Below, piece by piece: positions 1-64,000 of a stretch of DNA of 64,000 nucleotides. The DNA is from an uncultured bacterium (GTDB lineage: Bacteria > Patescibacteriota > Patescibacteriia > Patescibacteriales > UBA12465), in contig CAJAVM010000003.1 of NCBI GenBank assembly GCA_903945435.1, positions 1,352 through 65,351 of the forward strand, written 5' to 3'. Under the pieces are notes generated by a model. The model worked only from the letters and a program-made list of their open reading frames with translations, did no database searches and was not told the DNA's origin. Made by a program: the position numbers and the translations under genes. Numbering within the stretch: position 1 is the first letter of the stretch; every line of letters begins with the position of its first letter.

Positions 1-279
1 CCAGAAATTATGCCCGATGAAGCTATTGCCGCCGGGGCATACATTATTTCTACTGGTCGCAGTGATTTTCCTAATCAAGTAAATAATGTGTTAGCATTTC
101 CTGGTATTTTTCGCGGCGCTCTTGATAATAAAGTGAAACAAATTACTGATGAAATGTTAGTTAGAGCGGCTGAAAATTTAGCTGGCTTGGTTGAAGTTCC
201 AAATGTTAATTTAATACTTCCAGATCCTTTTGATAAAAGAGTTTCCGAAACTGTCGCCAAGGCGATTTGTGTGTTATAA
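1..279 (+). CDS. NAD(P)-dependent malic enzyme, C-terminal fragment (5' end lies outside the window)
   Basis: The frame is open from base 1. The translation ...STGRSDFPNQVNNVLAFPGIFRGALD... matches the conserved C-terminal NAD-binding region of malic enzymes. Confidence 0.6.
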   Translation, partial: PEIMPDEAIAAGAYIISTGRSDFPNQVNNVLAFPGIFRGALDNKVKQITDEMLVRAAENLAGLVEVPNVNLILPDPFDKRVSETVAKAICVL

Positions 280-310
280 TATATAAATAATTTACTAAAT
301 AATAAAAATT

Positions 311-1180
311 ATGAAAAAAACTATTATTTGGTCTTTGGTAATTATGATGGGAGTATCTTTAACTTTTTCAGGTCCTATTTTTGCTCAAGACGATACAACT
401 ATTGGAACTAGTTCTGATGAACTAAAACCAGTAACAACTTTATATACATCTGATGATGGTTTAAGACCGGAACCAAGATTAATCAGTGAACAGAAGTCAA
501 ATATGGGTGGTTTAGAAAAAATTCTTACCCCTGATCAAATAAAATATTTTGAAAAAATAATAAAGCAAGGGAATGCTTTGTATGGAGTAAAAAAAGGAAC
601 TTCTACTGATAATAAAGGGACTACCACTGTAAGAAATGAAATTAATAAGCTGGAAAAAATTTCTACTCCTCAATTAATTAATTTTTACGAACAAATTAGA
701 AAGATTGGAAATTCGCTTTGGGGAATTAAAAAAGAAGAGCCTAAAAAACCAGAGATGAAAAATGATGACCGTAAATCAACTTCTACTCCGGCTACCTTTG
801 TTAAGCCAGAGCAAGCAGCTTGTGTAATTGCTGCGATTGAAATTAAAGACAGTACTTTACAAGAAAGTAATACATACCAAGCAACTAAAATTAATGAAGC
901 AATTACTACTCGTAGTAATTGTCAAAAGGCTGCTCTTAATTTAAATACTTCCGCAACCGCCTCAACAACTGTAAATGTTGCTGATCAGCAAAGAGAAGCT
1001 CTTAAGGCTTGTGTAAAAACATTCGAAAATACAGTAAAAGTAGTAAGGGAGGCTGCTAAAAAAAGCCATGATACAATTTGGGAAACCTATAAGACTGGCT
1101 TAAAAGCTTGTCATCCATTAACCTCATCCGTTCAACCAATTATGATTGAAGATGGTGGTGGAAGTTTGTTAGCTCAATAA
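311..1180 (+). CDS. secreted hypothetical protein with two internal about 60 aa repeats
   Basis: N-terminal signal peptide (MKKTIIWSLVIMMGVSLTFSGPIFA). The motif LEKI(L/S)TP(D/Q)...(K/R)(Q/I)GN(A/S)L(Y/W)G(V/I)KK is duplicated. No recognisable family. Confidence 0.5.
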   Translation: MKKTIIWSLVIMMGVSLTFSGPIFAQDDTTIGTSSDELKPVTTLYTSDDGLRPEPRLISEQKSNMGGLEKILTPDQIKYFEKIIKQGNALYGVKKGTSTDNKGTTTVRNEINKLEKISTPQLINFYEQIRKIGNSLWGIKKEEPKKPEMKNDDRKSTSTPATFVKPEQAACVIAAIEIKDSTLQESNTYQATKINEAITTRSNCQKAALNLNTSATASTTVNVADQQREALKACVKTFENTVKVVREAAKKSHDTIWETYKTGLKACHPLTSSVQPIMIEDGGGSLLAQ

Positions 1181-1196
1181 ATTTAACATCACAAAA

Positions 1197-1236
1197 TAAA
1201 AACAGGCCTTTAATTTAGGGGCCTGTTTTGTTTTTG
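1197..1236 (+). terminator. rho-independent terminator for the 311..1180 gene
   Basis: Hairpin aacaggcc(1201-1208)/ggcctgtt(1220-1227) followed by ttgtttttg. Confidence 0.5.
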
Positions 1237-1237
1237 T

Positions 1238-1270
1238 AAAAAAATACCTCAACTTTTTTAGGGCTGAGGC
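1238..1270 (-). terminator. rho-independent terminator for the minus-strand gene 1312..2412
   Basis: On the minus strand cctcagc/gttgagg gives a 7 bp stem (one G-U pair) followed by a U-run (complement of aaaaaaata at 1238-1246). Confidence 0.4.
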
Positions 1271-1311
1271 ATTCGTGTTTAAGAGAGAAAGGATTTGTTC
1301 CTTTTAGTAGT

Positions 1312-2412
1312 TTAATTTGTTTTTTTTGGTTTTGGTTTATAGCCGCAAAACCTTCGGCCATTTTTGCTGTAGGCGCAAGCGCGACAGCGTTTCTTGTTTT
1401 GTGTACAGCGTGCGGGACGCTTGAAAGAATTTTCCGAAATAATGATAAGCATTATTGGTAATTCTTTTTCAGCTTCAGCTTTAGTTGGGGATTCTTCTTC
1501 GTGAATGTCAGTTTTTGCATTGGTCGTTGGAATTACTTCTTCAGGGACAACGATGTTTTGATTGGGAACAAATTCCCAGCCCTTTGGAAGTTTAAACTCA
1601 TCCAATATCATACCGTTAGTGCAAGCACTGCGGCAATATTTGAAAGATTTTACTCCAAAGAAGTTTTGGACTTGAATCTTACAAACTGATTCACCTGGAC
1701 GAATCCAGACATTGCGATCTTTACCATCACCAAACTTCATCAGTACATTGATTTTATCTGGTCCGCTAGAACGCCACATTGTTCCTCTTTGGATAGCGAG
1801 AACCTTTGCTCCAGGTTCTGCAAACACATTCTGAATATCAGAAATAATTTCTGATTCTTCAAGATTGTTGAGATTTCTTCCTACCGGCGGGTAAGAATCC
1901 GGGTTATGCTTTTTTGTCCACCATTTACGTCCGCCAACTGTTAGAGGAATCATTGGTAGGATAGCGAGCCACCACAAGTTTTTAGATTGTGATTTTTCGT
2001 TCGAAGAATCAGGAAGTAGATTCAGAGCTGGTTCCTCTTTGGAGGCGTTTTCTTGCTGGCTAACTGGTCTGTGGTAAACAAAATATTCTTCATCTCCGTA
2101 AACTTCACGGTGAACCATTCTCCAAATGCAGTCATGCTTTCCGTTCGCATCAACTCCGCCTACTTCGCGCAGCTCGGTATCATTTTCATCCCAATAGGAT
2201 GGGAAGAGAATAATGTCGCCAACTTGAACTTTGTCTAAATCAGCGAATCTCCCTTCGTTCATCTCCATCACCCTTTTATAGGTGGCGGTGAATTCCTGGT
2301 CGAGATTTTCATAATAATTCCGCTTAGCTTGCCCATCTATAGCGAGGGCTAGAATAAAGAAACATGTCGCTACCATAGCGACAGAAAACCAGAAAAATTT
2401 TTGATTTTTCAT
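1312..2412 (-). CDS. hypothetical membrane-anchored protein with Cys-rich basic C-terminal tail
   Basis: 366 aa ORF with an N-terminal TM helix. The C-terminal tail CTQNKKRCRACAYSKNGRRFCGYKPKPKK is encoded by a locally GC-rich stretch. No family recognised. Confidence 0.45.
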   Translation of the reverse strand: MKNQKFFWFSVAMVATCFFILALAIDGQAKRNYYENLDQEFTATYKRVMEMNEGRFADLDKVQVGDIILFPSYWDENDTELREVGGVDANGKHDCIWRMVHREVYGDEEYFVYHRPVSQQENASKEEPALNLLPDSSNEKSQSKNLWWLAILPMIPLTVGGRKWWTKKHNPDSYPPVGRNLNNLEESEIISDIQNVFAEPGAKVLAIQRGTMWRSSGPDKINVLMKFGDGKDRNVWIRPGESVCKIQVQNFFGVKSFKYCRSACTNGMILDEFKLPKGWEFVPNQNIVVPEEVIPTTNAKTDIHEEESPTKAEAEKELPIMLIIISENSFKRPARCTQNKKRCRACAYSKNGRRFCGYKPKPKKTN

Positions 2413-2657
2413 TGCGATTAATTTTTGTTAAAGTGCTTTGTTTTTTTTGATACGACCCCCGTACCTTAGGATAGAAGCGTGATTTTGATTTCTCATTTTC
2501 TATGCCATTATTATAACATATTTATGATAAAATGTCAATAAAGAAGGGAAAAGAGACAGTAAAACGGGATATTTTGCAAAGTAAAAAGGCTTTCTGGAAA
2601 GAAAGCCTTTATATCTAAGTGGGTAGCGTGATGTTAGCTAATAAATCTCTAATAATA

Positions 2658-2671
2658 GTCAAAATTTTGAC
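2658..2671. promoter_or_regulatory. perfect 14 bp palindrome GTCAAAATTTTGAC (candidate operator) in the 560 bp divergent intergenic region
   Basis: Read directly from the sequence. A half-site-like CAAAATTTG follows at 2672-2680. Confidence 0.3.
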
Positions 2672-2972
2672 CAAAATTTGAGTAGCTAAATCCGCTAATT
2701 CGGGAGGGAGAAGCCATTTTAACACAACTATTGTGAGCAGAAGAGCAAAAAAGCTGTTAAATAATCTAAACATATGTTTAGGTATTAGGGGCAAAGATTT
2801 AGTATCTTATTTACCCCCAGCAAAATTGAGCTGCTGCTGTGGCTATCCTCTTATATATAGAATTGGAATGAACTACTTAAACAATAACATATATTAAATA
2901 TTTAGTCAATGGGCTTGGGATTTATGTTAAATCTGTTATAATTATGTTAGCATTTTTTAAGTTTATTAAAGC

Positions 2973-5237
2973 TTGCCGCTTATAAAATCTAAATTTTATA
3001 TTATGTCGTCAAAAACTTATTTACGTATTCTTCAAGGGGGATTAATTTTTTCTTTGTTTTTTGTACTCTTTGTTTTTACTGATTTGCTTTTTCCTTACAT
3101 CAGTTCTAAACAACTTTCCTTTAATATTTTAATGGAATTGTTGCTAGCTATTTGGCTAGTCTTTATCTGGCGCTATCCTAGTTATAGGCCTAAATTAAAT
3201 TTGATGATAGCTGGCCTAGTTGCTTATTTTGCTGTTATTTTAGTTTCTTGTTTTACTGGTGTTGATTTTAATTTAAGTTTTTGGGGAGACGTCGAAAGAA
3301 TGCTAGGTTTTTTTCACATTTTTCATTTCCTTATTTTCTTCTTTATTCTAATAACTGTTTTTAGAATGTGGACGGAATGGATGATGTTGTTTATTGCTTC
3401 CATTACTGCTGCGGTTGTAGTTAGTTTAATTGGTTTATTTGGTGCAAATGGATATAGTACTATTGGAAATACGGCATATGTGAGCGGCTATTTAATCTTT
3501 AACATTTTCTTCGCGGCAATTCTATTCTTTCGTGCTCGTTCAAGCTGGCGCTATCTTTATGTTATTCCAACCTTAATAATGCTTTTTCAGTTTAAGGGCA
3601 TGCATACTTCGGGTGCAATTATTGGATTGGGGGCGAGTATATTTTTAGCTATTTTGTTAATTGGTATTCTTCATAGTAATAAAAAAATAAAATACAGCTT
3701 ATTATCTGTTTCAGCTTTAATGATTATTACGGTAGCCGTTATTTTTTCTCAACAACAATCAGCTTGGTTTCAAAATAGTTTTCTTAAAAATTTAACTTCA
3801 CAAAAAGTTACTTTTCAGACTAGATTATTATCTTGGCAGGGGGCAGCTCTTGATTTCAAATACCATCCTTGGCTAGGAACGGGTTTTGGTAATTATGCCA
3901 TTATTTTTGATCGTCAGTTTAATCCTATCTTCTTTAACTATGATAAAGTAGAAACTTATTTTGATAGAGCTCACAATAACTTAATTGATATCGTATCAAC
4001 TACTGGAGTTATTGGACTTATGGCTTATTTAAGTATCTTTATTTTTGTTTTGTATTATCTGTGGCTTGAACTAAAAAAGAATGGTTATAAGATTAACGGA
4101 GAACAAAATGGTTGCCGAAATTTGGAGATAGTTTTAGTTATCGCTTTAATGGCCGCTTATTTTATTCAAAATCTGGCCGTCTTTGACTCCTTTGTTACTT
4201 ATATTGGATTAATGATGATGCTCGGGTTTATCTACTGGTTGCCGAAAGAAGATGCTTTCAAGAGTGAAGAGGAGACTATTAATACTGCCTGGCTTAAAGA
4301 TAGTGAAAGAGAATGGTTTGCGCTTATTATTATTTTCCTGATCGCTTTATTTATAGTATCTAAATATAACATGAAGCCATACCGGATGCTTCAGGGGGTT
4401 ATTAAGGGTTATTCTAGTATTATGGTCGGAAGGTCGGAGGAAGGTTTCAATATTTTTAGAACGAGTTTAACCGATACTCCTTTAGATAGAGACGGTCGTG
4501 GAACATTAATAAATTTAGTTGCCAGTAATCCAGAGGCCTTAACTTCCTTGTCTGTTGAAAGTATGAAGCTAGATTATGAATATCTCGTTTCTTTAGTTGT
4601 TAAGAATCTTCAGTATAATGAACAGGATAGTTTATTTCAATTACAAGCGGCTCAAATTTATGACTTAGGTGCACGTATCTTTTTTAAAGATGACGCCCAA
4701 AGAACTTATTACTCGGAATTATCTTTAGCGGCCGCCGAGAAAGCAATTGCCGCTAGTCCTGGAAGAATACCTGGCTATTTTGTTAAGGCTCAATCATATT
4801 TAATGCAAAATAAAGTTCAAGAAGCAATTGAAACTTTAAAATACGCAGCTAGTCTTAATCCTGATTACCCACAATCATATTGTCGCTTAGCGCAAGTATA
4901 TATGTTATCTGAAGCTGTTGATGAGGTTAAAGAATCTCTGGAGAAATGTGTAGACGGAGGGGCTGTTAGTCAGCTTGGCTCTGCTAATTCATTAATCATG
5001 GCGGCAACTTACTTGGCGGAAACAGAGGATTATCCAAGAGCAATTATTGTAGTTGAACAATTAACTGAGGTTTATGGTGATAAGGCGGAGGTGTGGCTTA
5101 ATTTAGCCAAACTTTATGTTGTAGTTGGTGATGCTGATAAGGCTAAGGTAGCTGCAGATAAGGCAGTCGAACTCGACTCAACTTTGAAAGGCCAGGCGGA
5201 TGCGATTTTAGAGCAATTAACCATTGACAATAAGTAA
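2973..5237 (+). CDS. O-antigen ligase (Wzy_C)-like polytopic membrane protein with C-terminal TPR repeats
   Basis: About 12 TM helices in the first 450 aa, including a Wzy-like WLGTGFGNY loop. The C-terminal 250 aa has TPR-like A/L/Y-rich repeats. The true start may be the ATG at 3003 (MSSKTYL...). Confidence 0.55.
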   Translation: MPLIKSKFYIMSSKTYLRILQGGLIFSLFFVLFVFTDLLFPYISSKQLSFNILMELLLAIWLVFIWRYPSYRPKLNLMIAGLVAYFAVILVSCFTGVDFNLSFWGDVERMLGFFHIFHFLIFFFILITVFRMWTEWMMLFIASITAAVVVSLIGLFGANGYSTIGNTAYVSGYLIFNIFFAAILFFRARSSWRYLYVIPTLIMLFQFKGMHTSGAIIGLGASIFLAILLIGILHSNKKIKYSLLSVSALMIITVAVIFSQQQSAWFQNSFLKNLTSQKVTFQTRLLSWQGAALDFKYHPWLGTGFGNYAIIFDRQFNPIFFNYDKVETYFDRAHNNLIDIVSTTGVIGLMAYLSIFIFVLYYLWLELKKNGYKINGEQNGCRNLEIVLVIALMAAYFIQNLAVFDSFVTYIGLMMMLGFIYWLPKEDAFKSEEETINTAWLKDSEREWFALIIIFLIALFIVSKYNMKPYRMLQGVIKGYSSIMVGRSEEGFNIFRTSLTDTPLDRDGRGTLINLVASNPEALTSLSVESMKLDYEYLVSLVVKNLQYNEQDSLFQLQAAQIYDLGARIFFKDDAQRTYYSELSLAAAEKAIAASPGRIPGYFVKAQSYLMQNKVQEAIETLKYAASLNPDYPQSYCRLAQVYMLSEAVDEVKESLEKCVDGGAVSQLGSANSLIMAATYLAETEDYPRAIIVVEQLTEVYGDKAEVWLNLAKLYVVVGDADKAKVAADKAVELDSTLKGQADAILEQLTIDNK

Positions 5238-5284
5238 AAATTTTGATAGACTATCTGCATTGTTCATTCTAAAAAATGTAGGAA

Positions 5285-5644
5285 ATGTTTAAAAAAAAGG
5301 TTTTTACACAAGACATTGAGGAGCGCAAAAAGTTGCTCACAGGAAGATTAGGTTTTATTACCGAAGAGTTAAAGAGTAATGAAAAAAGTCGTTATTTTAG
5401 GTGCCGCGGTTATCTGCGAGAAATTAGCTTACAATATGATATAAAGCAGTTTCTTTTCAAGCCCGACGAATTCATTATTGATAAACATGGTATTTTATCA
5501 ATATGTATTGGAGTCGCTAAAGCGCCAACTACCTTTGACGGTAATGTACTATGGATCTTTTCTGAGGGTGATTCTGAAATTTCTTTCATTTCGGAATATG
5601 TTCCCGAATTGATACAAAAAAATTATGAGGCTTTAGCTTCGTAA
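5285..5644 (+). CDS. hypothetical protein
   Basis: 119 aa ORF, no recognisable motifs. A terminator follows. Confidence 0.35.
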   Translation: MFKKKVFTQDIEERKKLLTGRLGFITEELKSNEKSRYFRCRGYLREISLQYDIKQFLFKPDEFIIDKHGILSICIGVAKAPTTFDGNVLWIFSEGDSEISFISEYVPELIQKNYEALAS

Positions 5645-5675
5645 ATTACTCCAAACAATGCAAATTGTAAAAAAA

Positions 5676-5711
5676 GGGTTTATCTTCACAGATGGACCCT
5701 TTTTTATTTTT
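5676..5711 (+). terminator. rho-independent terminator
   Basis: 9 bp stem GGGUUUAUC/GAUGGACCC (two G-U pairs), loop UUCACA, then UUUUUUAUUUUU. Confidence 0.5.
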
Positions 5712-5802
5712 CTTAATAAAAACTTTAAGTTTCTATCAGGTAGTTTTTGTTATAGTCGTTAGACCGATATAGGTCGGTTTTATAAACTAATTTATAACGA
5801 TT

Positions 5803-6699
5803 ATGATTAAAATCATGCTGGTAGTAAAAAAAATATTTTCTACTTTTAAACGTAAGGCTCGTCGTTTAATTACTAGATTATTAAGATTCAGACATTTATC
5901 AAGGAAGTACAAAATTTTGCTATTTTTATCTTTAGTATTTATTTTATTGATTCTTTATTTATCCTCTGAGATGTTATTGCTTAGTTCTGCGCGTTTAAAT
6001 TTAGCTAAATTAAAAAGAGCTATTTCTTCGCCTGGGCCATGTCATGAGGATTGTTTGCAGGCTCGCGAATTAGCTGAATTAAAAATTTCTCTTTCATTGA
6101 AAGAAGATAATGGACTAAAAAATGATATTAAAAAATATTTATTAGATAAGGATTTAAATAATACTTCTTTCGCATTTCAACAAGAACTTCTTAAAATAAT
6201 TAAGATGGCATATGGGGTTAATAATCCTCCCGATTTTTTATTTGATTATTTAACAGATAGTACTGGTAATCCGCAAATAAAAGCGGAAATTGTTCGTTTA
6301 TTTCTATCGGAAATATCAGAACCCTCATTAGTCGAATATTATTTTGCTATTTTAAATAGCGAAGAAGACCAAATTGTAAAAGAAGAAGTAATTAGAGCTT
6401 TGAGCTCTGTGCAAAATAAGGCTGATGTTTTTAAGATAGCAGAAATTAGAATATTGAAGGAGTTAATTTTATCAGATAATAATTCTCTGGATTTAAAATC
6501 TGGTGCGTTGTTTTTGTTGAGTGATTATTTTTTGATATTTTCCGAAGATACTAGAATAGCATTAATAGAAATTTATGAATCTTCACCAGAGCTTATGCTT
6601 AAGGCAATTACGGCCGATATATTAAACAATTTTGGTTATAGCGAATTTGTTATACCAGAAATTTCTGATGTGCAGTGGTCTAAATATTTAAATAACTAA
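5803..6699 (+). CDS. hypothetical membrane-anchored protein
   Basis: 298 aa. Basic N-terminus, then a TM helix (ILLFLSLVFILLILYL). The rest is alpha-helical and leucine-rich. Confidence 0.4.
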   Translation: MIKIMLVVKKIFSTFKRKARRLITRLLRFRHLSRKYKILLFLSLVFILLILYLSSEMLLLSSARLNLAKLKRAISSPGPCHEDCLQARELAELKISLSLKEDNGLKNDIKKYLLDKDLNNTSFAFQQELLKIIKMAYGVNNPPDFLFDYLTDSTGNPQIKAEIVRLFLSEISEPSLVEYYFAILNSEEDQIVKEEVIRALSSVQNKADVFKIAEIRILKELILSDNNSLDLKSGALFLLSDYFLIFSEDTRIALIEIYESSPELMLKAITADILNNFGYSEFVIPEISDVQWSKYLNN

Positions 6700-6712
6700 T
6701 TGATAAATCTAT

Positions 6713-9700
6713 ATGGTAATAAAAAAATATTTTTTAATTCCTATTATATTATGGCTCGTAGTATGTTTTTTCCCACAAAATGCCTTAGCTCTTACTCCGG
6801 GAGCATTGGTGTATAGAACATCTAGTGAGGGAAGGATGTACGGTTATAGTGGCGATAATTTATTAGAAATTGATAATAAGGGAATTTTGAAACACATTTA
6901 TCCCGGACATGTTGGTATTTATATTGGTCAAGAAAATGGTGAGGATTATATTGTCGAAGCATTAGCTGGTGGAATAGTAAAAACCCCAGCAAAATATTTT
7001 GTAAATGAAGCTTTGGGAGAAAAATTATTAGGTGCAAAGTTGCCTAAGAATGCTAATAATATAGAAATAGCTAAAGCAATTAAAATTGCTAAGAGCTTAG
7101 TTGGTACAAAGCTAGGTTATGATTTTGATTTTAAAAAACAAAAAGGTCCAGATGACGGTGACTGGACTTGCGTTGGTCTTACTGAAAAAATATATGAGAG
7201 TGCTGGTATTTCTAATCCTAATAATTTAGGTGCTTTAGAATATAATTCAGATTACTACGCTGTTGATATTACCCCTGACGGGTTTGATAATACAAGTTTG
7301 GCAAATAGCGACGGTGATTGTTTTTCCAAAACTCTTGAATTTTCTAAAATAGAGCGTCGAACTGATTTACAATTACCGCTCCCAGAAATAGTCGGTTTTA
7401 ATGCTGGGGTTGAATATCAAGGAGATAGATATATTTTTTTACCTTATACTCAGTTCCTCCAATCAACTTTAAAAAGTGAAAAAACTGATATTGTTTTGGG
7501 GTCTAATTTTAATGATAAAGATGTTAGAGGTAAGACTCCCGTTGCTAGTTTGATATTGCGCTGGAGTCTGATTAATAATCCTATTTCTTCTCTTAAGACT
7601 ATTGCCCAAGCAACAATTGCACCACTGATTAGCCTTAAGGATAAAATATTTGGTATAAAAAAGGGAACTGAAGTTGTTTTAGAAAATAATATTATTAAAG
7701 ATGAATCTCAATTCATAGAATCTGAAAAAGATATTGCAGTAGACCAGCCGCGTTTACCAAAAATTGAAATTAATCAAACGGATATTACCACTCAGGACGA
7801 TCCCGCAATAAAAGCTTTAGCGGCTGTAGCTGAAGAGGATGTGAAAGATGAGGAAAGGGGAGTTACAATGGACTCTGAATCGGCCGTAATAATAGCTTCT
7901 GCTTCAACTGTAAAATCCTCAGTTATGCCCTCACTAGTCAATAATAAAAATAATACTCCTACAAAAACAGCTATAGCGATAAATAATAATGTAAATAATA
8001 CTAATACTAATCAAACTAGCTCTGCCGTAAAAGCGTCTGTATCAAAATTAGTTTCTTCTGTTAGTTCTCCAGCGGTCGCTAATTTAACTAAATCAGTTCC
8101 ACAATTAATAGCTGCTACTTCTAAAATTAGTGCTGGAGTAAAGCCTGCCGGGAATCAAAGTGTCGCAACCACTACAAGTCAGTCAGCAAATAGTTCTTCT
8201 TTTAATACTCCACTTGCAGTTATTAATAAAATTTATAGTACGGAAAACAATGATTTTATTGAATTATATAATCCAACTAATTATGACTTTGATTTAGCGG
8301 AAGCAGGCTTTCGTTTGGAAAAAGCTAAAACTGCTGTTGACCCTAGTTTAGTAATGAGAATTGGTAATGTAAGCGATGGCATATATCCTGGAGGGACCAT
8401 TATTAAAGCTAGGGGCTATTATCTAATCGTAAGGGATGATGCTAATAGTTATTATAAAAATAAAGCCGACGCAATTGCAATTCGGAATGATTTTAGCTGG
8501 ACTGATTCTGGTTATATAATTTATTTAGGTAAGGGAGCTCTTAGCTCTAGCTCTGATGAAGATATTATAGATGCTGTTGGGTTTGGCGAATCAACTTATT
8601 TCCAAGGAGCGGGGTCAGCGCCGAAAATAGAAGATAATTATATTTTAGATAGAATAAAATCATCTGGAAATAATTCTACCGATTTTAATTTAATTGTTTC
8701 TGATGATCCAGGAATAGTTTGGGATGAAAGTGTTACGAATGAAAATAATACAAACACAAATTCAAATGGCAATACAAATAATAATACTCAAGCGAATGAT
8801 AATGAGGCGGATAGTCAGTCAGCTAATCCCGACTTATTTGTTGCACCTACTCCAATAAATTCATCAGGAATATCTGATTTATGGCATTTTGATGAGTGTT
8901 ATGGGGTATATAATTATGCTGTTGGCCGTTTTGGCTGTTCGATTGATGTTGGTTATATTAATCCTAATTTTAGTAAACAACTTAGTTCAAATATAGATTT
9001 AAATAAATTTTCCGTTAGTTTTTATTATCGTAGCCCAAAATTAAATTATGCTTTGTCTAGATTAACTTTGAAATTAAGAAATGATAGCGGACAAGAATTA
9101 AAAATTATGTTAGATGAGGCCATGCTAGAGGTTGAGGGGCTACCTAATTCTGTTTCTCGTTATTACGATGCCAATATATATCCTGATAATTTATGGCATC
9201 AATTTACACTTGTAATTGATCAGGGTGCTGGTTATTGGGCTATATATTTTGATGGTCAGGAAAAATATAAAAATAATTTTATTCAAACATTGGCTAATAA
9301 TTTTTCTAGTTTAGAGATTAGTGGCGATGTTGGCCCAGCCTCATTAGATGAACTAGTGTTTTGGAATCGGTCACTCTCAAAATCAGAAATTATAACTAAT
9401 TTTCAATCACTGGCTCCTTTTGCACCGGTCTTTGCAAGGGAATCTCAAAAAATAGCTGAGTTAAAATATTTTTGGAATTTTAATGAAGGGCACGAATTAG
9501 TTAATGAAGGCGGCGGATTAAAAGCAGTTGATAAATTACAAGGAGTAAATTTAATTCTTCCAGAAAATTCTTGGGTTTGGCGTGGCTTAGCTAATACTGC
9601 TATTTCAAATAGGTGGGATAATAAAATAGGCGTTGATTTACCAACACCTTTAGATTCTAAGGATTTATCTTTATCTTTTTGGTGGCGTAGTAAATTGCCG

Positions 9701-10084
9701 CCACTTGAAGGCCGTTCTGCTATTTCCTTGAAGTATAATGATGGCTTAAAAATGAATTTAGCTCCTGACTTTTATCGTCGTAATTATTATTTTCAAGGAT
9801 ATAATAGTTTTGGTGAGGGAAATAATATTGACTTGCCTTATGATGATAAATGGCATCACCTAGCTTTAACTTATGATTCATATCGTTATATCTTAAAATT
9901 TTATGTTGATGGTCAGGAAAAACAGTCAGCACGATATTTCTGGATAAAAGATGGCGAAGAACCAAATCGTCTTGAAATCAAGAATGAATTAAATGGCATT
10001 GAACTTGATGATTTAGGCCTTTGGGAGGGAACATTAACAGCCACAGAGATTAAAAAAATATATGAAGATAGCCTGATTAAGTAA
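6713..10084 (+). CDS. large secreted surface protein: N-terminal permuted NlpC/P60-like region, lamin-tail domain (LTD), two C-terminal LamG/concanavalin-like domains
   Basis: Signal peptide present. The His...Cys order in PGHVGIYIG...DWTCVGLTEKIY suggests a permuted papain-like fold (inference). FIELYNPT is the LTD signature. Two jelly-roll-like segments carry WHF/WHH motifs (LWHQFTLVID; DKWHHLALTYD). Two N/T/S-rich low-complexity linkers. Confidence 0.55.
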   Translation: MVIKKYFLIPIILWLVVCFFPQNALALTPGALVYRTSSEGRMYGYSGDNLLEIDNKGILKHIYPGHVGIYIGQENGEDYIVEALAGGIVKTPAKYFVNEALGEKLLGAKLPKNANNIEIAKAIKIAKSLVGTKLGYDFDFKKQKGPDDGDWTCVGLTEKIYESAGISNPNNLGALEYNSDYYAVDITPDGFDNTSLANSDGDCFSKTLEFSKIERRTDLQLPLPEIVGFNAGVEYQGDRYIFLPYTQFLQSTLKSEKTDIVLGSNFNDKDVRGKTPVASLILRWSLINNPISSLKTIAQATIAPLISLKDKIFGIKKGTEVVLENNIIKDESQFIESEKDIAVDQPRLPKIEINQTDITTQDDPAIKALAAVAEEDVKDEERGVTMDSESAVIIASASTVKSSVMPSLVNNKNNTPTKTAIAINNNVNNTNTNQTSSAVKASVSKLVSSVSSPAVANLTKSVPQLIAATSKISAGVKPAGNQSVATTTSQSANSSSFNTPLAVINKIYSTENNDFIELYNPTNYDFDLAEAGFRLEKAKTAVDPSLVMRIGNVSDGIYPGGTIIKARGYYLIVRDDANSYYKNKADAIAIRNDFSWTDSGYIIYLGKGALSSSSDEDIIDAVGFGESTYFQGAGSAPKIEDNYILDRIKSSGNNSTDFNLIVSDDPGIVWDESVTNENNTNTNSNGNTNNNTQANDNEADSQSANPDLFVAPTPINSSGISDLWHFDECYGVYNYAVGRFGCSIDVGYINPNFSKQLSSNIDLNKFSVSFYYRSPKLNYALSRLTLKLRNDSGQELKIMLDEAMLEVEGLPNSVSRYYDANIYPDNLWHQFTLVIDQGAGYWAIYFDGQEKYKNNFIQTLANNFSSLEISGDVGPASLDELVFWNRSLSKSEIITNFQSLAPFAPVFARESQKIAELKYFWNFNEGHELVNEGGGLKAVDKLQGVNLILPENSWVWRGLANTAISNRWDNKIGVDLPTPLDSKDLSLSFWWRSKLPPLEGRSAISLKYNDGLKMNLAPDFYRRNYYFQGYNSFGEGNNIDLPYDDKWHHLALTYDSYRYILKFYVDGQEKQSARYFWIKDGEEPNRLEIKNELNGIELDDLGLWEGTLTATEIKKIYEDSLIK

Positions 10085-10130
10085 ATTTAGCTAAGACTTG
10101 CCTTTTTTAGGCTTTTATTGTACGATTTAA

Positions 10131-10527
10131 GGGTTATCAGGGTGAGCGGGCAATTACTCTTTCTAAGTTTAGGCTTAAAAGGGGAGGAAAGTCCGGACTT
10201 CACTAAAAATGGTAGTGGGTAACGCCCACCGGGCCGTTTCGGTTAAAGTCGTGCGGTCAAGGGACAGTGCCACAGAGACAATACTAATCCTGGATTTTAT
10301 AACAGGAAAAAAGGTGAAAAGAAGCTGGGTGTTTCGCAAGGAGCTACCGGTTTCGCTCCTCAGCAATGAGGATAGCGTGGTAAACCCTACCAGAAGCAAG
10401 AGCAAACTTTCTTTTAACTCTCGGGTTATGAGAAATGACAAGTGGCTCGCATGAGCTTATTAGTAATAATAAGCCTAGATAAATGATTGCCTAGAACAGA
10501 ATCCGGCTTATAGCTGCTCTGATAACA
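10131..10527 (+). ncRNA. rnpB: RNase P RNA (bacterial type A)
   Basis: P4 core GGAGGAAAGTCCGGACT is conserved, as are GGGTAACGCCCACC, CAAGGGACAGTGCCACAGAGACAA and the 3' ACAGAATCCGGCTTATAG. The P1 stem ggttatcag(10132-10140) pairs with ctgataac(10519-10526). Confidence 0.8.
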
Positions 10528-10549
10528 AACGTTTACAATAAATTTATAT

Positions 10550-11965
10550 ATGAAAAAAACTGAATTATTTTTTTCGACACTGTTTATTCCAGTTGATTTT
10601 GCGATGATAATTGCCGCCGGCATTTCGGCTTATTATCTTCGTTTTTCTGATTGGAGTGTTAGCATCAGGCCGGTTATTTTTAATTTGCCTTTTGCCGGTT
10701 ATATAAGGTCCTTGCTTTTGATTGCTGTCCTATGGATGATTATTTTTGCTTTATCTGGACTTTATCAGATTAAAAGTGCCCGGAAACTTGCTCAAGAATT
10801 AAGAAGAGTTTTTTTAGCTTGTTCAACTGGTTTAGCAGTTGTTGCAATTTTAATATTTTTTCAAAGAGATTTATTTGATTCTCGTTTTATCGTTCTAGTA
10901 GGTTTTGTTTTTACTATTATCTATGTAAGTTTCGCTCATCTTTTTATTCGTTGGTTACAAAGAAGACTATTTTTCTATGGTATCGGCGTTCACAAAGTGA
11001 TTTTAGTTGGAAATTCTAAAACAACAGATAATTTAATTGCTGAATTTTCTAGTAATAAAGCGGCTGGTTATGAGGTAGCTAAAAGAGTGAGAGATTTTTC
11101 TCTAGAAACTGCTCAAGAGGTTTTAGAATTTATTAAAGATAGGGAAGTTGATGAAATAATTCAAAGTGACCCGAATATGAGTAAGGCAGAGAATTTAAGA
11201 CTTTATGATTTTGCTAATGATAATCATATAACTTATAGATATGTTGCCGATTTACTTGAAGTGAAAGTTTTGCGTACTGAAGTTGCGGAAATTATTGGCA
11301 TTCCGATTGTTGAAGTAAAAAGAACAACTCTCGACGGCTGGGGTAAGATTTTTAAAAGATTTTTTGATATTGTTGTTTCTGGATTGTTAATTATTATTCT
11401 TTCTCCGATTATTGGATTGGCCGCTTTAATTATTAAAATTGATTCTCGTGGTCCGATTTTCTTTTCTCGTCGTGATGATGGTTCATATTTATATCGTGTT
11501 GGTCAGGGTGGAAAACCATTTAAATATTTTAAATTTCGTTCCATGATTCCGAACTCTGATAGTATGCGCTATAAAGAGTTGGCTGATCGCAATGTTAGAG
11601 CTGATGGACCAATGGTAAAAATTAAAGATGACCCTCGAGTTACTAGAATTGGAAAATTTATCAGACGCTATTCTATTGATGAGTTGCCGGAATTATTTTT
11701 GGTTTTTATTGGTCGCATGAGCCTAGTTGGTCCTCGTCCACACTTACCGGAAGAAGTAGCGAAATATGAAAATTATCATCGTAAGACTTTAACTATTAAA
11801 CCTGGTATTACGGGTTTAGCCCAAGTTTCTGGTCGTAGTGATTTATTGTTTGAAGAAGAGGCAAAACTTGATATTTATTATATTGAAAATTGGTCTCTAT
11901 TGTTAGATCTTTCTATTTTGTTTAAGACGCCACTAGCCGTCTTTCAGCATAGAGAAACTGAATAA
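10550..11965 (+). CDS. polyprenyl-phosphate sugar phosphotransferase (initiating 'bacterial sugar transferase', WbaP/CpsE-like)
   Basis: N-terminal TM helices. The C-terminal Bac_transf signature DELPELFLVFIGRMSLVGPRPHLPEE is present. Confidence 0.8.
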   Translation: MKKTELFFSTLFIPVDFAMIIAAGISAYYLRFSDWSVSIRPVIFNLPFAGYIRSLLLIAVLWMIIFALSGLYQIKSARKLAQELRRVFLACSTGLAVVAILIFFQRDLFDSRFIVLVGFVFTIIYVSFAHLFIRWLQRRLFFYGIGVHKVILVGNSKTTDNLIAEFSSNKAAGYEVAKRVRDFSLETAQEVLEFIKDREVDEIIQSDPNMSKAENLRLYDFANDNHITYRYVADLLEVKVLRTEVAEIIGIPIVEVKRTTLDGWGKIFKRFFDIVVSGLLIIILSPIIGLAALIIKIDSRGPIFFSRRDDGSYLYRVGQGGKPFKYFKFRSMIPNSDSMRYKELADRNVRADGPMVKIKDDPRVTRIGKFIRRYSIDELPELFLVFIGRMSLVGPRPHLPEEVAKYENYHRKTLTIKPGITGLAQVSGRSDLLFEEEAKLDIYYIENWSLLLDLSILFKTPLAVFQHRETE

Positions 11966-11968
11966 CTT

Positions 11969-13084
11969 ATGAAAGTAGCTTTAATACACGACCATCTTGC
12001 TCAAGATGGTGGAGCAGAAAAAGTTTTGAAGGTTTTAGCTGATATGTTTCCGGAGGCTCCTATTTATACTTTGCTGTATGAAAAAAAACAGGTTGATAAA
12101 TATTTTAAGAATAGACGAATCGAAACTTCAATTATTCAAAAGCTCCCTTGGGGTGTTAAACATTATCAATGGTATTTATTTTTTATGCCGATTGCGGTTG
12201 AGTTTTTTGATTTAAGCGGCTACGACCTCGTTATTTCCGATACAAGCTCTTTTGCTAAGGGTGTAATTACTTCGACTAATACTTTACATATTTGTTATTG
12301 TCATACTCCAACCAGATATCTTTGGAGTGATACTCATCAATATATAAATGAACTCAAGTATAATAAATGGCTAAAGAAAATAATTTCACTTGTTTTAAAT
12401 CGTATTAGAATGTGGGATAGAATGGCGGCTGATAGAGTTGATGTATTTATTGCTAATTCTAAAACTGTTCAAAAAAGGATTACTAAATATTATCGTCGCG
12501 ATTCCGAACTTATTTATCCTCCTGTAGAAACAGAAAAATTTAGTCTTGTTGATTTAAGCACTCAAAAGCCAGAAGATAAATATTTTTTAATTGGCTGTCG
12601 TTTAGCTCCATATAAAAGAGTTGATATTGTAATCGAGGCTTTCAAGAAATTAGGAACAGACTATAAATTAAAAATTTTTGGAGATGGAGTTGATTTGGAA
12701 AGATTAAAAAAGATTGTTGGCGATTCTACTAATATCGAATTTTTAGGAAGAGTAAGTGAGGCTGAAAAACCTGGTCTTTTTGCTAATGCTCAAGCCTTCA
12801 TTAATCCTCAAGAAGAAGATTTTGGTATTACTGTCGTTGAATCTATGGCCGCTGGTCGGCCTGTAATTGCCTACCAGAGAGGCGGTGCGACCGAAACGGT
12901 AGTAGAGGGGAAGACTGGCTTATTTTTCAAGGAACAGACGGCAGGAGCTTTAATGGAAGTAATCAAGAATTTTAAATCTAGTGATTTTAATTCACAAGAA
13001 ATAAGAGCTTGGGCAGAAAAATTTTCGGTAGCTAATTTCCAAAAACAAATTAGAGATTTTATTTCAACACATAAAAAAGTTTAA
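11969..13084 (+). CDS. glycosyltransferase family 4 (GT-B)
   Basis: E-x7-E-like C-terminal region (ITVVESMAAGRPVIA) and a 4 bp gap to the upstream gene. Confidence 0.7.
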   Translation: MKVALIHDHLAQDGGAEKVLKVLADMFPEAPIYTLLYEKKQVDKYFKNRRIETSIIQKLPWGVKHYQWYLFFMPIAVEFFDLSGYDLVISDTSSFAKGVITSTNTLHICYCHTPTRYLWSDTHQYINELKYNKWLKKIISLVLNRIRMWDRMAADRVDVFIANSKTVQKRITKYYRRDSELIYPPVETEKFSLVDLSTQKPEDKYFLIGCRLAPYKRVDIVIEAFKKLGTDYKLKIFGDGVDLERLKKIVGDSTNIEFLGRVSEAEKPGLFANAQAFINPQEEDFGITVVESMAAGRPVIAYQRGGATETVVEGKTGLFFKEQTAGALMEVIKNFKSSDFNSQEIRAWAEKFSVANFQKQIRDFISTHKKV

Positions 13085-13102
13085 GTGTGGTAGATATAAA
13101 AT

Positions 13103-14257
13103 ATGAAAATAGGAGTTGATATCAGAGTTTTAATGGATAAGAATTATAGCGGCATATCAGAATATACCGCTAATTTATTATCTGAAATTTTAAAACAAGA
13201 TCAGGCTAATGAGTATAAGCTTTTTTATAATTCTTCTAAGGGTCATGAGGCCCGTTTAGATTATTGGGCAAAAAATAATAGTAAATTATTTGCAACTAAA
13301 TATCCTAATAAGATTTTTAACTATTTTTTGCAAAGAGTTTGTACGCGTCCCCGACTTGATAATATTGTCGGCGGAACAGATGTATTTTTTGCACCTCATT
13401 TTAATTTTCTTAATGTTACTAAAAACACTAAATTAGTAGTTACAGTTCATGATTTATCATTTTTACGTTATCCGGAATTTTTTAGTAAACGTAAAAATTT
13501 TTGGCATAAAGCCTTAGGAATCAAAAAACTTTTAAACCGCGCAGATTTTATAGTTGCTGTATCGGAAAATACAAAGCATGATTTAATGGAACTTTTAAAT
13601 ATTCCAAAAGAAAAAATTAGAGTTATCTATTCTGGAAATAATTGTCATGCCTCGGTAATCACTCAAGAAACAATTACCGCTTTCTTAAATAAACAAAATT
13701 TAAAAAATGGCTTTATCTTATCCGTTGGTAATATTGAGCCCCGAAAAAATATTAGTGGTTTAATAATAGCCTATAATCAGTTAAGGGATAAGAGCCCTGA
13801 AATTAAGCATCAGCTTGTTTTGGCGGGAGCAAAGGGCTGGAAACATAAAAAAATATTTGCTGATTGGAATAAATCTCCTTATAAAGAAGATATTAAATTT
13901 TTAGGTTATATTGATAATCAGCAAAAAGAAATGTTATATTCAAGCGCCTCGGTTTTTGTTTATCCTTCTTTCTACGAAGGTTTTGGTTTTCCACCACTTG
14001 AGGCGATGGAATTCGGACTACCAGTTGTTTCTTCTAATGTTTCTAGTTTGCCGGAGGTTTTAGGCGGCGCAGCCTTATTAATTAATCCATTTAAATCAGC
14101 AGAAATTGCTGAGGCGATAGAAATAGTTATTACACAGCCTAATGTGCGTAATGAATTAATAGAAAAAGGAAAACAAAGGGCTGAGCTATTTACTTGGGAA
14201 AAGGCTAGCCAGGAATATTTAAAATTATTTAGTGAATTAAATGAAAAAAATAATTAA
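13103..14257 (+). CDS. glycosyltransferase family 4 (GT-B)
   Basis: EGFGFPPLEAMEFGLPVVSS motif typical of GT1/GT4 retaining glycosyltransferases. Confidence 0.7.
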   Translation: MKIGVDIRVLMDKNYSGISEYTANLLSEILKQDQANEYKLFYNSSKGHEARLDYWAKNNSKLFATKYPNKIFNYFLQRVCTRPRLDNIVGGTDVFFAPHFNFLNVTKNTKLVVTVHDLSFLRYPEFFSKRKNFWHKALGIKKLLNRADFIVAVSENTKHDLMELLNIPKEKIRVIYSGNNCHASVITQETITAFLNKQNLKNGFILSVGNIEPRKNISGLIIAYNQLRDKSPEIKHQLVLAGAKGWKHKKIFADWNKSPYKEDIKFLGYIDNQQKEMLYSSASVFVYPSFYEGFGFPPLEAMEFGLPVVSSNVSSLPEVLGGAALLINPFKSAEIAEAIEIVITQPNVRNELIEKGKQRAELFTWEKASQEYLKLFSELNEKNN

Positions 14258-15359
14258 ACCTCAAAATATAAAATCTAAAGTATTAAAAAAGCGACCTAAA
14301 GTTTTAGTGGCTATGTCTGGTGGAGTCGATTCTTCAGTTGCTGCCCAGCTTTTAAAAAATCAGGGCTATGAAGTTGCTGGAATCTTTTTACATTTTTGGA
14401 AAGATGAATCTGTTGGCGAAAAAGCAGAAAATCGTTGTTGTTCTCTAGAGTCAATGATGGATGCAAAAAAAGTAGCCGCTAAAGTTGGAATTCCGCTTTA
14501 CACTTTTGATTTCTCCGCTCCTTTTAAAAAGGCAGTTGTAGATAATTTTTTAAGTGAATATGCAGCCGGAAGAACACCTAATCCTTGTGTAGTTTGCAAT
14601 AAGCAAATTAAAATTGGACGTTTAATTAAATATGCTTTGCGTCTCGGTTATGATTATGTTGCGACCGGTCATTATTTAAAAATTCAAAAAGTTGGTCGTA
14701 GTTATCAGCTCGCCAAAGCAAAAGATAAATTAAAAGATCAATCATATTTTCTCTATACCTTTTCTCAGGAAGAATTATCTCATTTATTATTTCCCCTTGG
14801 TGGATACGTAAAGCCACAAGTAAGAAAACTAGCGGCTAAATATAACTTACAGGTTGAGTCCAAGGCAGAAAGCCAAGATATTTGTTTTTTAAACGGACCA
14901 CATAATAATTTCTTAAAAAAATATTTAACGCTTACTCCTGGACCGATTAAATTATTGGAAACAAAAGAAGAAATTGGTACTCATCAGGGGCTACCGCTTT
15001 ATACTATTGGCCAAAGAAGAGGAATAGAAATTGGTGGAACTGGACCGTATTATGCGGCGCGCTTAGATTATAAAAATAATATTTTATATGTTGTTAAGGA
15101 ATGGAATGGCGAGGTTTTATATAAAGATAATTTAATTGCTAAAAAAGTTAATTGGTTAAGTGGTAGCAATCCTAAAAAACCTTTTAAATGTGAAGCGGTA
15201 ATTCGTTACGGGCATAAAGCAGTTAAATGTTTAGTTTCTATTAAGAATGAACGCGAATATTTTGTTGAATTTAATAAACCCCAAAGAGCTATCACATCCG
15301 GTCAAAGCGTTGTTTTCTATGATAAAGAAAGGGTGCTGGGCGGCGGGATAATAAAGTGA
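14241..15359 (+). CDS. mnmA: tRNA-specific 2-thiouridylase
   Basis: PP-loop VLVAMSGGVDSSVAA. Catalytic cysteines in the CVVCNKQIKIG context. Length is about 370 aa. Confidence 0.85.
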   Translation: MKKIIKPQNIKSKVLKKRPKVLVAMSGGVDSSVAAQLLKNQGYEVAGIFLHFWKDESVGEKAENRCCSLESMMDAKKVAAKVGIPLYTFDFSAPFKKAVVDNFLSEYAAGRTPNPCVVCNKQIKIGRLIKYALRLGYDYVATGHYLKIQKVGRSYQLAKAKDKLKDQSYFLYTFSQEELSHLLFPLGGYVKPQVRKLAAKYNLQVESKAESQDICFLNGPHNNFLKKYLTLTPGPIKLLETKEEIGTHQGLPLYTIGQRRGIEIGGTGPYYAARLDYKNNILYVVKEWNGEVLYKDNLIAKKVNWLSGSNPKKPFKCEAVIRYGHKAVKCLVSIKNEREYFVEFNKPQRAITSGQSVVFYDKERVLGGGIIK

Positions 15360-15398
15360 TATAATTCTTTTCATAATTAAAATTAACTCTCAATAATT

Positions 15399-15752
15399 AT
15401 GGCTCAAGAATTACCCGCAGTTTTTAAACGTATCCAAGATAAGAAAAAGGAACAACGCGAACTAAAATCTATGTTCCGTGATGCCCTTACTAATAATGGT
15501 GAATATCAAAAGGTAGTTCAAGAGCTTGATGACTTAAAAATTAAAAAGAAACAAATTGAGTCTTCAGTTAAATCTGATTTTAAGGCAGAATTTGATAAAC
15601 TAGAAGGCATTAAATTGAATATTGCTGGCGATAATCAACTTTTAAGTGATTTAGCTTTAACTCAATTTGTAAGCGGTGAGCTAGTTAGATTAGTTGATGA
15701 AAATAAAGTTGAATACGAGCCAGTCTTTACAGTTAAGTTTAAAAAGGCTTAA
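15399..15752 (+). CDS. hypothetical coiled-coil protein
   Basis: 117 aa, K/E-rich with heptad-like pattern. No family recognised. Confidence 0.35.
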   Translation: MAQELPAVFKRIQDKKKEQRELKSMFRDALTNNGEYQKVVQELDDLKIKKKQIESSVKSDFKAEFDKLEGIKLNIAGDNQLLSDLALTQFVSGELVRLVDENKVEYEPVFTVKFKKA

Positions 15753-15774
15753 TAATAACAATGTGAATTTGAAA

Positions 15775-15806
15775 TAAAAAAAAGACCCAAATTGGGTCTT
15801 TTTTGT
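15775..15806. terminator. bidirectional rho-independent terminator
   Basis: aaaaaaag-ACCCA-aat-TGGGT-cttttttg. An A-run precedes the hairpin and a T-run follows it. Confidence 0.5.
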
Positions 15807-15889
15807 GCCGCGAGAGGGAATCGAACCCTCATGAAGTCGCCCCCACACGAGTTTGAGTCGTGCGCGTCTACCAATTCCGCCACCGCGGC
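15807..15889 (-). tRNA. tRNA-Leu(CAA)
   Basis: The reverse complement reads GCCGCGGTGGCGGAATTGGTAGACGCGCACGACTCAAACTCGTGTGGGGGCGACTTCATGAGGGTTCGATTCCCTCTCGCGGCA. It has a 7 bp acceptor stem, the anticodon loop CUCAAAC (anticodon CAA), a long variable arm and a GGTTCGATTCC T-loop. Confidence 0.8.
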
Positions 15890-15955
15890 CTATGCATTAA
15901 ATTTACTTGCGACTCTTATATATTACGAATTTTAGTATAATAAATATCCTTTTAA

Positions 15956-15984
15956 TTGTCAAAAGGAAAGCTTTAATATATAAT
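15956..15984 (+). promoter_or_regulatory. sigma-70-like promoter upstream of parA
   Basis: -35 TTGTCA (15956-15961), a 17 bp spacer, -10 TATAAT (15979-15984). It sits about 25 bp upstream of the parA ATG. Confidence 0.4.
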
Positions 15985-16009
15985 TGTCGTATATAAATTC
16001 ATTTAACTT

Positions 16010-16774
16010 ATGGGTAAAGTAATTGCGGTCGTAAATCAGAAAGGTGGAGTTGGTAAAACAACAACCGCCGTTAATTTAAGCGCTTATTTAGCCCATTTGG
16101 GCAAACAAGTGCTTCTTGTTGATGTTGACCCTCAAGCAAATGCTACTTCAGGTTTAGGAATAGACCATCGTAATTTAGAATTTGGAATTTATGAAGCTTT
16201 AGTGGGCGATAAACCCTTTCATCAGATTATTAAACGAACTATGCAGTCTGGTTTTAAAATTGCTCCTGCAACCTTGGCTTTAGCTGGCGCGGGAATCGAT
16301 TTGGTTAGTATGGAAAATCGCGAGTTTCGTTTAGCTCATATTTTAGAAGAAGCTAAAAAAGAATATGACTTTATTATAATTGATGGGCCACCTTCTTTAG
16401 GACTTTTAACTGTTAATAGTTTAGTTGCCGCTGATGAAGTTTTAATACCAATTCAGAGCGAATATTTTGCTCTTGAGGGGTTAAGTCAGCTATTAGAAAC
16501 AATTAGTTTAGTTCAGAATAATTTAAAGCCAGAATTAGGAATCATGGGCGCGGTAATTACCATGTTTGATAGGCGTAATAAATTATCAGAGTCTGTGATG
16601 GAAGAATTATATAAGTATTTTCCTAATCGTATTTTTCGTTCAGTTATTCCACGTAGTGTGCGTTTAGCGGAGGCACCAAGCTACGGCCGTACTATTTTAC
16701 AATACGATCCAAAATCAAAAGGCGGTAAAGCTTATGAAGGGTTAGCAAGAGAAATTTTAAGTTTTGAAAAATAA
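16010..16774 (+). CDS. parA: chromosome partitioning ATPase ParA/Soj
   Basis: Deviant Walker A KGGVGKTT. 254 aa. Sits next to parB. Confidence 0.85.
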   Translation: MGKVIAVVNQKGGVGKTTTAVNLSAYLAHLGKQVLLVDVDPQANATSGLGIDHRNLEFGIYEALVGDKPFHQIIKRTMQSGFKIAPATLALAGAGIDLVSMENREFRLAHILEEAKKEYDFIIIDGPPSLGLLTVNSLVAADEVLIPIQSEYFALEGLSQLLETISLVQNNLKPELGIMGAVITMFDRRNKLSESVMEELYKYFPNRIFRSVIPRSVRLAEAPSYGRTILQYDPKSKGGKAYEGLAREILSFEK

Positions 16775-16799
16775 TAATCATTAGTTTAACTTTTACTAT

Positions 16800-17693
16800 A
16801 TGGCACAAGGACTAGGCCGAGGACTCGGCTCTCTTATTCCTAAAAAAACCATGACTTATGGTCAGAACCCTTTTCAGCAAGATAACGGAATCAATGGAAT
16901 TAATGAAGAGGCTATTGTTTTACATGATAATGAGAGAATATTGAAAGTAAGCCCCGAAAAAATAGATTTTAATCCACTTCAACCAAGAACATTTTTTGCA
17001 GATGGAGCTTTAAATGATTTAGCGGAGTCTATTAAAGAACACGGAATCATTTCTCCATTAATTGCTACACGAAAAGGTGAGCGATTCGAACTTATTGCCG
17101 GCGAAAGAAGACTTAGAAGTGCAAAATTATTAGGGCTTAAGGAGGTTCCAGTAATTATTCGTGAAGAAAATGAACAAAAAAAACTAGAAGTTGCTTTAAT
17201 TGAAAATTTACAACGTGAAGATTTAAATTCTATTGAAACAGCCCGTGCTTATAAAAGATTAATCGATGAGTTCAATATTACCCAAGAAGAAGCGGCTAAA
17301 AGAGTTGGGAAGGCTCGTTCTAGCATTGCTAATGCCTTACGTCTACTATCACTTCCTCAAGAGGCTCAAAATGCTTTAGCTTCCGGAAAAATAACTGAGG
17401 CGCATGCAAAATATATTTTGGGTTTAGAAGGCGAAGAAAAACAGCTCAACATGTTAAAGAAAATATTGCGTCATGATTTAACGGTTGCGGAAACTGATAA
17501 GGAAATCAAGCGTTTAGGCGGAACTAAATCTGCTAAACAAAAAGATTATTTTGATAGAGCGAAAGAGGATGAACTAAGTGAAATATTAAGTACTAAAGTT
17601 GAAATAAAAAGACAAGGAAAGGGCGGTAAAATTATGGTTGATTTTTATAGTGAAGAAGAGTTAAATGAAATATTAACAAAAATTAAAAAATAA
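16800..17693 (+). CDS. parB: chromosome partitioning protein ParB/Spo0J
   Basis: ParB N-terminal motif GERRLRSAKLLG plus an HTH region. Sits next to parA. Confidence 0.85.
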   Translation: MAQGLGRGLGSLIPKKTMTYGQNPFQQDNGINGINEEAIVLHDNERILKVSPEKIDFNPLQPRTFFADGALNDLAESIKEHGIISPLIATRKGERFELIAGERRLRSAKLLGLKEVPVIIREENEQKKLEVALIENLQREDLNSIETARAYKRLIDEFNITQEEAAKRVGKARSSIANALRLLSLPQEAQNALASGKITEAHAKYILGLEGEEKQLNMLKKILRHDLTVAETDKEIKRLGGTKSAKQKDYFDRAKEDELSEILSTKVEIKRQGKGGKIMVDFYSEEELNEILTKIKK

Positions 17694-17787
17694 CGATTTT
17701 TTATAGTATAATATTTAATTAAAAGGGGGCTTTTTTTAGGCTTCTTTTTAATTTGCTATTCTTAAAATCGTATATTAAAATAGAGCT

Positions 17788-20700
17788 ATGTCTTTTGTTC
17801 ACCTGCACAATCATACTCACTATTCTTTACTTGACGGCTTAACTAAGCTGGACGAGATGGTTAACTATGCCAAAGAACAAGGTTCGCCAGCGGTAGCAAT
17901 TACTGATCATGGCTCTATGTATGGTGTTATAGAGTTCTATCAGAAGGCTAAAAAGGCCGGTATTAAGCCGATTGTTGGTGTAGAGGCATATTTAGCACCT
18001 GGTTCACGTTTTGATAAGAATACTAGAGAAGATGGGCGTAGTAACCATCTTCTTTTACTAGCAAAAAACAATGTAGGATATAAAAATTTAATAAAATTAG
18101 TCTCTAAGGCCTATATTGAAGGTTTTTATTATAAACCAAGAATTGATTGGGATTTATTAGTAGAATTCCATGAAGGAATTATTGCTTCAACGGCTTGTTT
18201 AGCTGGTGAAATTCCACGCTTAATAATGTCTGATAAATTAGCTGAAGCCGAGAAGCGAATCCTTGAGTACAACACTCTATTTGGCCAGGATAATTTTTAT
18301 CTAGAGTTAATGGATCATCCAGAGATTCCAGAATTAGAAAAAGTTAATGCTGAATTAATTAAATTTTCTAAAAAATTAAAAATTCCGGTTATTGCTACCA
18401 ATGATGTTCATTATTTCAAAAAAGAAGATGCTGAAGCGCAAGATATTTTATTGTGTCTGCAGAATAAAAAGAAAATCACTGATACCGATAGAATGAAGAT
18501 GTTGGGACATGGTGATTATTCAATGCGTTCTAACGCGGAGATGATCGAAGCTTTTAAACATATTCCTGAAGCTATTGAAAATACTTTAAAAATCGCAGAA
18601 ATGTGTAATGTGGAAATTGCGCTTGGTGAAATTCAACTGCCGCATTTTGAAGTTCCTGATGGTTACGACGGAAACTCTTATTTAAAAGAATGGTGTGAAA
18701 AGGGAATTTTGAAAAGATATCCGGGTAAGCCTGACTCTGAATTAAAAGAAGTCTACGAGCGTCTTGAATATGAATTATCGGTTATTACAAAAATGGGCTG
18801 GCCTTCTTACTTTTTAATTGTCGCCGATTTTATCAATTGGGCCAAGGATAATAAAATTGTCGTTGGGCCAGGAAGAGGTAGCGCAGCCGGTTCTCTGGTA
18901 TGTTATTTGACCGGGATTACTAATCTTGACCCTTTAGAATATAATTTGCTGTTTGAACGATTTTTAAACCCGGAAAGAATATCAATGCCCGATATTGATA
19001 TGGATTTTGCTGATATTAGACGTGGCGAAGTTCTAAATTATGTTGGTGAAAAATATGGCCAGGACCATGTTGCTCAGATTATAACGTTCGGAACTATGGC
19101 GGCTAGAGCGGCGGTCCGTGATGTCGGTCGCGTTCTTGATGAGCCTTATGATTATTGCGATAAAATTTCTAAGAGTATTCCGATGTTTACTAAACTCGAA
19201 GAAGCTATTAGAACTGTTCCGGAACTTAAGGAAATGTATAATAACGAGGCGGCTGCTAAAAGAATTTTAGATTATGCTAAAAGATTAGAAGGTGTTGCTC
19301 GCCATGCCTCAACTCATGCTTGCGGAGTTTTGATTACCGACCAACCGTTGACCGAATATGTTCCTATCCAGCACGCTTCTTCGGCTGATGAAAGTGTTAT
19401 TTCTCAATATTCACTTCACCCCATTGAAGATTTAGGACTTTTGAAGATGGACTTCTTGGGTCTTAAAAATTTAACGATTATTGAATCGGCCTTGAAGATT
19501 ATTAAAAATACTAGAGGTCTTGATATTGATATTGATAAAATTCCTCTCAACGATGAAAATACTTATAAATTATTTCAAGCTGGCGAAACAACTGGCGTAT
19601 TTCAATTTGAATCATCAGGGATGAAACGTTATCTTCGTGATTTAAAACCAACTATTTTTGAAGATATTATTGCCATGGTTGCTTTATATCGCCCTGGTCC
19701 CATGGAATGGATTCCTGATTATATTGCCGGAAAACATAAAATAAAAAAAGTTGCCTATTTACACCCGAAATTAGAAAGTATTTTAGAAAATACTTATGGG
19801 GTAGCTATTTATCAGGAGCAGGTTATGCAAATTGCTCGCGATTTAGCAGGTTTTACTATGGGCCAAGCGGATGTTTTAAGAAAAGCCATGGGTAAAAAAA
19901 TAGTTTCTCTACTAGCTGAACAAAAAGAAAAGTTTGTAGAGGGTTGCGTTAAAAATGGTGTTTATAAAGAATTAGCTGAAAAAGTTTTTTCATTTATAGA
20001 ACCTTTTGCTGGTTATGGTTTTAATCGTAGCCATGCCGCTTGTTATGCGATGATTGGTTATCAAACCGCTTATTTAAAGGCTCATTGGCCAGTAGAGTTT
20101 ATGGCCGCGTTACTCACTTCTGATCAGGGGGATACCGATAGAATTGCAATTGAAATTGAAGAATGTCGTAATATGGGCATAAAAATCATGGCGCCGGATG
20201 TTAATGAATCATTTGGAACTTTTACAGTTGTAACCGCTGGAACTAAAGAAAATAAAATTGTTGCCCCTGATGAAAAAGTAGATACAATTCGTTTTGGGCT
20301 TAAGGCTATTAAAAATGTAGGCGAACATATAGTTGATGCCTTAATTAAGGAGCGTAAAGAAAACGGAATTTATCTAGATATCTTTAATTTATTAGAAAGA
20401 GTAACTGATAGAGATTTAAATAAAAAATCTTTAGAAAGTTTAGTTAAGAGTGGCGCTATGGATGGTTTTGGAACTCGCGGTTCGCTTTTAGCTAATATGG
20501 AAAAATTTTTAAATTTCAATAAAGAAGAAGCAAAAAATAAGGATAGTTTGCAAGCCAGCTTGTTCGGAGAACTAAAAACTGAAGATAAAAGTCGTCCAAT
20601 TTTAAAAGATGCGGCTGATGCGGAACAAAACGAAAAATTAACCTGGGAAAAAGAGTTGCTAGGATTATATGTTAGCGAACATCCATTTAATTATTTTAAA

Positions 20701-21396
20701 CCGTTTGTTGCTGGCTACGCTATCCCGATTATTAGTCTAGCTGGTCATAAAGGTGATGATAGAATTATTATGGCCGGGGTAATCGCTACTATTAAAAAAA
20801 TCATTACTCGAAAAGGGGAATCGATGATTTTTGTAAAAATTGAAGATGCGGTTGCTTCAACAGAAATTTTAGTTTTTCCTAGACTCTATAAAGAAACCAT
20901 GGAACTCTGGCAGGAGGGAAGAACGGTTATAATTGAAGGAAAGGCTTCCGAAAAGGATAGTGATTTAAAAATTTTAGCTAATCGCGCCATTATCTTAGAT
21001 TTTAATAATCCCCAAAAATCTGTTGATGATTTTAAAAGATTAATGTTAGAGTCGCCAACTCCAATTCGTCGTACATTTGGAAATGGTAGTTATCCATCAT
21101 CAGCAAAAAAGACAACTACATCTGCGGCCCCCTTAAAAATAAGTCCAACCCCTGCTCCAGTGATGCCATCCATCAACCCTTTGTTATTAGTTTTTTTGAA
21201 AGACTTAACAGCTAATGATTTAAATGAAATGCGTCAGTTGTTTTCTTCTTTTCCGGGAGAACAAGAAGTTTATTTTAGAATTATAGAAGCGGGAAAATAT
21301 AAAATTATTAAAACTGCATTTAGAGTTTTAAATGATGAGCTATTAAAAACAGAAATTAAAGAAAAATTTTCTTCTACAATCAAGATTGCCGGCTAA
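17788..21396 (+). CDS. dnaE: DNA polymerase III alpha subunit
   Basis: N-terminal PHP domain (FVHLHNHTHYSLLDG). 1202 aa. Conserved PolIIIa core and C-terminal OB region. Confidence 0.9.
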   Translation: MSFVHLHNHTHYSLLDGLTKLDEMVNYAKEQGSPAVAITDHGSMYGVIEFYQKAKKAGIKPIVGVEAYLAPGSRFDKNTREDGRSNHLLLLAKNNVGYKNLIKLVSKAYIEGFYYKPRIDWDLLVEFHEGIIASTACLAGEIPRLIMSDKLAEAEKRILEYNTLFGQDNFYLELMDHPEIPELEKVNAELIKFSKKLKIPVIATNDVHYFKKEDAEAQDILLCLQNKKKITDTDRMKMLGHGDYSMRSNAEMIEAFKHIPEAIENTLKIAEMCNVEIALGEIQLPHFEVPDGYDGNSYLKEWCEKGILKRYPGKPDSELKEVYERLEYELSVITKMGWPSYFLIVADFINWAKDNKIVVGPGRGSAAGSLVCYLTGITNLDPLEYNLLFERFLNPERISMPDIDMDFADIRRGEVLNYVGEKYGQDHVAQIITFGTMAARAAVRDVGRVLDEPYDYCDKISKSIPMFTKLEEAIRTVPELKEMYNNEAAAKRILDYAKRLEGVARHASTHACGVLITDQPLTEYVPIQHASSADESVISQYSLHPIEDLGLLKMDFLGLKNLTIIESALKIIKNTRGLDIDIDKIPLNDENTYKLFQAGETTGVFQFESSGMKRYLRDLKPTIFEDIIAMVALYRPGPMEWIPDYIAGKHKIKKVAYLHPKLESILENTYGVAIYQEQVMQIARDLAGFTMGQADVLRKAMGKKIVSLLAEQKEKFVEGCVKNGVYKELAEKVFSFIEPFAGYGFNRSHAACYAMIGYQTAYLKAHWPVEFMAALLTSDQGDTDRIAIEIEECRNMGIKIMAPDVNESFGTFTVVTAGTKENKIVAPDEKVDTIRFGLKAIKNVGEHIVDALIKERKENGIYLDIFNLLERVTDRDLNKKSLESLVKSGAMDGFGTRGSLLANMEKFLNFNKEEAKNKDSLQASLFGELKTEDKSRPILKDAADAEQNEKLTWEKELLGLYVSEHPFNYFKPFVAGYAIPIISLAGHKGDDRIIMAGVIATIKKIITRKGESMIFVKIEDAVASTEILVFPRLYKETMELWQEGRTVIIEGKASEKDSDLKILANRAIILDFNNPQKSVDDFKRLMLESPTPIRRTFGNGSYPSSAKKTTTSAAPLKISPTPAPVMPSINPLLLVFLKDLTANDLNEMRQLFSSFPGEQEVYFRIIEAGKYKIIKTAFRVLNDELLKTEIKEKFSSTIKIAG

Positions 21397-21491
21397 AGTA
21401 ATTGTTTTGATTTTAATTTTTTGCTATAATGAAGTAGACTATAAAAAGTTAACTTCATTTTTGTTATAAATTTTAAATTCTCTTTTATCTT

Positions 21492-23078
21492 ATGCCAAGA
21501 CCAAGAAAAACCGAGCTCGTTTCGGCTTCGTCTCCCGTGATTAAGGCTAAAAAAATTATTAAAAAGCCAATTAAAAAAGCTGCGCCTATTAAAAAAGCGA
21601 AGCCTGTTATTATTGATGTAATTGAAGATGATGACGATGATATTATAAATAGTAGTAACTTTTTTTCTGATGAGTCTCTTGCTAAAAGTAAGTTTGCAAC
21701 TACAGTCGAGTCGCATCAGGCTCAAAATAAAGTAGAAATAAACAATGAAGATATTGAGAGTTTAGAAAAATGGGAAACTCCAGAACAAAATAAACTTGAT
21801 GATACTATGAGTTTAGAAGAAGATAATCATGATATTCAAAAAAAGTTTTTTTCTGATTTAGCCTCTGAGATGAAAAATAAAAATACAGAAAATAGTTTTC
21901 CTGTAAAAAATGATACCCCGTTCACAGATAGGGTTAATAATATGCCTCCTCGAAAAAGCGTGGGGCTTTATCGTCGTTTAGCTTGGAAATTTTTAATGAT
22001 GGTTGGGTTATTGGCATTATTAGTTCTATATTTTTCTTTTTCTAAATTAACCGTTTTAATTACGCCTGAAGTTGAAGCAATGAGTGATACTTTATTTATG
22101 CGAGTTGGTAATGAAACCGCTACTTCTAGTACGGAGGTAAGTGATCCTAGAGAAAAAGTGAGTGGTTCCGTTAATGAATTTGAGGTAGAGGTCGAAAAAA
22201 CTTACGATGCTCAGGGTAGTGAAACTTTAGGTGAAGACTTAAGCGGTAAGGTAACAATTATTAATAATTATATTAAATCACAGCAGTTAATTGCTACTAC
22301 AAGACTATTATCAAGCGATAATAAATTATTTCGACTGAAAGAAGCGGTTAATATTCCAGCTGGTGGTAAGGTAGAGGTCGAAGTATATGCTGATAAAGTT
22401 TCTGCTGATATGGCTATTGAGCCTACTCATTTTACTATTCCAGGACTTTGGGTTGGTCTTCAAGATAAAATCTATGCTGAAAGCGAAGAGGCCTTTGTTT
22501 ATGGTGAAAAACAACGGCAATATGTTAGAGTTGTAGATATCCAAGCGGCAACTGATGATATTCAAGAATTACTTTTAAAGAAAGCGGAAGAAAATAAAAC
22601 ATTACGAAGTCAAGATGAGGTTTTATATCAAGTATTAGAACCAGGAACTACCACTGTTAGCGCTAAAGCGGGTGATAAAGTTAGTAAATTTATAGTCAAA
22701 GCTAAAGCGAAAGTAGTAGCAGTGGCTTTCTCTAGAGAGGAATCTGCTAAATTAGCTTCAGCTAAACTTAATATATTGGTTCCTGATGATAAAGAATTAG
22801 CTGAGTTTAAAACCGAAAGTTTATCATATTCTTTAGAAAACTATGATGAAAAAAATAAAGTAGCAACCGTTAAAGCTTCTTTTTCGGGTTTAATGTTGCT
22901 CAAGAGTGATGCTAATATTATCGACAGAACTCGTTTGGTTAATTTAAATGCTGAGCAAATTTCTGCTTATTTAAGTGATTATCCCGAAATAGGGAATTAT
23001 GAACTTAAGTTTTATCCATCTTTTGTAAAAAGGGCTCCGAATTTAGTAGATAGAATAGAAGTTAAAATTAAGAATTAA
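21492..23078 (+). CDS. hypothetical membrane-anchored protein with lysine-rich N-terminus
   Basis: 528 aa. The N-terminus is basic and K-rich, with an acidic DDDDD run. One TM helix (FLMMVGLLALLVLYFSF), then a large beta-rich domain. Confidence 0.4.
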   Translation: MPRPRKTELVSASSPVIKAKKIIKKPIKKAAPIKKAKPVIIDVIEDDDDDIINSSNFFSDESLAKSKFATTVESHQAQNKVEINNEDIESLEKWETPEQNKLDDTMSLEEDNHDIQKKFFSDLASEMKNKNTENSFPVKNDTPFTDRVNNMPPRKSVGLYRRLAWKFLMMVGLLALLVLYFSFSKLTVLITPEVEAMSDTLFMRVGNETATSSTEVSDPREKVSGSVNEFEVEVEKTYDAQGSETLGEDLSGKVTIINNYIKSQQLIATTRLLSSDNKLFRLKEAVNIPAGGKVEVEVYADKVSADMAIEPTHFTIPGLWVGLQDKIYAESEEAFVYGEKQRQYVRVVDIQAATDDIQELLLKKAEENKTLRSQDEVLYQVLEPGTTTVSAKAGDKVSKFIVKAKAKVVAVAFSREESAKLASAKLNILVPDDKELAEFKTESLSYSLENYDEKNKVATVKASFSGLMLLKSDANIIDRTRLVNLNAEQISAYLSDYPEIGNYELKFYPSFVKRAPNLVDRIEVKIKN

Positions 23079-23104
23079 GTTACAAGTATTAAGTCTAGTT
23101 TTTC

Positions 23105-23138
23105 AAAAACGCTTCCAACCGGAAGCGTTTTTATTTTT
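23105..23138. terminator. bidirectional terminator between convergent genes
   Basis: aaacgcttcc-aacc-ggaagcgttt, flanked by an A-run and a T-run. Confidence 0.45.
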
Positions 23139-23172
23139 ATATTTAAATTATTTAAAATGCTTTAAAGTTTAA

Positions 23173-24126
23173 TTAAAATAAACCAAGAAATTTTCCGTTT
23201 GTTTTTTGTTTGGTGATATGCTTATTTAAAAATATTTTTTCAGCTTCTGCTAGGGTTACATTCTTGATGATTAACGCGCTGATGGCACGAGCTAATCTTA
23301 CGGCTTCTTCTAGTGGGCGTTGATGTAGATTTCTACCGATTGCTAGTCCTGAGCTTTTACTGATTTCTAATTGTAGATTTAAAAAAGCAAGTAATTCTTT
23401 GGCTGGCTGTTTGCTTCCGCCAACACAAATAATTTTTGCACGTCCCGCCGCCTCAGTTACTTCCTTAAATTTCTTAGCGGCTAGCTTTTTATCTTTAAGC
23501 CCGTAAGGATATTTTACTTTAATAAAATCAGCGTCTAAACAGGCAGCAACTCCAGCGGCGCCAGCAATAGTATGAACATCTTCTTCTTTAATATCTTTTC
23601 CACGTGGATAAATCCAAATAATAGCCGCTAAACCAGCTTGATGAGCTTGAAAAATAGATTTGGCGGCCTGAGCAAGCATTTTTGCTTCATATTTACCGCC
23701 TAAATAAACCGTATAACCAATTCCGACAATCTTAAGGCCACTTTGTTTTTTAAAATCAACAATATTTTCTACCTTCCAAAATGGTTTGCTGGAATCCTGC
23801 TCTTCTTTAGTATTTAAATTTGTTTTACCATTAATTTTAACTATGTAGGGAAGATTACGATAATTTTTTCCGTACTTAGATATTAAGCCCAGATGAGTTG
23901 CTAAAACTCCCCCTTCTGAAGCAGCTGCAATTTTAAATAGATGTTCAGGGTTATTATCTTCGAGTGATATTTTTGCTCCATAGAAATCATCATTAAGATG
24001 TTCTACCTTCTGATCACCAGCAATCAAAAATAAATTTCCAGAGCCACCGGTCATAAGAGATATATTTTTTAAATATTCAACCCTTTTTTCGGGTTTAACA
24101 CTAAAAGGAACTAAAAAATCTTTCAT
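23173..24126 (-). CDS. class I fructose-bisphosphate aldolase, DhnA/archaeal type (aldolase superfamily)
   Basis: 317 aa. The TIM-barrel-like pattern and the DADFIKVKYP motif (candidate Schiff-base lysine) match the DhnA/FbaB family. The call rests on motif recollection only. Confidence 0.45.
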   Translation of the reverse strand: MKDFLVPFSVKPEKRVEYLKNISLMTGGSGNLFLIAGDQKVEHLNDDFYGAKISLEDNNPEHLFKIAAASEGGVLATHLGLISKYGKNYRNLPYIVKINGKTNLNTKEEQDSSKPFWKVENIVDFKKQSGLKIVGIGYTVYLGGKYEAKMLAQAAKSIFQAHQAGLAAIIWIYPRGKDIKEEDVHTIAGAAGVAACLDADFIKVKYPYGLKDKKLAAKKFKEVTEAAGRAKIICVGGSKQPAKELLAFLNLQLEISKSSGLAIGRNLHQRPLEEAVRLARAISALIIKNVTLAEAEKIFLNKHITKQKTNGKFLGLF

Positions 24127-24219
24127 ATATATTTATAAATTATGGCTAATATGCTATTATTATATTAAGTATTATAATTTTTAGAGTTAACTTTGATATA
24201 AAATTATTATAACATATTT

Positions 24220-25110
24220 ATGATAAAAGATGAAAATAAAAAAGATTCAGATTTAAACTCCTATCGAGATTTAGATGGTCTAACTTTAAGAGAAATGAAT
24301 GCTGGTTTATGGTTGTCTGAACATCGTAAGCTAATAACTAAAGCAATCACAATTTTTCTGATTATTATTTCAGCATTTTTTTTCATATATTCTTCATACG
24401 GTTACATAATATATTTCATAAACGGAAAGATCGATAACCAGGAAGAGGTTCAGGTTTTATCACCTAGAAATGTAGTTGCCCCTATAGAAGTTGCGCCAAT
24501 AGAGGTTTTTAAAAGTGGTGAAAAATATGATTTAGCTGTTCGTGTGAAAAATCCAAACGATAATTTTTCAGCTGAATTTAGTTATTGTATAAATCAGGGT
24601 GATGCTGAAGTATATTGTGATGAGGGTTTTATGTTGCCTTTAGATAATAAATATCTTTTAGCTTTAGCAACTACTGTTAATCCCACAAACGCAAATCTTG
24701 TATTTACTATTAAAGATATATTTTGGGTTCGTACTAATCGTAAGGAAATTCCTGATTGGAACGCCTTTTTACTAGAGCGGGTTAATTTTGAAATTGCAGA
24801 AGTAAAATTCTTAAGCGCTTCAAAAAGTGGTTTATCTGAGAATCTAAGACTTAATAGTTTAGAATTTAATGCTCTCAACCTTACGCCATACTCATATTAT
24901 CAAGTACCGTTTAATATATTTTTTTATGCTGGATCTGAATTGGTCGGCGTAGAGCGTCACGTAGCAACCGATGTAATGGCGGGTGAAAATCGTCAGATAA
25001 AAATTAGTTGGTCTGGTGATCTGGGTAATGTTAGTCGGATTGAGATAATTCCACAGATTAACGTAAATGATAAAGACGTATATTCTAAATATCAGGGACT
25101 AGGTCAGTAG
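24220..25110 (+). CDS. hypothetical membrane-anchored protein (immediately upstream of FtsW/RodA)
   Basis: 296 aa with a single TM helix after a charged N-terminus. Its stop lies 1 bp before the FtsW/RodA start. Confidence 0.4.
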   Translation: MIKDENKKDSDLNSYRDLDGLTLREMNAGLWLSEHRKLITKAITIFLIIISAFFFIYSSYGYIIYFINGKIDNQEEVQVLSPRNVVAPIEVAPIEVFKSGEKYDLAVRVKNPNDNFSAEFSYCINQGDAEVYCDEGFMLPLDNKYLLALATTVNPTNANLVFTIKDIFWVRTNRKEIPDWNAFLLERVNFEIAEVKFLSASKSGLSENLRLNSLEFNALNLTPYSYYQVPFNIFFYAGSELVGVERHVATDVMAGENRQIKISWSGDLGNVSRIEIIPQINVNDKDVYSKYQGLGQ

Positions 25111-25111
25111 T

Positions 25112-26218
25112 ATGCTTAATCGTTTAAAGGCTCATCTATATAAGTTTGATTGGATAATTATGGCTGCAGTTTTGCTGTTGGTCACTTTTGGTTTAGTAGA
25201 AATATATAGCGTTGCTTTAGGGCGAGAAAGTCTAGATTTATTAAATTTTCGCAAACAAATATTTTTTGCTGTTTTAGGATTTGTTCTATTATTTACCTTT
25301 TCTTTTGTTGACTATTACTTTTTAAAAAGTGTAAGTCGCTATTTGTTTTTCTTTGGAATTTTTCTTTTAGTCTCAGTTTTAATTTTTGGTGATACTGTTC
25401 GTGGAACCAAAGGGTGGTTTAATTTTGCAGGATTTAGTCTTCAGCCAGTAGAATTTATTAAAATTATTCTAATTTTATTCTTAGCTAATTATTTCTCTGG
25501 CTTAGCAATTAAAGTGAAAACGGTAAAACATTTTTTTGCTTCAGTTGCTTATACATTAGTATTTGTAGGTTTGGTTTTATTGCAGCCAGACTTTGGTTCA
25601 GCACTTATGCTTAGCTCTATTTGGTTGGTATTAATTATGGCGGCTGATTTTAATTTAAAATATTTTTTAGCTATTGGGTTAGCGGGTATCATTATTTTTA
25701 CTTCAGCTTGGTTTTTCTTTTTTAAGGATTACCAAAAGGAGCGAATTATGACACTTATTTCTCCGACAGCTGATTCTTTAGAATCTGGTTACAATAGCTC
25801 ACAAGCCATTATAGCGATTGGGTCTGGCGGTTTAATGGGTAAGGGTGTAGGTTTTGGCTCTCAATCACAGTTAAAATTCTTACCTGAGGCCCAAAATGAC
25901 TTCATTTTTGCTGTTATTGCCGAGGAGTTAGGCTTTTTAGGGGTTTTCTTGGTATTGGGGTTTTATTTTATTCTTTTCTTTCGTTGTTTTAACGTTTTAA
26001 AGAAAATTAACAATGATTTCGGAATTTATTGCCTAATTGGAGCTAGCGGCTTGATTTTTATTCAAATGTTTATTAATATTGGTATGAACTTAGGCATCAT
26101 GCCAGTTGTTGGTTTGCCACTACCTTTTATCAGCTATGGCGGGAGCTCGCTCCTATCCCTGATGATACTTGTTGGTATAATGCAAAATATTATTATTAAA
26201 TCAAAAACTAGATACTAA
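25112..26218 (+). CDS. SEDS-family peptidoglycan glycosyltransferase FtsW/RodA
   Basis: Polytopic protein. Conserved FLPEAQNDFIFAVIAEELGFLGV and PLPFISYGGSS motifs. Confidence 0.8.
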   Translation: MLNRLKAHLYKFDWIIMAAVLLLVTFGLVEIYSVALGRESLDLLNFRKQIFFAVLGFVLLFTFSFVDYYFLKSVSRYLFFFGIFLLVSVLIFGDTVRGTKGWFNFAGFSLQPVEFIKIILILFLANYFSGLAIKVKTVKHFFASVAYTLVFVGLVLLQPDFGSALMLSSIWLVLIMAADFNLKYFLAIGLAGIIIFTSAWFFFFKDYQKERIMTLISPTADSLESGYNSSQAIIAIGSGGLMGKGVGFGSQSQLKFLPEAQNDFIFAVIAEELGFLGVFLVLGFYFILFFRCFNVLKKINNDFGIYCLIGASGLIFIQMFINIGMNLGIMPVVGLPLPFISYGGSSLLSLMILVGIMQNIIIKSKTRY

Positions 26219-26222
26219 AATT

Positions 26223-26846
26223 ATGGAATTAACATTATTAGCACAAAAGCGCGAAAAGAATGAAAAATTGGATAAAGATTCGTTAGCTGCGGTTGTATAT
26301 GGAAAAGGAATTGAAGCTCAAAGTTTAAAATTAAAAAAAGCTGATTTTGAAAAAGTATTTGCCGCTGCTGGCGAATCAAATTTAATTAAGCTTGATCTAG
26401 GAACTAGCTCCGTTAATGTTGTTGTTAAAGATTTACAAAAAGATGCTATAAAAAATTTCTTTACCCATGTTGATTTTTATCAAGTAAACATGAAGGAAAA
26501 AATTACTGCAGAAATTCCTTTGCACTTTATTGGCGAATCTAAGGCTGTTAAAGAATTGGGCGGAATGTTAAATAAAGAAATGCATGAAGTTGAAGTAGAA
26601 TGTTTACCTGGAGATTTAGTTGATCATATTGAAATTGATATTTCTGTTTTAAATACTTTTGATGACGAAATTAGAATGAAAGACCTAAAACTTCCTAAGG
26701 GTGTAGAGCTTGTTTCAGAAACAGACGATATTATCGCTATGATTATGAGGCCAAAACTTGAAGAAGAAGAACCAGCTGTCTCTGCTTCAGTCACGGCCGC
26801 TACTCCTGCTGCTGCAACTCCAGCCACTCCAGCACCTAAGAAATAA
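26223..26846 (+). CDS. rplY: 50S ribosomal protein L25 / general stress protein Ctc
   Basis: N-terminal L25 fold sequence (LLAQKREKNEKLDKDSLAAVVYGKG). C-terminal A/P/T-rich tail. Confidence 0.75.
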   Translation: MELTLLAQKREKNEKLDKDSLAAVVYGKGIEAQSLKLKKADFEKVFAAAGESNLIKLDLGTSSVNVVVKDLQKDAIKNFFTHVDFYQVNMKEKITAEIPLHFIGESKAVKELGGMLNKEMHEVEVECLPGDLVDHIEIDISVLNTFDDEIRMKDLKLPKGVELVSETDDIIAMIMRPKLEEEEPAVSASVTAATPAAATPATPAPKK

Positions 26847-26865
26847 TTTCTTTCTCAATCTATAT

Positions 26866-26899
26866 AAAAAAGAGCTTTCTTGCGAAGGCTCTTTTTTTG
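26866..26899. terminator. bidirectional terminator between rplY and prmC
   Basis: aaaaagagc...gctcttttttt hairpin. Confidence 0.4.
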
Positions 26900-26909
26900 G
26901 TTTTTATTT

Positions 26910-27767
26910 TTATTGGTTAATTTCTACTATAGCGAAGCGATTATTTTTTCTTAAATCTTTTATTATCTTAAGTCGACTCTTTAACAATTGTTTCTTAATT
27001 ATTTCTTTTATTTCTTTAGTTTGCTCTGGGTCAATTTCTAGAATTAAGAATAGGGAAGTAAATTTTATTTTTTTTAAATCTTTCAATAATTGTCTATAAT
27101 ATTTTAGACCATCTTTTCCAGCTTCAAGAGCTAATTTAGGCTCGCAACTAATACTTGGTTCTGCTTTTACCTGAGCAGGAGTTAAATATGGTAAATTAGC
27201 CGCTATTACTAAATTTTGTCCGATTAAGTTTTCCGACTTTAGGGAATTTAATAAATCGCTTTTAATGAAGCTAATTTTCTTATCTAATTTTTGTTGTTGA
27301 GCATTTTGCCTTGCTACTTTTAAGGCCGCCCTAGAAATATCTAAAGCAGTAAAAGAATGTTGTTCATATTTCACTGGGTATTTTAGTAAACAATTTTTTG
27401 CTAAAGAAACTATAATAGCGCCAGAGCCAGTCCCGATATCTATAAAAGATAGTTTTTCAGTTTGAACCTTAATTTGTTCTAATAAAATATCAACTATCAT
27501 TTCCGTTTCTGGGCGGGGAACTAGAACGTTTTTATTGACTTGAAAGTCTAAGCCATAAAACTCTTTACTCCCGGTTATATAAGAAATCGGCCAATTAGCT
27601 AGTCTTTTTTTCTCAGCCAACGTAAAAGCACGAGTTTGAGTTGTTGTAACTTTATATTCCGGATGGATAATAATAAATTCTCGTTCTTTTTTTAATATAA
27701 AAGCGATAAGTATTTCGGCTTCTAAATGAGAAAGGGATGATTGTTGAATTATTTGTTTTAAATTCAT
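26910..27767 (-). CDS. prmC: release factor glutamine N5-methyltransferase PrmC/HemK
   Basis: SAM motif DIGTGSGAI. NPPY-type motif variant ANLPY. It overlaps the prfA stop by 4 bp, a common prfA-prmC arrangement. Confidence 0.75.
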   Translation of the reverse strand: MNLKQIIQQSSLSHLEAEILIAFILKKEREFIIIHPEYKVTTTQTRAFTLAEKKRLANWPISYITGSKEFYGLDFQVNKNVLVPRPETEMIVDILLEQIKVQTEKLSFIDIGTGSGAIIVSLAKNCLLKYPVKYEQHSFTALDISRAALKVARQNAQQQKLDKKISFIKSDLLNSLKSENLIGQNLVIAANLPYLTPAQVKAEPSISCEPKLALEAGKDGLKYYRQLLKDLKKIKFTSLFLILEIDPEQTKEIKEIIKKQLLKSRLKIIKDLRKNNRFAIVEINQ

Positions 27768-28816
27768 TGTTTTTTTGATTCTTCTTTAGCGGCTTTTTTA
27801 AGAGAAGTTACTATTTCATCAATTTCTCCGTCCATTAAACGAGTAATGCTATGCCAAGAAGTATTAATTCTATGGTCAGTAACTCTATCTTGAGGAAAAT
27901 TATAGGTTCTTATTTTATCAGACCTATCACCGCCGCCAACTTGGATTTTGCGAGCACTAGACTCTGATTGCATTCTTTCTTCTTCTTGCTTTGCTAGTAA
28001 ACGAGAACGAAGAACTTGAAAGGCCTTTTCTTTATTTTGATGCTGAGATTTTTGGTCCTGACAACTTACTGTAGTTCCGGTTGGGATGTGAAAGAGTCTA
28101 ATAGCAGAATAGGTTGTATTTACACTTTGTCCACCCGGCCCACTCGAGCAAAAGGTATCAATACGAACATCGCTTAACTTAATTTCAACATCAACTTCTT
28201 CGGCTTCCGGTAGAACAACTACAGTTGACGTTGAAGTGTGCACACGGCCTTGTTTTTCTGTTTCTGGAACACGCTGTACACGATGAGTTCCTGCTTCAAA
28301 CTTTAACAGGCCATAAGCCCCTTCGCCCTTTGCAGTAAAAATAATTTCCTTATAACCACCAATTCCCAAAGTGCTTGAATCAATAAGTTCCATCTTCCAA
28401 CCCTTTCTTTCACAAAATCGAGCATACATTCTAAATAAATCTCCAGCAAATAAAGCTGCTTCATCTCCTCCGGCCCCAGCTCTAATTTCAATAATTGCGT
28501 GTTTTTTATCATTCGGACTTGAGGGATTAACCTCTTCTTCAATATCATCCTGTAGTTTAATGGCCTTTTCTTCTAAATTAACTAATTCTTCTTCAGCCAT
28601 GGCTTGTAATTCGGAGTCCTTTTCGTTATTCATTATTTCCTTATTTTCTTGAATACTTTGATTTGTTTTTTCTAAATCCAAAATCATTGAAACTGCTCTA
28701 CGCAATCCGGCGTGTTCTTGAGAAATTTTTATCATTGCCGCCTGGTCCTTCATTAAGTCGGGATTTGATAATTTTTGTTCAATTTCAGCAAATTGTTGTT
28801 TAATATTTTCGTACAT
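27764..28816 (-). CDS. prfA: peptide chain release factor 1
   Basis: GGQ motif (SGPGGQSVNTT) and a P-x-T tripeptide (PET) characteristic of RF1. Confidence 0.85.
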   Translation of the reverse strand: MYENIKQQFAEIEQKLSNPDLMKDQAAMIKISQEHAGLRRAVSMILDLEKTNQSIQENKEIMNNEKDSELQAMAEEELVNLEEKAIKLQDDIEEEVNPSSPNDKKHAIIEIRAGAGGDEAALFAGDLFRMYARFCERKGWKMELIDSSTLGIGGYKEIIFTAKGEGAYGLLKFEAGTHRVQRVPETEKQGRVHTSTSTVVVLPEAEEVDVEIKLSDVRIDTFCSSGPGGQSVNTTYSAIRLFHIPTGTTVSCQDQKSQHQNKEKAFQVLRSRLLAKQEEERMQSESSARKIQVGGGDRSDKIRTYNFPQDRVTDHRINTSWHSITRLMDGEIDEIVTSLKKAAKEESKKQ

Positions 28817-28931
28817 ATTTTTCGGGATTCATTTTACTAATGCTAAATTCTTCTATCAAAAAAGCAATCAGTTATAATTATTTTAGCATAAATACGTCAA
28901 ATAATTAAAGATGATTGCTTTTTTGGTCTAG

Positions 28932-29264
28932 CTATTTTTTGTTTAGTTGTACTTGAGCGATTTTTTTTATATCTTTTGTTTTAACAACTACTTCCTTTTT
29001 AGCCTTTTCTTCAGCTCTCTTGGCACGCTTTACTTTCTTGCCTTTTTTATCAGCAGAACCAGTTTTAGCTTGAATTTTAGCTTCAAATTTTTCAACACGG
29101 CGAGCAGTATCAACTAGCTTCTGTTTACCAGTGTAAAAAGGATGACAAGCTGAACAAAGTTCAACTTTAATTTCCGGTTCAGTAGAACCGGTTGTAAAAG
29201 TATTACCACAAACACAAGAAACCTTGCAGTCTGCATAATATTTTGGATGGATATTATTTTTCAT
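28932..29264 (-). CDS. rpmE: 50S ribosomal protein L31 with lysine-rich C-terminal extension
   Basis: Begins [10 protein letters not shown] and carries CxxC...CxxC zinc-ribbon cysteines (CVCGNTF...[10 protein letters not shown]). Confidence 0.8.
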
Positions 29265-29411
29265 AGTAAATAAAAAAAATTTTATTGATATTTAATAAAA
29301 TTTCAACTATTAGTTATTTTTCTTTTATGGTATTATTATGCTATCATAACTTTTAAATTTAATCAATAGTCTGATATAATAAGGTTGACCAGGAGCTAGA
29401 ACTTCGGAATT

Positions 29412-30845
29412 ATGACAAAAATACATAATATTGCTAAAAATACTTCATATTTAACAGTGGCCTTAATTTTACAAAAGGTCATTTCTTTTGCTTATTTTAC
29501 GATGTTAGCACGATATTTAGGGCCAGCTGACCTCGGAAAATACTATTTTGCCATCTCTTTTACGACCATTTTTGCTATTTTGATTGATTTAGGCTTTGCT
29601 AATGTATTAACTAGGGAAGTAGCTAAGGACCAAACTAGAGCCGAACGTCTTTTGGGTAATATTTTAGGACTAAAAATACCATTAGCTATTTTTGCTATTT
29701 TTGCTGTTTTTATTTCAATAAATAGTTTCCACTATGATCCGCTAGTTAAAATATTAGTGTATATTTCGTGTATTTCAATGGTATTGGATTCTTTTACTTT
29801 TACTTTCTTTTCTGTAGCTAGAGGGAAGCATAATCTTAAATATGAAAGTATTTCCTCAATTGTTTTTCAGCTTATAGTTTTAGTTGTCGGTTATAGTGCT
29901 TTATTGCTTAATGGCGGATTAATTCCAGCTATGGCGGCTCTAGCCTTAGCAAGTCTATATAATTTTATTTATTCTTGGTTGATTGTTGCTGGAAAACTTA
30001 AAGTTATTATTAAGATATTCTATGATAAGCCAGTTATTAGAGATATAATAAAAATAAGCTGGCCCTTCGCCGTATATGCTATTTTTCAGAGGTTATATAT
30101 GTACCTCGACTCAGTGCTATTAGCTTTTTTTGCCGGAAATGAACAAGTTGGACTTTATCAGGTTGCTTTTAAAATAATTTTTGCTTTACAGTTCTTGCCA
30201 ATGGCCTTTACCGCCTCACTGTATCCAGCTATGAGTGCTTATTGGAAAGACAATAGAGAGCAACTCGTTATCTCGTTTGAAAGAGCGATTAATTATTTAA
30301 TTATTATTTCCTGGCCAATAATTATCGGAATAGTATTATTAGCCGATAAAATAGTTTTATTGTTTAAGGTTGGGTATAATGGTGCAATCTTGCCATTGCA
30401 AATATCAATTATTTCCTTATTCTTTATTTTTATTAATTTTCCAATTGGATCTCTGCTTAATGCTTGTGATAGACAGAGAAGAAATACTTTCAATATGGGA
30501 ATAGCAACTATTGTGAGTGTTATCCTGAATCTTATTTTAATTCCTCGTTTTCAGGCTGTCGGTGCTAGTGTTACTGTTTTGATAACTAACCTGGTAATGT
30601 TTTTATTAGGAATTTTCTTGGTAAGAAAAATTATAAGTTATAGACCAGCTAAGAATCTAATCGTTTTTTTTAAGTCTTTAGCCGCCGCAATTTTAATGGG
30701 GACGACCATCCTATTTGGAAAAGTTTATTTAAACATTTTCATTCTGATTCCAATTGGCGGAATTTTATATTTTTATTTCTTGTATTTATTTGGCGGATTT
30801 AAAAAAAATGATATTTCTAGCGTATTTAAATCTCTCAAACTATGA
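29412..30845 (+). CDS. MOP/Wzx-family polysaccharide flippase
   Basis: 477 aa with about 12 TM helices, typical of oligosaccharide flippases. First gene of a glycosyltransferase cluster. Confidence 0.65.
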   Translation: MTKIHNIAKNTSYLTVALILQKVISFAYFTMLARYLGPADLGKYYFAISFTTIFAILIDLGFANVLTREVAKDQTRAERLLGNILGLKIPLAIFAIFAVFISINSFHYDPLVKILVYISCISMVLDSFTFTFFSVARGKHNLKYESISSIVFQLIVLVVGYSALLLNGGLIPAMAALALASLYNFIYSWLIVAGKLKVIIKIFYDKPVIRDIIKISWPFAVYAIFQRLYMYLDSVLLAFFAGNEQVGLYQVAFKIIFALQFLPMAFTASLYPAMSAYWKDNREQLVISFERAINYLIIISWPIIIGIVLLADKIVLLFKVGYNGAILPLQISIISLFFIFINFPIGSLLNACDRQRRNTFNMGIATIVSVILNLILIPRFQAVGASVTVLITNLVMFLLGIFLVRKIISYRPAKNLIVFFKSLAAAILMGTTILFGKVYLNIFILIPIGGILYFYFLYLFGGFKKNDISSVFKSLKL

Positions 30846-31927
30846 AGACTTTACTTATTACTTTAGAATTTCCGCCGTTTAAGGGTGGTGTAGCTAGTTA
30901 TTATTCCAATCTGGTAAAATATTGGCCTTTAGGGGAGAAAATTGATGTAATGGATAACAACCATCAAGAACTAATGTCTGAATGTGGTAAATTTTCCTGG
31001 TTAAAATCGGTTAGTATTTTGTTAAAGGCTTTAAAAAGGCCGGGATTTGATTATCTTCTAGTTGGTCAGATATTACCCTTAGGAACTGTTGCTTACTTAG
31101 CTACTTTAATTAAGCCATTTACGTATGGAGTTGTACTTCATGGTCTTGATTTTACTTCGGCTATTAAGTCTAGTCGTAAAAGATTTTTAACTAAATTAAT
31201 TTTAAAAAAGGCTAATAAGATTATTTGTGCTAATTCTAGAGTTGCACAAATGGTAAGAGTCTTTGATTCTGGTTTATCAGAAAAAACAGAGATCGTTAAT
31301 CCTGGTATTGAACCGATTATTGCTCAGCCAAGTTCTGAAAGTATTACAAATTTACAAGCTACTTATAAATTACATGATCATTTTATTTTATTTACTTTAG
31401 GGCGGCTTACTTTAAGAAAAGGAGTGGATTCAGTAATTAAGGCTTTGAGTGAGTGGGGGCCAGAAGATTTAAAAATTAAATATTTTATTGCTGGATCTGG
31501 TAGCGAAGAAAAATACCTACGTTCACTAGCAGCCGTTTCACCTTTAAGTGAATCGATAGTTTTCTTAGGTGAAATTAACGAAGACGAAAAATGGCTATGG
31601 CTTCATGCTTGCGATTTATTTATTATGCCAGCTAGAGAAATCGGTAATGATTTTGAAGGTTTTGGTATCGTATATCTAGAAGCGAACCTGGCCGGAAAGA
31701 TGGTTGTCGCTGGAAATTCCGGTGGCGTTAAGGATGCTGTTGAGGAGGGTGTAAGTGGATTCCTGGTAGACCCAGAAAATATTTCTGAAATTAAAAATTT
31801 AATTATAAAATTAAAGAATAATAAAGACCTGCTATTTAATATGGGTAAACGAGGAAGAGAAAGAGCTATTACTAATTTTAATTGGGAAAAACAGTCAGAG
31901 CGTTTATGCCATATAATTAAAAAATAA
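30842..31927 (+). CDS. glycosyltransferase family 4
   Basis: GT-B C-terminal motif EGFGIVYLEANLAGKMVVAGNSGG. Confidence 0.7.
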   Translation: MKTLLITLEFPPFKGGVASYYSNLVKYWPLGEKIDVMDNNHQELMSECGKFSWLKSVSILLKALKRPGFDYLLVGQILPLGTVAYLATLIKPFTYGVVLHGLDFTSAIKSSRKRFLTKLILKKANKIICANSRVAQMVRVFDSGLSEKTEIVNPGIEPIIAQPSSESITNLQATYKLHDHFILFTLGRLTLRKGVDSVIKALSEWGPEDLKIKYFIAGSGSEEKYLRSLAAVSPLSESIVFLGEINEDEKWLWLHACDLFIMPAREIGNDFEGFGIVYLEANLAGKMVVAGNSGGVKDAVEEGVSGFLVDPENISEIKNLIIKLKNNKDLLFNMGKRGRERAITNFNWEKQSERLCHIIKK

Positions 31928-31929
31928 AT

Positions 31930-32628
31930 ATGATTTCAATTATTATTCCACTTTATAATGCCGAGAAAACAATATCTAAAACTTTAGCAAGTTTAGAAAA
32001 GCAAACTTATCAAGATTTTGAAGTTATTATTGTAAATGATGGCTCCCTTGATAACTCTGAGCAAATAGTTGCTAATTATCTACAAAAAACTGATAACAAT
32101 CATTCATATTTTTTCTTAAATCAAAAAAACCAAGGAGCACCAGCCGCTCGTAATCGTGGATTTAAGGAGGCTAAAGGAGATTTTTTATTGTTCTGTGATT
32201 CTGATGCAATTCTTGCAAATCAAGCACTAGAAATTATGCTAGAGAATATTAATCAGAATCCTGAGGCTAGTTATGTTTATTCTTCTTTTAATTGGGGTAA
32301 AAAATTATTTCGTTTAGAAGATTTTAACCCTGATAAATTAAGAAAGGTTCCATATATCCATACTATGTCGCTAATTAGGCGCTCAGCTTTCCCGACTGTA
32401 GGCTGGGATATTAAAATTAAAAAATTTCAAGATTGGGATTTATGGTTAACGATGTTAGAGGAGGGGAAAATAGGGTTTTGGATTCCTCAGGTTCTCTTTA
32501 AAATTATTCCTGGGGGGACAATAAGCTCCTGGCTTCCTTCATTTGCTTATAAATTATTTCCATTTTTGCCAGCAGTAAAAAAATATAAACAAGCAATGGA
32601 GATTATTAAACAAAAACATGGCTTATAA
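31930..32628 (+). CDS. glycosyltransferase family 2
   Basis: N-terminal GT-A motif ISIIIPLYNAEKTI...VIIVNDGS and a DxD-like CDSD. Confidence 0.7.
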   Translation: MISIIIPLYNAEKTISKTLASLEKQTYQDFEVIIVNDGSLDNSEQIVANYLQKTDNNHSYFFLNQKNQGAPAARNRGFKEAKGDFLLFCDSDAILANQALEIMLENINQNPEASYVYSSFNWGKKLFRLEDFNPDKLRKVPYIHTMSLIRRSAFPTVGWDIKIKKFQDWDLWLTMLEEGKIGFWIPQVLFKIIPGGTISSWLPSFAYKLFPFLPAVKKYKQAMEIIKQKHGL

Positions 32629-33100
32629 AAAACGTTGGCCACTAGCAATTATTAGCTCAATTTTTTTGATATTTTTAATATCAATTCTTGTTGCTAACAA
32701 TCAAAATACTATAAACGAAATAGAAAAATCTATAGACAGTAAAGAAATTGTTAGTATAAATGGGGAAGTTATAGAATTAGAGGTAGTAACTTCAGCGGAT
32801 AAAATGTATCAGGGTTTGAGTGGTCGAAAATCGTTATGTGTTGATTGTGGAATGTTATTTAAATTTTCTGATTCCGCTCCGCGTAGTTTTGTTATGAGGA
32901 ATATGCTTATCCCGCTAGATATAGTCTTTATTAATGAGGGCAGGATTGTAAAAATATATAAAAATTTAAATCCAGAGGGCTCTAATCCAACTACGCTTTA
33001 TGAGAGCGTTTTTCCGGCTCGGTATGTTTTAGAGTTGAATGCTAATAAGACCGACTCCCTGGGTTTAAATATTGGTGATGCATTAAATATAAATGACTAA
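32618..33100 (+). CDS. DUF192/COG1430 family protein, membrane-anchored
   Basis: N-terminal TM helix. C-terminal DUF192-like segment (PLDIVFINEGRIVKIY). Confidence 0.5.
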   Translation: MAYKKRWPLAIISSIFLIFLISILVANNQNTINEIEKSIDSKEIVSINGEVIELEVVTSADKMYQGLSGRKSLCVDCGMLFKFSDSAPRSFVMRNMLIPLDIVFINEGRIVKIYKNLNPEGSNPTTLYESVFPARYVLELNANKTDSLGLNIGDALNIND

Positions 33101-34559
33101 AATTAATTTTAAAAACATTTCAATAATTTTAGGTATATTTCTGATTTTAGAAATATTATCAGCCTTTAGTTTCGCATACTCCATAGCTAATCCAATTATC
33201 TTTTTAAGCTTATCCTTGTTAGTACTCGTTCTTTCTATTTATAAATTAGAATATGGCCTACTGATAGTATTAACAGAATTGGTGATTGGCTCTAAAGGTT
33301 ATTTGATTTATTTATCTTTAGGAGGGGGTAAACTACTAGCTTTACGTTTAGTGATTTGGTCAATTTTGATTTTAGTTTTTTGTATAAAATTTATTATACA
33401 ACTTAGAACGGATGGCAAAAAATCAGAGTATTTACAAAAAATTAAAAACTTTATTTTCTTAAAATATTATTTAATTCTAGCTGGCTTAATTATTATCGGC
33501 TTAGTCTCGGCCTTTATCTATAAAAATAATATTACTAATATTTTTCTTGATTTTAATGCTTGGATTTATTTTTTAATTTTATTTCCAGTAATCGCAATTA
33601 ATTTAAAGAGGGAACAATTAATTAATATTTTTCTCGCTGGCTCTATTTGGATAAGTTTAAAAACTCTTATTCTGCTAGCAGTTTTCTCTAATGATTTCAT
33701 TTTTGCTCATCAAGTATATTCTTGGCTTAGAAAAACCTTGGTAGGCGAAATGACAACCGCTAATGGTTGGAATCGCGTGTTTATTCAATCTCAAATATTT
33801 CCTATTATTGCCTATTTTTTTCTATTATTTAGATTAACCTATATTGATAGGTTTAAAAATCTATTTAATAAGGAAAATATTAGTTATTTTATTTTAATAG
33901 CTTTATTTTTAAGCACATTACTAATTAGTCTTTCTCGTAGCTTTTGGGTTGGCTTTGCAGTTACTACGTGTTTCAGTATAGTCTATATTTGTCACTTATA
34001 TTCCTTAAAAAGAGCCGCCTTAATGATTCTGTGGTCATTTATAGGCTCAATTTTGGCTATAGTTATGATATTAATTGCTACACCACGTTTAGTTAATAAT
34101 TTAGATAATCAGCTTATCAGCCGCGTTGGAAACAAGAAAGAGGCTGCTTTAGTTTCTCGCTGGATGCTTTTACCCAAACTAATGGATGAAATAAAAGTTA
34201 ATCCCATTTCTGGACAAGGATTTGGAAAAACAGTAACCTATACTTCTAGCGACCCACGTGTTTTAGCTAGTAATTCTGGTGGTCGGTATACAACTTATGC
34301 TTTTGAATGGGGTTATCTTGATATTTGGTTAAAAATTGGCTTATTAGGCCTAGTCGCTTATTTGCTACTCATTTATAAGATTATTTATGTCGGGGTAATT
34401 AAGGGTATTAAATCTGGAAATTCTATCTATATCGGAATTGCGGCGGGATGTTTTTTTCTGGTAATTGTAAATATTTTTACCCCATATCTGAATCATCCGC
34501 TGGGCATTGGTTTTATTGTGCTTAGCTCTTGTTTAATTCTAAAAGATAGAGTATATTAA
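33093..34559 (+). CDS. O-antigen ligase/polymerase (Wzy)-like polytopic membrane protein
   Basis: 488 aa, more than 10 TM helices. Wzy_C-like loop (LISLSRSFWVGFAVT). Confidence 0.6.
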   Translation: MTKINFKNISIILGIFLILEILSAFSFAYSIANPIIFLSLSLLVLVLSIYKLEYGLLIVLTELVIGSKGYLIYLSLGGGKLLALRLVIWSILILVFCIKFIIQLRTDGKKSEYLQKIKNFIFLKYYLILAGLIIIGLVSAFIYKNNITNIFLDFNAWIYFLILFPVIAINLKREQLINIFLAGSIWISLKTLILLAVFSNDFIFAHQVYSWLRKTLVGEMTTANGWNRVFIQSQIFPIIAYFFLLFRLTYIDRFKNLFNKENISYFILIALFLSTLLISLSRSFWVGFAVTTCFSIVYICHLYSLKRAALMILWSFIGSILAIVMILIATPRLVNNLDNQLISRVGNKKEAALVSRWMLLPKLMDEIKVNPISGQGFGKTVTYTSSDPRVLASNSGGRYTTYAFEWGYLDIWLKIGLLGLVAYLLLIYKIIYVGVIKGIKSGNSIYIGIAAGCFFLVIVNIFTPYLNHPLGIGFIVLSSCLILKDRVY

Positions 34560-34587
34560 ACATAATTAATTTTAATAATTAAATATT

Positions 34588-35046
34588 ATGAATGAGCAGA
34601 TAATCTCTCAAGAAGGATACGATAAAATAAGCGAAGAACTTAATTATTTAACTACCGTTAAGCGAAAAGAAATCGCAGAAAGAATAGAAAGAGCGAAAGA
34701 CCTTGGTGACTTGAGCGAAAATGCTGAATATAGTGAAGCTAAAGATGCTCAGGCTTTAAATGAAGGACGCGTCTTAGAATTAGCTGGGATTCTTAAAAAT
34801 GTAACCGTTGTTGCTAGCGGCGGCGCTAAAGATGAGGTTGTTATGGGTTCAAAAGTTACCGCTTCAAGTAATGGAAATGAAAGACAGTATACTATCGTGA
34901 GCTTTAATGAAGCTGACCCTGTTAACGGTAAAATTTCAAATGAATCTCCATTAGGAGTTGCTTTTTTGCATCGTAAAAAGGGTGAACAAGTTGATGTAGA
35001 AACTCCACGTGGTTTAGTAAAATACAAAATTATTAAAATAGACTAA
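34588..35046 (+). CDS. greA: transcription elongation factor GreA
   Basis: N-terminal coiled-coil (ITQEGYDKISEELNYL...) and a C-terminal FKBP-like domain. 152 aa. Confidence 0.85.
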   Translation: MNEQIISQEGYDKISEELNYLTTVKRKEIAERIERAKDLGDLSENAEYSEAKDAQALNEGRVLELAGILKNVTVVASGGAKDEVVMGSKVTASSNGNERQYTIVSFNEADPVNGKISNESPLGVAFLHRKKGEQVDVETPRGLVKYKIIKID

Positions 35047-35058
35047 CTCTAAAAAAGT

Positions 35059-36573
35059 ATGTCAGTCGCTAATAATATTAAGGCAACCGAAGTTAATACA
35101 AAATTAAGTGAACGAGATGAGCGCTTAAAAAAGTTAACTGAGTTAAAAGAAAAAAAATACGTCGCTTATCCTGCTAAAACAAAACGAGATTTTGAAATAA
35201 TTTCAATTCTTAATGATTTTGTAAAATTTGAAGAGTCGGCTAAAGAGTTTAATATTGTTGGTCGTTTACGAAGTGTTAGAAGTCATGGTAATTTAACCTT
35301 TGTTAATTTAGAAGATGCGAGTGGTAATATTCAGATTGCTCTCTCAAAAAAAGAATTGGGTGATGTAAAATATAAAGATTTTGTGAAATTGATTGATAAT
35401 GGAGATTTTATTCAGATTAATGGCTCTTGTTTTACTACTCACAAAGGAGAAAAGAGTGTAATGGCTAAAGATTGGATATTACTAACAAAGGCTTTACGTC
35501 CGATTCCTGATGCTTGGTATGGATTAAAAGATGATGAAGATAGATATCGTAAACGTTATCTAGATTTATTACTTAATCCAGAAATGAGAGACACTTTCTA
35601 TAAACGGGCTAAATTTTGGGAAGTTGCTCGTGATTTTATGAAGCAACGCGGTTTCTTTGAAGTTGAAACCCCAACTCTTGAAACTACAACTGGCGGAGCA
35701 GAAGCAAATCCTTTTAAAACTCATCACGAAGATTATGACTTAGATGTTTATTTAAGAATATCTGTTGGCGAATTATGGCAGAAACGGTTGATGGCTGCGG
35801 GCTATGAAAAGGTTTTTGAAGTTGGACGCGTATATCGTAATGAAGGGTCTAGTCCTGATCATCTTCAAGAATTTACCAATTTAGAGTTCTATATGGCTTA
35901 CGCTGATTATGAAATAGGTATGAAAATTGCTCAAGAATTATATCAAGAAATTGCGACTAAAGTTTTTGGTAAAACTAAATTTATTACTAAGGGGTTTGAA
36001 TATGATTTAGCTGGAGAATGGCCAAAAATTGATTATCAAGCAGAAGTTTTGAAGCAAACTGGAATTGATGTGTTAAAAGCTAGCGAAGAAGAGATGAAAA
36101 ATAAGTTGTCTGAGTTACAAGTAAAATATGAGGGTGATAATCGTGAGCGTTTAATGGATACTCTTTGGAAATATTGTCGCAAAAATATCGCTGGTCCAGT
36201 ATTTTTAATTAATCATCCCAAATTAGTTTCCCCCCTTGCTAAGGCAAAAATAGATAATCCGGAATTAACTGAACGTTTCCAAATTATTATTGCTGGAAGT
36301 GAAATAGGGAACGGCTTTTCAGAGTTAAATGACCCAGTTGACCAATACAATCGATTTTCTTTGCAACAAACATTGTTAGATAAGGGCGATAAGGAAGCAA
36401 TGATGCCTGATTGGGAATTTGTAGAAATGCTTGAATACGGGATGCCACCTACTTGTGGGTTTGGCTTTGGTGAAAGATTATTTGCTTTTATGATGGATAA
36501 GCCAATTAGAGAAACGACTTTATTCCCACTCATGAAACCAAAATTAGAAATTGAAATTGAAGACGAAAAGTAG
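35059..36573 (+). CDS. lysS: lysine--tRNA ligase, class II
   Basis: An OB anticodon-binding N-domain. Class II motifs FFEVETP and the GxGxGxxR-like GFGFGERL near the C-terminus. Confidence 0.9.
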   Translation: MSVANNIKATEVNTKLSERDERLKKLTELKEKKYVAYPAKTKRDFEIISILNDFVKFEESAKEFNIVGRLRSVRSHGNLTFVNLEDASGNIQIALSKKELGDVKYKDFVKLIDNGDFIQINGSCFTTHKGEKSVMAKDWILLTKALRPIPDAWYGLKDDEDRYRKRYLDLLLNPEMRDTFYKRAKFWEVARDFMKQRGFFEVETPTLETTTGGAEANPFKTHHEDYDLDVYLRISVGELWQKRLMAAGYEKVFEVGRVYRNEGSSPDHLQEFTNLEFYMAYADYEIGMKIAQELYQEIATKVFGKTKFITKGFEYDLAGEWPKIDYQAEVLKQTGIDVLKASEEEMKNKLSELQVKYEGDNRERLMDTLWKYCRKNIAGPVFLINHPKLVSPLAKAKIDNPELTERFQIIIAGSEIGNGFSELNDPVDQYNRFSLQQTLLDKGDKEAMMPDWEFVEMLEYGMPPTCGFGFGERLFAFMMDKPIRETTLFPLMKPKLEIEIEDEK

Positions 36574-36587
36574 CTTTCGTCTTATAT

Positions 36588-36661
36588 TCGGGGATCGTCT
36601 AACGGTAGGACAACAGGTTCTGGTCCTGTTTATTGGGGTTCGAATCCCTATCCCCGAGCCA
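36588..36661 (+). tRNA. tRNA-Gln(CUG), CCA encoded
   Basis: TCGGGGATCGTCTAACGGTAGGACAACAGGTTCTGGTCCTGTTTATTGGGGTTCGAATCCCTATCCCCGAGCCA. 7 bp acceptor stem, anticodon loop UUCUGGU (anticodon CUG), T-loop GGTTCGAATCC. Confidence 0.8.
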
Positions 36662-36725
36662 ATACGATTTTGGTGTTTAAGACCGACACAAGGCATTAAA
36701 CGTTAGCCAAAATACAAAGAAGTTC

Positions 36726-36746
36726 AGCTTATACTGAGCTTTTTTG
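36726..36746 (+). terminator. rho-independent terminator downstream of lysS/tRNA-Gln
   Basis: agcuua-uac-ugagcu followed by UUUUUU. Confidence 0.4.
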
Positions 36747-36892
36747 TTGGAGTCAAGTGAGTGTAAACTGGTGTAAATAATGAAAAATATTGGTTCGAAT
36801 ACGAGTTCTGTCAAAATATATTTTATAAAAATGTTTCCGAAAAGTTATTGCTATATTTCAGCCATTTTTAGTATGGGCTGGCTAAGTAAAAC

Positions 36893-37699
36893 ATGCTATT
36901 ATGTCAGTGTAATAATATGCCTAATTTTAATAACTTAGATTTAAAAAATTGGAAAGATTCAGAGATTTGGACTGATAGTCTTTGGATTATTAAAGAACGT
37001 GATAAGTCGGGGAAACACGACGGTTTTTATCATGGCAATTTTGTTCCGCAAATACCTCATCAATTAATTTTAAGATATAGTAAAGAGAATGATGTAGTCT
37101 TTGATCCATTTTTAGGTAGCGGCACAACGGCATATGAATGTGAAACTTTAAAGAGACATTTTGTTGGTATAGAAATTCAACCAACATTAGTTAAACATGT
37201 GCAATCAAAACTCGATAGTAAAAAGAATTTCTTTGAGATTTTAGCGGCTGATAGCACTGAAGAAAAGACTTTTAATAAAATAGAAGAAGCTTTAAAGAAA
37301 CATAAGAGAATAAAAGTTCAATTGGCTATTTTACATCCACCATATGCTAATATTGTTAAGTTCAGTGATAATAAAAACGACTTATCTAACGCTAAAGATT
37401 TAAGACAATTTTTGAATCAATTTTCTAGTGTTGTTAAAAATACTTTGACTATTTTAGAAAAAGGGCGGTATATTGCTATAGTTATGGGCGATAAGTATGA
37501 AAAAGGCCAATGGATACCGTTGGGTTTTTATTGTATGAATGAGGCTTATAAGTTGGGTTTAACGCTAAAAAGCGTTATAATAAAGAATATGGAGGGAAAT
37601 AGGGCTAAGCAAAATAAGGAAGGAATCTGGCGTTACCGAGCTCTAACTAGCGATTATTATATTTTTAAACACGAATATATATTAATTTTCAAATATTAG
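36893..37699 (+). CDS. site-specific DNA methyltransferase (amino-methyltransferase, N6A or N4C)
   Basis: Motif I DPFLGSGTTAYEC...FVGIEI and motif IV ILHPPY. The true start is likely M9 (MPNFNN...). Confidence 0.65.
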   Translation: MLLCQCNNMPNFNNLDLKNWKDSEIWTDSLWIIKERDKSGKHDGFYHGNFVPQIPHQLILRYSKENDVVFDPFLGSGTTAYECETLKRHFVGIEIQPTLVKHVQSKLDSKKNFFEILAADSTEEKTFNKIEEALKKHKRIKVQLAILHPPYANIVKFSDNKNDLSNAKDLRQFLNQFSSVVKNTLTILEKGRYIAIVMGDKYEKGQWIPLGFYCMNEAYKLGLTLKSVIIKNMEGNRAKQNKEGIWRYRALTSDYYIFKHEYILIFKY

Positions 37700-37700
37700 T

Positions 37701-38381
37701 ATGACAAATAATGAATTATTTTTAGAACTTGCGAAGCCAAATAAAGATGGTGTGAGTCGCTGGGTTCCAGTTTCAGAATTTATTGGTAAATATAAAAAAC
37801 TTCAACTTGGAAATGGTGGAAGTTGGTGCCGAGCTAGTTCAAGCTTGGCAAAGAAATACATTGTCGAGTTTGATAAAAATAAAACAGCCGGTAATTCTAT
37901 TGACGGAGTTCGCTTGGCTGGTTTTAATAATAAAAAAATATTAAACCAAAATATTAGAAAAGATATAAAAGATTTTTATAAAGTACAAAACTGTGTGATG
38001 CTTGGGGTTAATGGTAAATCTGAAAATACAAAGATAGAAATAGATCACAAAGATGGTAGAAAAGAGGATCACAGACTTTCAAATTTAAAAGAACAACAAA
38101 TAACTGATTTTCAACCACTTTCAAAAGCGGCAAATGATATTAAAAGGCAAATTTGCAAAAGATGTAAGGAAACTAATAAACGTTGGAATGCAAAAAATAT
38201 TAAGGGTAATCCATTTGATTTTTATGCAGGAAATGAAAATTATTCTGAAGAATTGGGATGTAAAGGATGTTACCAATATGATCCTGTAGAATACAGGAAA
38301 GTTGTTGTTAGAAAAGTTGGTGAATTATCAGCAAAGGAAGCGGTAGATAAGGTTTTTAAAAAATTATACCCAGAAGAATAA
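37701..38381 (+). CDS. putative restriction endonuclease (HNH-like), sandwiched between two methyltransferases
   Basis: The EIDHKDGRKEDHRLSNL segment plus CKRC and CKGC cysteine pairs resemble an HNH/His-Me finger nuclease core. Its position, 1 bp after the MTase stop and 10 bp before the next MTase, supports an R-M role (inference). Confidence 0.35.
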   Translation: MTNNELFLELAKPNKDGVSRWVPVSEFIGKYKKLQLGNGGSWCRASSSLAKKYIVEFDKNKTAGNSIDGVRLAGFNNKKILNQNIRKDIKDFYKVQNCVMLGVNGKSENTKIEIDHKDGRKEDHRLSNLKEQQITDFQPLSKAANDIKRQICKRCKETNKRWNAKNIKGNPFDFYAGNENYSEELGCKGCYQYDPVEYRKVVVRKVGELSAKEAVDKVFKKLYPEE

Positions 38382-38390
38382 CAATAAAAT

Positions 38391-39455
38391 ATGAATTACA
38401 TAGGCAGTAAATTATCGTTGTTAGAGTTTTTAGAAAATTCTATAAAAAAAGTAGCTAAAAAAGACTGCAATGTTTTTTGTGACTTATTTGCTGGCACAGG
38501 TATCGTCGGATCATATTTTAAAAAGAAAGGTTTTAAAATTATAGCTAACGATATCCAGTATTACAGCTACGTTTTGAATAGACATTATATTAAAAATCAT
38601 AAACCACTTGAATTTAAAGGTTTGTTTGAATTGATTGCCACTTTGAAAAGTGAGGACATTAAAAATAGGGGAGCTATTGTTTTAGATTATTTGAATAATT
38701 TAAAAGGCAAAAAGGGATTTATTTACAATAATTATTGTTTGGGTGGGACAAAAAACAAGACTGAGCAAAGACTTTATTTTTCGGATGAAAACGGTTTACG
38801 ATGTGATGCTATAAGACAAAAAATAGAAGAATGGAATAACGGCAAAAAAATTAATGAGAATGAATATTATTTTTTATTAGCCAGCTTAGTTGAATCCATT
38901 GATAAATATGCTAACACAGCTTCTGTCTATGGAGCCTTTTTAAAGAGTCTAAAAAAATCTGCTTTAAGGCCTTTAGTTATGAGCCCTGCCGAATTAATAA
39001 TTAATGACCAAGAGCATGAAGTTTACAACGAAGATATTAATTCGGTTGTTAAAAAAATAAAGGGGGATATTTTATATCTTGATCCGCCATATAACCAAAG
39101 GCAATACGCCACGAATTATCATATATTGGAAACAATCGCTAAATATGATAGCCCTGATATTCATGGTAAAACTGGTTTAAGAGAGTATCAAAAACAGAAA
39201 TCTTCCTATTGTTCAACAAATCAGGTTAAAAAATCTTTTAAAGATTTAATCACTAATGCTGACGTTAAATATATATTTTTAAGTTACAATAATGAAGGAT
39301 TAATGAGTGCAGAAGATATAAAAGAAATAATGAGCACTAGGGGTAAATATGGATTTTTTACTCAGGAATATTCTAGATTTAAAGCAGATAAAAATAGGGA
39401 ATATAAAGCTGAAAAAACAGTAGAATATTTACATTATGTTGTCTGCAATAACTAA
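38391..39455 (+). CDS. Dam-family (D12 class) N6-adenine DNA methyltransferase
   Basis: MNYIGSKLSLL start. Motif I DLFAGTGIVGSYF. Motif IV LDPPYNQ. Confidence 0.8.
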   Translation: MNYIGSKLSLLEFLENSIKKVAKKDCNVFCDLFAGTGIVGSYFKKKGFKIIANDIQYYSYVLNRHYIKNHKPLEFKGLFELIATLKSEDIKNRGAIVLDYLNNLKGKKGFIYNNYCLGGTKNKTEQRLYFSDENGLRCDAIRQKIEEWNNGKKINENEYYFLLASLVESIDKYANTASVYGAFLKSLKKSALRPLVMSPAELIINDQEHEVYNEDINSVVKKIKGDILYLDPPYNQRQYATNYHILETIAKYDSPDIHGKTGLREYQKQKSSYCSTNQVKKSFKDLITNADVKYIFLSYNNEGLMSAEDIKEIMSTRGKYGFFTQEYSRFKADKNREYKAEKTVEYLHYVVCNN

Positions 39456-40074
39456 CCATATCGATTCGATAGCGACTTCAGCCGTGACAGCTGTATTAGT
39501 CTTTTTTATCACTAGTCGTATAGATAATAAGTTAAGAGAAAAAAATAATAAACATGAGTTTATAAGAAATCGTGAGTATGATACCCATGAAAATGTTTAT
39601 GAAGAAATTCAAAAGCTAAAAAATGACCCAGAAACAGGCTGGGCTTTTCGTTCTAGTAAAAAAGAAAAATTAGAAGAGCAAAATAATTTAAGTTTTTCTG
39701 AGTTCTGTAATGTCACCAAGAAAATTGAATTTCATAATTTAAATATTGATGGAGCTGAATCTTATATTTTAGACATTATAAAAGATAAAATTATATCTGA
39801 TATAAAAAAGTTATCTCGTCGTAGTAAAAATAAAATTCAGCAAATTTCTAAGGAAATAATTATTAAATATGAAAATGATTTTGAAGTAATTAATTCCGAG
39901 GTAGATGATTTAGTGGAGGGCTTTGGTTATTATGAAGGTAAAAAATTGTCTTTTGATGAGAGTAATTATGTTAGTTATTGTAAGACGCAAAGAGAAATAG
40001 TTCTATTAAATTATTTAGCTCCATTATTAAATAAACTTGAAATTGAACTTTCTGATTATATTAATTTAAAGTAA
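39436..40074 (+). CDS. hypothetical protein (N-terminal TM helix)
   Basis: 212 aa ORF overlapping the upstream MTase by 20 bp. No motifs recognised. Confidence 0.3.
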   Translation: MLSAITNHIDSIATSAVTAVLVFFITSRIDNKLREKNNKHEFIRNREYDTHENVYEEIQKLKNDPETGWAFRSSKKEKLEEQNNLSFSEFCNVTKKIEFHNLNIDGAESYILDIIKDKIISDIKKLSRRSKNKIQQISKEIIIKYENDFEVINSEVDDLVEGFGYYEGKKLSFDESNYVSYCKTQREIVLLNYLAPLLNKLEIELSDYINLK

Positions 40075-41413
40075 TCTTTTTTTCTCTCATAACCAGTTTA
40101 CTCTCTAAACAGCTTAATACTTCTCGCTTCTCAATAATCGACCCCTCTCTAAGCACGTATTTAGCGTAGTTTCTCATATCAACATCTTTCTGCTTATTAA
40201 AGTCTATTTCAGCTGTTCCGAGCAAGCCTTTACTGAATTTGTAGTATCTTTCAATTTCTTCATTGAATTGGTTTTTTAAGCCGATGTCATTTATATCTAG
40301 CTTATCAATTACTTGAGTTAATTGTTCAATTAATTCTTCTTCTCGAAGATAACCGCCTTTGCAGTTTATATTTTTAGCTCTAGAACATCCGTAATATACA
40401 TATCTTCTAACTGACCCATCGGCCAGTTTTTTAAATTTTTCTTCAGCCGAAATGCCTGATCCGCAATGTCCGCATTTGATAAGCTTGGTAAAGGCAAATT
40501 CCTTACAGTCTTGTCTAGAAATATTACCTCGGCTTAATTGCTCATTCGCTTTCGTATATAACTCTTTTGATATAATCGGATCGTATCCGCCTTTATACCA
40601 TTTATCGCTTCCAACTGGATATTCAAATTCGCCATAGTAGAATGGTTCTTTTATCATCCGCTGAACCATACTGATTGTCATGAACTTATTATTTTTTGTC
40701 CGCAAATCAGTTTCATCTTTTAGCCATCTATATATGCGCCGACAGCTATATTGCTCATTGGCTACTTTTTCAAATAATTGTTTTATTATTGGAGCTCTTT
40801 TAGGATCTATAAATACTTTTTTAGCGCCTTTGTCCGCATATTTATCATGTATGTATCCAATCGGCGCTCGCCCAGGACGCCAACCTTGTTCGCACTTAGC
40901 CCTTAATCCTCGTTTAACATTTTCGCCCTTATGGTCATTTTCTAATTTAGCTTGAGAACCTAGAATCATTAATAAAAATTTTTCATTAGGGCTGTTAGTA
41001 AATCTTTGGCCATGAGTTCTAATTTCTTTAATTAACCCCTGATCCATTAAATCAACCATCGCCCCTAAGTCGCCAGCATTACGGCTTAACCGATCAGGCG
41101 CCCAGCAGAGGATTCCATTAAAGATACCTCTTTTGATATCTGTAATTAATTTATTAAAAACTGGCCTCTGTCCAGAATCTTTAGCGGAATGACTTTCCTT
41201 TCTTACCTCAGTTATTTGAATATTATCCCTTATGGCCATTTCCAGCATTTCCTTTATTTGCGAGTCTATTGAAAGAGCCTGCCTTTCATCTTCTTCGGTT
41301 GATTTTCTGGCGTATAAACAGTATTTCATCTCTGTTTCTAATGCCTCTAAATTAGCCCTATTTTGGCCTCCTAGGGCTGTTTTATGCTCTAGTACCGTAG
41401 TTGCTTGGTTCAT
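40061..41413 (-). CDS. large serine recombinase (resolvase/invertase catalytic domain + recombinase domain + zinc ribbon)
   Basis: N-terminal YARKSTEEDERQALSIDSQ (the catalytic Ser context of the resolvase family). Zinc-ribbon cysteines CGHCGSG...YVYYGC. 450 aa. Confidence 0.85.
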   Translation of the reverse strand: MNQATTVLEHKTALGGQNRANLEALETEMKYCLYARKSTEEDERQALSIDSQIKEMLEMAIRDNIQITEVRKESHSAKDSGQRPVFNKLITDIKRGIFNGILCWAPDRLSRNAGDLGAMVDLMDQGLIKEIRTHGQRFTNSPNEKFLLMILGSQAKLENDHKGENVKRGLRAKCEQGWRPGRAPIGYIHDKYADKGAKKVFIDPKRAPIIKQLFEKVANEQYSCRRIYRWLKDETDLRTKNNKFMTISMVQRMIKEPFYYGEFEYPVGSDKWYKGGYDPIISKELYTKANEQLSRGNISRQDCKEFAFTKLIKCGHCGSGISAEEKFKKLADGSVRRYVYYGCSRAKNINCKGGYLREEELIEQLTQVIDKLDINDIGLKNQFNEEIERYYKFSKGLLGTAEIDFNKQKDVDMRNYAKYVLREGSIIEKREVLSCLESKLVMREKKITLN

Positions 41414-41520
41414 ATGGTTATAGTTGTTATAACCAATTAATGACGCTATTAAACAGGGAAGTCTAGGCCTAGCTGTTGGTAACTTAACTTTACTTTTTGG
41501 CTATTTCAAGTTATATTTTA

Positions 41521-41684
41521 AGTGCAAAACCACAAGTTAATATCGTGAAGCACGCGCCAATTTTTTTGGTAGCCTTGGCTTATTCGTATACAGGAACGGG
41601 CATTCCGACCTAATACGAGTAAGCGTCTTCACGGACACTTCTTGTGGTTTTGCAACCAAGGTCGGGTGTCCGTTTTTGTTTTTA
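41521..41684 (+). other. large imperfect inverted-repeat / candidate structured RNA with alternative terminator hairpin
   Basis: Stem A is gcaaaaccacaag(41523-35)/cttgtggttttgc(41640-52). Stem B is cgtgaag(41543-49)/cttcacg(41626-32). Stem C is gcttattcgta(41577-87)/tacgagtaagc(41613-23) with a U-G pair. The tip hairpin is ggaa-cgggca-ttcc. A competing hairpin cggacac(41631-37)/gtgtccg(41665-71) is followed by tttttgttttt. Confidence 0.3.
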
Positions 41685-41724
41685 TAAAGCGGACATTAGA
41701 TATTTATAAATTAATTATAAATTT

Positions 41725-42030
41725 ATGAAAAAATGTCCGTTTTGCGCCGAAGAAATACAAGACGATGCTAAAAAATGCCGTCATTGCGGAGAATATCTTG
41801 ATAAAGATAATAAAATTAAGGTAAGTAAGCATTCTGATTATGCTACGGTCACAATTATTTCCGCCATATTGCCCGTTATAGGCATTATTTTAGGAATTGT
41901 TTATCTCACTAAAAATAGCAAGGCAGATAAAAAATTAGGCGAACACGCAATTGTTGGCAGTATTTTATTTAGTATATTGTGGTTTCTAATTTTGTTAGTA
42001 TTAGGAATCCCTAATTTTATAGTTATTTAA
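41725..42030 (+). CDS. zinc-ribbon domain membrane protein
   Basis: N-terminal CPFC...CRHC zinc ribbon followed by two TM helices. 101 aa. Confidence 0.55.
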   Translation: MKKCPFCAEEIQDDAKKCRHCGEYLDKDNKIKVSKHSDYATVTIISAILPVIGIILGIVYLTKNSKADKKLGEHAIVGSILFSILWFLILLVLGIPNFIVI

Positions 42031-42066
42031 TATTAGTTTTATTAGCAGTCAGCTAATTATAAATTT

Positions 42067-42477
42067 ATGAAAAAATGTCCATTTTGTGCAGAAGAAATTC
42101 AAGATGACGCAAAAAAATGCCGTCATTGCGGGGAGTATCTTGATAAGGGTAATGTTTCTAATAAAATCAACAAAGACGGTAGATTTGATGGATTCATTGA
42201 TTTCTTAAAACGAAAATATCCCGCTTATTCCGTCGTGTCTGAAAATTATGAAAAAAATTATATAGTGCTTAACAAACAGTTAAGCGGTTTAAATCCTTTG
42301 CTGTTTATTATATTACTTCTTCTTTGGATTCTGCCAGGCGTTATATATCTTATCGTGTCTTTAAGTAGTAAAAAAATATTATCATTGACCATACAATTTA
42401 ATGAAAACAATGAGCCAGTTTCTGTTAGCGACGCGAATTTCAATTTTTTAATTGTTAAATATAAAGAGAATAATTAA
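42067..42477 (+). CDS. zinc-ribbon domain membrane protein (tandem paralog of 41725..42030)
   Basis: The first 27 aa (MKKCPFCAEEIQDDAKKCRHCGEYLDK) are identical to the upstream gene, as are 15 nt of 5' leader. A TM helix follows. Confidence 0.55.
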   Translation: MKKCPFCAEEIQDDAKKCRHCGEYLDKGNVSNKINKDGRFDGFIDFLKRKYPAYSVVSENYEKNYIVLNKQLSGLNPLLFIILLLLWILPGVIYLIVSLSSKKILSLTIQFNENNEPVSVSDANFNFLIVKYKENN

Positions 42478-42488
42478 TAGTGAGTAAT

Positions 42489-43949
42489 TTATCTCATCCC
42501 GTAGTACTCTTTATTGTGTTCCCAAATTCCAAAAGATGCAGGCCTTCTTTTATCTAAAATAATTTCATTTATCAGTAGGGTAAAAGCATCGACGAGATCA
42601 TCGTGTTTTTCTATGCCGAAGCCGACCATTTGACTTATTAATTCTTCAGCGCCATTTTTAGGAAATAGTATTCTTCCTGATTTTATTAAATATGTTGTCA
42701 TACTTAGCCTAGACAATTTATCATATCCGCCAATTTTAACGCCTTTGCTCGGGTACCCATCGCTTTTTAATTGCTGGGTGAAGGCACTTTGATAAGCCAC
42801 TTCTTCAACTAATATTTCTATTGGCTTGCCTCCTCCTATAACACTTGATGATAGTTTAATGTTCTCTATTGCTTCGGGAAATTCCATCCTTTTATTTATT
42901 AAATTGGGCAAAATATAAATTTTCATATCTTTGTCATATCCATACACCCTTGCACTTACCGCCGCCGTATAATCTGCGGTGGTTTTTGTTGATATAGCTA
43001 AATCAACGCCCATTTTTTCATAGCGATAATTATCTGGCGGAAGGGAATCATAGTACTGTAGCCATTCTTCACGGACAACTTGATCTTCGGCTGGTAATAT
43101 CTTCAGCATGAATTCTCGGTTGAAAGTGACCGCATCATAAGTATTTTTTAAATCTTCAATACTCTCATAAGTCGGGTATCTGCTAGGCCAGAGAACAACC
43201 CCATCTTCATTTATAAGCGGGTATGCTTTATAAACACCACCTCTGATTTTATTATCATTTATTTTTGCTTCCAGTCTTTTAATAACTGAGTCTTGGTGTA
43301 AGAGATTTCCAATTACAACAACAACTGTGTTCATATCTCCAGCTGGCAAAACTTCGCCCATTAGCCAATTAAATGATTTATCCCGCCCCTCCTTAGTTTT
43401 AACTGATTGAAGGTCTTCAATATCGTCGACAACAATTAAGTCTGGGCGGTATTGATTGTGTCTGGTTCCTCTAACGCTCTGTTCGACTGAAGCAGTTGCT
43501 ATTCTGGCATTGAATTTTGTCAGCACTAAAGTTTGTGAACCCCATTGATTAGGTTCTTCTTTGAATGGTCCCAGATCGCCTTTAAGTAATTGATTCTTTT
43601 CTAATTCACTCTTTATGCTTTGGAGCATGGTTTGTGCCTTTGCTTGGGTCTGGCTGATAAGAAGAACGTATTTCTTTTCAAGCTTACCCATAATCGCCCA
43701 GAGAGGATAAGAAAGACCCATGATAGTTGATTTGGCTGATCCTCTAAAAGCAACCACAACCATCATCTTATTTTTTGTGTCTTCAGTCAGACTAAACATT
43801 TCTCTTTGAAACATTGCTGTTTCCACTGTCACATAATGATTCATGTAAAGATAGAAAAACCAGTAATGACTTTCCTTAACAGTGGCCAAGCGAACCAGCC
43901 TATCGGTTAACAATTTATTAATTATTTTTTCAGTCGTTAGCTTTTTCAT
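42489..43949 (-). CDS. phage terminase large subunit
   Basis: Walker A-like VAFRGSAKST. Walker B LIVVDDIED. C-terminal RNase-H-like nuclease motifs (EKMGVDLAISTK ... GIEKHDDLVDAF). Confidence 0.7.
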   Translation of the reverse strand: MKKLTTEKIINKLLTDRLVRLATVKESHYWFFYLYMNHYVTVETAMFQREMFSLTEDTKNKMMVVVAFRGSAKSTIMGLSYPLWAIMGKLEKKYVLLISQTQAKAQTMLQSIKSELEKNQLLKGDLGPFKEEPNQWGSQTLVLTKFNARIATASVEQSVRGTRHNQYRPDLIVVDDIEDLQSVKTKEGRDKSFNWLMGEVLPAGDMNTVVVVIGNLLHQDSVIKRLEAKINDNKIRGGVYKAYPLINEDGVVLWPSRYPTYESIEDLKNTYDAVTFNREFMLKILPAEDQVVREEWLQYYDSLPPDNYRYEKMGVDLAISTKTTADYTAAVSARVYGYDKDMKIYILPNLINKRMEFPEAIENIKLSSSVIGGGKPIEILVEEVAYQSAFTQQLKSDGYPSKGVKIGGYDKLSRLSMTTYLIKSGRILFPKNGAEELISQMVGFGIEKHDDLVDAFTLLINEIILDKRRPASFGIWEHNKEYYGMR

Positions 43950-44344
43950 ATATTTTTATCAAGAGCTGCTAGTTTGAGTGCTTGCTTTACGGCTTGTTTC
44001 TGCTCTTTAGTTAATTCAAGAGTATGTTCAATTTTTCCTTTTAACTCCAGTTTGTCAGCATAAACAGGGTGATTATTTCTTAACCAAAAAAAGATAGCTT
44101 GCATGCTTTTATCCTTGATGCCTGATATCAGCTGTGATTCGGCGATGTCATTTATAAATAAGCGCCCCTCAAGGAAAGCTTTATCAACTTGCTCGGAAAA
44201 CTTTTTATCTTCCTTTTTCCAGCGATAGAAGGTTGTTCTGCCAATGCCGTTTTTTTCACAAACCAGCTGGATAATAGGAGTTTTTCTCAAGCCCTCAATT
44301 ATCAGTGCCTTGCCACTATTTTTTGCTTTTGTTTCTTTGTCCAT
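43946..44344 (-). CDS. putative phage terminase small subunit (HTH)
   Basis: 132 aa. HTH segment GIGRTTFYRWKK. It overlaps the terL start by 4 bp. The call rests on position and domain inference. Confidence 0.45.
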   Translation of the reverse strand: MDKETKAKNSGKALIIEGLRKTPIIQLVCEKNGIGRTTFYRWKKEDKKFSEQVDKAFLEGRLFINDIAESQLISGIKDKSMQAIFFWLRNNHPVYADKLELKGKIEHTLELTKEQKQAVKQALKLAALDKNI

Positions 44345-44349
44345 ATTAT

Positions 44350-45201
44350 TTAATTTAATTTTTTAGCTTTTAATCCAGTTAACTTTTCAAATCTTTCTAT
44401 AATTGTCTGGCAATATTCTGGATCTAGTTCTATCATTAAGCATTTTCTTTTTGTTTGTTCGCAACTGAGTAAAGTCGTTCCCGATCCCCCAAAGGGATCA
44501 TATACATAATCACCTATCTTAGAACTGTTTAATATCAGTTGACGCATTAATGATAAAGGTTTTTGCGTAGGATGACTTTTGCTACTACTCGGTTTAGGAC
44601 AGAAGATTACACTCTTGTCTTTTGACTTAGTAAATAGATGTGTGCCGAACCATGAAAAAATTATGAGCTCGTGCTGAGGCAGATAATCTTTGCGCCCAAC
44701 TACGGCCTGATTTTTTACCCAAATTAGAAGTTGTGAAAAATGGATACCTATTTCATCCATTGCTTGTTTTAAAGCAAATAGCATGATGTCGCTATTAAAA
44801 ATGTAGATGGAATTTTTCTTATCCAGAAAGGGAAGTGCTAATGAAAGCCAACTTTTGGTAAATGTTTTATATTCATCATTGCTTTGAATCTGGTCATTAG
44901 CAATTTCTTTTGGCTTACTTAATTTTTGGGCAAATCCCGCTTTTGATTGGCAATACGCGCAACCATATGGTGGGTCGCAAGCAATTAGCCTGATTATGTC
45001 TTGGCCGATAAGTTTTGTAACGCTTTCTTGATCGCAGGCGTCTGAGCACATCAGCCTATGATTTCCCAGCTGATAAATTTCACCTGTCTTAATTAAGTTT
45101 TTTAGCTTTTGTGTTTGCATATTTTTCATAGCGATTAATAATAAGTTGGCAGAAAATTGGATTGATTTCCGCCGTGTAACATATTCTGTTAAGCTGTTCA
45201 C
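44350..45201 (-). CDS. phage-type DNA methyltransferase (beta-class N6A/N4C; DPPY then DPFGGSGTT)
   Basis: Motif IV CDPPYG precedes motif I DPFGGSGTT. The called start is a GTG at 45201 that overlaps the upstream gene by 113 bp. The ATG at 45129 or 45120 is more likely the true start. Confidence 0.7.
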   Translation of the reverse strand: MNSLTEYVTRRKSIQFSANLLLIAMKNMQTQKLKNLIKTGEIYQLGNHRLMCSDACDQESVTKLIGQDIIRLIACDPPYGCAYCQSKAGFAQKLSKPKEIANDQIQSNDEYKTFTKSWLSLALPFLDKKNSIYIFNSDIMLFALKQAMDEIGIHFSQLLIWVKNQAVVGRKDYLPQHELIIFSWFGTHLFTKSKDKSVIFCPKPSSSKSHPTQKPLSLMRQLILNSSKIGDYVYDPFGGSGTTLLSCEQTKRKCLMIELDPEYCQTIIERFEKLTGLKAKKLN

Positions 45202-46363
45202 ACGCTAGAAGAGTCGACCCCGATCCAGCGTAGATGTCTAATATAATATCGCCAGGCTTAGAACAGCGTTTTAAAGGCTTCTCGTGGAGATTTAAAGGTT
45301 TTTGTGCCGAGTGTTCGTAGTTTGATCCAATATCTCTTTTAGCTAGCCAGATATCTAAAATATCAATTATATTATCTATTGCCCTATTGCCTGATTCTAT
45401 TTCTTTGTTTAAAGCTTCACAGGCTTTAGTTGATAGTTTGGATAGGAACGGCTTGCCAGTTTTTCCGTATATACAAAATTCGGTCGCCTTATTAAATGCG
45501 ACATTAGGCGTAGGATTGAACGCACCCTTGAACCAGAAGCAGGCTCTTTCGTTCTTTATGCTTAGTTCTCGGTATAGAGTTTGGATTAACCAGATATTTG
45601 ATTGATCGCACCAAGTGAAGTAATGGCAATTTTCCTTTGCGTGTTTTAAAGAATTTTTTAGTCCAGCTAATAGAAATTTTTTATATTCATCATCGGTTTT
45701 ATTATCTTTAATATCTCCGCCGTAATTTGAACGATTACCGACCCCTTTATCATAATTTAGCCCAATATTAAAAATTGGATCATTATAGATTAGGTCGGCT
45801 TTGTTTTCTCCAAGTAATTTGTCCAGTGTTTCTGTTTTGTGGCTATCTCCACAAATCAAAAAGTGCTTGCCTAGCTGGAAGATGTCACCTAACTTTATGT
45901 CAGTCTTATTTATTTTCTGCAATTCCTTTTCTTCATTAAAATTATCATTCTCAATTTCAATGTCATTATCAAAAACCTGAAGTAAATCATCTTCATTTAA
46001 TCCAGATTCAAGTAAGATATCTAAATCTATTTCCTTGAGAAGCGAATAATTCCATGATCCATGATTAGAGTTGCTTCGAAGTAAATATTCCTTGAATTCT
46101 TTTTCATCTAGCTGACGGTTAGGAACTCTAACGTCTATTTCTTCTTCGCCTCTGTCCAGTAATTGCAAAACACGGATTCTTTGATGGCCAGCTAGAATCT
46201 GACCGCTTATTGTTATGGCAGGTATCTCGGCGAGATTGAATTTTTTAATACTGGCTTTAAGATCACTTAATTGTTTATCCGACATGATGCGCGGATTTTT
46301 TTCGTAGGGAAGCAGGTCGTTGACTTTCCGCTTCTCTGTGTGCCAAATGATTTGTTTGGTCAT
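45089..46363 (-). CDS. ParB-like nuclease domain fused to DNA methyltransferase
   Basis: N-terminal ParB-N motif (ILAGHQRIRVL). C-terminal MTase motifs NDPIF and DIYAGSGSTLLACEQ. The C-terminus is paralogous to the downstream MTase (...NRYEKYANTKAKKLN versus ...ERFEKLTGLKAKKLN). Confidence 0.7.
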   Translation of the reverse strand: MTKQIIWHTEKRKVNDLLPYEKNPRIMSDKQLSDLKASIKKFNLAEIPAITISGQILAGHQRIRVLQLLDRGEEEIDVRVPNRQLDEKEFKEYLLRSNSNHGSWNYSLLKEIDLDILLESGLNEDDLLQVFDNDIEIENDNFNEEKELQKINKTDIKLGDIFQLGKHFLICGDSHKTETLDKLLGENKADLIYNDPIFNIGLNYDKGVGNRSNYGGDIKDNKTDDEYKKFLLAGLKNSLKHAKENCHYFTWCDQSNIWLIQTLYRELSIKNERACFWFKGAFNPTPNVAFNKATEFCIYGKTGKPFLSKLSTKACEALNKEIESGNRAIDNIIDILDIWLAKRDIGSNYEHSAQKPLNLHEKPLKRCSKPGDIILDIYAGSGSTLLACEQLNRICYTAEINPIFCQLIINRYEKYANTKAKKLN

Positions 46364-46487
46364 AATTTTTTTGTTAATAAATTATGTCTTAATTGTATGA
46401 GTTATCTGAGGGGCAGGACATTACACTTTGTGTAAACAAAAAAAATCGCTATTTTTTAGCGATTTTTAGGAACTATTTTGTATTAAA

Positions 46488-47243
46488 TTATAATTTTTTT
46501 AGATTATTTAGAGCATCTTTATACCTTTTTCTATAAATTGCTACCTCACTGTATCCCAAGGCAACTCGGTTTTTACCGTATTTATCGTTTAATTCTTTGG
46601 AAATTTTTTTATCCCCCTTTTTTATTTTAGTTAAATCCCAGGTATCTTTGGCTACGGTTTGAGGCTTCTTAACTTTGTTATTTTTTCCATCTTTTATTAT
46701 CTCGGTTATTTTTTTACATGCCATAGCTATATCTCGGCTGGTTGTGTGAGGAAAAATTTCTAGATATATTTTTCCCGGGGTAAAAGTGTACTTATTTATT
46801 TCTGGGTTTTCGTTAGCAATAATAATTCGTGTTCCAGGAATCTTCTTTCTGGTAAGCCCAGATTTTAGTTTTATTCCTTCTTTTGAAAATTCAGGCAATA
46901 AGTAAGTAATTAGATTTTTATTTATTATATAATCAGCTGTAAAAAATACACAGTTAGAAATTAGATTATTCGGTATTTTAAATTTACTTATTAGTTTTTT
47001 TGAATTCAAAAATAAGATTCTGTGATTCTTGCTATTTGCATGTTCCCAATCAAAAGACAGTTGGTTATTATTAAAGCCTTCTTTTGGAATATTAAGATTG
47101 GTTCTTATCCTCCCAACTTCTTTAATAAAGAAAGGATGGTCTAATAACAAGGAATAAAGCCATGACTCATCTCTAGATAAATCATCTCCGTTTGGAAAAG
47201 TGTATATATTGCTATTTTCTATTTTTTGGTTATTTATACTCAT
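46488..47243 (-). CDS. hypothetical protein (first gene of the leftward MTase/terminase operon)
   Basis: 251 aa ORF with no recognised motifs. Basic C-terminal region. Confidence 0.3.
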   Translation of the reverse strand: MSINNQKIENSNIYTFPNGDDLSRDESWLYSLLLDHPFFIKEVGRIRTNLNIPKEGFNNNQLSFDWEHANSKNHRILFLNSKKLISKFKIPNNLISNCVFFTADYIINKNLITYLLPEFSKEGIKLKSGLTRKKIPGTRIIIANENPEINKYTFTPGKIYLEIFPHTTSRDIAMACKKITEIIKDGKNNKVKKPQTVAKDTWDLTKIKKGDKKISKELNDKYGKNRVALGYSEVAIYRKRYKDALNNLKKL

Positions 47244-47280
47244 ATATTGTTATTTTATCATTATTAGCCATTTTTAGGTA

Positions 47281-47315
47281 GTTTACTATGATTTATTAAT
47301 ATAATATTAGTAAAC
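47281..47315. promoter_or_regulatory. inverted repeat gtttacta-N19-tagtaaac in divergent promoter region (candidate operator)
   Basis: Perfect 8 bp arms at 47281-47288 and 47308-47315. They lie between the divergent 46488..47243 (-) and 47355..50231 (+) genes. A candidate -10 TATAAT lies at 47379-47384. Confidence 0.3.
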
Positions 47316-47354
47316 GAGATAGCTTAACCTTAGCAAAAAATACCTTGATTTTGC

Positions 47355-50231
47355 TTGTTTTTAGGAGTAAAGTCTAAATATAATTATAAAAGAAGCAAAA
47401 ATATGATTCAACAAAAATTTCCAAGAGGCTCGGAGTGGAGAAAATGGGATTTGCACGTGCATACTCCAGCTTCATTTTTTTGGGTAGGAGGCAAAAAATT
47501 AAAGGATTTATCTGATGAAATTAAGGAAGGCCATGTTGAATCAGAAAAAGATGAAGAAATAAAAAAATTCATAAAAGCCGTTAATGAATCGGACGTAGCA
47601 GTTTTTTGTATAATGGATTATTGGACGTTTGATTGGTATATAGAGCTAAAAAAATATTTACTAAGGCACCCAGGAGAATTGAACAAAACCATTTTTCCTG
47701 GTATGGAGTTGCGTGTTGAATGCCCAGTTGACTATAGACTCAATATTCATTTTATTTTGTCAGATAAATTAACTGAACAGAATTTAAATGATTTTAAGTC
47801 AGAATTAATGATAAGATCAGTTAACAGAAAATTGTCGGAGGAGGCCTTAATTGCTTCTGCAAAAATGCTAGACGCCAGTAAGGCTGCGGTGCATGGATAT
47901 GGAGACCCGTCTGTTTTGTCCGATGAAAAGTTATTAGAATTAGGTTCTAAAACGGTAGAAATAACAAAAGATTCTTTAAATACAGCATTAAAAAATATTC
48001 CGCCAGAGTCAGGCTATATTATTTTACCATATGATACCTCCGATGGACTTATTGATTTGGATTGGAAAACTCATCCACACGATGATAATTATTTCATGCA
48101 AACGGCTAGTATTATTGAAACTAGAAAAGCGGATAATGTAGATTTGTTCAATTGTTTGAAAACTGAAGCAAATAAAGATTTTTTTATTAATTTTAGTAAG
48201 ACTATTAAAAATACACCAAAACCATGTGTTTCTGGAAGTGATGCCCATGAGTATAAAAATTATGGAAAATATCCATCTGATAAAATTACATGGGTTAAGG
48301 CTGACCCAACATTTGAAGGTTTAAAACAAATAATATATGAGCCAGTAGATAGGGTTAAAATTCAAGAGTCTAGACCGGAAGAAAAAGATGATTACCAAGT
48401 TATAGATAAAATAAATTTTATAGACAATAAGTTTTTGCCAGACGATATATTAATAAATGAAAACTTAACAACGATTATCGGAGGTAAGTCTACTGGAAAG
48501 TCAGTTTTATTAAGAAATATAGCTAAAACTATTGACCCCGAAGAAGTTAAAACAAGACTTGGAGAGGTTGGCTTATCTGAATACGAAAAAGATGTAGAAG
48601 GATTCAAGGTTATTTGGAAAGATGGGCAGGAAAATGTTAAAAATGAAGATAAAGGAGTTAGAAAAAAAATTATTTATATACCGCAATCATATCTCAACAG
48701 ACTGGTAGATAAAAAAGAAGATAAAACATCTATAGACGAAATAATCAGAAATGTTCTACAACAGGATGATGAGGTAAGCAAAGCATTTGAGGAATTGAAA
48801 GAGTTTGAAAGAAATAATGAAAAAGAAATTTCTAAAAATGTGGATGATCTTTTTTACTCCAAAAAAGATTTTGCTGAACAATCTGAACTTATCAAAAATA
48901 TTGGCGACAAAAGGGGTATTTCTGAACAAATAAAAAGATTAGAGGTAGAAATTAAGGATTTGAAGGAAAAGGCTGGCATGACCCCCGATCAGATTTCTAA
49001 TTATAATTTATTAACGGAGAAAATAGGCAAAATAAAAAAGGAGAAGGAAGTAATTAACAACGATTTAATTTATTTAGATGCATTATCAAAAACAGATCCA
49101 TTCTTATTTATAGACTTTGAAGGGATTTCGTTGGAAATTAAAAATGGAATTTCCACTGATTTTGATAAATTAAAAATGGAATTTATTATTTCATGGCAGG
49201 CTCGTATTAGTGTAAGTGTAGGCAAACTTAACGAGGATTTAATCACAAAGGAATTAGAATTAATATCGGCTACAGATGAGTTAAATCCGTTATTAGAAAA
49301 AGCTAGAGAGAGTCGTGCATTAAATGAAAAAATTTCTAGATTAGATGGCGAAAAAAGTAAACTTAACACAATAGAAAAAGAAGAGTTGAAGCTAGAAAAA
49401 ATTAGACAAAATTATTTTAAATCGTTGTCTAATATGTCCGAATTGCACTTGGAATTTTATAATAAATATTTTGACAGTAGGGCTAAAATATTGAAACAGA
49501 CTATCATAGATGGAGAGATAACTTTTGATTTAAACGTTTCTTTCAGAAGTTTGTATTTTCAGAAAAATATTAATGAAATATTTGACCAAAGAAAATTGTC
49601 TAAATTTACCGATGTTAATATATTAGATTATTCATATTCTGATAATATTAATTTAAAACAGGACATAAGCAAAGTTATTTCTGGAATTTTATCTGAAAAG
49701 TTAGTCTTGAAAAGTGGCTATTCAAAAAAGGATGCAATAAATAAGATGTTACAGAATTGGTTTTCTTTAGATTATGCTATTAAGCAGAATGATGACGATA
49801 TTTCACAGATGTCTCCAGGAAAGAAGTCATTTGTTTTATTGAAATTATTAATAGAGCTTGATAAAAGCAAGTGCCCTATATTGTTAGACCAGCCAGAAGA
49901 CGATTTGGATAACAGATCTATATATAATGATTTAGTTAGGTTTATAAAAGATAAGAAGAAAGGAAGGCAAATTATTATAGCAACGCATAATCCGAATTTG
50001 GTTATTGGTGCGGATGCTGAAAATATTATTGTTGCCAACCAAAGTGGTGAAAAGACCCCAAACAAAACTTTTCAATTTGAGTATGTCACAGGCTCTATTG
50101 AGGATTCTTTTGAAAATAGTGGAGAAACAGCAATTTTATATCAGAAAGGTATTCAAGAACACGCCTGTGATATATTAGAAGGCGGTGAAGATGCCTTTAA
50201 GAAGCGAAAGCGACAATATAGTTTTAATTAA
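47355..50231 (+). CDS. PHP-domain phosphoesterase fused to ABC/Rad50-like (AAA_15/AAA_21-type) coiled-coil ATPase; Ppl-like
   Basis: PHP motifs WDLHVHTP, GMELRV and SGSDAHEY. Walker A IIGGKSTGKS. A coiled-coil of about 250 aa. A signature-like MSPGKKS, Walker B ILLDQPEDD and the H-loop IIATHNP. The called start is TTG at 47355. The ATG at 47403 (MIQQKFPRGSEWRKWDLHVHTP) is more likely the true start. Confidence 0.7.
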   Translation: MFLGVKSKYNYKRSKNMIQQKFPRGSEWRKWDLHVHTPASFFWVGGKKLKDLSDEIKEGHVESEKDEEIKKFIKAVNESDVAVFCIMDYWTFDWYIELKKYLLRHPGELNKTIFPGMELRVECPVDYRLNIHFILSDKLTEQNLNDFKSELMIRSVNRKLSEEALIASAKMLDASKAAVHGYGDPSVLSDEKLLELGSKTVEITKDSLNTALKNIPPESGYIILPYDTSDGLIDLDWKTHPHDDNYFMQTASIIETRKADNVDLFNCLKTEANKDFFINFSKTIKNTPKPCVSGSDAHEYKNYGKYPSDKITWVKADPTFEGLKQIIYEPVDRVKIQESRPEEKDDYQVIDKINFIDNKFLPDDILINENLTTIIGGKSTGKSVLLRNIAKTIDPEEVKTRLGEVGLSEYEKDVEGFKVIWKDGQENVKNEDKGVRKKIIYIPQSYLNRLVDKKEDKTSIDEIIRNVLQQDDEVSKAFEELKEFERNNEKEISKNVDDLFYSKKDFAEQSELIKNIGDKRGISEQIKRLEVEIKDLKEKAGMTPDQISNYNLLTEKIGKIKKEKEVINNDLIYLDALSKTDPFLFIDFEGISLEIKNGISTDFDKLKMEFIISWQARISVSVGKLNEDLITKELELISATDELNPLLEKARESRALNEKISRLDGEKSKLNTIEKEELKLEKIRQNYFKSLSNMSELHLEFYNKYFDSRAKILKQTIIDGEITFDLNVSFRSLYFQKNINEIFDQRKLSKFTDVNILDYSYSDNINLKQDISKVISGILSEKLVLKSGYSKKDAINKMLQNWFSLDYAIKQNDDDISQMSPGKKSFVLLKLLIELDKSKCPILLDQPEDDLDNRSIYNDLVRFIKDKKKGRQIIIATHNPNLVIGADAENIIVANQSGEKTPNKTFQFEYVTGSIEDSFENSGETAILYQKGIQEHACDILEGGEDAFKKRKRQYSFN

Positions 50232-50256
50232 TTTATAAATTGGCAAAATTAATAGT

Positions 50257-51012
50257 ATGTTTAATATTCAAAATATTATAAATTTTATACCAATTGCTGT
50301 AATTATTTCAGCTATTGTTTTTTTAGTAAAATTCTTTGGAAAAGCGAGCACCGATCAGGTTCCGTTTGCTGATAATAGATCTTGGCATGAAGAATTATTT
50401 GGAATTGAATTTTTTGCCACCAGACTTGCATCTCCTTTAATATTCATATTTATTTTATATTCACGTCACTGGAATCCGCTGAAATTTACATCGGATGATT
50501 TATGGCTTTTTATTTTTGGAATTATTTCGGTAGTCATGCTTAACTTAGCTTCAAAAAATGCATTTAAATTTTTTAAAGATGATAACTTTGACGACGGGAA
50601 TCTTTTATCACTTTTAAAAAAGTTATATAAAAATAAAAATGATGAAAAGTTTGAACAAGGAGAAAATTTGTTAATTCTAAAACACCTTGTTTTCCCAGTA
50701 GTCGCTTATTTTATGATGGTGATGCTCATTCTTTTTTATGAATGGGGATCTTATTACCATTTATTAATTGCAATAATTTATTTCTTATTTTTTCTCTTAT
50801 CGTTTGCCCTTTTATTATCATTAAAAAAACGGAATATATTAAAGGCTAATATAAAATTTATCAACAATGAGGAAGAAGAAATAAAAGATTGCAGGGTCTT
50901 AAGGATAAATGAAGATAATATCAAAGTTAAAATTACAAATAATAAAGTTATAATTTTAAATAAGTCCACTGTTTCGAGGATAGAATTTGTTAATAATAAT
51001 TTGGAAAACTAA
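50257..51012 (+). CDS. polytopic membrane protein (4-5 TM) with C-terminal soluble domain
   Basis: Hydrophobic helices (IPIAVIISAIVFLV; LIFIFILY; LWLFIFGIISVVML; VFPVVAYFMMVMLILF; LLIAIIYFLFFLLSFALLL). It starts 25 bp after the PHP-ATPase stop. Confidence 0.45.
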   Translation: MFNIQNIINFIPIAVIISAIVFLVKFFGKASTDQVPFADNRSWHEELFGIEFFATRLASPLIFIFILYSRHWNPLKFTSDDLWLFIFGIISVVMLNLASKNAFKFFKDDNFDDGNLLSLLKKLYKNKNDEKFEQGENLLILKHLVFPVVAYFMMVMLILFYEWGSYYHLLIAIIYFLFFLLSFALLLSLKKRNILKANIKFINNEEEEIKDCRVLRINEDNIKVKITNNKVIILNKSTVSRIEFVNNNLEN

Positions 51013-51571
51013 ATTTATGGGCATAGCTTATAAAAATTTTTGGAGTTTAAATACCGACGAAGCCGTTGTGGCTGGTATTTTAAGAAATGCCACCAGCAAA
51101 GATGTGGAAGTGTTAATGCCGTTAAATGCCCAAATGAAAGGAGTCGATCTTTACCTGTTAAATATTAAGACTAAAAATATTATAACTATTCAAGTAAAGG
51201 GAAGCAGGGCGTATGAACCACAGAAGGCTGAAGTCAAAAAATATGGTGACGGTTCAGGCGGTTGGTTTTTCTTTCCAAAAGAAGTAGTAACTAATGCGAC
51301 AGCAGATTTTTTCTGTTTTTTGATTTACATACTTGAAGAAAACGGAAAAACAGGAAGAAGAATTATTACGCCACATACATTAATGATCCCGACGCAAGTT
51401 TTAAAAGAAAAAAGTTTAAAATATAAAAAAACCCATGGGGATGGCCGCTTTAGTTATAAGATTTGGGTTAACCCATCAGACAAAAAGGCTTTTGATTTTA
51501 GAGATGAAAAAATTGATTTCGATGATTTTTTGGATAAAAAAGGTTTTGCTGTGATTAATAAAGAATTATAA
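50987..51571 (+). CDS. hypothetical protein, possible PD-(D/E)xK (restriction-endonuclease-like) fold
   Basis: E...D...QVK pattern (DVEV ... GVDLYLLN ... IQVKG). The true start is probably the ATG at 51017 (MGIAYKN). Inference only. Confidence 0.3.
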   Translation: MLIIIWKTKFMGIAYKNFWSLNTDEAVVAGILRNATSKDVEVLMPLNAQMKGVDLYLLNIKTKNIITIQVKGSRAYEPQKAEVKKYGDGSGGWFFFPKEVVTNATADFFCFLIYILEENGKTGRRIITPHTLMIPTQVLKEKSLKYKKTHGDGRFSYKIWVNPSDKKAFDFRDEKIDFDDFLDKKGFAVINKEL

Positions 51572-51585
51572 ATATTTTTCTTGGT

Positions 51586-52719
51586 ATGATTGAAGAATTT
51601 TTTAAAAAAGATCCAATTGAAAAAGTTGAAAGAGAACTGAGATTTTTGGTGTGGGATATCCTTTCTCAGAAATACGGTGAAGGCTGGATTTATAATGAGG
51701 AAATTATTTGCAAACAAAAATGGGCAGATGAATTAAAAAAAGTTTTTGAAAAAGATAAAAAAATACAACATAACGATAATATTCGTGAATTGTTGATTTC
51801 ATATGCCGATTTTTTTGACATAAAAAAGCTTATAAAGAAAAATCGATCATTATTTGAATCTGTTTTTTCTAATTTTGAAGTTATTGTCGGCTATATTGAA
51901 ACTATTATTGGTCTTCGTAATGCAATTAAACATCATCGCGATATCTCATTAAATCAGCAACATCTTTTAATAGGAATATGCGGAGAAATAATTGATGCAA
52001 TTAACCTCTGGAGAATAGGATCAAAAATAGAATTAGATCGAATCGTTTTGTCTTTTAATGATTATATTGCGACTGAGGGGAAAAGTGAAACGCAAATTTT
52101 GTCGGAGGCAATTGAAAAAATAAATGAAATTCAAAATATTTTTTTGCATTCTTTAAAAAGTAATAGTATTGAGATTTTTAATACGAATAATAGTAGTGAT
52201 TTTGAAACCGTAATTAATACTCAGTATATTAAAATTGAGATAAGAACAAATAATAAAATCACTCCTGACAGTAAAATAGACAATATAGAATATAAGACTA
52301 TTCATAGTCGCTTGAGCTACAAAGCTGAATGCCCAGTGTCCCTAGACTTGATAATGGCAAATACAAATAAAACCTATCGGGTTATAGAGTATCTATTAAA
52401 AGGATTTATAGATATTAATCGTTTGAAAGAATGGTCTGAAAGACAGGCGGGGCTAACTCCTGGATCAAGCGTTGCCACGAACGGATCTTTTGATAGTATT
52501 GATTATGGTTTTTTGGGTGGAAAAATTAGAGTTCAGGCGGGGAAGCATGTGAATGAATTAAATGAAATTTGCGGAAAATTATCTTTATTGAATAATATTA
52601 ATGCTGAAAAATGGAATCCGCATTCAAATATAACGCCTAATGATTTAATAGGATTTATGCTTGGTAATATTTCTTCAAGAACTATCATGAATCTTTACAG
52701 AGAATCATTAGGTAAATAA
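51586..52719 (+). CDS. HEPN-domain protein (Rx4H motif), Abi/Swt1-like
   Basis: LRNAIKHH at aa 110-117 (nt 51913-51936) gives the HEPN Rx4-6H signature in a helical context. 377 aa. Confidence 0.4.
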   Translation: MIEEFFKKDPIEKVERELRFLVWDILSQKYGEGWIYNEEIICKQKWADELKKVFEKDKKIQHNDNIRELLISYADFFDIKKLIKKNRSLFESVFSNFEVIVGYIETIIGLRNAIKHHRDISLNQQHLLIGICGEIIDAINLWRIGSKIELDRIVLSFNDYIATEGKSETQILSEAIEKINEIQNIFLHSLKSNSIEIFNTNNSSDFETVINTQYIKIEIRTNNKITPDSKIDNIEYKTIHSRLSYKAECPVSLDLIMANTNKTYRVIEYLLKGFIDINRLKEWSERQAGLTPGSSVATNGSFDSIDYGFLGGKIRVQAGKHVNELNEICGKLSLLNNINAEKWNPHSNITPNDLIGFMLGNISSRTIMNLYRESLGK

Positions 52720-52723
52720 AAAA

Positions 52724-53716
52724 ATGTCTGGATACGATCAAACAATAAAAATAAAAGTAAAATTTCAAGAAGACACTAAAAAGTTTTTAAAATTTTTAAA
52801 TTCTGTTGGCAAAAAGTACAAACGACCAACAATAATAAATTATAGATATCTTGGAAGGGGCAGATTCAATCTTATAGTTGATGGTGGCCCTGGTGGAATA
52901 GATGCTTTATTTCAAGAATTAGTGCTTAACAAGGGGTTGTATTATTACGGTTGCACTTTAAATAATAAAAAAGATATTATTTCCAATGTCATCCTTCCCG
53001 TATTTAGGCAGTTAATAGATAGGAGATTCGAAAATTCTCAGTCAAGATTTTTAAGAAAACATATACTAGGAAAATCTGCTCAGACAGAATTTGTCCCTTC
53101 TAATGCCACTGGTCGATTTAGTTATTTAATGGAAATCATATATAGAAAATGGGATATCGGAATTATAACAAATAAAGATTATATAATAGAAATTGATGGG
53201 GTTTTAAATAGTTTTTTAATGAATAAACTCGGATATAAAGAGGGCGATAGGAGTCCGAAATTCGATAGACTATTATCTAGTTTTAAAAAATCATTTTTAA
53301 TAAATGATATGCAGGGAGTCTTTCATGATGTTCATAAAATGAAAACGGAAGTATATCATAGACTTAGTGATATTAAAACAAAGGACAAATTGGAATTTAT
53401 ATCTAATAACTTGTTAAGCTATTTTAATTATTTTGATGAATTTGAGGCATCACAAAAAATAAAAACGATTAAGATTAGAGGAAAGAGGTATAGGAGAATA
53501 AAATATGGTTATGAAAAATGTGTGGATAGTAACGGACTTCCTTATCTGAATGACGATGGGACTCCAATTGACTGGGTAAAAATATCAAGCGAAAAAGATT
53601 GTCATGATTGCGGGGTGAAAAGAGGCCAGTATCACGTTGAGGGTTGTGATGCTGAGGTTTGTCCGAAGTGCGGAGGGCAATATATTAGTTTTGATTGCGG
53701 ATTGCCAACTTATTAA
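52724..53716 (+). CDS. hypothetical protein with C-terminal zinc-finger/zinc-ribbon
   Basis: C-terminal CHDCG...H...C...CPKCGGQY...C. It starts 4 bp after the HEPN gene stop. Confidence 0.35.
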   Translation: MSGYDQTIKIKVKFQEDTKKFLKFLNSVGKKYKRPTIINYRYLGRGRFNLIVDGGPGGIDALFQELVLNKGLYYYGCTLNNKKDIISNVILPVFRQLIDRRFENSQSRFLRKHILGKSAQTEFVPSNATGRFSYLMEIIYRKWDIGIITNKDYIIEIDGVLNSFLMNKLGYKEGDRSPKFDRLLSSFKKSFLINDMQGVFHDVHKMKTEVYHRLSDIKTKDKLEFISNNLLSYFNYFDEFEASQKIKTIKIRGKRYRRIKYGYEKCVDSNGLPYLNDDGTPIDWVKISSEKDCHDCGVKRGQYHVEGCDAEVCPKCGGQYISFDCGLPTY

Positions 53717-53750
53717 AAATACCGCCTTCGACCTAGGCGGTATTTTGTAT
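53716..53750. terminator. strong bidirectional rho-independent terminator
   Basis: Perfect 11 bp stem aaaataccgcc/ggcggtatttt with loop ttcgaccta. Confidence 0.55.
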
Positions 53751-53824
53751 AAAAAATCCTAAATTATTTTGCCCCGTATCGCTTGCATTTTTACATTTTG
53801 ACAAACAAAATAAAATAGAATTAT

Positions 53825-54034
53825 TTATCTTCGATGTTGTATCTGATCAACTCTATTTTCCTTTAGATAATTAATAATATCTTCTTCGGAAAAACGGAGA
53901 ACACCATTTATCTTGTAGAAGGGAATTTTTCTTCCTTCGACAATGCGATAGGCGGTAGTCTGGGATATGTTAAATATTTGACCAAGATCTTTAATTGATA
54001 GGAGTTTTAAATTTTTTAGAGACATGTCATTCAT
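53825..54034 (-). CDS. excisionase/AlpA-family HTH DNA-binding protein
   Basis: 69 aa. LSIKDLGQIFNISQTTAYRIVEGRKIPFYKINGVLRFSEEDIINYLKE matches the HTH_17/excisionase-family domain pattern. Confidence 0.6.
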   Translation of the reverse strand: MNDMSLKNLKLLSIKDLGQIFNISQTTAYRIVEGRKIPFYKINGVLRFSEEDIINYLKENRVDQIQHRR

Positions 54035-54105
54035 ATCCTCTATTTTACTATAAAATTAAATAATTTAGAATATTGTTCCTTGTGCTATTATTTGTTGGTT
54101 TAGTC

Positions 54106-54154
54106 AAATGGAACACGGGAAAATGCCCCTTGTGGTGTGCCATTTGTTCCATTT
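54106..54154. promoter_or_regulatory. 10 bp perfect inverted repeat aaatggaaca/tgttccattt upstream of the Xis-like gene
   Basis: Arms at 54106-54115 and 54145-54154. Direct repeats of ttgttcc and ccttgtg also occur in 54072-54133. Confidence 0.3.
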
Positions 54155-54337
54155 ACCCACTAAATACCCGACCGACTGCCGTTATTTCGCCCCAATATAT
54201 ATCTTCAAAAAACCTTTGAAAATTGCTATATCCTTGGTTCTAGACAGACACGGGGAGCTAAATAAAAAACTGCGTACTATAATGGTATGCAGTTTTTTAT
54301 TTGATCAAATAATTTTAAGGTTTATTGTAATTTACTA

Positions 54338-55216
54338 CTAAAATGAATCTGCAAGTTTCTTAATAAGATTAGTATTATTTACTGGCCTTAATCTAGCAAG
54401 AAAAAACCTATTAATCTCAGATTGCTGTTCGCCAGCAATTACAGAAACAGCCGCTTGATATCCAGCTTTCTCGACGTACTCAGCGATAGCTTTATTAAAC
54501 GAACCGTAAGGATAAGCAATTGTCGCAACTGGGGCTTTAAATCGTTTTTCAAGCAATGTTTTACTTAAAGTTACCTGACGTTTAGCCTCATTTTTATTTA
54601 GAGAGGTAAGCATTTTGTGATCCAGAGCATGGGAACCAATTTCCACTAAGCCGCTATTCATCATCTCTTTAATCATATCTTCCGTTAAATAATCAGGGGC
54701 ATTAATAGCATTATATATTACATAAACAGTTGCCTTAATTTGATATTTTTTGAGAAGAGGAAATACGTATTCATAAAAATCACGGTAACCATCATCAAAA
54801 GTTAGGGCAATATTTTTCTCTTTAGTAAAATCACCGTTAACTCTTGAAGCGACTTGGCTCATGGTTATTGTTTGAAATTTTGATTTATTAATTAACTCTA
54901 ATTGTTGTTCAAAAATTTCAGGAGAAATTGTTAGACTAGCTCTTAAAGCATCATCCTTTTTTAAAGGTTCAACGTAATGATATAGAAGAATTGGTAGATA
55001 CACAGAGTTAGTGCGAGCCTCTACTTCAGGCGATGTTTTATTTTCAGAAGTGGCAGTAGGGGGGTTTTCTTCTGTTGAGCTTGCATTAAGAGGTTCATTA
55101 TAAATATCTAGCATTGCCGATATTTGTTGATTAAACATTAAACTTTCCGCTTCTTTATTTTTAGTTTTTTCAAATTTGATTTTTATGTATATACCTAAAA
55201 TTAAAAAAACAATCAC
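54338..55216 (-). CDS. polysaccharide deacetylase (NodB homology domain), membrane-anchored
   Basis: IALTFDDGYRDFYEYVFPLLKKYQIKATVYVI (NodB motifs TFDDG and H-x-x-H context). N-terminal TM helix. Confidence 0.7.
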   Translation of the reverse strand: MIVFLILGIYIKIKFEKTKNKEAESLMFNQQISAMLDIYNEPLNASSTEENPPTATSENKTSPEVEARTNSVYLPILLYHYVEPLKKDDALRASLTISPEIFEQQLELINKSKFQTITMSQVASRVNGDFTKEKNIALTFDDGYRDFYEYVFPLLKKYQIKATVYVIYNAINAPDYLTEDMIKEMMNSGLVEIGSHALDHKMLTSLNKNEAKRQVTLSKTLLEKRFKAPVATIAYPYGSFNKAIAEYVEKAGYQAAVSVIAGEQQSEINRFFLARLRPVNNTNLIKKLADSF

Positions 55217-55391
55217 TATGAAAGATAGGACTATAAAAAGTGGCTTATTTACCTTAGATTGTTTTAATGAGAAGAATTTAATAACAATATAACTGTTAAT
55301 GATTAAAGCTGTGCAGGTTTATTCTAAAAGTCTAATTTAGTATATACAATTTATCAAATAAATCAATAACTGACAAAAAATAATTAATCTG

Positions 55392-55400
55392 TGATATAAT
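55392..55400 (+). promoter_or_regulatory. extended -10 promoter element TGATATAAT
   Basis: TGnTATAAT lies 45 bp upstream of the 55445 start codon. Confidence 0.3.
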
Positions 55401-55444
55401 ATAATTAAGCTTATTAGCTCTTTTGCTGGAATATTATTTAGGTT

Positions 55445-56194
55445 ATGCTTAAAAAAATTACACAGATTGGTTTAGCGGTCTTTTTTGTAGTTATTATATA
55501 CCTATTAGCAGCCAATTGGTTTACTTATTATAGTTTTGGAGCATTTGTTCTCCCAGCAAGCGATACTGAATATCGTCATGTTTTTAATTATCAAGCAGCT
55601 ACTTCCTCAACGCTAATTTATGTTTCCCTTGGCGATAGCTTAACGGCTGGCGTTGGTACAACAGATTATTCTCAGACCTACCCCTATCTTATAGCTGAAA
55701 AAATGGCTGGAACTTCAACTAAAGTGATTCATTACAACGCCTCTTATCCTGGCGCTAGAACTCACGATATTCTTGATCATCTATTAGTAAATGCTATTAG
55801 CCAAAAACCAGATGTCGTTACACTTTTAATTGGGACAAACGATATTCACGGACATGTAAGTAAAAAGGTTTTTCGTGAAACTTATGAGGCTATTATTTCA
55901 GAATTAATAAACAAAACTGAAGCTAAAATAAATGTAATCAGCATCCCATTTATTGGAACCGACTCCATATTCTTACCCCCCTATAATTATTACTATCATT
56001 ATAGGATTCTGAGTTTTAATAAAATAATCAAAGAAATAACTATTAAAAATAAAGTAAATTATATTGATTTAACAACACCAACTGCGGCCTATGCTACAAA
56101 AAATAGTAGCTATTATGCAATCGATAAGTTTCATCCATCGGAACTAGGTTATCAGTATTGGTTTCAAATTATTTATGACAATCTCAATTATTAA
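55445..56194 (+). CDS. SGNH/GDSL-family hydrolase (membrane-anchored)
   Basis: GDSL block YVSLGDSLTAGVG. GTND block LLIGTNDIHG. DxxH near the C-terminus (DKFHPS). Confidence 0.7.
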   Translation: MLKKITQIGLAVFFVVIIYLLAANWFTYYSFGAFVLPASDTEYRHVFNYQAATSSTLIYVSLGDSLTAGVGTTDYSQTYPYLIAEKMAGTSTKVIHYNASYPGARTHDILDHLLVNAISQKPDVVTLLIGTNDIHGHVSKKVFRETYEAIISELINKTEAKINVISIPFIGTDSIFLPPYNYYYHYRILSFNKIIKEITIKNKVNYIDLTTPTAAYATKNSSYYAIDKFHPSELGYQYWFQIIYDNLNY

Positions 56195-57278
56195 CGCTGT
56201 TCAATCAACACAAATTTTTTTAGGGTTATTTATTCTAGTTTTACTAATAACACTTCGGAAAAAACCAATTTTTGATGGACTATCTATTAATACTACTCAA
56301 GAGCTAAAGGGATTTGCAATTTTAGCCATTTTTTTTGCACATATCGGCTATTTTTTAGTAAGTGATACCCGTTTTTTATTTCCTCTTTCAATTGCTGCTG
56401 GGGTAGGGGTTAATTTATTTTTAATGTTGTCTGGTTATGGTTTGGTAATTAGCTCATTATCAAAACCCTTATCAATTATTCAATTTTATAAACGTCGTTT
56501 ATTAAAAATATATTCACCTTTTTGGTTGGCCTTTTTAATATTTTTAGGTCTAGATTTCTTTATACTTGGTAAAGCATATAGCTTTACCTATATCTGGCAG
56601 TCATTGATAGGTTTTTTCCCAAGTGCTAATTCTTCTGACATAAACTCACCATTTTGGTATTTTACTCTCATCGTTGCTTATTATCTTGTATTTCCTTTGG
56701 TATTTTGGCGTAAGCAACCATGGGTCTCGGCTATAATTTTATATTTAGCGGGTTATTTTTTCTTACGTTGGGAACCTACTGAAATGCACAAAGTTATTTG
56801 GCTCTATGAAGTACATATCCTTGCCTTTCCATTAGGAGTTCTGCTTGGGAGTTTGGTTACTAAATACAAAGGGAGTTTATTTCAGGCTAAAGTAAATACA
56901 ATTTGGGGAAAAATCACTAGACGTAATTGGTTAAATATAATAGGGTATTGCATTTTTGTGCTTTTCCTGTCAGGATTAGTCGTCTATACCGCTTATTATT
57001 CAAATATTGAAGGAACTCGTTGGCAAGAAGAATATACGAGTATAATAACCTGTTTAGCATTAATAATTTTATTCTCAATTAAAAAGATAGAAAGTCGGTT
57101 ATTTTACTGGTTTGGATTTTTTTCTTATGAAGTTTATCTATTACATTGGCCAATTTTATCTCGTTTTGATATTTTTTATTCTTGGGCGCCAGCTTGGCTA
57201 GCGACAGTATTATATCTATTATTTTTCTTAGGGGTTAGTTGGTTAGTAAAAAAAATAATTAATAAAATCAACCCATAA
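56175..57278 (+). CDS. acyltransferase family 3 (OafA/OatA-like) membrane protein
   Basis: Ten TM helices. FAILAIFFAHIGYF region typical of acyltransferase_3. Confidence 0.6.
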   Translation: MTISIINAVQSTQIFLGLFILVLLITLRKKPIFDGLSINTTQELKGFAILAIFFAHIGYFLVSDTRFLFPLSIAAGVGVNLFLMLSGYGLVISSLSKPLSIIQFYKRRLLKIYSPFWLAFLIFLGLDFFILGKAYSFTYIWQSLIGFFPSANSSDINSPFWYFTLIVAYYLVFPLVFWRKQPWVSAIILYLAGYFFLRWEPTEMHKVIWLYEVHILAFPLGVLLGSLVTKYKGSLFQAKVNTIWGKITRRNWLNIIGYCIFVLFLSGLVVYTAYYSNIEGTRWQEEYTSIITCLALIILFSIKKIESRLFYWFGFFSYEVYLLHWPILSRFDIFYSWAPAWLATVLYLLFFLGVSWLVKKIINKINP

Positions 57279-57308
57279 AGAATTCGGCTTACTCAATAAA
57301 CGTATTTT

Positions 57309-58928
57309 ATGAAAACATTTCAAGAACTGGGCTTAAATGCCCATATTCAAAAAAGTCTTAAGGAACTTGGCTATATTGAAGCTACTCCGATTCAAGAAGA
57401 AGCAATCCCATTCGTTCTTGAAAATGATCAAGATTTAATTGGACTAGCTCAAACTGGAACTGGTAAAACGGCCGCTTTTGGTCTACCTATTCTCAACAAG
57501 TTAAAGAAAAATAAAGACGTCCAAGCTATTATTTTATGTCCAACTAGAGAATTGTGCTTGCAAATTAGCAGGGAAATGACTAATTTTTCTAAATACTCGC
57601 AAGGAGTAACGATTGCTACTGTTTATGGTGGAGCGAGCGCTGAAATCCAAATTAGAGATATTCGGGCTGGCGCCAATATTGTTGTTGGTACTCCTGGCCG
57701 TGTTTATGATTTAATTAGAAAACGAGTTCTAAAAATGCATACGATTAGATTTGTTGTTCTTGACGAGGCTGATGAAATGTTAGACCTCGGCTTTAAAGAT
57801 GATTTAGATGCTATTTTAGAAGATACTCCAGAGACTAAACAAACAATGCTTTTTTCTGCAACTATGTCAGCTAGTATTTATAATATTGCAAAAAAGTTCA
57901 TGCGCGAGCCAAAAGAAATTAGTGTTGGTAAAAAAAATATTGGTGCTGATAAAGTAAGCCATCAATATTATTTTACTAGACCAGGCTATAAGTATGAAGT
58001 TCTAAGAAGAATTGTTGACTCTGAACCTGATATTTATGGAATTTTGTTCTGTCGTACTAAACATGAAACTCAAGAGATTGCTGATAAATTAAAGGAAGAT
58101 CGTTATTCAACTGAAACTTTACATGGAGATATCCCACAGCATACTCGCACTTTAATTATGGAACGCTTTCGTCAACGTAAAATTCAATTATTAGTGGCAA
58201 CTGATGTAGCGGCACGCGGAATTGATGTTAATGATTTAACTCATGTTATTAATTATAATCTACCAGAAGCTAATGAAATATACGTTCATCGTAGCGGTCG
58301 TACTGGACGAGCACAAAAAAGCGGAACCTCAATTTCTTTATTAACTACCCGTGAAGCTTATAAAATTCGCGAACTTGAACAAAAAACTGGAAAAACTTTT
58401 GAACTTAAGCAGGTTCCAACTGGTAAAGAAATTTGCGAGAGACAATTAATTAGTCTGGTTGATAAGATGAAAAATATTAAAGTTGATGAAAAAGAAATTG
58501 CTTCTTTTCTTCCTGCGATTGAAGAAAGCTTAAAAGGGTTATCGCGCCAACAACTTCTTACGCGCTTTGTTTCTGCTGAGTTTAATCATTTTATAGAATT
58601 ATATAAAGATGCTAAAGACCTGCAAATATTATCGCCTAATGATAAATTCGGCGGAGATAGGGGTGGACGCGAACGTCGCGAACGTCAACCTGATGAAAAT
58701 TTCATTAATGTAATGATAAATGTTGGTCGTGATGATAGATTTGAAATTAAAGACTTATTCAGCATGGTTAATAGCCAACGAGAACTAAAAGGGGCCGATA
58801 TTGGAAAAGTAAAAATGTCCGGAACTTTTACGACTTTTGGTATTGATAAAACTAAAGAAAAAGTTGTTGTCCGTTGCCTAAAAGGACTTCGTTTTAGAGG
58901 ACAAGTAATCGACGCTAAGCTAGCTTAA
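57309..58928 (+). CDS. DEAD-box ATP-dependent RNA helicase (DeaD/CsdA-like with C-terminal RNA-binding extension)
   Basis: Q motif, AQTGTGKT, DEAD (VVLDEADEM), SAT, HRSGRTGR. C-terminal DbpA-like domain. Confidence 0.85.
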   Translation: MKTFQELGLNAHIQKSLKELGYIEATPIQEEAIPFVLENDQDLIGLAQTGTGKTAAFGLPILNKLKKNKDVQAIILCPTRELCLQISREMTNFSKYSQGVTIATVYGGASAEIQIRDIRAGANIVVGTPGRVYDLIRKRVLKMHTIRFVVLDEADEMLDLGFKDDLDAILEDTPETKQTMLFSATMSASIYNIAKKFMREPKEISVGKKNIGADKVSHQYYFTRPGYKYEVLRRIVDSEPDIYGILFCRTKHETQEIADKLKEDRYSTETLHGDIPQHTRTLIMERFRQRKIQLLVATDVAARGIDVNDLTHVINYNLPEANEIYVHRSGRTGRAQKSGTSISLLTTREAYKIRELEQKTGKTFELKQVPTGKEICERQLISLVDKMKNIKVDEKEIASFLPAIEESLKGLSRQQLLTRFVSAEFNHFIELYKDAKDLQILSPNDKFGGDRGGRERRERQPDENFINVMINVGRDDRFEIKDLFSMVNSQRELKGADIGKVKMSGTFTTFGIDKTKEKVVVRCLKGLRFRGQVIDAKLA

Positions 58929-58940
58929 ATAAATAAATAA

Positions 58941-59717
58941 ATGACTATCGCTGATTACCAATTAATTACTAGTCTGCAAAATAATCAAATCAAGTTATTG
59001 GAAAAGTTAAATACTAAAAAATATCGCCAAGTAGAAAAAAAATTCTTGGTTGAAAATTTAGCAATTATTTTTGATGCCTTAAAAGATGGTTACGATTTTG
59101 AAGCCTTATTTATTACTGAAGCTTTTGCGAGTAAGCATCAAGCAGAGCTTGAATTTATACATACTAAAACTAAGAGCAAAAACTTTTATCTTATCAATGA
59201 AAAATTAAATAAGCATTATTCTAAATTAGATACTCCTTCAGGGATTACCGCTATTTATAATATTAAAACTAAATCGCCAGATAAAACATCAATTATCTAT
59301 TTAAATGGAGTAAGCGACCCTGGAAATTTAGGAACAATAATGCGTAGCGCCCTAGCTTTCAATTTTGTAAATTTAATTTTAGACAAACATTGTGTTGATA
59401 TCTATAATTATAAAGTTATTAATGCCGCGAAGGATGCTATCTTTAAATTAAATATTATTGAAGACAATGACGGTAAATGGCTCCAGGAGAACAAATTACC
59501 TCTTTATGCGGCCAGTGCGCACTCGGGTGTTGATTTAGCAAAATTTAAGCCCGCAAAGGCCTTCTGCTTAGTCTTAGGAAGCGAGAGTCATGGCATTAAT
59601 GAAGAAATCTCAAAACTAACGACTAAAAACATAAAAATAGAAATCTCAAAAAATATCGAGTCTTTAAATGTTGCCGTAGCGGCCGCTATTTTATTTTATG
59701 AACTCAGAAATAAATAA
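58941..59717 (+). CDS. SpoU/TrmH-family RNA 2'-O-methyltransferase
   Basis: SPOUT motifs (NLGTIMRSALAF; LVLGSESHGI; SLNVAVAAAILFYEL). Confidence 0.7.
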   Translation: MTIADYQLITSLQNNQIKLLEKLNTKKYRQVEKKFLVENLAIIFDALKDGYDFEALFITEAFASKHQAELEFIHTKTKSKNFYLINEKLNKHYSKLDTPSGITAIYNIKTKSPDKTSIIYLNGVSDPGNLGTIMRSALAFNFVNLILDKHCVDIYNYKVINAAKDAIFKLNIIEDNDGKWLQENKLPLYAASAHSGVDLAKFKPAKAFCLVLGSESHGINEEISKLTTKNIKIEISKNIESLNVAVAAAILFYELRNK

Positions 59718-61311
59718 GGTAATTAGAGTTGAAGAAGTTGCGCTCGGCCTAGATGAAGATGAGTCAATTCTTAAATCTAAAATTTCTAAAATTCTCAACT
59801 TACCCGAATCAGAAATACTCGAATATCAAATTGTTAAAAAAACTATTGATTCTCGTCAAAAGAATATTCTTTTTGTATATTCACTTGATATTAAAGTTAA
59901 AAATATCAAAATGATAAATACTTGGGATATTCGTCATCGGGCGAGAATCCACGAGCCTTTTATCTATCAAGAAAAAACCATCAATAAAAAAACTAACAAA
60001 AAAATCGTTATCGTTGGTAGTGGTCCTTGTGGTTTATTTTCCGCTTTATTATTATCTAAGGCTGGCTTAAAGCCATTATTAATAGAGCAGGGAAAAGACG
60101 TTGATGCTCGCGTAGAAGATGTAAATAATTTTTTTAAAGAACGAAAATTTAATTCAAAATCAAATATTCAATTTGGGGAAGGTGGGGCGGGGACTTTTTC
60201 TGATGGTAAATTATATACCCTAATCAACGACCCGCGTTCTAAATATATTTTTACAGAACTCATTAAAGCCGGTGCTCCGGAAGAAATTGCCGTCAGCGGG
60301 ACTCCTCACATTGGAACTGACAAGTTACGATTAGTGATTAAAAATATTCGAGCTAAGATTATTAAACTTGGGGGAGAAATCAGATTCGAAACCTGTTTAA
60401 CTGATTTAGAAATCAAAAATAAAAAAATAAAATCTATTACTATAAACAATACTGAAAAGCTTAAGGTTGACGAACTTATTTTAGCAACTGGGCATTCTGC
60501 TCGTGATACCTATCAATTACTTTATCAGCGCGGGCTCAGTATGAGTGCTAAAGCTTTTTCAATTGGTCTACGTATTGAACATGAAGCTAATACAATTAAT
60601 AAAGCCCAATATAAAGATGCTTATAATCACCCTAAATTAGGAGTAGCTAAATATAAGTTAGTTCAGCATTTATACAATAATCGACCAGTTTATAGTTTTT
60701 GTATGTGCCCGGGTGGTTATGTTATGGGTGCAGCCTCTGAAGAAGGGGGTGTAGTTACTAATGGAATGAGTGAATATTCTCAAAATGGAATAAATTCTAA
60801 TAGCGCTCTATTAGTCCCAGTTACACCAAGCGATTTTAATTCTGAGCATCCACTTGCCGGTATAGAATTTCAAAGAAAATTTGAACAAGCCGCTTATCTT
60901 GCGGGTGGTAGTGATTATTCAGCACCAGCCCAATTACTTGGAGATTTTTTAAACCAACAACCATCACTTACCTCTAAAAACATAAAACCAACTTATAGAC
61001 CAGGAATCAAGATGACCTCACTCAATTCTTGTTTACCGGATTATATATTGAGTAGCTTGAGGGAGGCAATCCCACTGTTTGAAAGAAAAATCAAGGGCTT
61101 TTCTAATCCTAATGCTATTTTAACCGGAGTTGAAACTAGGAGCTCTGCTCCAGTGCGATTAGAAAGAAATGAAAAGTATGAATCAAATATTACAGGAATC
61201 TATCCAGCCGGTGAAGGTGCTGGGCATGCCGGAGGGATAGTTTCTTCGGCAATTGACGGCTTAACGGTAGCTGAAGCGATAATTGATAAAATAAATGAAG
61301 AAAAAAAATAA
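59698..61311 (+). CDS. FAD-dependent dehydrogenase (COG2509-like, uncharacterized)
   Basis: Rossmann motif IVIVGSGPCGLFSALLL and a C-terminal GEGAGHAGGI motif. Confidence 0.55.
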   Translation: MNSEINKVIRVEEVALGLDEDESILKSKISKILNLPESEILEYQIVKKTIDSRQKNILFVYSLDIKVKNIKMINTWDIRHRARIHEPFIYQEKTINKKTNKKIVIVGSGPCGLFSALLLSKAGLKPLLIEQGKDVDARVEDVNNFFKERKFNSKSNIQFGEGGAGTFSDGKLYTLINDPRSKYIFTELIKAGAPEEIAVSGTPHIGTDKLRLVIKNIRAKIIKLGGEIRFETCLTDLEIKNKKIKSITINNTEKLKVDELILATGHSARDTYQLLYQRGLSMSAKAFSIGLRIEHEANTINKAQYKDAYNHPKLGVAKYKLVQHLYNNRPVYSFCMCPGGYVMGAASEEGGVVTNGMSEYSQNGINSNSALLVPVTPSDFNSEHPLAGIEFQRKFEQAAYLAGGSDYSAPAQLLGDFLNQQPSLTSKNIKPTYRPGIKMTSLNSCLPDYILSSLREAIPLFERKIKGFSNPNAILTGVETRSSAPVRLERNEKYESNITGIYPAGEGAGHAGGIVSSAIDGLTVAEAIIDKINEEKK

Positions 61312-61355
61312 ACTTACGTAATAGTAGGTATATTAATAAAATTATAAAAAAATTT

Positions 61356-61880
61356 ATGGAAGAGCTAAAAAATCAAGATAAAAAAGAAGGCCATCATCAT
61401 AGTCATCACAATAATAGTTTCCGTGATTGTATTAGTGGCCATTGTCATAATTGCAACATGGGGCATAAAGTTGGAAAAATTTTAATTGTTATCTTTATTG
61501 TTTGGGCCTTAATTTCTATTGGTGTTGCTATGGGCTCACAATTTAATCGTTTTGAAGGAAGAGGAGAGTTTGGCCAAAATAAATTTATGATGGAAAAGGG
61601 TGGTTGCGGTTTTAATAATTTTTCGGATGATTCTCGAGGTGGTAACCAACAATTTCAAAACCAACGCGGTGAAGGTCAAAATTTTAATGGTGGTTGTGGA
61701 CAGCAAGTTCAAACACCCCAATTTAATAACCAAGCTAACGTCGGTGGATGTGCTATGCAAGGCGGCGCACAAGGTGGAACACAATGTAATAATCCTAGTT
61801 GTCCACTTAATCAAGCTACTCCATCTCAATTTGTCCCTGTAAACCCTACGCCAGAAATACCAACAGTTATAACTCAGTAA
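61356..61880 (+). CDS. His/Cys-rich single-pass membrane protein with G/Q/N-rich extracytoplasmic tail
   Basis: HHHSHHNNSFRDCISGHCHNCNMGH, then a TM helix, then a G/Q/N-rich region with GGCG and CxxPSC motifs. Confidence 0.4.
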   Translation: MEELKNQDKKEGHHHSHHNNSFRDCISGHCHNCNMGHKVGKILIVIFIVWALISIGVAMGSQFNRFEGRGEFGQNKFMMEKGGCGFNNFSDDSRGGNQQFQNQRGEGQNFNGGCGQQVQTPQFNNQANVGGCAMQGGAQGGTQCNNPSCPLNQATPSQFVPVNPTPEIPTVITQ

Positions 61881-61982
61881 AATTTTAAAACTGCCTCATT
61901 AACGGGGCAGTTTTTGTAAGTATTTACCTAGTGTTTAATCAATGCTATAATCAGAAAACTAATATAATATAAATACAAAAAT

Positions 61983-62513
61983 ATGACAGAAAAAACCAAA
62001 GAAATTATTAATAACCAAATAAACGAAGAATTCTATTCTGCTTATCTTTATTTAGCTTTTTCCGCTAAATTAGAGAAATGGGGTTTTAAAGGCGCGGCCA
62101 ATTGGATGAAAATTCAAGCTCAAGAAGAAAATGACCACGCTTTAGGATTCTTTCGCTTTTTATTAGAAAGAGGCGAAGAGCCAGAACTCCGAGCAATAGC
62201 TAAACCAGAAGAGGCTAGTCTAAAAAATATGCTAGACATGTTCTCGGCTGGACTCGCCCACGAAAAGCATATTACCGCCTGCATAGGTAAAATTTATGAA
62301 TTAGCTCGAGAAGAGAAAGATTATGCCCTTGAATCATTTACAAAATGGTATATTGATGAACAGGTAGAAGAAGAAGCAAATGCTATAGAAATAATCGATA
62401 AACTTAAATTGATTGGTGATAATGGTTCCGCTGTTTATATGCTAGACCAAGAATTGAAAGCAAGAATGTATGTTCCCTCTGGTCCATACGCAACGGCTAA
62501 TACTGCCGCTTAA
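61983..62513 (+). CDS. ferritin (non-heme, Ftn-type)
   Basis: Ferroxidase-site residues in the EEFYSAYLYLAFSA...QEENDHAL context. 176 aa. Confidence 0.75.
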   Translation: MTEKTKEIINNQINEEFYSAYLYLAFSAKLEKWGFKGAANWMKIQAQEENDHALGFFRFLLERGEEPELRAIAKPEEASLKNMLDMFSAGLAHEKHITACIGKIYELAREEKDYALESFTKWYIDEQVEEEANAIEIIDKLKLIGDNGSAVYMLDQELKARMYVPSGPYATANTAA

Positions 62514-62588
62514 TAGAATTATATAATAAAAATAAGGCCCTTTGGGGGCCTTATTTTGTAAGATAGAAGAGGGTAATAACTAGATTCC

Positions 62589-63389
62589 TTAGTCATTATC
62601 TCTTTCATTTTTTTCTGCTTTACGAATTGCATTCTGAATATGGACATTAAGATTATTTCTATATTCTGCATGACGTTTATCTTTTTTATACTTTTTCTCT
62701 TTTTTTTCATGACGTTCATCTTTATCATCATCATGGCATTTCTTGATAGTTGGAGTAGTAGTTCCGGTACCCGGAGTACTTGTGCTGTTAGCTAAAGTAA
62801 CAACTGTAATGGTTGCTGTTTTAGCTGATATATTCCCCGCGACATCATAAGCGGCAATCGCAAACTGATAAGAAGTTGAGGCGGTTAAACCAGTACTATT
62901 AAACTGTAGACTGGAAGTATTACCTAGTAAAATACCATCCTTATATATTTTATAACCAACTACAGCAATATTATCAGCTGAAGCTGTCCAAGTTAGTTTT
63001 ACTAAATTTTTAGTTTTACTTGGAGAAACTAAATTAGTTGGAACAGTTGGGACAATAGTGTCAGCAACTACGACAATATCTCCTAGATATTTAGAAGTTA
63101 GCATTGAATTAGCTGAGATACTACTACCATGTTGTCCTCCAAAAATTGCAGTTGCGTTCGTACCGCAAAGAGCATTAATTGCCGCCGCGCCGCCTGGATG
63201 GAAAGGAGCGTAACTCGTTAGATTGTATACTTTACCATTTACTATTGACCAGCAATCAGATGCTGTATTATGCGTTTGAACTTGAGCGACTGTATAAGTA
63301 GTCGCCGCCTCTACATTTTTGGGAGTAGTAAGTAGTGCTGATGCTCCACCAAAGACTACCAACATTCCCATAATTAAGTATTTTTTCAT
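62589..63389 (-). CDS. secreted cytochrome b5-like heme-binding domain + fibronectin type III domain protein with charged K/E/D/H-rich C-terminal tail
   Basis: Signal peptide. Cyt-b5 motif NGKVYNLTSYAPFHPGG. FN3-like block (LTWTASADNIAVVGYKIYKDG...YQFAIAAYDVAGNIS). Confidence 0.5.
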   Translation of the reverse strand: MKKYLIMGMLVVFGGASALLTTPKNVEAATTYTVAQVQTHNTASDCWSIVNGKVYNLTSYAPFHPGGAAAINALCGTNATAIFGGQHGSSISANSMLTSKYLGDIVVVADTIVPTVPTNLVSPSKTKNLVKLTWTASADNIAVVGYKIYKDGILLGNTSSLQFNSTGLTASTSYQFAIAAYDVAGNISAKTATITVVTLANSTSTPGTGTTTPTIKKCHDDDKDERHEKKEKKYKKDKRHAEYRNNLNVHIQNAIRKAEKNERDND

Positions 63390-63563
63390 AAAGTTTGTAA
63401 GTGATAAAATAAATTTTTTATTTCATCCCTTCATTAAGAATTAATGTTTAACATAATATAGTACACACCGCGATTTGTTTTGTTACATTCAAATGGATAT
63501 AATGAACAAATATAATCGGATATGTAACAATTTCCTTATAAATTTGTATAGTATCATGTAAAT

Positions 63564-64000
63564 ATGCCAAAAAATTCCCAAAATTTTATTGGGCACTACA
63601 ATCAATTCAAAGATAAAATATATAATTATATTTTATACCGAACCGGCTTTGATAGAGACTTGGCGGAAGATTTGACATCCGAAGTTTTTATTAAAGCTTT
63701 TAAGAGCTTTGAAAGTTTTGACAAAGAATTAAATTTTCAAGCCTGGATATTTACTATTGCTCGCAATCATTTAATTAACCACTATAGAGCCAGTAAAAAA
63801 ACCGTACCCCTGGAAGACATGGAAAATGTTTTGCAAACTAAGTCTGATGAGCTTGGACAAAAGCTAGAAGTAGAAAGAATCTTAGATATTATAAACAGAA
63901 TGGACGATAGCGATAAAGACCCCCTACTGTTACGTTATTCTGACGGTTTATCAAATACGGAAATTGCAAGTGTGCTAGAAAAAGACGAGGGTGCAGTTAG
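63564..64000 (+). CDS. ECF-type RNA polymerase sigma factor (sigma-70 family), 3'-truncated by window end
   Basis: Region 2 (DLAEDLTSEVFIKAFKSFESF...WIFTIARNHLINHYR). Region 4 begins with LLLRYSDGLSNTEIASVLE. The ORF runs off the window and is absent from the supplied track. Confidence 0.65.
   Translation, partial: MPKNSQNFIGHYNQFKDKIYNYILYRTGFDRDLAEDLTSEVFIKAFKSFESFDKELNFQAWIFTIARNHLINHYRASKKTVPLEDMENVLQTKSDELGQKLEVERILDIINRMDDSDKDPLLLRYSDGLSNTEIASVLEKDEGAV

Follow-up and report, generated by a model that had tools for sequence, protein, structure and literature searches.

Among described mobile elements, the phage satellites come closest to the locus analyzed here. In the SatelliteFinder scheme, the PICI integrase may be of either the tyrosine or the serine type, the two being exchangeable, and what sets the cfPICIs apart is the possession of genes for capsid, portal, and head-tail adaptors or connectors (PMC10085698). 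An element that carries a large terminase subunit (TerL) without capsid genes fits none of the satellite families described there. The locus in question is a 17.5-kb block 3′ of a tRNA-Gln gene in a genome of “Candidatus Falkowbacteria” (Patescibacteria/CPR) and, judging from its sequence, is a foreign island in the chromosome. The reading that we prefer, with modest confidence, is that of a satellite-like defense island that was integrated by a serine recombinase and could be packaged by its own terminase; its packaging and excision are steps that we infer. We likewise lean slightly toward treating the stretch from about position 36806 to about 54261 as a single horizontally acquired integrative element at the lysS-tRNA-Gln hotspot.

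On the left, the block is bounded by lysS (positions 35059 to 36573 of the window, i.e., of the whole 64-kb stretch of DNA analyzed; the L numbers used below are labels of related loci or contigs compared with it) and, directly 3′ of lysS, by the tRNA-Gln(CTG) gene (36588 to 36661, plus strand; ARAGORN; Rfam tRNA model, 56.6 bits). This gene order is conserved in some 30 loci of Falkowbacteria, and about 45 MAG loci share synteny over the left flank (FtsW...GreA-LysS-tRNA-Gln), up to the tRNA gene and no farther. At least 6 MAG contigs stop within 200 bp of it. The 22 related species-level MAGs that reach 2.5 to 9.9 kb past lysS-tRNA-Gln all have other content there, and the island is found in none of them (0/22), so the gene order is not one that is conserved among related genomes. 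The loci compared mark the site 3′ of lysS-tRNA-Gln as a variable hotspot across the family, where partial tRNA copies in relatives are signs of accretion.

On the right, the initial annotation took a polysaccharide deacetylase gene (54338 to 55216, minus strand; Pfam Polysacc_deac_1) for a host-like flank. The gene does bound the block, but none of the 80 lysS loci of relatives has it; the equivalent flank of L131 carries hemerythrin, DUF488, and cupin genes, and in the closest full relative, L016, the host genes for PNPOx, DUF4153, HIT, and sortase stand ahead of GDSL/Acyl3/DEAD. Syntenic host DNA resumes in the window at the GDSL gene (55445), and the deacetylase is, on this comparison, a lineage-specific filling of the hotspot that lies outside the element rather than conserved synteny. 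Within the species, the island is present, with about 100% identity, in all 29 contigs (from at least 8 samples) whose sequence reaches sufficiently beyond lysS or the deacetylase; four short contigs stop at either island edge, and a further one, L004, is chimeric. In the population sampled, the island thus seems to be fixed, and its mobility today is unproven: no empty site, circular junction or form, or att sequence was found in same-species contigs or related loci.

In composition, the island differs from its flanks. CCGG occurs 3 times against 24 expected in the island and 69 times against 76 in the flanks (P = 5e-7 for island versus host), and the corresponding figures for GATC are 44 against 52 and 36 against 110 (P = 3e-8), GATC being avoided by the host and not by the island. 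CCGG depletion covers the whole island, including its cargo, and recurs in the islands of L101, L102, L114, and L120, whose hosts are undepleted. Tetranucleotide distances from the flanks reach z = 6, with values of 4.5 to 6.2 in the cargo segment at 47355 to 53716 (slot A). Of the two findings that the initial annotation named as refuting its reading, a universally conserved gene order and a composition like that of the flanks, neither was made.

The left end of the element can be bracketed between about 36806 and 36892. The DNA past the tRNA gene (36662 to 36805, plus strand) is host-like, aligning with the post-tRNA DNA of L101 until similarity stops at 36805; it contains a terminator hairpin (36715 to 36746; z = -3.3) and a degenerate tRNA T-arm-like fragment, GGTTCGAATAC, at 36792 to 36802. 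Similar T-arm-like fragments are found about 165 bp past tRNA-Gln in L029, L032, L038, L042, L043, and L045. A copy of the tRNA 3′ end was found neither elsewhere in the window nor in six related loci, in agreement with the earlier statement that the block has no such direct repeat; insertion by a serine recombinase is a plausible reason for its absence.

The right end is a conserved noncoding segment (54035 to 54261) that was delimited by alignments of the window, L102/L131/L132, and L133. It is 94 to 98% identical in nucleotide sequence between the window and L102 and L131 to L133, is more strongly conserved than the coding core, and holds a 10-bp inverted repeat, AAATGGAACA / TGTTCCATTT; searches of Rfam gave no match, and no significant fold was predicted. 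Conservation in these loci starts at TT(A/G)GCTCCCCG, outside of which the DNA differs, and the right limit of the element accordingly lies at about 54261; counting the adjoining hairpin as part of it would move the limit to 54305. Strong hairpins abut this end in the window and in L131, and their stems differ. The first gene inward (53825 to 54034, minus strand) encodes a 69-aa HTH_17 protein of the excisionase/MerR type (PF12728; PADLOC mad1; PHROG excisionase/HTH families), which is 99% identical in L102 at the amino acid level. Its fold class is that of AlpA/Xis, and it may act as a regulator or as a recombination directionality factor. The AlpA/Xis-like gene at the far end is this minus-strand ORF and not a 77-aa ORF at 54108 to 54341.

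The HTH_17 gene with its end of about 230 bp and a 7.3-kb core (40064 to 47373) form a conserved frame on the minus strand. Nucleotide similarity to L101 ends at 40064 on one side of the core; on the other, L101, L102, and L120 remain similar to the window up to about 47373 to 47385. The tRNA-side end of the core is occupied by a 450-aa large serine recombinase (40061 to 41413, minus strand), the 3′ end of whose gene faces that of the tRNA-Gln gene from a distance of 3.4 kb. It matches the Pfam Resolvase, Recombinase, and Zn_ribbon_recom models, all above the cutoff, as well as PHROG integrase (E = 2e-64), retains the catalytic Ser within YARKST as well as the DRLSR motif, and shows 94% amino acid identity to the L101 and L102 copies with a dN/dS of 0.03. 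We presume that this protein is the element's integrase. TerL (42489 to 43949, minus strand; phrog_38, E = 9e-75; Terminase_6C; NCBIfam terminase models) has Walker A and B motifs and nuclease acidic residues that are invariant in comparison with L100, and its gene overlaps by 4 bp that of TerS (43946 to 44344, minus strand; PHROG small-terminase families; HTH_Tnp_1_2). These are accompanied by a phage-type N6_N4 MTase (44350 to 45201, minus strand) and by a protein that combines an N-terminal ParB-like domain with an MTase of the same type (45089 to 46363, minus strand), on homologs of which ParB_N is annotated; the matches of this pair are to Pfam N6_N4_Mtase, PHROG 498, and ParB-like families. 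The first gene of the core operon (46488 to 47243, minus strand) codes for a 251-aa protein with homologs in the same position in L101, L102, L120, and L131 to L133. It has only 9 homolog clusters and no match in Pfam, PADLOC, PHROG, NCBIfam, or PDB, and its AF2 model (pLDDT, 59) was set aside.

None of the island ORFs matched a capsid, portal, tail, or lysis family in Pfam or PHROG, nor a primase, helicase, or Rep family in Pfam, PHROG, or NCBIfam, and the 64-kb window as a whole contains no structural genes. In L096, a phage contig that served as a control, the method did pick up genes of the portal, protease, and major head types. The lack of virion and lysis genes noted in the initial annotation is borne out. 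That annotation left room for a heavily decayed prophage, that is, a temperate phage that has lost its structural, lysis, and replication genes and whose remnant is now drifting. Such an origin would account for the phage-type character of TerS, TerL, the ParB-MTase, and the serine integrase, for the MTase-TerS-TerL order, which is normal for phages (as in L095 and L098), and for the seeming fixation of the island in the sampled population. However, the core genes are intact and free of stops, with dN/dS values of 0.006 to 0.06 for TerS/TerL, 0.03 to 0.06 for both MTases, and 0.006 to 0.06 overall at a dS of 0.4 to 1.3, which makes a decaying prophage unlikely; comparative evidence of this kind indicates that the cassette is under strong purifying selection and still functional. 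Moreover, the same cassette is found in more than 25 other loci, none with capsid genes and with GC contents from 30 to 62%, and it is implausible that identical deletions arose independently in all of them. In a true phage relative whose TerL is 36% identical, the genes that come after TerL are those for the portal, protease, and major head proteins, whereas no portal gene is ever found 3′ of TerL in the clade with at least 42% identity. We consider a decayed prophage highly improbable and retain the part of the earlier claim that speaks of a satellite or defense island rather than an intact phage: virion genes are absent, the cassette is intact and selected, and the capsid-less layout is recurrent.

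Interleaved with the parts of the frame are at least three slots of swappable cargo, all on the opposite strand. Slot A (47355 to 53716, plus strand) holds a five-gene candidate defense operon that encodes, in this order, a TrlF-family AAA-like ATPase of 958 aa, proteins of 251 and 194 aa, a HEPN protein of 377 aa (a weak match to Pfam HEPN_Swt1), and a 330-aa protein with a C-terminal Zn ribbon. The ATPase (47355 to 50231, plus strand) matches NCBIfam TrlF_fam_ATP (NF045780) with 553.5 bits against a cutoff of 350, residues 24 to 955 covering positions 1 to 943 of the 944-position model; PADLOC matches in the operon are to the Ppl C terminus and PDC-M34B. In relatives, slot A carries Gabija (L101 and L120), AAA_13/NOV_C/AbiV (L102 and L131), or Hachiman (L133); L102 and L131 to L133 thus have the right end and core in common with the window but different cargo in this slot. 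A small slot between TerL and the recombinase (41725 to 42477, plus strand) contains two tandem Zn-ribbon paralogs of 101 and 136 aa (Pfam zinc ribbon) that share a 100-nt repeat with 89% identity; in L099, L100, and L107, it has tRNA_anti-like or HepT-like genes. Slot B, next to the tRNA, begins with an N6_N4 DNA MTase (36893 to 37699, plus strand; Pfam N6_N4_Mtase, E = 1e-26) adjoined by an IceA/NlaIII-family endonuclease (37701 to 38381, plus strand; Pfam ICEA, E = 2e-119), an arrangement of the NlaIII/IceA R-M type; the host shows no avoidance of CATG (70 sites versus 71 expected). A candidate second system consists of a D12/Dam-class MTase (38391 to 39455, plus strand; Pfam MethyltransfD12, E = 3e-50) and a 212-aa protein (39436 to 40074, plus strand), which is a candidate endonuclease and has no match in Pfam, PADLOC, PHROG, NCBIfam, or PDB; the ends of its gene and of the recombinase gene overlap by 14 bp. 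The R-M cargo described earlier is therefore real, but it comprises two cassettes, the second a candidate, and not one. Profile searches (Pfam, PHROG, and NCBIfam) also recovered the serine recombinase, the TerS/TerL pair, the two phage-type MTases, and the candidate defense operon of the initial annotation. As far as gene content tells, the cargo is made of defense systems and is exchanged between relatives.

The position of slot B leads to a composite alternative, in which the R-M cassettes (36893 to 40074) and possibly the deacetylase were inserted separately and the recombinase element extends only from about 40061 to 54261, with the recombinase at its edge. The dissimilarity of the element-side sequences of the window and L101 at the left junction means that the cassettes by the tRNA could be such insertions and not internal cargo. 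Two alignments, that of the window with L101 and that of L109 with L114, lose their similarity precisely at the stop codon of the recombinase gene; in L109, only 415 bp separate the tRNA from the recombinase, and directly beside tRNA-Gln in L044, L017, and L018 lies a large serine recombinase other than the one described here. In addition, the DNA beyond the R-M genes yielded no conserved sequence that could mark a left end, and the R-M block is host-like in tetranucleotide usage (z < 1). On the other hand, L101 and L102 have Eco57I-type R-M genes beside the recombinase that are 90% identical in nucleotide sequence, whereas the DNA beyond them differs, and MTase or R-M genes occupy that position again in L099, L133, and L128. 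The interval between recombinase and tRNA thus acts as a cargo slot that is filled repeatedly, and we regard separate insertion as possible but the less likely course of events.

The core is also present next to lysS-tRNA-Gln in L101, and the identities speak for transfer, being 94 to 95% for the core proteins but 77% for LysS and 72% for GreA; dS is about 0.8 to 0.9 between the element copies versus about 1.5 to 1.7 for host genes, both being near saturation. Across 24 loci with GC contents of 30 to 62%, only TerS/TerL, the MTases, and the recombinase are common to all. TerL has more than 2,800 homologs, mostly on CPR chromosomes (contigs of up to 1.18 Mb), the named hosts being Patescibacteria, Kuenenbacteria, or Berkelbacteria. 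In 7 of about 11 loci that could be evaluated, a tRNA gene and the recombinase gene have their 3′ ends turned toward each other, the tRNAs being Gln, Ser, and Glu in two loci each and Asn in one. A Pfam census of 125 neighboring ORFs returned R-M and defense families, but structural families represented by at least two members were absent.

These data bear on two further alternatives. The island could be domesticated and nonmobile, with defense genes piled up at a tRNA hotspot, self-transfer lost, and the cassette kept for a host or defensive role, for example in rearranging DNA or in disturbing the packaging of phage DNA. The very strong selection on the cassette, its constant placement amid defense genes, the lack of any observed excised or empty form, the absence of a recognized replication module, and the accretion seen at tRNA-Gln would all suit it. 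Nevertheless, the cassette sits at differing tRNAs and flanks across genomes, it occupies one and the same site in hosts whose LysS proteins are 77% identical, the frame travels as a unit, noncoding end included, while the cargo changes, and the CCGG depletion, island-wide but not in the host, is typical of DNA that crosses restriction barriers; we rate domestication as rather unlikely. The cassette might also serve a split prophage or a GTA-like system as its module for packaging and integration, in which case the head and tail genes would lie elsewhere in the genome. Dispersed GTA loci occur in other bacteria, and a selected TerS/TerL pair implies capsids somewhere. However, structural genes are missing not only from the window but also from up to 10 kb on either side in more than 25 loci, and linkage to an integrase and swappable cargo fits a mobile element, so that this arrangement appears improbable.

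In the satellite-like reading that we prefer, the serine recombinase would integrate the element at a site beside the 3′ end of a tRNA gene and, with the small HTH_17 protein, would excise it. The element's own TerS and TerL would then recognize its DNA and package it into the procapsids of a helper phage, with the two methylases and CCGG depletion presumably shielding the DNA as it enters new hosts. While the element is integrated, the cargo on the opposite strand may guard host and element from phages; in this island, that cargo comprises the TrlF/HEPN operon, the Zn-ribbon proteins, and two R-M systems. We know of no helper phage for such an element, which counts against this explanation.

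With the PICIs (PMC10085698), the island shares its nature as a chromosomal island of similar size, an integrase, its own TerS, the absence of tail and lysis genes, and accessory and defense genes at fixed positions, and its small HTH_17 protein may correspond to their AlpA/Stl-type regulator. In contrast to them, it carries a full-length TerL (the PICI packaging genes being TerS only), a large serine rather than tyrosine integrase, and two DNA methylases in its conserved core, has no recognized primase/replicase module, and resides in CPR bacteria rather than in Proteobacteria or Firmicutes. Encoding both TerS and TerL, and so its own packaging specificity and motor, it resembles the cfPICIs, but capsid, portal, and adaptor/connector genes are absent from the window and the related loci. 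The PLE of Vibrio cholerae and the serine-recombinase VEIMEs (PMC9618062) are likewise satellite-type islands integrated by large serine recombinases, some with R-M or Abi-like genes; they depend, however, on the helper's large terminase and have other hosts and integration targets. The general profile searches of the island brought up no PLE marker such as capR, repA, or nixI, and membership in the PLE is very unlikely because the host is a patescibacterium. The tycheposons and tRNA-seeded islands of Prochlorococcus (bioRxiv 10.1101/2020.12.28.424599) also grow by specific tRNAs in streamlined genomes, with heterogeneity peaking beside the tRNA and some PICI-like elements, just as relatives here have partial tRNA copies at this tRNA-Gln; they use tyrosine recombinases that leave partial-tRNA repeats, whereas the island has a large serine recombinase only, no tRNA repeat, and a terminase pair. 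The hotspots of P2 prophages and P4 satellites (PMC9122126) offer the parallel of a mobile conserved frame with fixed slots in which unrelated defense systems replace each other, in this family Gabija, Hachiman, AbiV, R-M, and the TrlF/Ppl-like ATPase. The frame genes are unrelated, and here there are at least three slots, with all of the cargo running opposite to the frame.

The tRNA-Gln(CTG) gene at positions 36588 to 36661, one of two tRNA genes in the window, lies 15 bp 3' of lysS and is followed by the island. Gene classes were assigned by scanning the window ORFs with Pfam, PHROG, PADLOC, and NCBIfam, which recovered every class named in the initial annotation. The tRNA-proximal genes, on the plus strand, encode an N6_N4 methyltransferase (MTase; 36893 to 37699), an IceA/NlaIII-family endonuclease (37701 to 38381), a Dam-class MTase (38391 to 39455), and a 212-aa protein without a family (39436 to 40074). 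A large serine recombinase with three domains (40061 to 41413, minus strand) is followed by two Zn-ribbon paralogues (41725 to 42477, plus strand) and by minus-strand genes for TerL (42489 to 43949), TerS (43946 to 44344), an MTase (44350 to 45201), a ParB-MTase (45089 to 46363), and a 251-aa protein without a family (46488 to 47243). Beyond these lie a five-gene operon (47355 to 53716, plus strand) and a 69-aa HTH_17 gene (53825 to 54034, minus strand). No island ORF matched a capsid, portal, tail, or lysis family in any of the four collections, as had been stated from the sequence alone, and no replication gene was recognised among these ORFs.

Gene 1 of the operon (47355 to 50231, 958 aa) encodes a full-length TrlF-family ATPase (553 bits versus an NCBIfam cutoff of 350), and gene 4 contains a HEPN domain. 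The family is named after the Photorhabdus temperature-restricting locus, which causes growth arrest (bioRxiv 10.1101/2020.06.02.129163). The anti-phage protein Ppl is a relative of the ATPase, whose four partner genes are unlike trlR and trlG. The Zn-ribbon genes are a tandem duplication, with 89% identity over the 5' 100 nt that include the ribosome-binding region (41712 to 41811 versus 42054 to 42153). Neither the 251-aa nor the 212-aa protein had a match in Pfam, PADLOC, PHROG, NCBIfam, or PDB; an AF2 model of the former, made with 10 sequences, has a pLDDT of 59.

TerL and the recombinase, searched against viral and metagenome contigs, gave 28 loci. Nucleotide comparison delimited a core (40064 to 47373) that is 84% identical to that of L101, a relative that occupies the corresponding lysS-tRNA-Gln position of another host (LysS and GreA 77% and 72% identical to those of the window); the core proteins of the two are 94 to 95% identical. 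Three other close relatives of the element, L102, L131, and L132, have in common with the window the HTH_17 gene, the next 230 bp (94 to 98% identity), the core, and one operon gene. A fourth, L133, which was compared with the window for this frame only, has the frame as well. All frame genes are on one strand and all cargo is on the opposite one. Since the frame parts are fixed and the stretches between them differ, the element consists of a frame with variable slots. Slot A, between the HTH_17 gene and the gene for the 251-aa protein, holds the TrlF/HEPN operon in the window, Gabija in L101 and in the related L120, AAA_13/NOV_C/AbiV in L102 and L131, and Hachiman plus NOV_C/AbiV in L133. The small slot, between TerL and the recombinase, contains the Zn-ribbon proteins in the window and tRNA_anti-like or HepT-like proteins in relatives. 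Slot B, between the recombinase and the tRNA, is occupied by two restriction-modification (R-M) systems in the window, by an Eco57I-type R-M system common to L101 and L102 (90% nucleotide identity), and by MTases in L133 and in another locus, L099. Two comparison loci have two or three tRNA genes (Arg-TCT, Arg-CCT, and Phe-GAA) between TerL and the recombinase (L112, 11552 to 11792; L119, 11629 to 11780); either these tRNAs are element-borne, or TerL and the recombinase are separate insertions there.

The composition of the island differs from that of its flanks. GATC is found 44 times in the island (52 expected) and 36 times in the host flanks (110 expected; P = 3e-8), and the respective counts for CCGG are 3 (24 expected) and 69 (76 expected; P = 5e-7). 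The elements of L101, L102, L114, and L120 are likewise poor in CCGG; relatives of the host are not. The tetranucleotide distance from the flanks is largest for the operon (z = 4.5 to 6.2), smaller for the core (z = 2.2 to 3.5), and smallest for the R-M block of slot B (z < 1), whose cassettes may or may not be part of the element. A composite of separate insertions would accommodate these unequal distances; with the R-M genes common to L101 and L102 and the MTases of L099 and L133 on the other side, we regard it as a rather doubtful alternative. The block as a whole is a foreign island with a frame-plus-cargo organisation. As for the host, GATC is strongly avoided in its DNA (1 to 36661 and 55445 to 64000) and also in that of a relative, L022 (20 observed versus 71 expected), and CATG is not avoided in the host flanks (70 observed versus 71 expected) despite the NlaIII-type R-M system in the island. 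GATC restriction looks old in the host lineage; the NlaIII-type system may have been acquired recently.

The initial annotation had left room for a heavily decayed prophage. In comparisons with L101, L102, and L120, dN/dS is 0.006 to 0.06 for the MTases, TerS, TerL, and the recombinase (with dS of 0.4 to 1.3, near saturation); none of these genes has a stop codon, and the catalytic serine of the recombinase is present, as are the Walker motifs and the acidic residues of the nuclease. These features argue against decay, and a decayed prophage is the least probable of the readings considered here. Judged by the same features, the terminase/MTase/recombinase cassette appears to be functional.

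At the right end, conservation among four element variants begins at TT(A/G)GCTCCCCG (window position 54261), outside of which the sequences differ: the outer flank of L131 encodes hemerythrin, DUF488, and cupin proteins where the window has a polysaccharide deacetylase, and two of the four variants have differing strong hairpins there. Hairpins at the element ends are derived from folding alone; a consensus scan found no terminators at either end. The non-coding stretch from 54035 to 54261 is ~98% identical to that of L102, versus ~83% for the coding core, and includes a perfect 10-bp inverted repeat, AAATGGAACA...TGTTCCATTT (54108 to 54160). Such a stretch could serve as operator, pac site, or recombinase site; as to a structured RNA, it had no Rfam match, and fold z-scores were -1.0 and -0.5. 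The left junction is bracketed to 36806 to 36892, as host-like similarity to L101 stops at 36805. A degenerate T-arm-like fragment, also present in relatives, adjoins this boundary; a search for its missing half found nothing. No direct or inverted repeats above chance link the tRNA region, the recombinase flanks, and the right end, and a 6-bp inverted match of the two ends (TCTGTC/GACAGA) was dropped as an att signal, being at chance level.

A LysS scan of species-representative genomes placed the host in "Candidatus Falkowbacteria" (Patescibacteria/CPR). In ~45 loci from metagenome-assembled genomes (MAGs), the left flank is syntenic from FtsW to GreA-LysS-tRNA-Gln, and synteny stops at the tRNA; at least six MAG contigs terminate no more than 200 bp past it. 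In L016, the closest full-length relative (LysS 87% identical), the interval from tRNA-Gln to GDSL/Acyl3/DEAD is host-like, with PNPOx, DUF4153, HIT, an LPXTG surface protein, and sortase. The island gene order is not conserved: all 22 related loci with 2.5 to 9.9 kb downstream of the tRNA lack the island genes and carry other content. None of the relatives has the deacetylase (54338 to 55216) at this locus. Given this variable content and the lack of the deacetylase at this locus in relatives, the region is a hotspot that varies across the family; conserved host DNA starts again only at 55445. The tRNA-Gln site has been used repeatedly, since a different large serine recombinase adjoins it in three other species (L044, L017, and L018); in L044 (11918 to 13567) it is a 549-aa ORF, 28% identical to that of the window, which runs into the tRNA antisense, and it is also found at the ends of L017 and L018. 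Another lysS-tRNA-Gln locus, L041, has the same terminator as L044 and then diverges, resembling an empty site for an L044-type element. Four related MAGs have perfect 17- to 19-nt direct repeats of the tRNA-Gln 3' end 103 to 231 bp past the tRNA, bracketing small GC-rich inserts (L026, 11974 to 12195; L043, 11617 to 11850; L045, 12026 to 12235; L061, 11980 to 12085) that had no Rfam match. The homologous L043 and L045 inserts form a hairpin with fully compensatory stem changes, which suggests a structured RNA or a remnant of a tyrosine-integrase element.

Within the species, 29 contigs were read, obtained by searching for exact matches to the LysS, deacetylase, and HTH_17 proteins. Every contig long enough to show the region has the island at ~100% identity, four short ones (L006, L007, L013, and L014) stop at one or other island edge, and none has an empty site or another context. 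One contig, L004, was rejected as an alternative junction: it is an assembly chimera that passes into DNA of ~58% GC at the very start of tRNA-Gln (2980 to 3932), a conserved tRNA sequence, and could be taken for such a junction. In another, L001, the glycan genes GT1/GT2/DUF192/Wzy (window 30486 to 34500) are only 70 to 80% identical, and identity is 100% from ~34500 through the island, which looks like a strain-level swap of the surface-glycan cluster directly left of GreA-LysS. Our searches revealed neither an empty site nor a circular junction or att sequence, and an exact 27-mer of the conserved end, used to look for excised or virion copies, had no match in IMG/VR. A domesticated, non-mobile island would fit these observations, with the exchanged cargo and the differing outer flanks of the related elements on the other side; we consider it unlikely.

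ORF clustering of 24 loci (GC content 30 to 62%) left only TerS/TerL, the (ParB-)MTases, and the recombinase in common. In a Pfam census, the 125 neighbouring ORFs were mainly R-M and defence genes (N6_Mtase, Eco57I, MmeI, Type ISP, HsdR/S, AAA_15, HEPN_AbiV, RVT_1, and AAA_5) and included no structural family with two or more members. The cassette was found in three further contexts, with SNF2/Eco57I, SMODS, diversity-generating retroelement (DGR), and GmrSD neighbours; DGR parts (RVT_1 reverse transcriptase and bAvd) adjoin it in L129 (14150 to 15603) and L130 (13326 to 14753). A protein search found more than 2,800 TerL homologues at E ≤ 1e-20, and more than 120 clusters at ≥49% identity; the named sources are Patescibacteria, Kuenenbacteria, and Berkelbacteria, on contigs of up to 1.18 Mb. 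In the nearest real phage contig, L096 (TerL 36% identical), TerL is followed by portal, protease, and major head genes. Because the same genes are recognised there, their absence from the TerL clade is not a detection failure. The closest GenBank phages are ≤28% identical in TerL and the recombinase, so there is no named phage relative. One locus, L107, was considered as a true prophage and rejected, as the long same-strand run after TerL comprises an MTase, an ABC ATPase, and large unassigned proteins, none of them structural. A split prophage or a gene transfer agent (GTA), with virion genes elsewhere, could also leave a terminase without virion genes beside it, but structural genes are missing from the 64-kb window and from the 10 kb to either side in the related loci, and we judge this very unlikely. 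With neither the island nor the related loci encoding virion proteins, the earlier preference for a satellite or defence island over an intact phage holds.

The tRNA 3' end faces the recombinase 3' end, 0.4 to 4.3 kb away, in 7 of the ~11 loci with a visible recombinase 3' side. The tRNAs are Gln (window and L101), Asn (L099), Ser-gct (L107 and L128), and Glu (L109 and L130). A repeat of the tRNA 3' end is absent from all seven, and there is no second copy anywhere in the window, the initial annotation having reported no clear direct repeat; this fits a serine recombinase but is not proof of one at work. The cassette is widespread in CPR chromosomes, free of virion genes, and associated with tRNA genes, the CPR assignment being based on the named hosts and presumed for the higher-GC loci.

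Our tentative reading, which we put forward as a possibility, is a previously undescribed large family of mobile elements specific to CPR/Patescibacteria: capsid-less satellites with their own complete terminase and protective methylases, which integrate beside tRNA genes by a large serine recombinase and act as a main route by which defence systems (R-M, Gabija, Hachiman, AbiV, CBASS-like, and DGR) are exchanged among these tiny genomes. The recombinase would integrate and excise the element, perhaps with the HTH_17 protein as a directionality factor; TerS and TerL would package it into the capsids of helper phages; restriction barriers would be easier for it to cross owing to the methylases and CCGG depletion; and the cargo would defend the host.

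CPR bacteria account for a large share of bacterial diversity and have genomes of ~1 Mb. To our knowledge, CRISPR is mostly absent from them, and hardly any mobile elements or phage-satellite systems have been characterised. A conserved cassette with >2,800 terminase homologues and swappable defence systems would offer a concrete route for defence-gene flow in CPR and provides a practical marker for their defence islands and for further candidate systems, the TrlF/HEPN operon among them. Integration tools might also be drawn from the recombinases, which are apparently aimed at sites near tRNA genes. If the satellite reading is true, the packaging strategy, with its own TerS and TerL and no capsid, lies outside the four described satellite families. 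Compared with known satellites (PMC10085698, PMC9618062, PMC9122126), the element fails defining features of each, having no recognised primase, no capsid module, and no tyrosine recombinase, but it resembles all of them in part: an integrase, a small candidate regulator, TerS, and defence hotspots also link it to PICI and P4, a serine recombinase to PLE, and TerL to cfPICI.

Follow-up and report, generated by a model that had tools for sequence, protein, structure and literature searches.

The 311 bp non-coding stretch that adjoins the gene of a large serine recombinase (LSR), at positions 41414-41724 of the window (the whole stretch of 64,000 nucleotides analysed here), holds putative divergent promoters and the gene of a conserved structured RNA related to the LOOT family. 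In our best explanation, to which as a whole we give about an even chance, this stretch is not a seam of two mobile elements but lies inside a single integrative island as its control region, and not at the island's edge. The architecture of the island, the RNA gene, the fold and position of the RNA and its family link are demonstrated by the data presented below. The island is organised as follows:

36588..36661, plus strand: tRNA-Gln(CTG), detected with ARAGORN and Rfam.
36662..36816, plus strand: conserved island-end block directly past the tRNA CCA end, delimited by blastn and alignment.
36893..40074, plus strand: exchangeable restriction-modification (R-M) cargo with an N6_N4 methyltransferase (MTase), an IceA/NlaIII-like endonuclease, a Dam-type MTase and an unknown 212-aa ORF (Pfam).
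40061..41413, minus strand: LSR (integrase), 450 aa, the sole recombinase found in the island.
42489..47243, minus strand (the LSR strand): phage-derived core with an unknown 251-aa ORF, a ParB-MTase, an MTase, a terS-like HTH protein and terL (Pfam, PHROGs, synteny).
47355..53716, plus strand: variable defence-like operon with an SMC/ABC-type ATPase with Ppl/HEC-01A-like matches, a HEPN/PDC-M34B-like protein and unknowns.
53825..54034, minus strand: small ORF of the HTH_17/excisionase family (precomputed Pfam HTH_17; PHROG excisionase/HTH matches).

The LSR has the N-terminal resolvase-type catalytic domain (Resolvase PF00239, E 3.9e-21) and the C-terminal Recombinase (PF07508, E 1.1e-14) and zinc-ribbon (Zn_ribbon_recom PF13408, E 8.1e-09) domains of a serine integrase in Pfam, and it matches the PHROG "integrase" phrog_95 (E 1.6e-64). 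Its sequence includes YARKST (with Ser38) and DRLSR as catalytic motifs, and judged by its domains and motifs the enzyme is catalytically intact. Its nearest solved relatives, the TP901-1 integrase catalytic domain and the SPbeta integrase, are distant (E ~1e-6). No tyrosine integrase was detected among the unassigned island ORFs, including the 330-aa ORF beside the HTH_17 gene, even at E <= 1.

The earlier note had located the LSR gene correctly, together with its 14 bp overlap (40061-40074) with the convergent ORF 39436-40074 and the 3.4 kb from tRNA-Gln to the LSR stop. Its preferred reading was that two tandem elements, the left one carrying LSR and R-M genes, meet at 41414-41724, or that this region is an att site; as a fallback it proposed that the recombinase serves the whole island and that the gap is regulatory. 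The fallback is supported and made more precise by the putative promoters and the RNA gene located there, and the preferred reading finds no support in the comparison with relatives. The gene order ParB-MTase, MTase, terS, (terL), RNA, LSR is kept as a unit in dozens of related Patescibacteria loci. Among the 57 loci yielded by two recombinase scans, a terS homolog is found upstream of the LSR and on its strand in at least 29, MTase homologs usually being adjacent, and the same terS-LSR order recurs in further contigs with precomputed Pfam annotation and in metagenome loci. Among related islands terL is often lost and terS kept. The two "halves" co-occur in the same order in relatives, which the earlier note itself had named as counting against a junction.

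The independence of the R-M genes was clearest in one relative, L090, whose core is nearly identical to that of the window (98% protein identity for LSR and 99% for terL by tblastn). DNA homology between the two stops at 40075, and other genes stand right past the LSR stop of L090; the R-M cassette is therefore swappable cargo and no part of an "LSR + R-M element". The same slot contains a type I system in L063, MTases in L064 and a type IIG/IIS system in the P0113 contig, and RelA_SpoT, AIPR or TIR systems take the position of the defence operon in relatives. The "mid-island" position of the LSR is due only to cargo that has built up between this gene and the tRNA end, a deflationary result for the original question. 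The gene content of the island, an integrase with terS (sometimes terL) and no capsid or tail genes, fits a phage satellite, and the island may be one.

On the LSR side the island is bounded by the 3' end of tRNA-Gln, the presumed integration target. Downstream of the LSR, a tRNA-Gln with this relative orientation is likewise present in L003, L004, L006, L009, L019, L020, L027 and L043. The adjoining island-end block (about 155 nt) contains GGTGTTTAAGACCGACA, a terminator-like hairpin and TTTTGTTnnAGTCAA, and is a candidate for the P' arm with terminal island sequence. Among relatives, the tRNA end and this block lie distal to the LSR at a variable distance of 1.3-9 kb, and in L063, L064 and L005 the block stands beside a different tRNA containing a group I intron. 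These intron-containing tRNAs were missed by ARAGORN; a tmRNA end was considered for their tRNA-like 3' fragment and discarded, since Rfam shows a group I intron. Serine integrases usually adjoin attP, and tRNA 3' ends are commoner targets of tyrosine integrases. At the far end, the HTH_17 ORF might encode a directionality factor or a regulator. We could not locate the far att site (attR), because repeats linking 36.56-36.9 kb and 53.7-54.4 kb were just 7-10-nt chance matches and no second copy of the tRNA 3' end was found. Both GGTGTTTAAGACCGACA and the operator block occur singly in the window, and a search for an empty site by exact-protein look-up of the deacetylase in the right flank gave island-bearing contexts only. 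Tandem islands exist elsewhere, as two modules on one IMG/VR contig and as two att-like copies in L005.

Within and next to the non-coding stretch, the following elements succeed one another from the LSR start codon rightward:

41415..41435, no strand assigned: 8-bp perfect palindrome TGGTTATA-N5-TATAACCA, between the putative LSR -10 element and the start codon.
41437..41465, minus strand: putative LSR promoter, with -10 CATTAA at 41437-41442, -35 TAGACT at 41460-41465 and a spacer of 17 nt.
41473..41483, no strand assigned: one copy of the CTGTTGGTAAC repeat block, between the two divergent -35 elements.
41489..41517, plus strand: putative sigma70-like promoter of the RNA, with -35 TTTACT, -10 TATATT and a 17-nt spacer (promoter scan).
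41520..41683, plus strand: structured RNA, LOOT-related "type 1", about 160 nt (175 bits with covariance model R1).
41686..41743, plus strand: post-terminator segment, in which GCGGACATT (41689-41697) is complementary to AATGTCCGT (41732-41740) in the start region of the first cargo ORF.
41725-42030 and 42067-42477, plus strand: cargo slot with two tandemly duplicated zinc-ribbon small membrane proteins (Pfam; about 2 predicted TM segments).

An inverted repeat of 8 bp, reported earlier at the LSR gene start, was recovered with perfect arms at 41415-41422 and 41428-41435. Its GGTTA...TAACC repeat is partly retained in relatives, and the palindrome is a candidate operator or 5'-UTR hairpin. The putative LSR promoter was not picked up by a consensus promoter scan; it is suggested by AATGACRC and AGTCYAG blocks that are kept in front of almost every LSR homolog, even at protein identities as low as about 55%. 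For the putative RNA promoter, all 13 aligned relatives keep the two hexamers unchanged, with a variable spacer, and the hexamers are conserved in most of 50 loci. The two promoters would stand back to back, about 25 bp apart, with the repeat block between them. Most relatives carry this block twice (GTAGRYAA-N3-GTWGGTAAC) and the window once; it stays with the RNA promoter even where cargo parts the RNA from the LSR, block and promoter are duplicated together in L003, and the block is a candidate regulator binding site. As conservation stops at GGTAAC(TT), this sequence was considered as an att half-site. It was rejected: the adjoining blocks fit a -35/-10 pair of the LSR, the direct repeat also escorts the RNA promoter far from the LSR, and synteny runs on past the block. 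GGTAAC-N5-TTTAC forms only a weak dyad, compared with the imperfect dyad of about 40-50 bp of an att site, and the block is made up of direct repeats spaced by one helical turn. Homology does not end at 41414-41724 between insertions, both flanks being syntenic across loci, and the region itself is conserved as an RNA gene.

The region upstream of the LSR is conserved at 70-79% DNA identity and folds at -86.8 kcal/mol, against -53.5 +/- 4.7 kcal/mol in dinucleotide-shuffled sequences (z = -7.1; matched by none of 200 shuffles). The long multi-stem repeat that the earlier note had described is real, with 14-nt perfect arms at 41523-41536 and 41641-41654 and 12-nt arms at 41578-41589 and 41613-41624. 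The RNA contains helices P1 (41523-41537 with 41640-41654), P2 (41544-41550 with 41627-41633) and P3 (41578-41589 with 41613-41624), and a variable side hairpin at about 41552-41573. On 58 distinct sequences, compensatory changes were found at 13 of the 15 pairs of P1, 5 of the 7 pairs of P2 and all 12 pairs of P3; the three helices are proven by covariation. Over the alignment 97.5% of cells pair and compensatory changes affect 31 of 45 pairs, values reached by 0 of 500 shuffles. At one P3 position the pair met most often is U-G, in keeping with the plus strand.

An invariant 21-nt loop of P3 (41590-41610) pairs with the 3' tail of the RNA (41660-41679), and a U-tract comes next. In the window this loop-tail helix has 20 bp with one bulge (-29.7 kcal/mol), and it is 99% paired on the 58 sequences. 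The tail, like the -35 and -10 hexamers, is invariant in aligned relatives; the sole variable loop positions, R and Y, face a U and a G of the tail, and L003 shows one C>U / G>A double change. As nested structures the rod (-65.2 kcal/mol) and the loop-tail fold (-55.0 kcal/mol) are mutually exclusive, the rod being 10 kcal/mol more stable. Both pairings are conserved across sequences, and the two may coexist as a pseudoknot instead of alternating.

Rfam gave no meaningful match to this RNA, whether in the whole window at the gathering threshold or in 41300-41800 at E <= 10, where RUF4, miRNA and other matches were dismissed as chance. In 41300-41800, the LOOT model (RF03000) itself gave no match even at E <= 10. 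The LOOT motif comes from Weinberg et al. 2017 (PMC5737381) and appears in the Rfam 14 paper (PMC7779021); in Rfam it is described as metagenome-based and classed as a trans-acting sRNA gene, which counts against a cis role. In more distant islands the RNA slot is occupied by LOOT: all 18 distant-LSR loci scanned pass the gathering threshold of 46.4 bits, with scores of 57.9-86.7 bits. In these distant RNAs we found a helix between loop and tail, with compensatory changes in 14 of 16 pairs. Pairing of the loop with the 3' tail is a criterion for LOOT defined in the present analysis, the tail lying outside the Rfam model; a regular expression for loop and tail was too strict on distant loci and covariance models were used instead. 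A LOOT-plus-tail model (R2) matches type-1 RNAs at 25-28 bits and aligns the loop and tail of the window, and L027 combines the type-1 architecture with a LOOT-like loop.

We call the window RNA a new structural variant and divergent relative of the LOOT family. Like LOOT it occupies the same island slot, behind the same promoter and repeat block and in front of a same-strand cargo ORF, and the loop of its central hairpin (…ACGG-N4-CCGACC…) is paired to a 3' tail (GGUYCGGGNGNCC) with a U-tract at its end. Unlike in LOOT, the central hairpin is enclosed by P1 (15 bp), P2 (7 bp) and the variable side hairpin. LOOT-type copies L018, L023 and L057 have GAAA tetraloop hairpins and a hairpin with an 11-nt-type receptor (CCUAAC...UAUGG), neither of which was seen by eye in the window RNA or the type-1 alignments. 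In the literature searched, we found no published function or genomic context for LOOT and nothing relevant on serine-integrase islands of Patescibacteria.

The RNA is followed almost systematically by a gene. In about 68 of 72 cases a same-strand ORF starts about 12-77 nt past the U-tract; these ORFs are very diverse and mostly encode small membrane proteins. The zinc-ribbon protein duplicated in the window is in single copy in L090. L027 has the RNA-plus-cargo unit turned round with respect to the LSR, yet undivided, and other such units have no LSR homolog in the 4-12 kb flank on the usual LSR side. The structured element lies directly upstream of the ORF and co-oriented with it, as a cis-acting leader would. 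In the window, the duplex between the post-terminator segment and the cargo start region (-16.8 kcal/mol, z = -5.0) appears as a hairpin in the MFE fold, and is a candidate start-codon-sequestering hairpin. The RNA loop is also complementary over 10 nt to the zinc-ribbon mRNA start region (z = -4 in the window); as a general rule such complementarity was discarded, being strong for just the zinc-ribbon and "MSEQ" cargo classes.

From these elements we propose the following working scheme. The leftward promoter would transcribe the LSR, with the palindrome over the transcript start, and the rightward promoter would transcribe the RNA of about 160 nt (41520-41683). The RNA would form a long rod of three helices (P1, P2, P3) with a side hairpin, and the loop-tail helix would stop transcription and tuck in the RNA 3' end. 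Most transcripts would end at the U-tract; in the window, read-through and the second hairpin over the cargo start codon would set the output of the downstream gene, which the RNA would keep low until a signal changes its fold. The downstream gene may be, at a guess, an exclusion or abortive-infection effector. In type-1 and LOOT forms alike, the RNA is the fixed 5' element of a swappable cargo slot.

That the RNA works mainly in cis, gating the cargo slot, is suggested by its sequence context and is speculative, as are the signal and the effector role of the cargo. The broader proposal, that LOOT-family RNAs including type 1 are cis-acting conditional terminators or RNA sensors gating a swappable exclusion or abortive-infection slot in serine-recombinase islands of Patescibacteria, is put forward tentatively, as possible and short of probable. 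Against a cis role, the same promoter block drives a cargo gene directly in L003, with no RNA in between. Cargo ORFs might also have their own promoter, made of a TTG in the U-tract and an AT-rich TATAAA-like motif, in which case the adjacency of RNA and cargo would be a by-product of a recombination hotspot.

The RNA could also be a free-standing trans-acting sRNA regulating the island life cycle (excision, packaging genes or helper-phage immunity) by base pairing or protein binding, with the cargo merely the next gene; we regard this too as possible and less likely than not. The CI/C4 RNAs of P4, P1 and P7 provide a trans-acting model for it. It accounts for the RNA's own invariant promoter and U-tract end, its compact fold with a paired 3' end, the tetraloop and receptor of LOOT-type copies, which are typical of stable independent RNAs, the tight link to the island core (LOOT in 18 of 18 loci) and the 10-nt complementarity of the loop to the zinc-ribbon mRNA. 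It needs neither the same-strand ORF of about 68 of 72 cases nor the co-movement of RNA and cargo, and no conserved target was found, the complementarity to cargo starts being class-specific. A role closer to the recombinase, as a cofactor controlling its direction or target choice, is very unlikely because RNA-plus-cargo units occur without an LSR homolog in their flanks. Packaging has in its favour the usual location of the RNA, either no more than 0.5-1.5 kb from terS/terL or immediately before the MTase-terminase operon; on this reading the structured element might be a pac-type DNA signal or a packaging RNA partnering the terminase, loosely like phi29 pRNA. This is hardly credible, as many islands have the RNA but no terL, RNA-plus-cargo units occur with no terminase genes nearby, and the element resembles neither pRNA nor another Rfam family.

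Two further explanations treat the region as a recombination site. The LSR could be a local cassette-capturing recombinase with GTAGRYAA-N3-GTWGGTAAC as its capture site, in an integron-like layout. Divergent integrase and cargo promoters do abut the repeat block, all cargo between LSR and RNA points away from the LSR, L003 has block and promoter flanking an inserted SNase gene on either side, and in about 9-10 listed loci a similar terminator hairpin (AACGAG...CTCGTTTTTT) is directly followed by the block. However, the L003 duplication spans about 65 bp including the whole promoter and agrees with homologous exchange among related islands; direct repeats spaced by one helical turn before a -35 element resemble a regulator site and not the dyad-symmetric sites of serine integrases; and no cassette-borne partner site was seen, with a single block in the window. 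We consider cassette capture very unlikely. The tandem junction (LSR and R-M genes against terminase, MTases and defence genes) or att site, with the inverted repeats as DNA recombination signals, is exceedingly unlikely. It draws on the usual position of serine integrases beside attP, the halt of conservation upstream of the LSR right past GGTAAC(TT) in many RNA-lacking relatives, the repeat-plus-promoter block flanking the L003 cargo gene on both sides and the tandem islands known elsewhere. It is largely refuted by the synteny of both sides in dozens of loci; moreover, compensatory stems, invariant loops, U-G pairs, a promoter and a U-tract, with RNA tertiary motifs in LOOT-type copies, mark an RNA and not a protein-bound DNA site, the conserved blocks beside the LSR fit a -35/-10 pair at 17-nt spacing, the island-end block is at the tRNA instead, and the R-M cargo is exchanged independently of the LSR.

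Since 2017, LOOT has counted as an orphan among RNA families. The present comparison adds a host group, Patescibacteria (from the MAG labels of related loci), a genomic home, namely a tRNA-integrating island with a serine recombinase, phage MTases, terS/terL and defence cargo on both sides, and a relationship, the RNA being the 5' neighbour of a variable gene, mostly for a small membrane protein. A second RNA architecture is missed by current models, so that the family is under-counted. Its function can now be tested directly, and the RNA can serve as a marker for cargo hotspots in genomes that are hard to annotate. If LOOT-family RNAs were indeed conditional terminators, an orphan RNA class would gain a function and a new kind of RNA-controlled defence-cargo module would be recognised.

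Compared with the large serine integrases of known elements (TP901-1 Int, SPbeta SprA/YokA, A118, Bxb1, phiC31), the LSR has the same three-domain architecture, the catalytic Ser with DRLSR and the role of sole recombinase of an integrated element, and here too a small HTH "excisionase-family" gene lies at the opposite island end. It differs in that it does not abut att, a variable cargo slot lying between it and the island end, in its apparent target, a tRNA 3' end, and in its distant sequence similarity. With PICI-like phage satellites and P2/P4-type defence hotspots, the latter reportedly treated by Rousset et al. in 2022, the island shares an integrase and terS (sometimes terL) in the absence of capsid and tail genes, and a conserved core flanking slots with strain-specific R-M, Abi and other defence genes; unlike them this presumed satellite has a Patescibacteria host, a serine integrase, two phage-type MTases and a LOOT-family RNA.

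Transcription-attenuating leaders include riboswitch expression platforms, the lambda PR'-tR' leader read through under Q and the P4 CI RNA system. The RNA resembles them in its layout, in which a promoter that looks constitutive is followed by a structured leader that is conserved, by a putative U-tract terminator that overlaps the conserved core and by a gene, and, in the window, in the second hairpin predicted over the start codon; it departs from them in that the putative terminator helix is formed with a distant loop instead of a local hairpin and that the downstream genes are mutually unrelated. The integron platform consists of intI, Pc, attI and cassettes. The island is similar in having a recombinase gene divergent from a promoter that reads into variable co-oriented genes. 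It is dissimilar in that its recombinase is of the serine and not the tyrosine type, that no attC-like sites were seen, and that its structured element is an RNA that has a putative promoter and terminator to itself.

The minus-strand gene at 40061-41413 encodes a protein of 450 aa with Resolvase, Recombinase and Zn_ribbon_recom domains, which identifies it as a large serine recombinase (LSR). It matches a PHROG 'integrase' and contains the catalytic motifs YARKST (Ser38) and DRLSR; the nearest solved structures, the TP901-1 integrase catalytic domain and the SPbeta integrase, are distant (E about 1e-6). The features of the island around it are as follows:

36588-36661: tRNA-Gln(CTG)
36662-36816: island-end block, roughly 155 nt
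36893-40074: restriction-modification (R-M) cassette
40061-41413, minus strand: LSR
41414-41724: structured gap of 311 bp
41520-41683, plus strand: structured RNA gene
47355-53716, plus strand: five-gene operon
53825-54034: HTH_17/excisionase-family ORF, near the far island end

Hundreds of close homologs of the LSR were found in metagenomes, and the loci around 55 genome and 2 viral homologs were examined (numbered L001 onwards, together with loci from later scans). Where MAG names are informative, they designate Patescibacteria/CPR (Falkowbacteria, Paceibacterota, Saccharibacteria, Magasanikbacteria, Kuenenbacteria and others). The window (33% GC) most likely derives from this group as well. 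MAG contigs with a Patescibacteria-type island (L001, L003, L009, L010 and others) are often titled 'uncultured Gammaproteobacteria', Muribaculaceae, Rhizobiaceae or similar, which looks like mis-binning or placeholder taxonomy.

The earlier note suggested that the island may be two tandem elements joined at 41414-41724, or that an attachment site may lie there. Homologous islands were compared by tblastn of the window proteins against the loci, by precomputed gene calls near exact or close homologs, and with extra metagenome loci. Both halves occur together in the relatives, in the order, along the LSR strand: small ORF, ParB-MTase, MTase, terS-like HTH protein, terL, at least one opposite-strand gene, LSR. 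TerL is at times truncated or missing. Past the LSR come changing R-M genes, of type II in the window, type I in L063, MTases in L064 and type IIG/IIS in the P0113 contig, and then a tRNA. This is tRNA-Gln in the same relative orientation as in the window in eight loci (L003, L004, L006, L009, L019, L020, L027 and L043). The island-end block lies directly 3' of the tRNA CCA end and is shared by the islands, its distance to the LSR ranging from 1.3 to 9 kb; in L063, L064 and L005 it adjoins the 3' exon of a tRNA carrying a group I intron, because of which ARAGORN overlooked these tRNAs. The presumed att-bearing end is distal to the recombinase, and its occurrence together with both halves is the arrangement that the earlier note had named as refuting the tandem reading. 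In L090 the LSR and terL share 98% and 99% protein identity with those of the window, and DNA homology ends at 40075, just past the LSR stop; the R-M cassette is therefore exchangeable cargo. The LSR appears 'mid-island' because this cargo lies between it and the tRNA end. The operon on the opposite strand across the core also differs per island, with an SMC/ABC ATPase and HEPN in the window and RelA_SpoT, AIPR or TIR elsewhere. No second recombinase was found in the window island. Repeats joining both island ends were searched for and none was found, so that attR was not located; an exact-protein look-up of the right-flank deacetylase returned no island-free context (empty site).

The window thus carries a single island of the tRNA-integrating kind, whose LSR is internal. 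An att site or element junction at 41414-41724 is very improbable, and the alternative left by the earlier note, namely a recombinase serving the whole island beside a regulatory gap, is supported by the single layout and by the RNA gene and putative divergent promoters of the gap.

Tandem islands of this family do exist elsewhere, since one 32.5-kb contig classed as viral by IMG/VR (IMGVR_UViG_3300042286_000458, loci L072 and L073) comprises two complete LSR - RNA - terS - MTase modules. The island-end block is also present twice in L005 (16915-17083 and 18394-18558), 1.3 kb apart, with a degenerate T-loop fragment and GTGTTTTAAGACCGAC before the inner copy. The arrangement suggests that elements integrated at one tRNA site in tandem or one after another, and the crossover point might be readable there. 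Group I introns (Rfam RF00028) were detected at L063:16813-17132 and L039:10184-10505, both on the minus strand, with 94.9 and 70.2 bits; the former lies inside the tRNA gene abutting the island end. Only the 3' exon (T-arm plus GAGCCA) of the tRNA beside the block is recognisable in L063, L064 and L005.

Within the window, the R-M cassette includes an IceA/NlaIII-like endonuclease (PF05315, E 1.7e-119) between an N6_N4 MTase and a Dam-type MTase. Both MTases are present in L091 (88% and 79% DNA identity), with no DNA match to the window endonuclease gene between them. The plus-strand operon encodes a 958-aa SMC/ABC-type ATPase with partial PADLOC matches to Ppl and HEC-01A, a HEPN-like protein (PDC-M34B) and three ORFs without family; no complete known defence system was matched. 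Homologs of 50257-51012 and 50987-51571 occur singly in six other islands (L003, L007, L010, L040, L072 and L086). A bacterial RNase P class A RNA (10137-10526, 205.8 bits) and a tRNA-Leu(CAA) (15805-15889) are ordinary host genes.

The local architecture described by the earlier note was recovered: the 3' end of the LSR overlaps the convergent ORF 39436-40074 by 14 bp, and the gap contains an 8-bp palindrome (41415-41422 / 41428-41435) and nested long repeats. Its folding energy is -86.8 kcal/mol, where shuffles give -53.5 +/- 4.7 (z = -7.1). Twelve genome loci have a counterpart of 41473-41685 (70-79% identity) upstream of their LSR. In the alignment, the -35 (TTTAC) and -10 (TATATT) of a putative RNA promoter are invariant and coincide with a promoter-scan match at 41489-41517. 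Two more blocks between this promoter and the LSR start, reading TRGACT, 17 nt, CATTAAT along the LSR strand, are kept at nearly every LSR locus, including those with just 55% protein identity; from their sequence, we interpret them as the putative -35 and -10 of the LSR. The palindrome just downstream of this -10 is a candidate operator or leader hairpin. A direct-repeat block, GTAGRYAA-N3-GTWGGTAAC, present in one copy in the window (41473-41483), separates the two -35 elements. The gap would thus hold two divergent promoters and a regulator block.

The RNA gene was searched with R1, a covariance model of the window-type (type-1) RNA, which places the window element at 41520-41683 with 175 bits. 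Scans with the loop motif added 46 metagenome and 2 viral loci, and cmsearch with R1 gave 60 matches representing 58 distinct sequences. The stems vary across the alignment, and the loop ACAGGAACGGRCAYUCCGACC and the 3' end AGGUCGGGUGUCCGUUUUUG are invariant. Over the 58 sequences, 97.5% of cells pair, with compensatory changes in 13/15, 5/7 and 12/12 pairs of helices P1, P2 and P3; neither shuffle nor slid controls came near these values. At one position of P3, U-G pairs are more frequent than any other; along with the promoter and the U-tract, this assigns the RNA to the plus strand, in divergent orientation to the LSR. The element is therefore a conserved structured RNA gene.

A helix of 20 bp with one bulge (-29.7 kcal/mol) is predicted between the 21-nt P3 loop (41590-41610) and the tail with its U-tract (41660-41679). 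Loop and tail are both nearly invariant in type-1 RNAs and 99% of cells pair. The sole variable loop positions (R, Y) face U and G, so that pairing is always kept, and L003 shows one C>U / G>A double change. The rod formed by P1, P2 and P3 (-65.2 kcal/mol) and the loop-tail fold (-55.0) are mutually exclusive in nested folding; they might coexist as a pseudoknot through a three-way junction at the side hairpin.

The RNA keeps a constant position as the first element of a slot with changing genes. Behind about 68 of 72 RNAs (50 type-1 and 22 LOOT-type, the latter described below), an ORF on the same strand starts 12-77 nt past the U-tract. These ORFs are mutually unrelated: many are small with one to three predicted membrane segments (including zinc-ribbon-TM, DUF4190/DUF4064-like and FxsA-like proteins), and others are nucleases or larger defence-like proteins. 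The spacing between RNA and LSR ranges from 0.1 to 7 kb, the intervening cargo being co-oriented with the RNA. The RNA-plus-cargo unit is intact in L027, though inverted relative to the LSR, and it stands amid other defence-like genes in L081, L095, L099 and L117, where no LSR homolog was found within the 4-12 kb flank on the usual LSR side. In some islands LOOT instead lies upstream of the MTase-terminase operon. The closest tie of the RNA is therefore with the gene that follows it.

Several peculiarities of the slot were also observed. In L003 (8813-9925, minus strand) a membrane-anchored SNase (thermonuclease) gene is flanked on both sides by the repeat block and RNA promoter, duplicated over roughly 65 bp, and the LSR-proximal copy drives this nuclease directly, without RNA between. 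The window zinc-ribbon membrane-protein genes form a tandem duplication (41712-41811 and 42054-42153; 100 nt, 89% identity) spanning the leader and first 29 codons, present as a single copy in the near-identical island L090. Many loci share an AT-rich palindromic motif (TATAAATTAAT / TAATAATTAATTA) on the downstream side of the RNA, as at window 41700-41722, 10-25 nt before start codons of unrelated cargo genes, and TTG is conserved within the U-tract; together they might constitute a second promoter or a shared translation leader. The LSR-to-RNA cargo of L110 (590-5318) includes a 152-aa ORF resembling an IS200/IS605-type TnpA ('…HLVWTPKFR…'); judging from this resemblance, the slot would harbour a nested IS.

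We propose, with about an even chance of being correct, that the RNA is a cis-acting leader whose terminator would limit expression of the cargo gene downstream. In the window, a second hairpin would in addition mask the cargo start codon. Its predicted arms are 41689-41697, past the U-tract, and 41732-41740, in the start region of the first zinc-ribbon ORF (-16.8 kcal/mol, z = -5). Pairing of the RNA loop with the latter arm is also predicted (-14.8 kcal/mol, z = -4), and complementarity to the cargo start region is strong for two cargo classes only. A small RNA of the island acting in trans is possible but distinctly less likely. We regard a site at which the LSR captures cassettes as quite unlikely, and a packaging element is a still fainter prospect. 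The cis-acting leader remains our preferred reading.

Distant LSRs have a different-looking RNA upstream, with the same promoter block. In L018 this RNA was identified by Rfam as LOOT (RF03000; 65.4 bits for a gathering score of 46.4), and LOOT exceeded the gathering score in 18/18 distant-LSR loci scanned (57.9-86.7 bits). LOOT is listed in Rfam 14 among 'metagenomic-based RNAs' (PMC7779021), and we found nothing on its function or context in the searchable literature. These LOOT-type RNAs exhibit a CCUAAC/UAUGG receptor hairpin, two GAAA/GNRA hairpins and a long central hairpin. Their tail, outside the Rfam model, pairs with the central loop, with compensatory changes in 14/16 pairs; this alignment was fitted to the model, and slid controls were far lower. 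A covariance model of LOOT plus tail (R2) matches 22 loci. On type-1 RNAs its matches are weak (27.8 and 25.4 bits in a 0.88-Mb search), and it aligns the window loop and tail with 14.7 bits (E 9e-4 in 401 nt). L027 and L043 combine the type-1 outer helix with a LOOT-like loop. The window RNA is thus related to LOOT; however, the Rfam LOOT model does not match it and, by inspection, neither the tetraloop nor the receptor motif is seen, so that it is a LOOT-related structural variant rather than a member in the Rfam sense. It represents an unrecognised architecture of an orphan RNA family, which is now linked to a defined mobile-island context in Patescibacteria.

Follow-up and report, generated by a model that had tools for sequence, protein, structure and literature searches.

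A conserved, LOOT-like structured RNA and its exchangeable cargo slot on a mobile element of Patescibacteria

The locus and its structured RNA

The window analysed here is a 64-kb stretch of DNA from an uncultured member of the Patescibacteria. It carries a recombinase gene on the minus strand and, facing away from it, a structured RNA followed by two cargo genes. Annotated phage records gave no DNA match, and the known phage serine integrases in them share only about 25-28% identity with the recombinase. The two cargo genes are an 89% tandem duplication. The features are, from left to right:

40061-41413, minus strand: large serine recombinase (Pfam Resolvase, Recombinase and Zn_ribbon_recom), divergent from the RNA
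41489-41517, plus strand: predicted promoter (consensus scan), -35 TTTACT at 41489-41494, 17-nt spacer, -10 TATATT at 41512-41517
41524-41684, plus strand: the RNA itself (covariance model R1; 74 distinct homologues)
41524-41536, plus strand: stem A 5' arm, GCAAAACCACAAG, partner 41641-41653, 13 bp
41543-41550, plus strand: stem B 5' arm, partner 41627-41634, 7-8 bp
41554-41573, plus strand: variable hairpin between stems B and C in the minimum free energy (MFE) fold, creating a three-way junction
41578-41589, plus strand: stem C 5' arm, partner 41613-41624, 11-12 bp
41590-41612, plus strand: apical loop, ACAGGAACGGGCAUUCCGACCUA, of which 41590-41611 is complementary to 41659-41679
41632-41639, plus strand: internal-loop motif, CGGACACU, the other upstream sequence able to pair with the tail
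41645-41658, plus strand: alternative hairpin UGGUU-UUGC-AACCA, made of the stem A 3' arm and the linker
41659-41672, plus strand: 3' tail, AGGUCGGGUGUCCG, for which the apical loop, the internal loop and the post-terminator element are alternative partners
41673-41684, plus strand: U tract, UUUUUGUUUUUA, presumed 3' end or termination point, conserved in all copies
41687-41698, plus strand: post-terminator element, AAAGCGGACAUU, complementary to the tail and U tract and to 41733-41744 (MFE fold)
41725-41744, plus strand: start codon of the first cargo gene and the codons next to it, in which AAUGUCCGUUUU (41733-41744) can pair with the post-terminator element
41725-42030 and 42067-42477, plus strand: two tandem Zn-ribbon/transmembrane cargo genes (Pfam zinc-ribbon matches)

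The promoter block (cTTTacTT..N..TATATTttaagtGC) is kept across 69 distinct upstream sequences, and a transcription start near G41524, the first base of stem A, is implied. From this base to the end of the U tract the plus strand (41524-41684) forms a rod of three stems, about 160 nt in length. A sequence-only reading of the region had described three coaxial stems of 13, 7 and 11 bp, and all but one of its structural observations were found again at the positions it gave, with the stems at 13, 7-8 and 11-12 bp. When 41500-41710 was folded, all three stems were present in the MFE structure, whose energy of -76.9 kcal/mol compares with a shuffle mean of -43.8 (z = -7.8; 0 of 200 shuffles were as good).

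The covariance model R1 scores 167.8 bits at 41519-41684 and detects a single copy in the window. In total, 74 distinct homologous copies were found in Patescibacteria genomes and metagenomes, and the titles of the host metagenome-assembled genomes name Patescibacteria, Falkowbacteria, Paceibacterota, Magasanikbacteria and Saccharibacteria. Across these homologues 95.3% of rod cells are paired, compared with ~40% when partners are slid, and the covariation expected by the sequence-only reading is present as double, compensatory changes in 24 of the 33 rod pairs. G.U cells far outnumber A.C cells (215 versus 28), and the rod is 95.3% paired when read as plus strand versus 87.5% as minus strand. 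The excess of G.U over A.C argues that plus-strand RNA is what selection acts on, in agreement with the RNA-level structure that had been proposed from a single U-G pair in stem C. That pair (t41583:g41619) is itself conserved, being UG in 48 of the 74 homologues. On this comparative evidence we conclude that the region is a real conserved RNA, and its conservation is far above that of anything 3' of it.

The three stems are not equally well paired. In stem A 98% of cells are paired, with compensatory changes in 8 of 11 variable pairs; stem B is 87% paired, with double changes at four pairs; and stem C is 97.6% paired, with double changes in 12 of 12 pairs. The potential for a branch hairpin between stems B and C persists while its length and sequence vary (judged by eye in the alignment, with no count). 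The one structural observation that did not survive is the tip hairpin GGAA/UUCC, whose inner two pairs are broken in 27-47% of homologues and which lacks covariation. A local hairpin GUCU-UCAC-GGAC was also rejected, as it shows no covariation and its outer pair is often A.C or A.A.

The Rfam search that the sequence-only reading had proposed returned no family for the region, either in a scan of the whole window against Rfam 15 at gathering score or in a scan of the region at E ≤ 10, where RUF4 (29.5 bits against a threshold of 55) was dismissed as noise. A tRNA/tmRNA scan likewise found none in the region. Among viral contigs, the exact stem A pattern had 0 matches and the 18-mer of the tail had two real copies, both on one contig; a further 18-mer match, at L059, lies in coding sequence and is a chance hit. 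Another probe, a 14-mer from a LOOT-type tail (see below), gave 43 matches in viral contigs, all due to chance except for the contig already known. A search of the literature on Patescibacteria prophages and serine recombinases found no functional description.

Competing pairings at the tail

Within the 64 kb, no sequence other than the loop's own antisense strand pairs better with the apical loop than the tail does, and a search of the window for a trans target of the loop found none that surpasses it. Together with the start of the U tract, the tail can form a 21-bp duplex with the loop (-32.4 kcal/mol), in which the G of the U tract pairs with the conserved C41591, and this pairing is kept at 96.1% in alignment A1. 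The internal-loop motif offers the tail a second, shorter partner: it is 95.8% paired with 41665-41672, with variation tolerated as G.U, and this pairing is lost in L029. The hairpin cggacac (41632-41638)/gtgtccg (41666-41672) followed by TTTTTGTTTTT, which had been taken as the terminator with the internal-loop motif as its 5' strand, is present and does exclude stem A in nested terms, although the longer partner of the tail is the whole apical loop. With either partner, the tail (41659-41672, paired with 41597-41611 or with 41632-41639) would place a helix directly against the U tract, where it is followed by UUUUUGUUUUU. The 7-mer CGGACAY/RTGTCCG occurs in five copies, in both orientations, within 150 bp.

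A second set of alternative pairings involves stem A. Its 3' arm and the linker can form the hairpin UGGUU-UUGC-AACCA. In this hairpin 97.3% of cells pair and 32 cells are compensatory, a value that none of 500 shuffles attained. In the homologue alignment, the stem A 3' arm is found to covary three ways, with its 5' arm and with the linker (triplets of 5' arm/3' arm/linker: C/G/C 31, U/A/U 20 and A/U/A 11). Such three-way covariation points to two competing pairings rather than to one fold.

The rod and the apex-tail helix are also exclusive in nested terms (-65.2 versus -55.0 kcal/mol). Part of the near-invariance of loop and tail is ascertainment, as the metagenome search pattern fixed bases in both. 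Since they hardly vary, the argument for their pairing rests mainly on the 12 recombinase-anchored copies and on comparison across families. The apex-tail pairing recurs with a different sequence in the L029/L045 homologue, where compensatory differences were read by eye, and such differences also appear in L005 and in L020/L025/L002. A loop-tail helix of 13-21 bp might clash sterically with an intact stem C or might coexist with it, and may therefore represent either a switch or a stable pseudoknot.

The cargo slot and LOOT RNAs

The sequence-only reading had tied the RNA to control of the Zn-ribbon genes. This specificity is not borne out, as the downstream gene differs among at least 28 classes at homologous loci, among them bPH, DUF4352, GIY-YIG, Schlafen-like, MBL, Zn-ribbon and protease genes. 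Cargo identity is unrelated to the RNA, and the downstream genes share no metabolic theme. The layout is far more constant: the first ORF 3' of the RNA is co-oriented with it in 67 of 70 loci and, despite the number of cargo classes, starts 40-53 nt past the tail in most. The flanks of the variable region are conserved, with the RNA and recombinase on the left and terminase-like, HTH and methylase genes on the right; a search for island boundaries around tRNA-Gln found no convincing direct repeats. Upstream flank of 1.7 kb or more was available for 53 loci. Of these, 21 have a divergent recombinase no further than 200 nt away, another 11 have one within 5 kb, and the remaining 21 have none over that distance.

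Homology between cargo classes is lost immediately past the U tract, midway in the tail/post-terminator inverted repeat, and each class has its own post-terminator element, complementary to the invariant tail. Across classes the tail:post energy averages -11.6 versus -5.6 for shuffled sequences (sd 0.39). Post-terminator elements are also complementary to the start region of their own cargo gene (0 of 5000 permutations; mean of -8.54 for cognate pairs and -6.55 for permuted ones), with the qualification that this is clear in only about a third of the classes and that the cognate start region ranks first in 5 of 28. Within the Zn-ribbon loci, the post/start pairing occurs as CGG..CCG and UGG..CCA variants. 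The spacer before the cargo is AT-rich and could hide a cargo promoter (e.g., CGGACA-17-AATTAT, placed for a leaderless start), which, if real, would leave the post-terminator element outside the mRNA.

The best guide to this RNA may be the LOOT RNA motif (Rfam RF03000; Weinberg et al. 2017, NAR 45:10811, PMC5737381). Rfam types LOOT as 'Gene; sRNA' with a model that ends before the tail, and our literature search on LOOT found no paper assigning it a function. Its name, we presume, refers to the lineages OD1/OP11/TM7. The LOOT model does not recognise the window RNA: it gave no match in 41300-41900 even at E ≤ 10 (gathering threshold 46.4 bits) and none in the whole window at gathering score. 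At that score it misses window-type RNAs in 13 of 13 loci, while the same scan detects LOOT in L020 and L074. Nevertheless, LOOT occupies the same slot, divergent from homologous serine recombinases, in seven loci (L001, L002, L019, L020, L024, L025 and L033). A pattern search upstream of recombinase homologues below ~70% identity found no window-type RNA, and an Rfam scan showed that many of these homologues carry LOOT instead. The cargo of LOOT slots is co-oriented and drawn from classes that window-type loci also carry (Zn-ribbon and DUF4352-like); two LOOT loci (L020 and L025) have the same upstream promoter block as the window RNA; and both RNAs are found in candidate-phyla (Patescibacteria) assemblies. 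In L074 one LOOT and one window-type RNA lie in tandem.

The two RNAs resemble each other at their 3' ends and differ in their bodies. Each has a long hairpin, and in each the apex of this hairpin complements a 3' tail lying ahead of a U tract; a small hairpin right before the tail is also common to the two, with 41645-41658 of the window RNA in the place of LOOT's last tetraloop hairpin. In 8 of 8 LOOT loci the tail pairs best with the long-hairpin apex, at -19 to -23 kcal/mol, and the sequences involved are unrelated. As judged from these complementarities, the apex-tail principle of the window RNA is also that of LOOT RNAs in this slot. In the LOOT unit of L074, our reading of the sequence also identifies tail:post versus post:terminator alternatives in a 1:2 / 2:3 / 3:4 layout, with a tail:post hairpin of -19 kcal/mol. 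The LOOT body, however, consists of hairpins in series. A P1 domain encloses one hairpin (CCUAA...AUGG) and is followed by an A-rich linker, the long hairpin and finally two tetraloop hairpins, which are both of GNRA type in five of the eight loci. The body of the window RNA is closed into a rod with a three-way junction, its 5' arms pairing where LOOT has hairpins, and only its long hairpin (stem C) and last small hairpin (41645-41658) have LOOT counterparts. It looks like a variant related to LOOT that is matched by no Rfam family.

Possible function and known systems

We suggest that this RNA is, on balance, probably a cis-acting, attenuator-like, promoter-proximal leader for the cargo slot of a mobile element. 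Transcription would start at about 41524 and the rod, comprising stems A, B and C and the variable branch, would be made first. The tail would then pair with either the apical loop or the internal-loop motif, setting a helix against the U tract and presumably ending transcription to give an RNA of ~160 nt. Termination, read-through and the actual 3' end of the RNA are all inferred here. These upstream tail pairings would compete with parts of the rod, and the 3' arm of stem A could alternatively be held in the linker hairpin. Whenever the apex captures the tail, transcription would stop, and any message that reads through under apex capture would be silent, as its post-terminator element would be paired with the cargo start. 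With the apex out of reach, read-through would follow, the tail would pair with the post-terminator element and the cargo start would be free. Candidates for what decides the availability of the apex are a protein, a metabolite, folding kinetics or temperature. The attenuator or riboswitch architecture proposed in the sequence-only reading thus stands as far as the exclusive pairings at the U tract and the co-oriented genes are concerned; its small-molecule aptamer part is not indicated.

A rather less probable, though by no means negligible, explanation is that the RNA is a stand-alone small RNA of the mobile element, acting in trans or binding a protein; a small structured RNA was also the alternative offered by the sequence-only reading. 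In that case the apex-tail pairing would be a structural pseudoknot serving at the same time as terminator, expression of the cargo would not depend on the RNA, and the slot behind a strong terminator would simply be permissive for gene insertion. Such an RNA would account for the strong promoter of its own and the conserved terminator-like end, for conservation far exceeding that of anything downstream, for cargo unrelated to the RNA and for the Rfam type given to the related LOOT, and an invariant loop and tail would suit a fixed tertiary fold or protein-binding surface. It does not predict that the first ORF should be co-oriented in 67 of 70 loci and start at a near-fixed distance in most, nor that cassette-specific elements lying beyond the terminator, and hence outside the short RNA, should complement the tail. 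Moreover, the three-way covariation favours two competing pairings, and the 64-kb window yielded no trans target.

We consider it unlikely that the RNA is a small-molecule riboswitch, with the rod and three-way junction as aptamer and a ligand choosing between terminator and read-through. Its promoter-proximal position, multi-stem build with a junction, alternative pairings and long-range, pseudoknot-type pairing at the terminator would all suit this, as would the tetraloop hairpins of the LOOT bodies, which are suggestive of a compact tertiary fold. The conserved unpaired segments, however, are by eye the tail-complementary ones and no separate pocket is evident; as no conserved unpaired core is seen beyond these segments, a small-molecule aptamer is not indicated. 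The lack of a metabolic theme downstream and of any Rfam riboswitch match also speaks against it.

It is very improbable that the inverted repeats act at the level of DNA, as recombinase att sites, operator half-sites or a cruciform. The adjoining large serine recombinase, the five 7-mer copies in both orientations within 150 bp and the break in homology between cargo classes at the centre of the tail/post inverted repeat are what such an element would produce, but the strand asymmetry in the rod (by G.U over A.C as by pairing) and the wobble-only variation tolerated in the tail partners are features of RNA. In addition, the RNA module is also found without a nearby recombinase, and the post:start complementarity uses a different sequence in each cargo class. 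A cassette att site at the tail/post inverted repeat was specifically rejected on account of this strand asymmetry and of the lack of a matching repeat at the 3' boundary of the cargo. Least probable of all is a guide- or bridge-like RNA cofactor that specifies or regulates recombination. In its favour, the RNA or LOOT is divergent from homologous recombinases in many loci, an arrangement superficially reminiscent of IS110 bridge RNAs. Against it, the loops are invariant rather than programmable and have no complement elsewhere in the window, no recombinase is present within 5 kb in 21 of the 53 loci with sufficient flank, it is the downstream ORF with which the RNA is consistently linked, and the enzyme is of the serine and not the DEDD type.

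Extending the attenuator-like reading to both RNAs, we speculate, as a doubtful proposal, that the window RNA and LOOT belong to an unrecognised class of modular RNA switches heading swappable slots for accessory or defence genes on small recombinase-borne elements of candidate-phyla bacteria. The members would have in common the apex-tail pseudoknot terminator as output and would differ in their sensors (the rod or the tetraloop-hairpin body) for a cellular or infection signal, thereby restricting cargo expression to times when the signal is received. LOOT has stood since 2017 as an orphan RNA, rich in covariation but with no proposed role. The presence of a second, structurally different RNA in its slot gives both families a testable function, based on the conserved promoter, the apex-tail terminator and the co-oriented, interchangeable cargo common to the two. 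The genomes of candidate-phyla bacteria are tiny and encode few recognisable regulators, and experimental genetics is almost absent for this group; an RNA-only control module on their mobile elements, if true, would be among the first regulatory mechanisms defined for them. It would also be a case of modular design in nature, with a shared output platform, different sensors and exchangeable payloads. For annotation, the RNA serves as a marker of a hotspot whose cargo includes nuclease, Schlafen-like, bPH and DUF4352 genes, and which can be mined for new defence or accessory genes.

Several known systems share parts of this arrangement. Attenuators and riboswitch platforms include the trp-type leaders with their 1:2/2:3/3:4 pairings and RAT/BglG-type antitermination. 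Like these, the window has a leader that runs from +1, a helix at a U tract, evolutionarily supported exclusive pairings and a downstream element that can pair with the terminator strand or mask the start region. It differs from them in having no leader peptide or known effector, in the pseudoknot topology that results from using an upstream hairpin's apical loop as the 5' strand of the terminator, and in having as presumed targets interchangeable cargo genes rather than one pathway. The CI RNA of P4 (seqA/seqB/seqC) and the C4 RNA of P1/P7 are leader-derived immunity RNAs of mobile elements, in which mutually complementary short leader sequences control premature termination or translation and a stable short RNA is made. 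The window RNA, too, is a mobile-element leader with several mutually complementary short sequences. Beyond this, there is no sequence or structural similarity: the targets of the P4 CI and C4 RNAs are replication or antirepressor genes, on which these RNAs act in trans once processed, whereas the window genes are accessory cargo and no processing is known.

In integron platforms, intI is divergent from Pc/attI, which drives variable cassettes. The window similarly has a recombinase divergent from a promoter that faces variable, co-oriented cargo; however, its recombinase is of the serine and not the tyrosine type, no attC-like repeat is present at the 3' ends of the cassettes, and the array is headed by a conserved structured element that is a transcribed RNA. 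IS110-type bridge RNAs have variable loops complementary to target and donor DNA, in contrast to the window RNA, whose loops lack variability and any other complement in the window and whose linkage to a recombinase is not obligatory. The P2/P4 hotspots are variable regions of defence and accessory genes in prophages and satellites, and the window slot resembles them in its conserved flanks, in gene content that changes between close relatives and in its nuclease, Schlafen-like, bPH and DUF4352 cargo. To our knowledge, those hotspots have not been described as headed by a conserved structured leader RNA such as the one found here.

Genomic setting of the RNA

The RNA region lies in a spacer of 311 nt, flanked divergently by a large serine recombinase gene and a tandem pair of genes for small Zn-ribbon/transmembrane proteins:

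40061-41413, minus strand: large serine recombinase (Pfam Resolvase, Recombinase and Zn_ribbon_recom)
41725-42030, plus strand: Zn-ribbon/transmembrane gene 1
42067-42477, plus strand: Zn-ribbon/transmembrane gene 2

Minus-strand terminase-large-like, small HTH and DNA methylase genes lie to the right of the Zn-ribbon genes, and restriction-modification genes and a tRNA-Gln to the left of the recombinase. Given these neighbours, together with the RNase P RNA, housekeeping genes and G+C content of ~33% in the window, we conclude that the region is a mobile-element island within a bacterial genome that is small and AT-rich.

The right-hand block (42489-46363: terminase-large-like, small terS-like HTH, two or three N6/N4 methylases) is kept right of the cargo slot in many homologous loci; no portal, capsid or tail genes were found near it, and the element is not a complete prophage. 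On the left (36588-39455), genes for a methylase, an IceA/NlaIII-like endonuclease and a Dam-like methylase come after the tRNA-Gln; a search around this segment for direct repeats that would delimit the island found none. At 47355-53716, a 958-aa AAA_21/SMC-like ATPase and a HEPN-like protein amid unannotated genes look like a defence-type cluster adjoining the element. The Zn-ribbon genes are an 89% identical tandem duplication (41712-41811 and 42054-42153), including the 13 nt before each ATG (TAATTATAAATTT). A near-perfect palindrome, GGTTATAGTTGTTATAACC (41416-41434), lies directly against the start codon of the recombinase (41413, minus strand) and might act as operator or 5'-UTR hairpin of that gene. 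Ordinary Rfam matches unrelated to the RNA were RNase P class A (window 10137-10526) and, in homologous loci (numbered with L), a group I intron (L031, 5543-5833) and a SAM riboswitch (L061, 3639-3746).

Conserved structure and alternative pairings

The segment 41500-41710 (+) has a folding energy of -76.9 kcal/mol, whereas dinucleotide shuffles average -43.8 ± 4.2 (z = -7.8). It contains the following features, all on the plus strand:

41489-41517: promoter-like site TTTACT-17-TATATT, with a start at ~41524, the first base of stem A
41524-36 and 41641-53: stem A, 13 bp
41543-50 and 41627-34: stem B, 7-8 bp
41554-73: small variable hairpin branching between stems B and C in the MFE fold
41578-89 and 41613-24: stem C, 11-12 bp
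41632-38 and 41666-72: cggacac and its complement gtgtccg, then TTTTTGTTTTT

A recombinase scan using one genome per species turned up 55 loci, almost all in MAGs of Patescibacteria type; 12 of these loci carry a copy of the spacer RNA at 70-79% identity. A degenerate pattern made from the two most conserved blocks added 67 metagenome loci and a viral scan two more, and 74 distinct copies were aligned. In this alignment the rod formed by stems A, B and C is paired in 95.3% of cells, compared with 38-46% once partners are shifted by 1-3 columns, and 24 of its 33 pairs show two-sided changes, values reached by none of 500 shuffles. Since G.U cells far outnumber A.C cells (215 versus 28), pairing is higher on the plus strand than on the minus strand (95.3% versus 87.5%) and the U.G pair of stem C is kept in 48 of the 74 copies, the object under selection is the plus-strand RNA. 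The sequence-only reading had proposed this rod, argued from the same U.G pair for RNA of the plus strand, and named covariation in homologues as the check; the rod and the strand are both borne out, and its cggacac/gtgtccg motif is present; its 4-bp tip hairpin found no support. Judged from these comparisons, the structure is real and under strong selection. No family in Rfam 15 matches it.

The promoter block is conserved across homologues (cTTTacTT...TATATTttaagtGC), and the 3' end, AGGUCGGGUGUCCGUUUUUGU, is invariant, also in the 12 copies that the recombinase scan found independently of RNA sequence, with a single G-to-A exception in L005. Just 5' of the -35 (window 41470-41488) lie direct 10-11 nt repeats (CTGTWGGTAAC / GTAGGTAAAC), which were seen upstream in L020, L025, L005 and L060 and are kept even where the RNA body is of LOOT type (Rfam RF03000). 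In L005 and L060 the whole promoter block is duplicated, and an extra plus-strand gene lies between recombinase and RNA.

The whole apical loop of stem C (41590-41611, ACAGGAACGGGCAUUCCGACCU) finds its complement in 41659-41679, which spans the tail (41659-41672) and the first part of the U tract. This helix of 21 pairs with one bulge (-32.4 kcal/mol) is by far the loop's best pairing in the 64-kb window, its own antisense strand aside (next best -24.6). It is 96.1% paired in the alignment, where apex and tail vary little and the search pattern itself fixed part of those bases. Compensating changes occur in L005 (CCUGACC:GGUCAGG), in L029 and L045 (GGACAGUCGUACC:GGUUCGGCUGUCC), and in the LOOT-type RNAs of L020, L025 and L002. 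The terminator helix of the sequence-only reading (CGGACACY, 41632-39, with GGUGUCCG) is likewise kept, at 95.8% pairing with C-to-U tolerated as G.U, but is lost in L029. The 3' arm of stem A can pair instead with the following linker (UGGUU-UUGC-AACCA). The variable position covaries three ways between 5' arm, 3' arm and linker (C/G/C in 31, U/A/U in 20 and A/U/A in 11 of 74 copies), and this is the signature expected of two competing pairings, both under selection. The nested energies of the folds are:

Rod: -65.2 kcal/mol
Fold with the apex-tail helix: -55.0 kcal/mol
Fold with the terminator of the sequence-only reading: -51.4 kcal/mol

The rod and the apex-tail helix might coexist as a pseudoknot, though a 13-21 bp helix within a closed 23-nt loop would presumably be sterically strained.

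Cargo genes and the proposed switch

The gene following the RNA differs between loci, with at least 28 cargo classes by N-terminus, among them Zn-ribbon, bPH-domain membrane, DUF4352, GIY-YIG nuclease, MBL/beta-CASP hydrolase and NucS-like proteins, predicted proteases and secreted proteins; Schlafen/AlbA_2-like proteins occur in the same arrays and, in L011, between recombinase and RNA. Control of the Zn-ribbon genes specifically, as first suggested, is therefore not upheld, and their link to the RNA is incidental. What stays constant is the promoter and RNA followed by a co-oriented first ORF (67 of 70 loci), starting 40-53 nt after the tail in most loci. Of 30 loci with sufficient flank, 18 have convergent terminase-like/HTH/methylase genes after the cargo. 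Upstream flank reaches 1.7 kb or more in 53 loci: 21 of these have a divergent recombinase no more than 200 nt away, 11 have it farther off behind extra plus-strand genes, and 21 lack one within 5 kb.

In L084 (3532-3886) and L083 (4165-4584) the promoter-RNA-cargo module starts 110-170 nt 3' of a tRNA gene. In L084 the unit spans ~3.5 kb, with the recombinase at its opposite end, and if circularised would restore the window's divergent recombinase/RNA junction; it looks like a minimal integrative element. In L016 (~2050-2140, locus minus strand) no cargo ORF follows the RNA terminator, and its place is taken by a long GC-rich hairpin (GGCUGGUGGCCG...CGGCCACCAGCC) that contrasts with AT-rich surroundings and has no Rfam match.

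Homology among cargo classes stops directly after the U tract. Each class has its own 25-40 nt spacer, whose first part, the post element (in the window CGGACAU at 41690-96), is complementary to the invariant tail (mean duplex energy -11.6 kcal/mol with one representative per class; shuffled spacers give -5.6 ± 0.4). The post element also pairs with its own cargo start better than when starts are permuted among classes (mean -8.54 versus -6.55 ± 0.43; 0 of 5000), the cognate start ranking first in five of 28 classes and in the top two in nine. Examples are:

MSEQ class: CGGACAU with AUGUCCG at the start codon
MDYQK (bPH) class: GUCCCGAC with GUCUGGGAC
MPDCP class: AUCUGGC with GCCAGAU

Across Zn-ribbon loci, CGG...CCG (three loci) versus UGG...CCA (three loci) is compensation at a synonymous site, with two further loci mismatched; in the window, the segment able to pair with the post element contains CCG in the first Zn-ribbon copy and CCA in the second. 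In the window, a 12-bp helix (AAAGCGGACAUU:AAUGUCCGUUUU) would enclose the start codon.

The comparisons thus establish a conserved RNA of the plus strand that has a promoter, a rod, an invariant tail and a U tract, along with selected alternative pairings, cargo-linked complementary elements and a co-oriented downstream gene. We lean towards a cis-acting leader of the cargo genes, and an attenuator-like reading is the best supported by the sequence evidence. The apex, or a copy in the internal loop, would capture the tail to form a terminator helix and yield an RNA of ~160 nt. Were the apex unavailable, the polymerase would read through, the tail would pair with the post element and the cargo start would be free; in read-through messages made despite apex-tail pairing, the post element would mask the start. 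The RNA shows no conserved unpaired core outside the segments that complement the tail; this makes a metabolite pocket less likely and favours an input from a protein, from kinetics or from a physical cue. The main rival, which we consider possible but doubtful, is a free-standing sRNA with a structural pseudoknot as its terminator. A DNA-level element is unlikely beside the plus-strand bias, and the tail/post inverted repeat is an unlikely DNA recombination site because no matching repeat was found at the 3' end of the cargo region. A cofactor RNA of the recombinase is also unlikely, as 21 of the 53 loci have no recombinase within 5 kb.

Comparison with LOOT RNAs

In Rfam scans, LOOT RNA, whose name we take to stand for the OD1/OP11/TM7 lineages, occupies the same position in homologous loci (L001, L002, L019, L020, L024, L025, L030 and L033), divergent from recombinase homologues (57-65% identity) and upstream of co-oriented cargo that includes the same Zn-ribbon and DUF4352-like classes. 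The window's promoter block is shared with L020 and L025. In L074, a LOOT unit (9987-10105) precedes another cargo gene, and a window-type RNA 1.4 kb further on (11479-11642) precedes two more; this locus is a tandem array of leader-cargo units.

The LOOT model stops before the 3' tail. In all eight complete LOOT loci, the ~15 nt before the next U run nevertheless pair best with the long-hairpin apex (-19 to -23 kcal/mol, against averages of -9 to -16 for shuffled tails), through sequences unrelated between loci, such as GCUCCUAGUCAGA:UCUGGCUGGGGGC and CCUAUCAUUAGG:CCUAGUGGUAGG. In L074 and L024 a second partner of the LOOT tail lies further downstream; this element can instead take part in a hairpin ahead of a second U tract, the classical 1:2 / 2:3 / 3:4 layout.

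Because the window RNA goes undetected by the LOOT model in Rfam scans and the two topologies differ, we treat the window RNA not as a LOOT member but as a relative sharing its genomic role and its output module of long hairpin apex, small hairpin, tail and U tract. The literature searched cites LOOT only as a covariation-rich example, giving no function. The window RNA is a new form of a known but uncharacterised kind of RNA, and its comparison with LOOT suggests what LOOT-type RNAs do.
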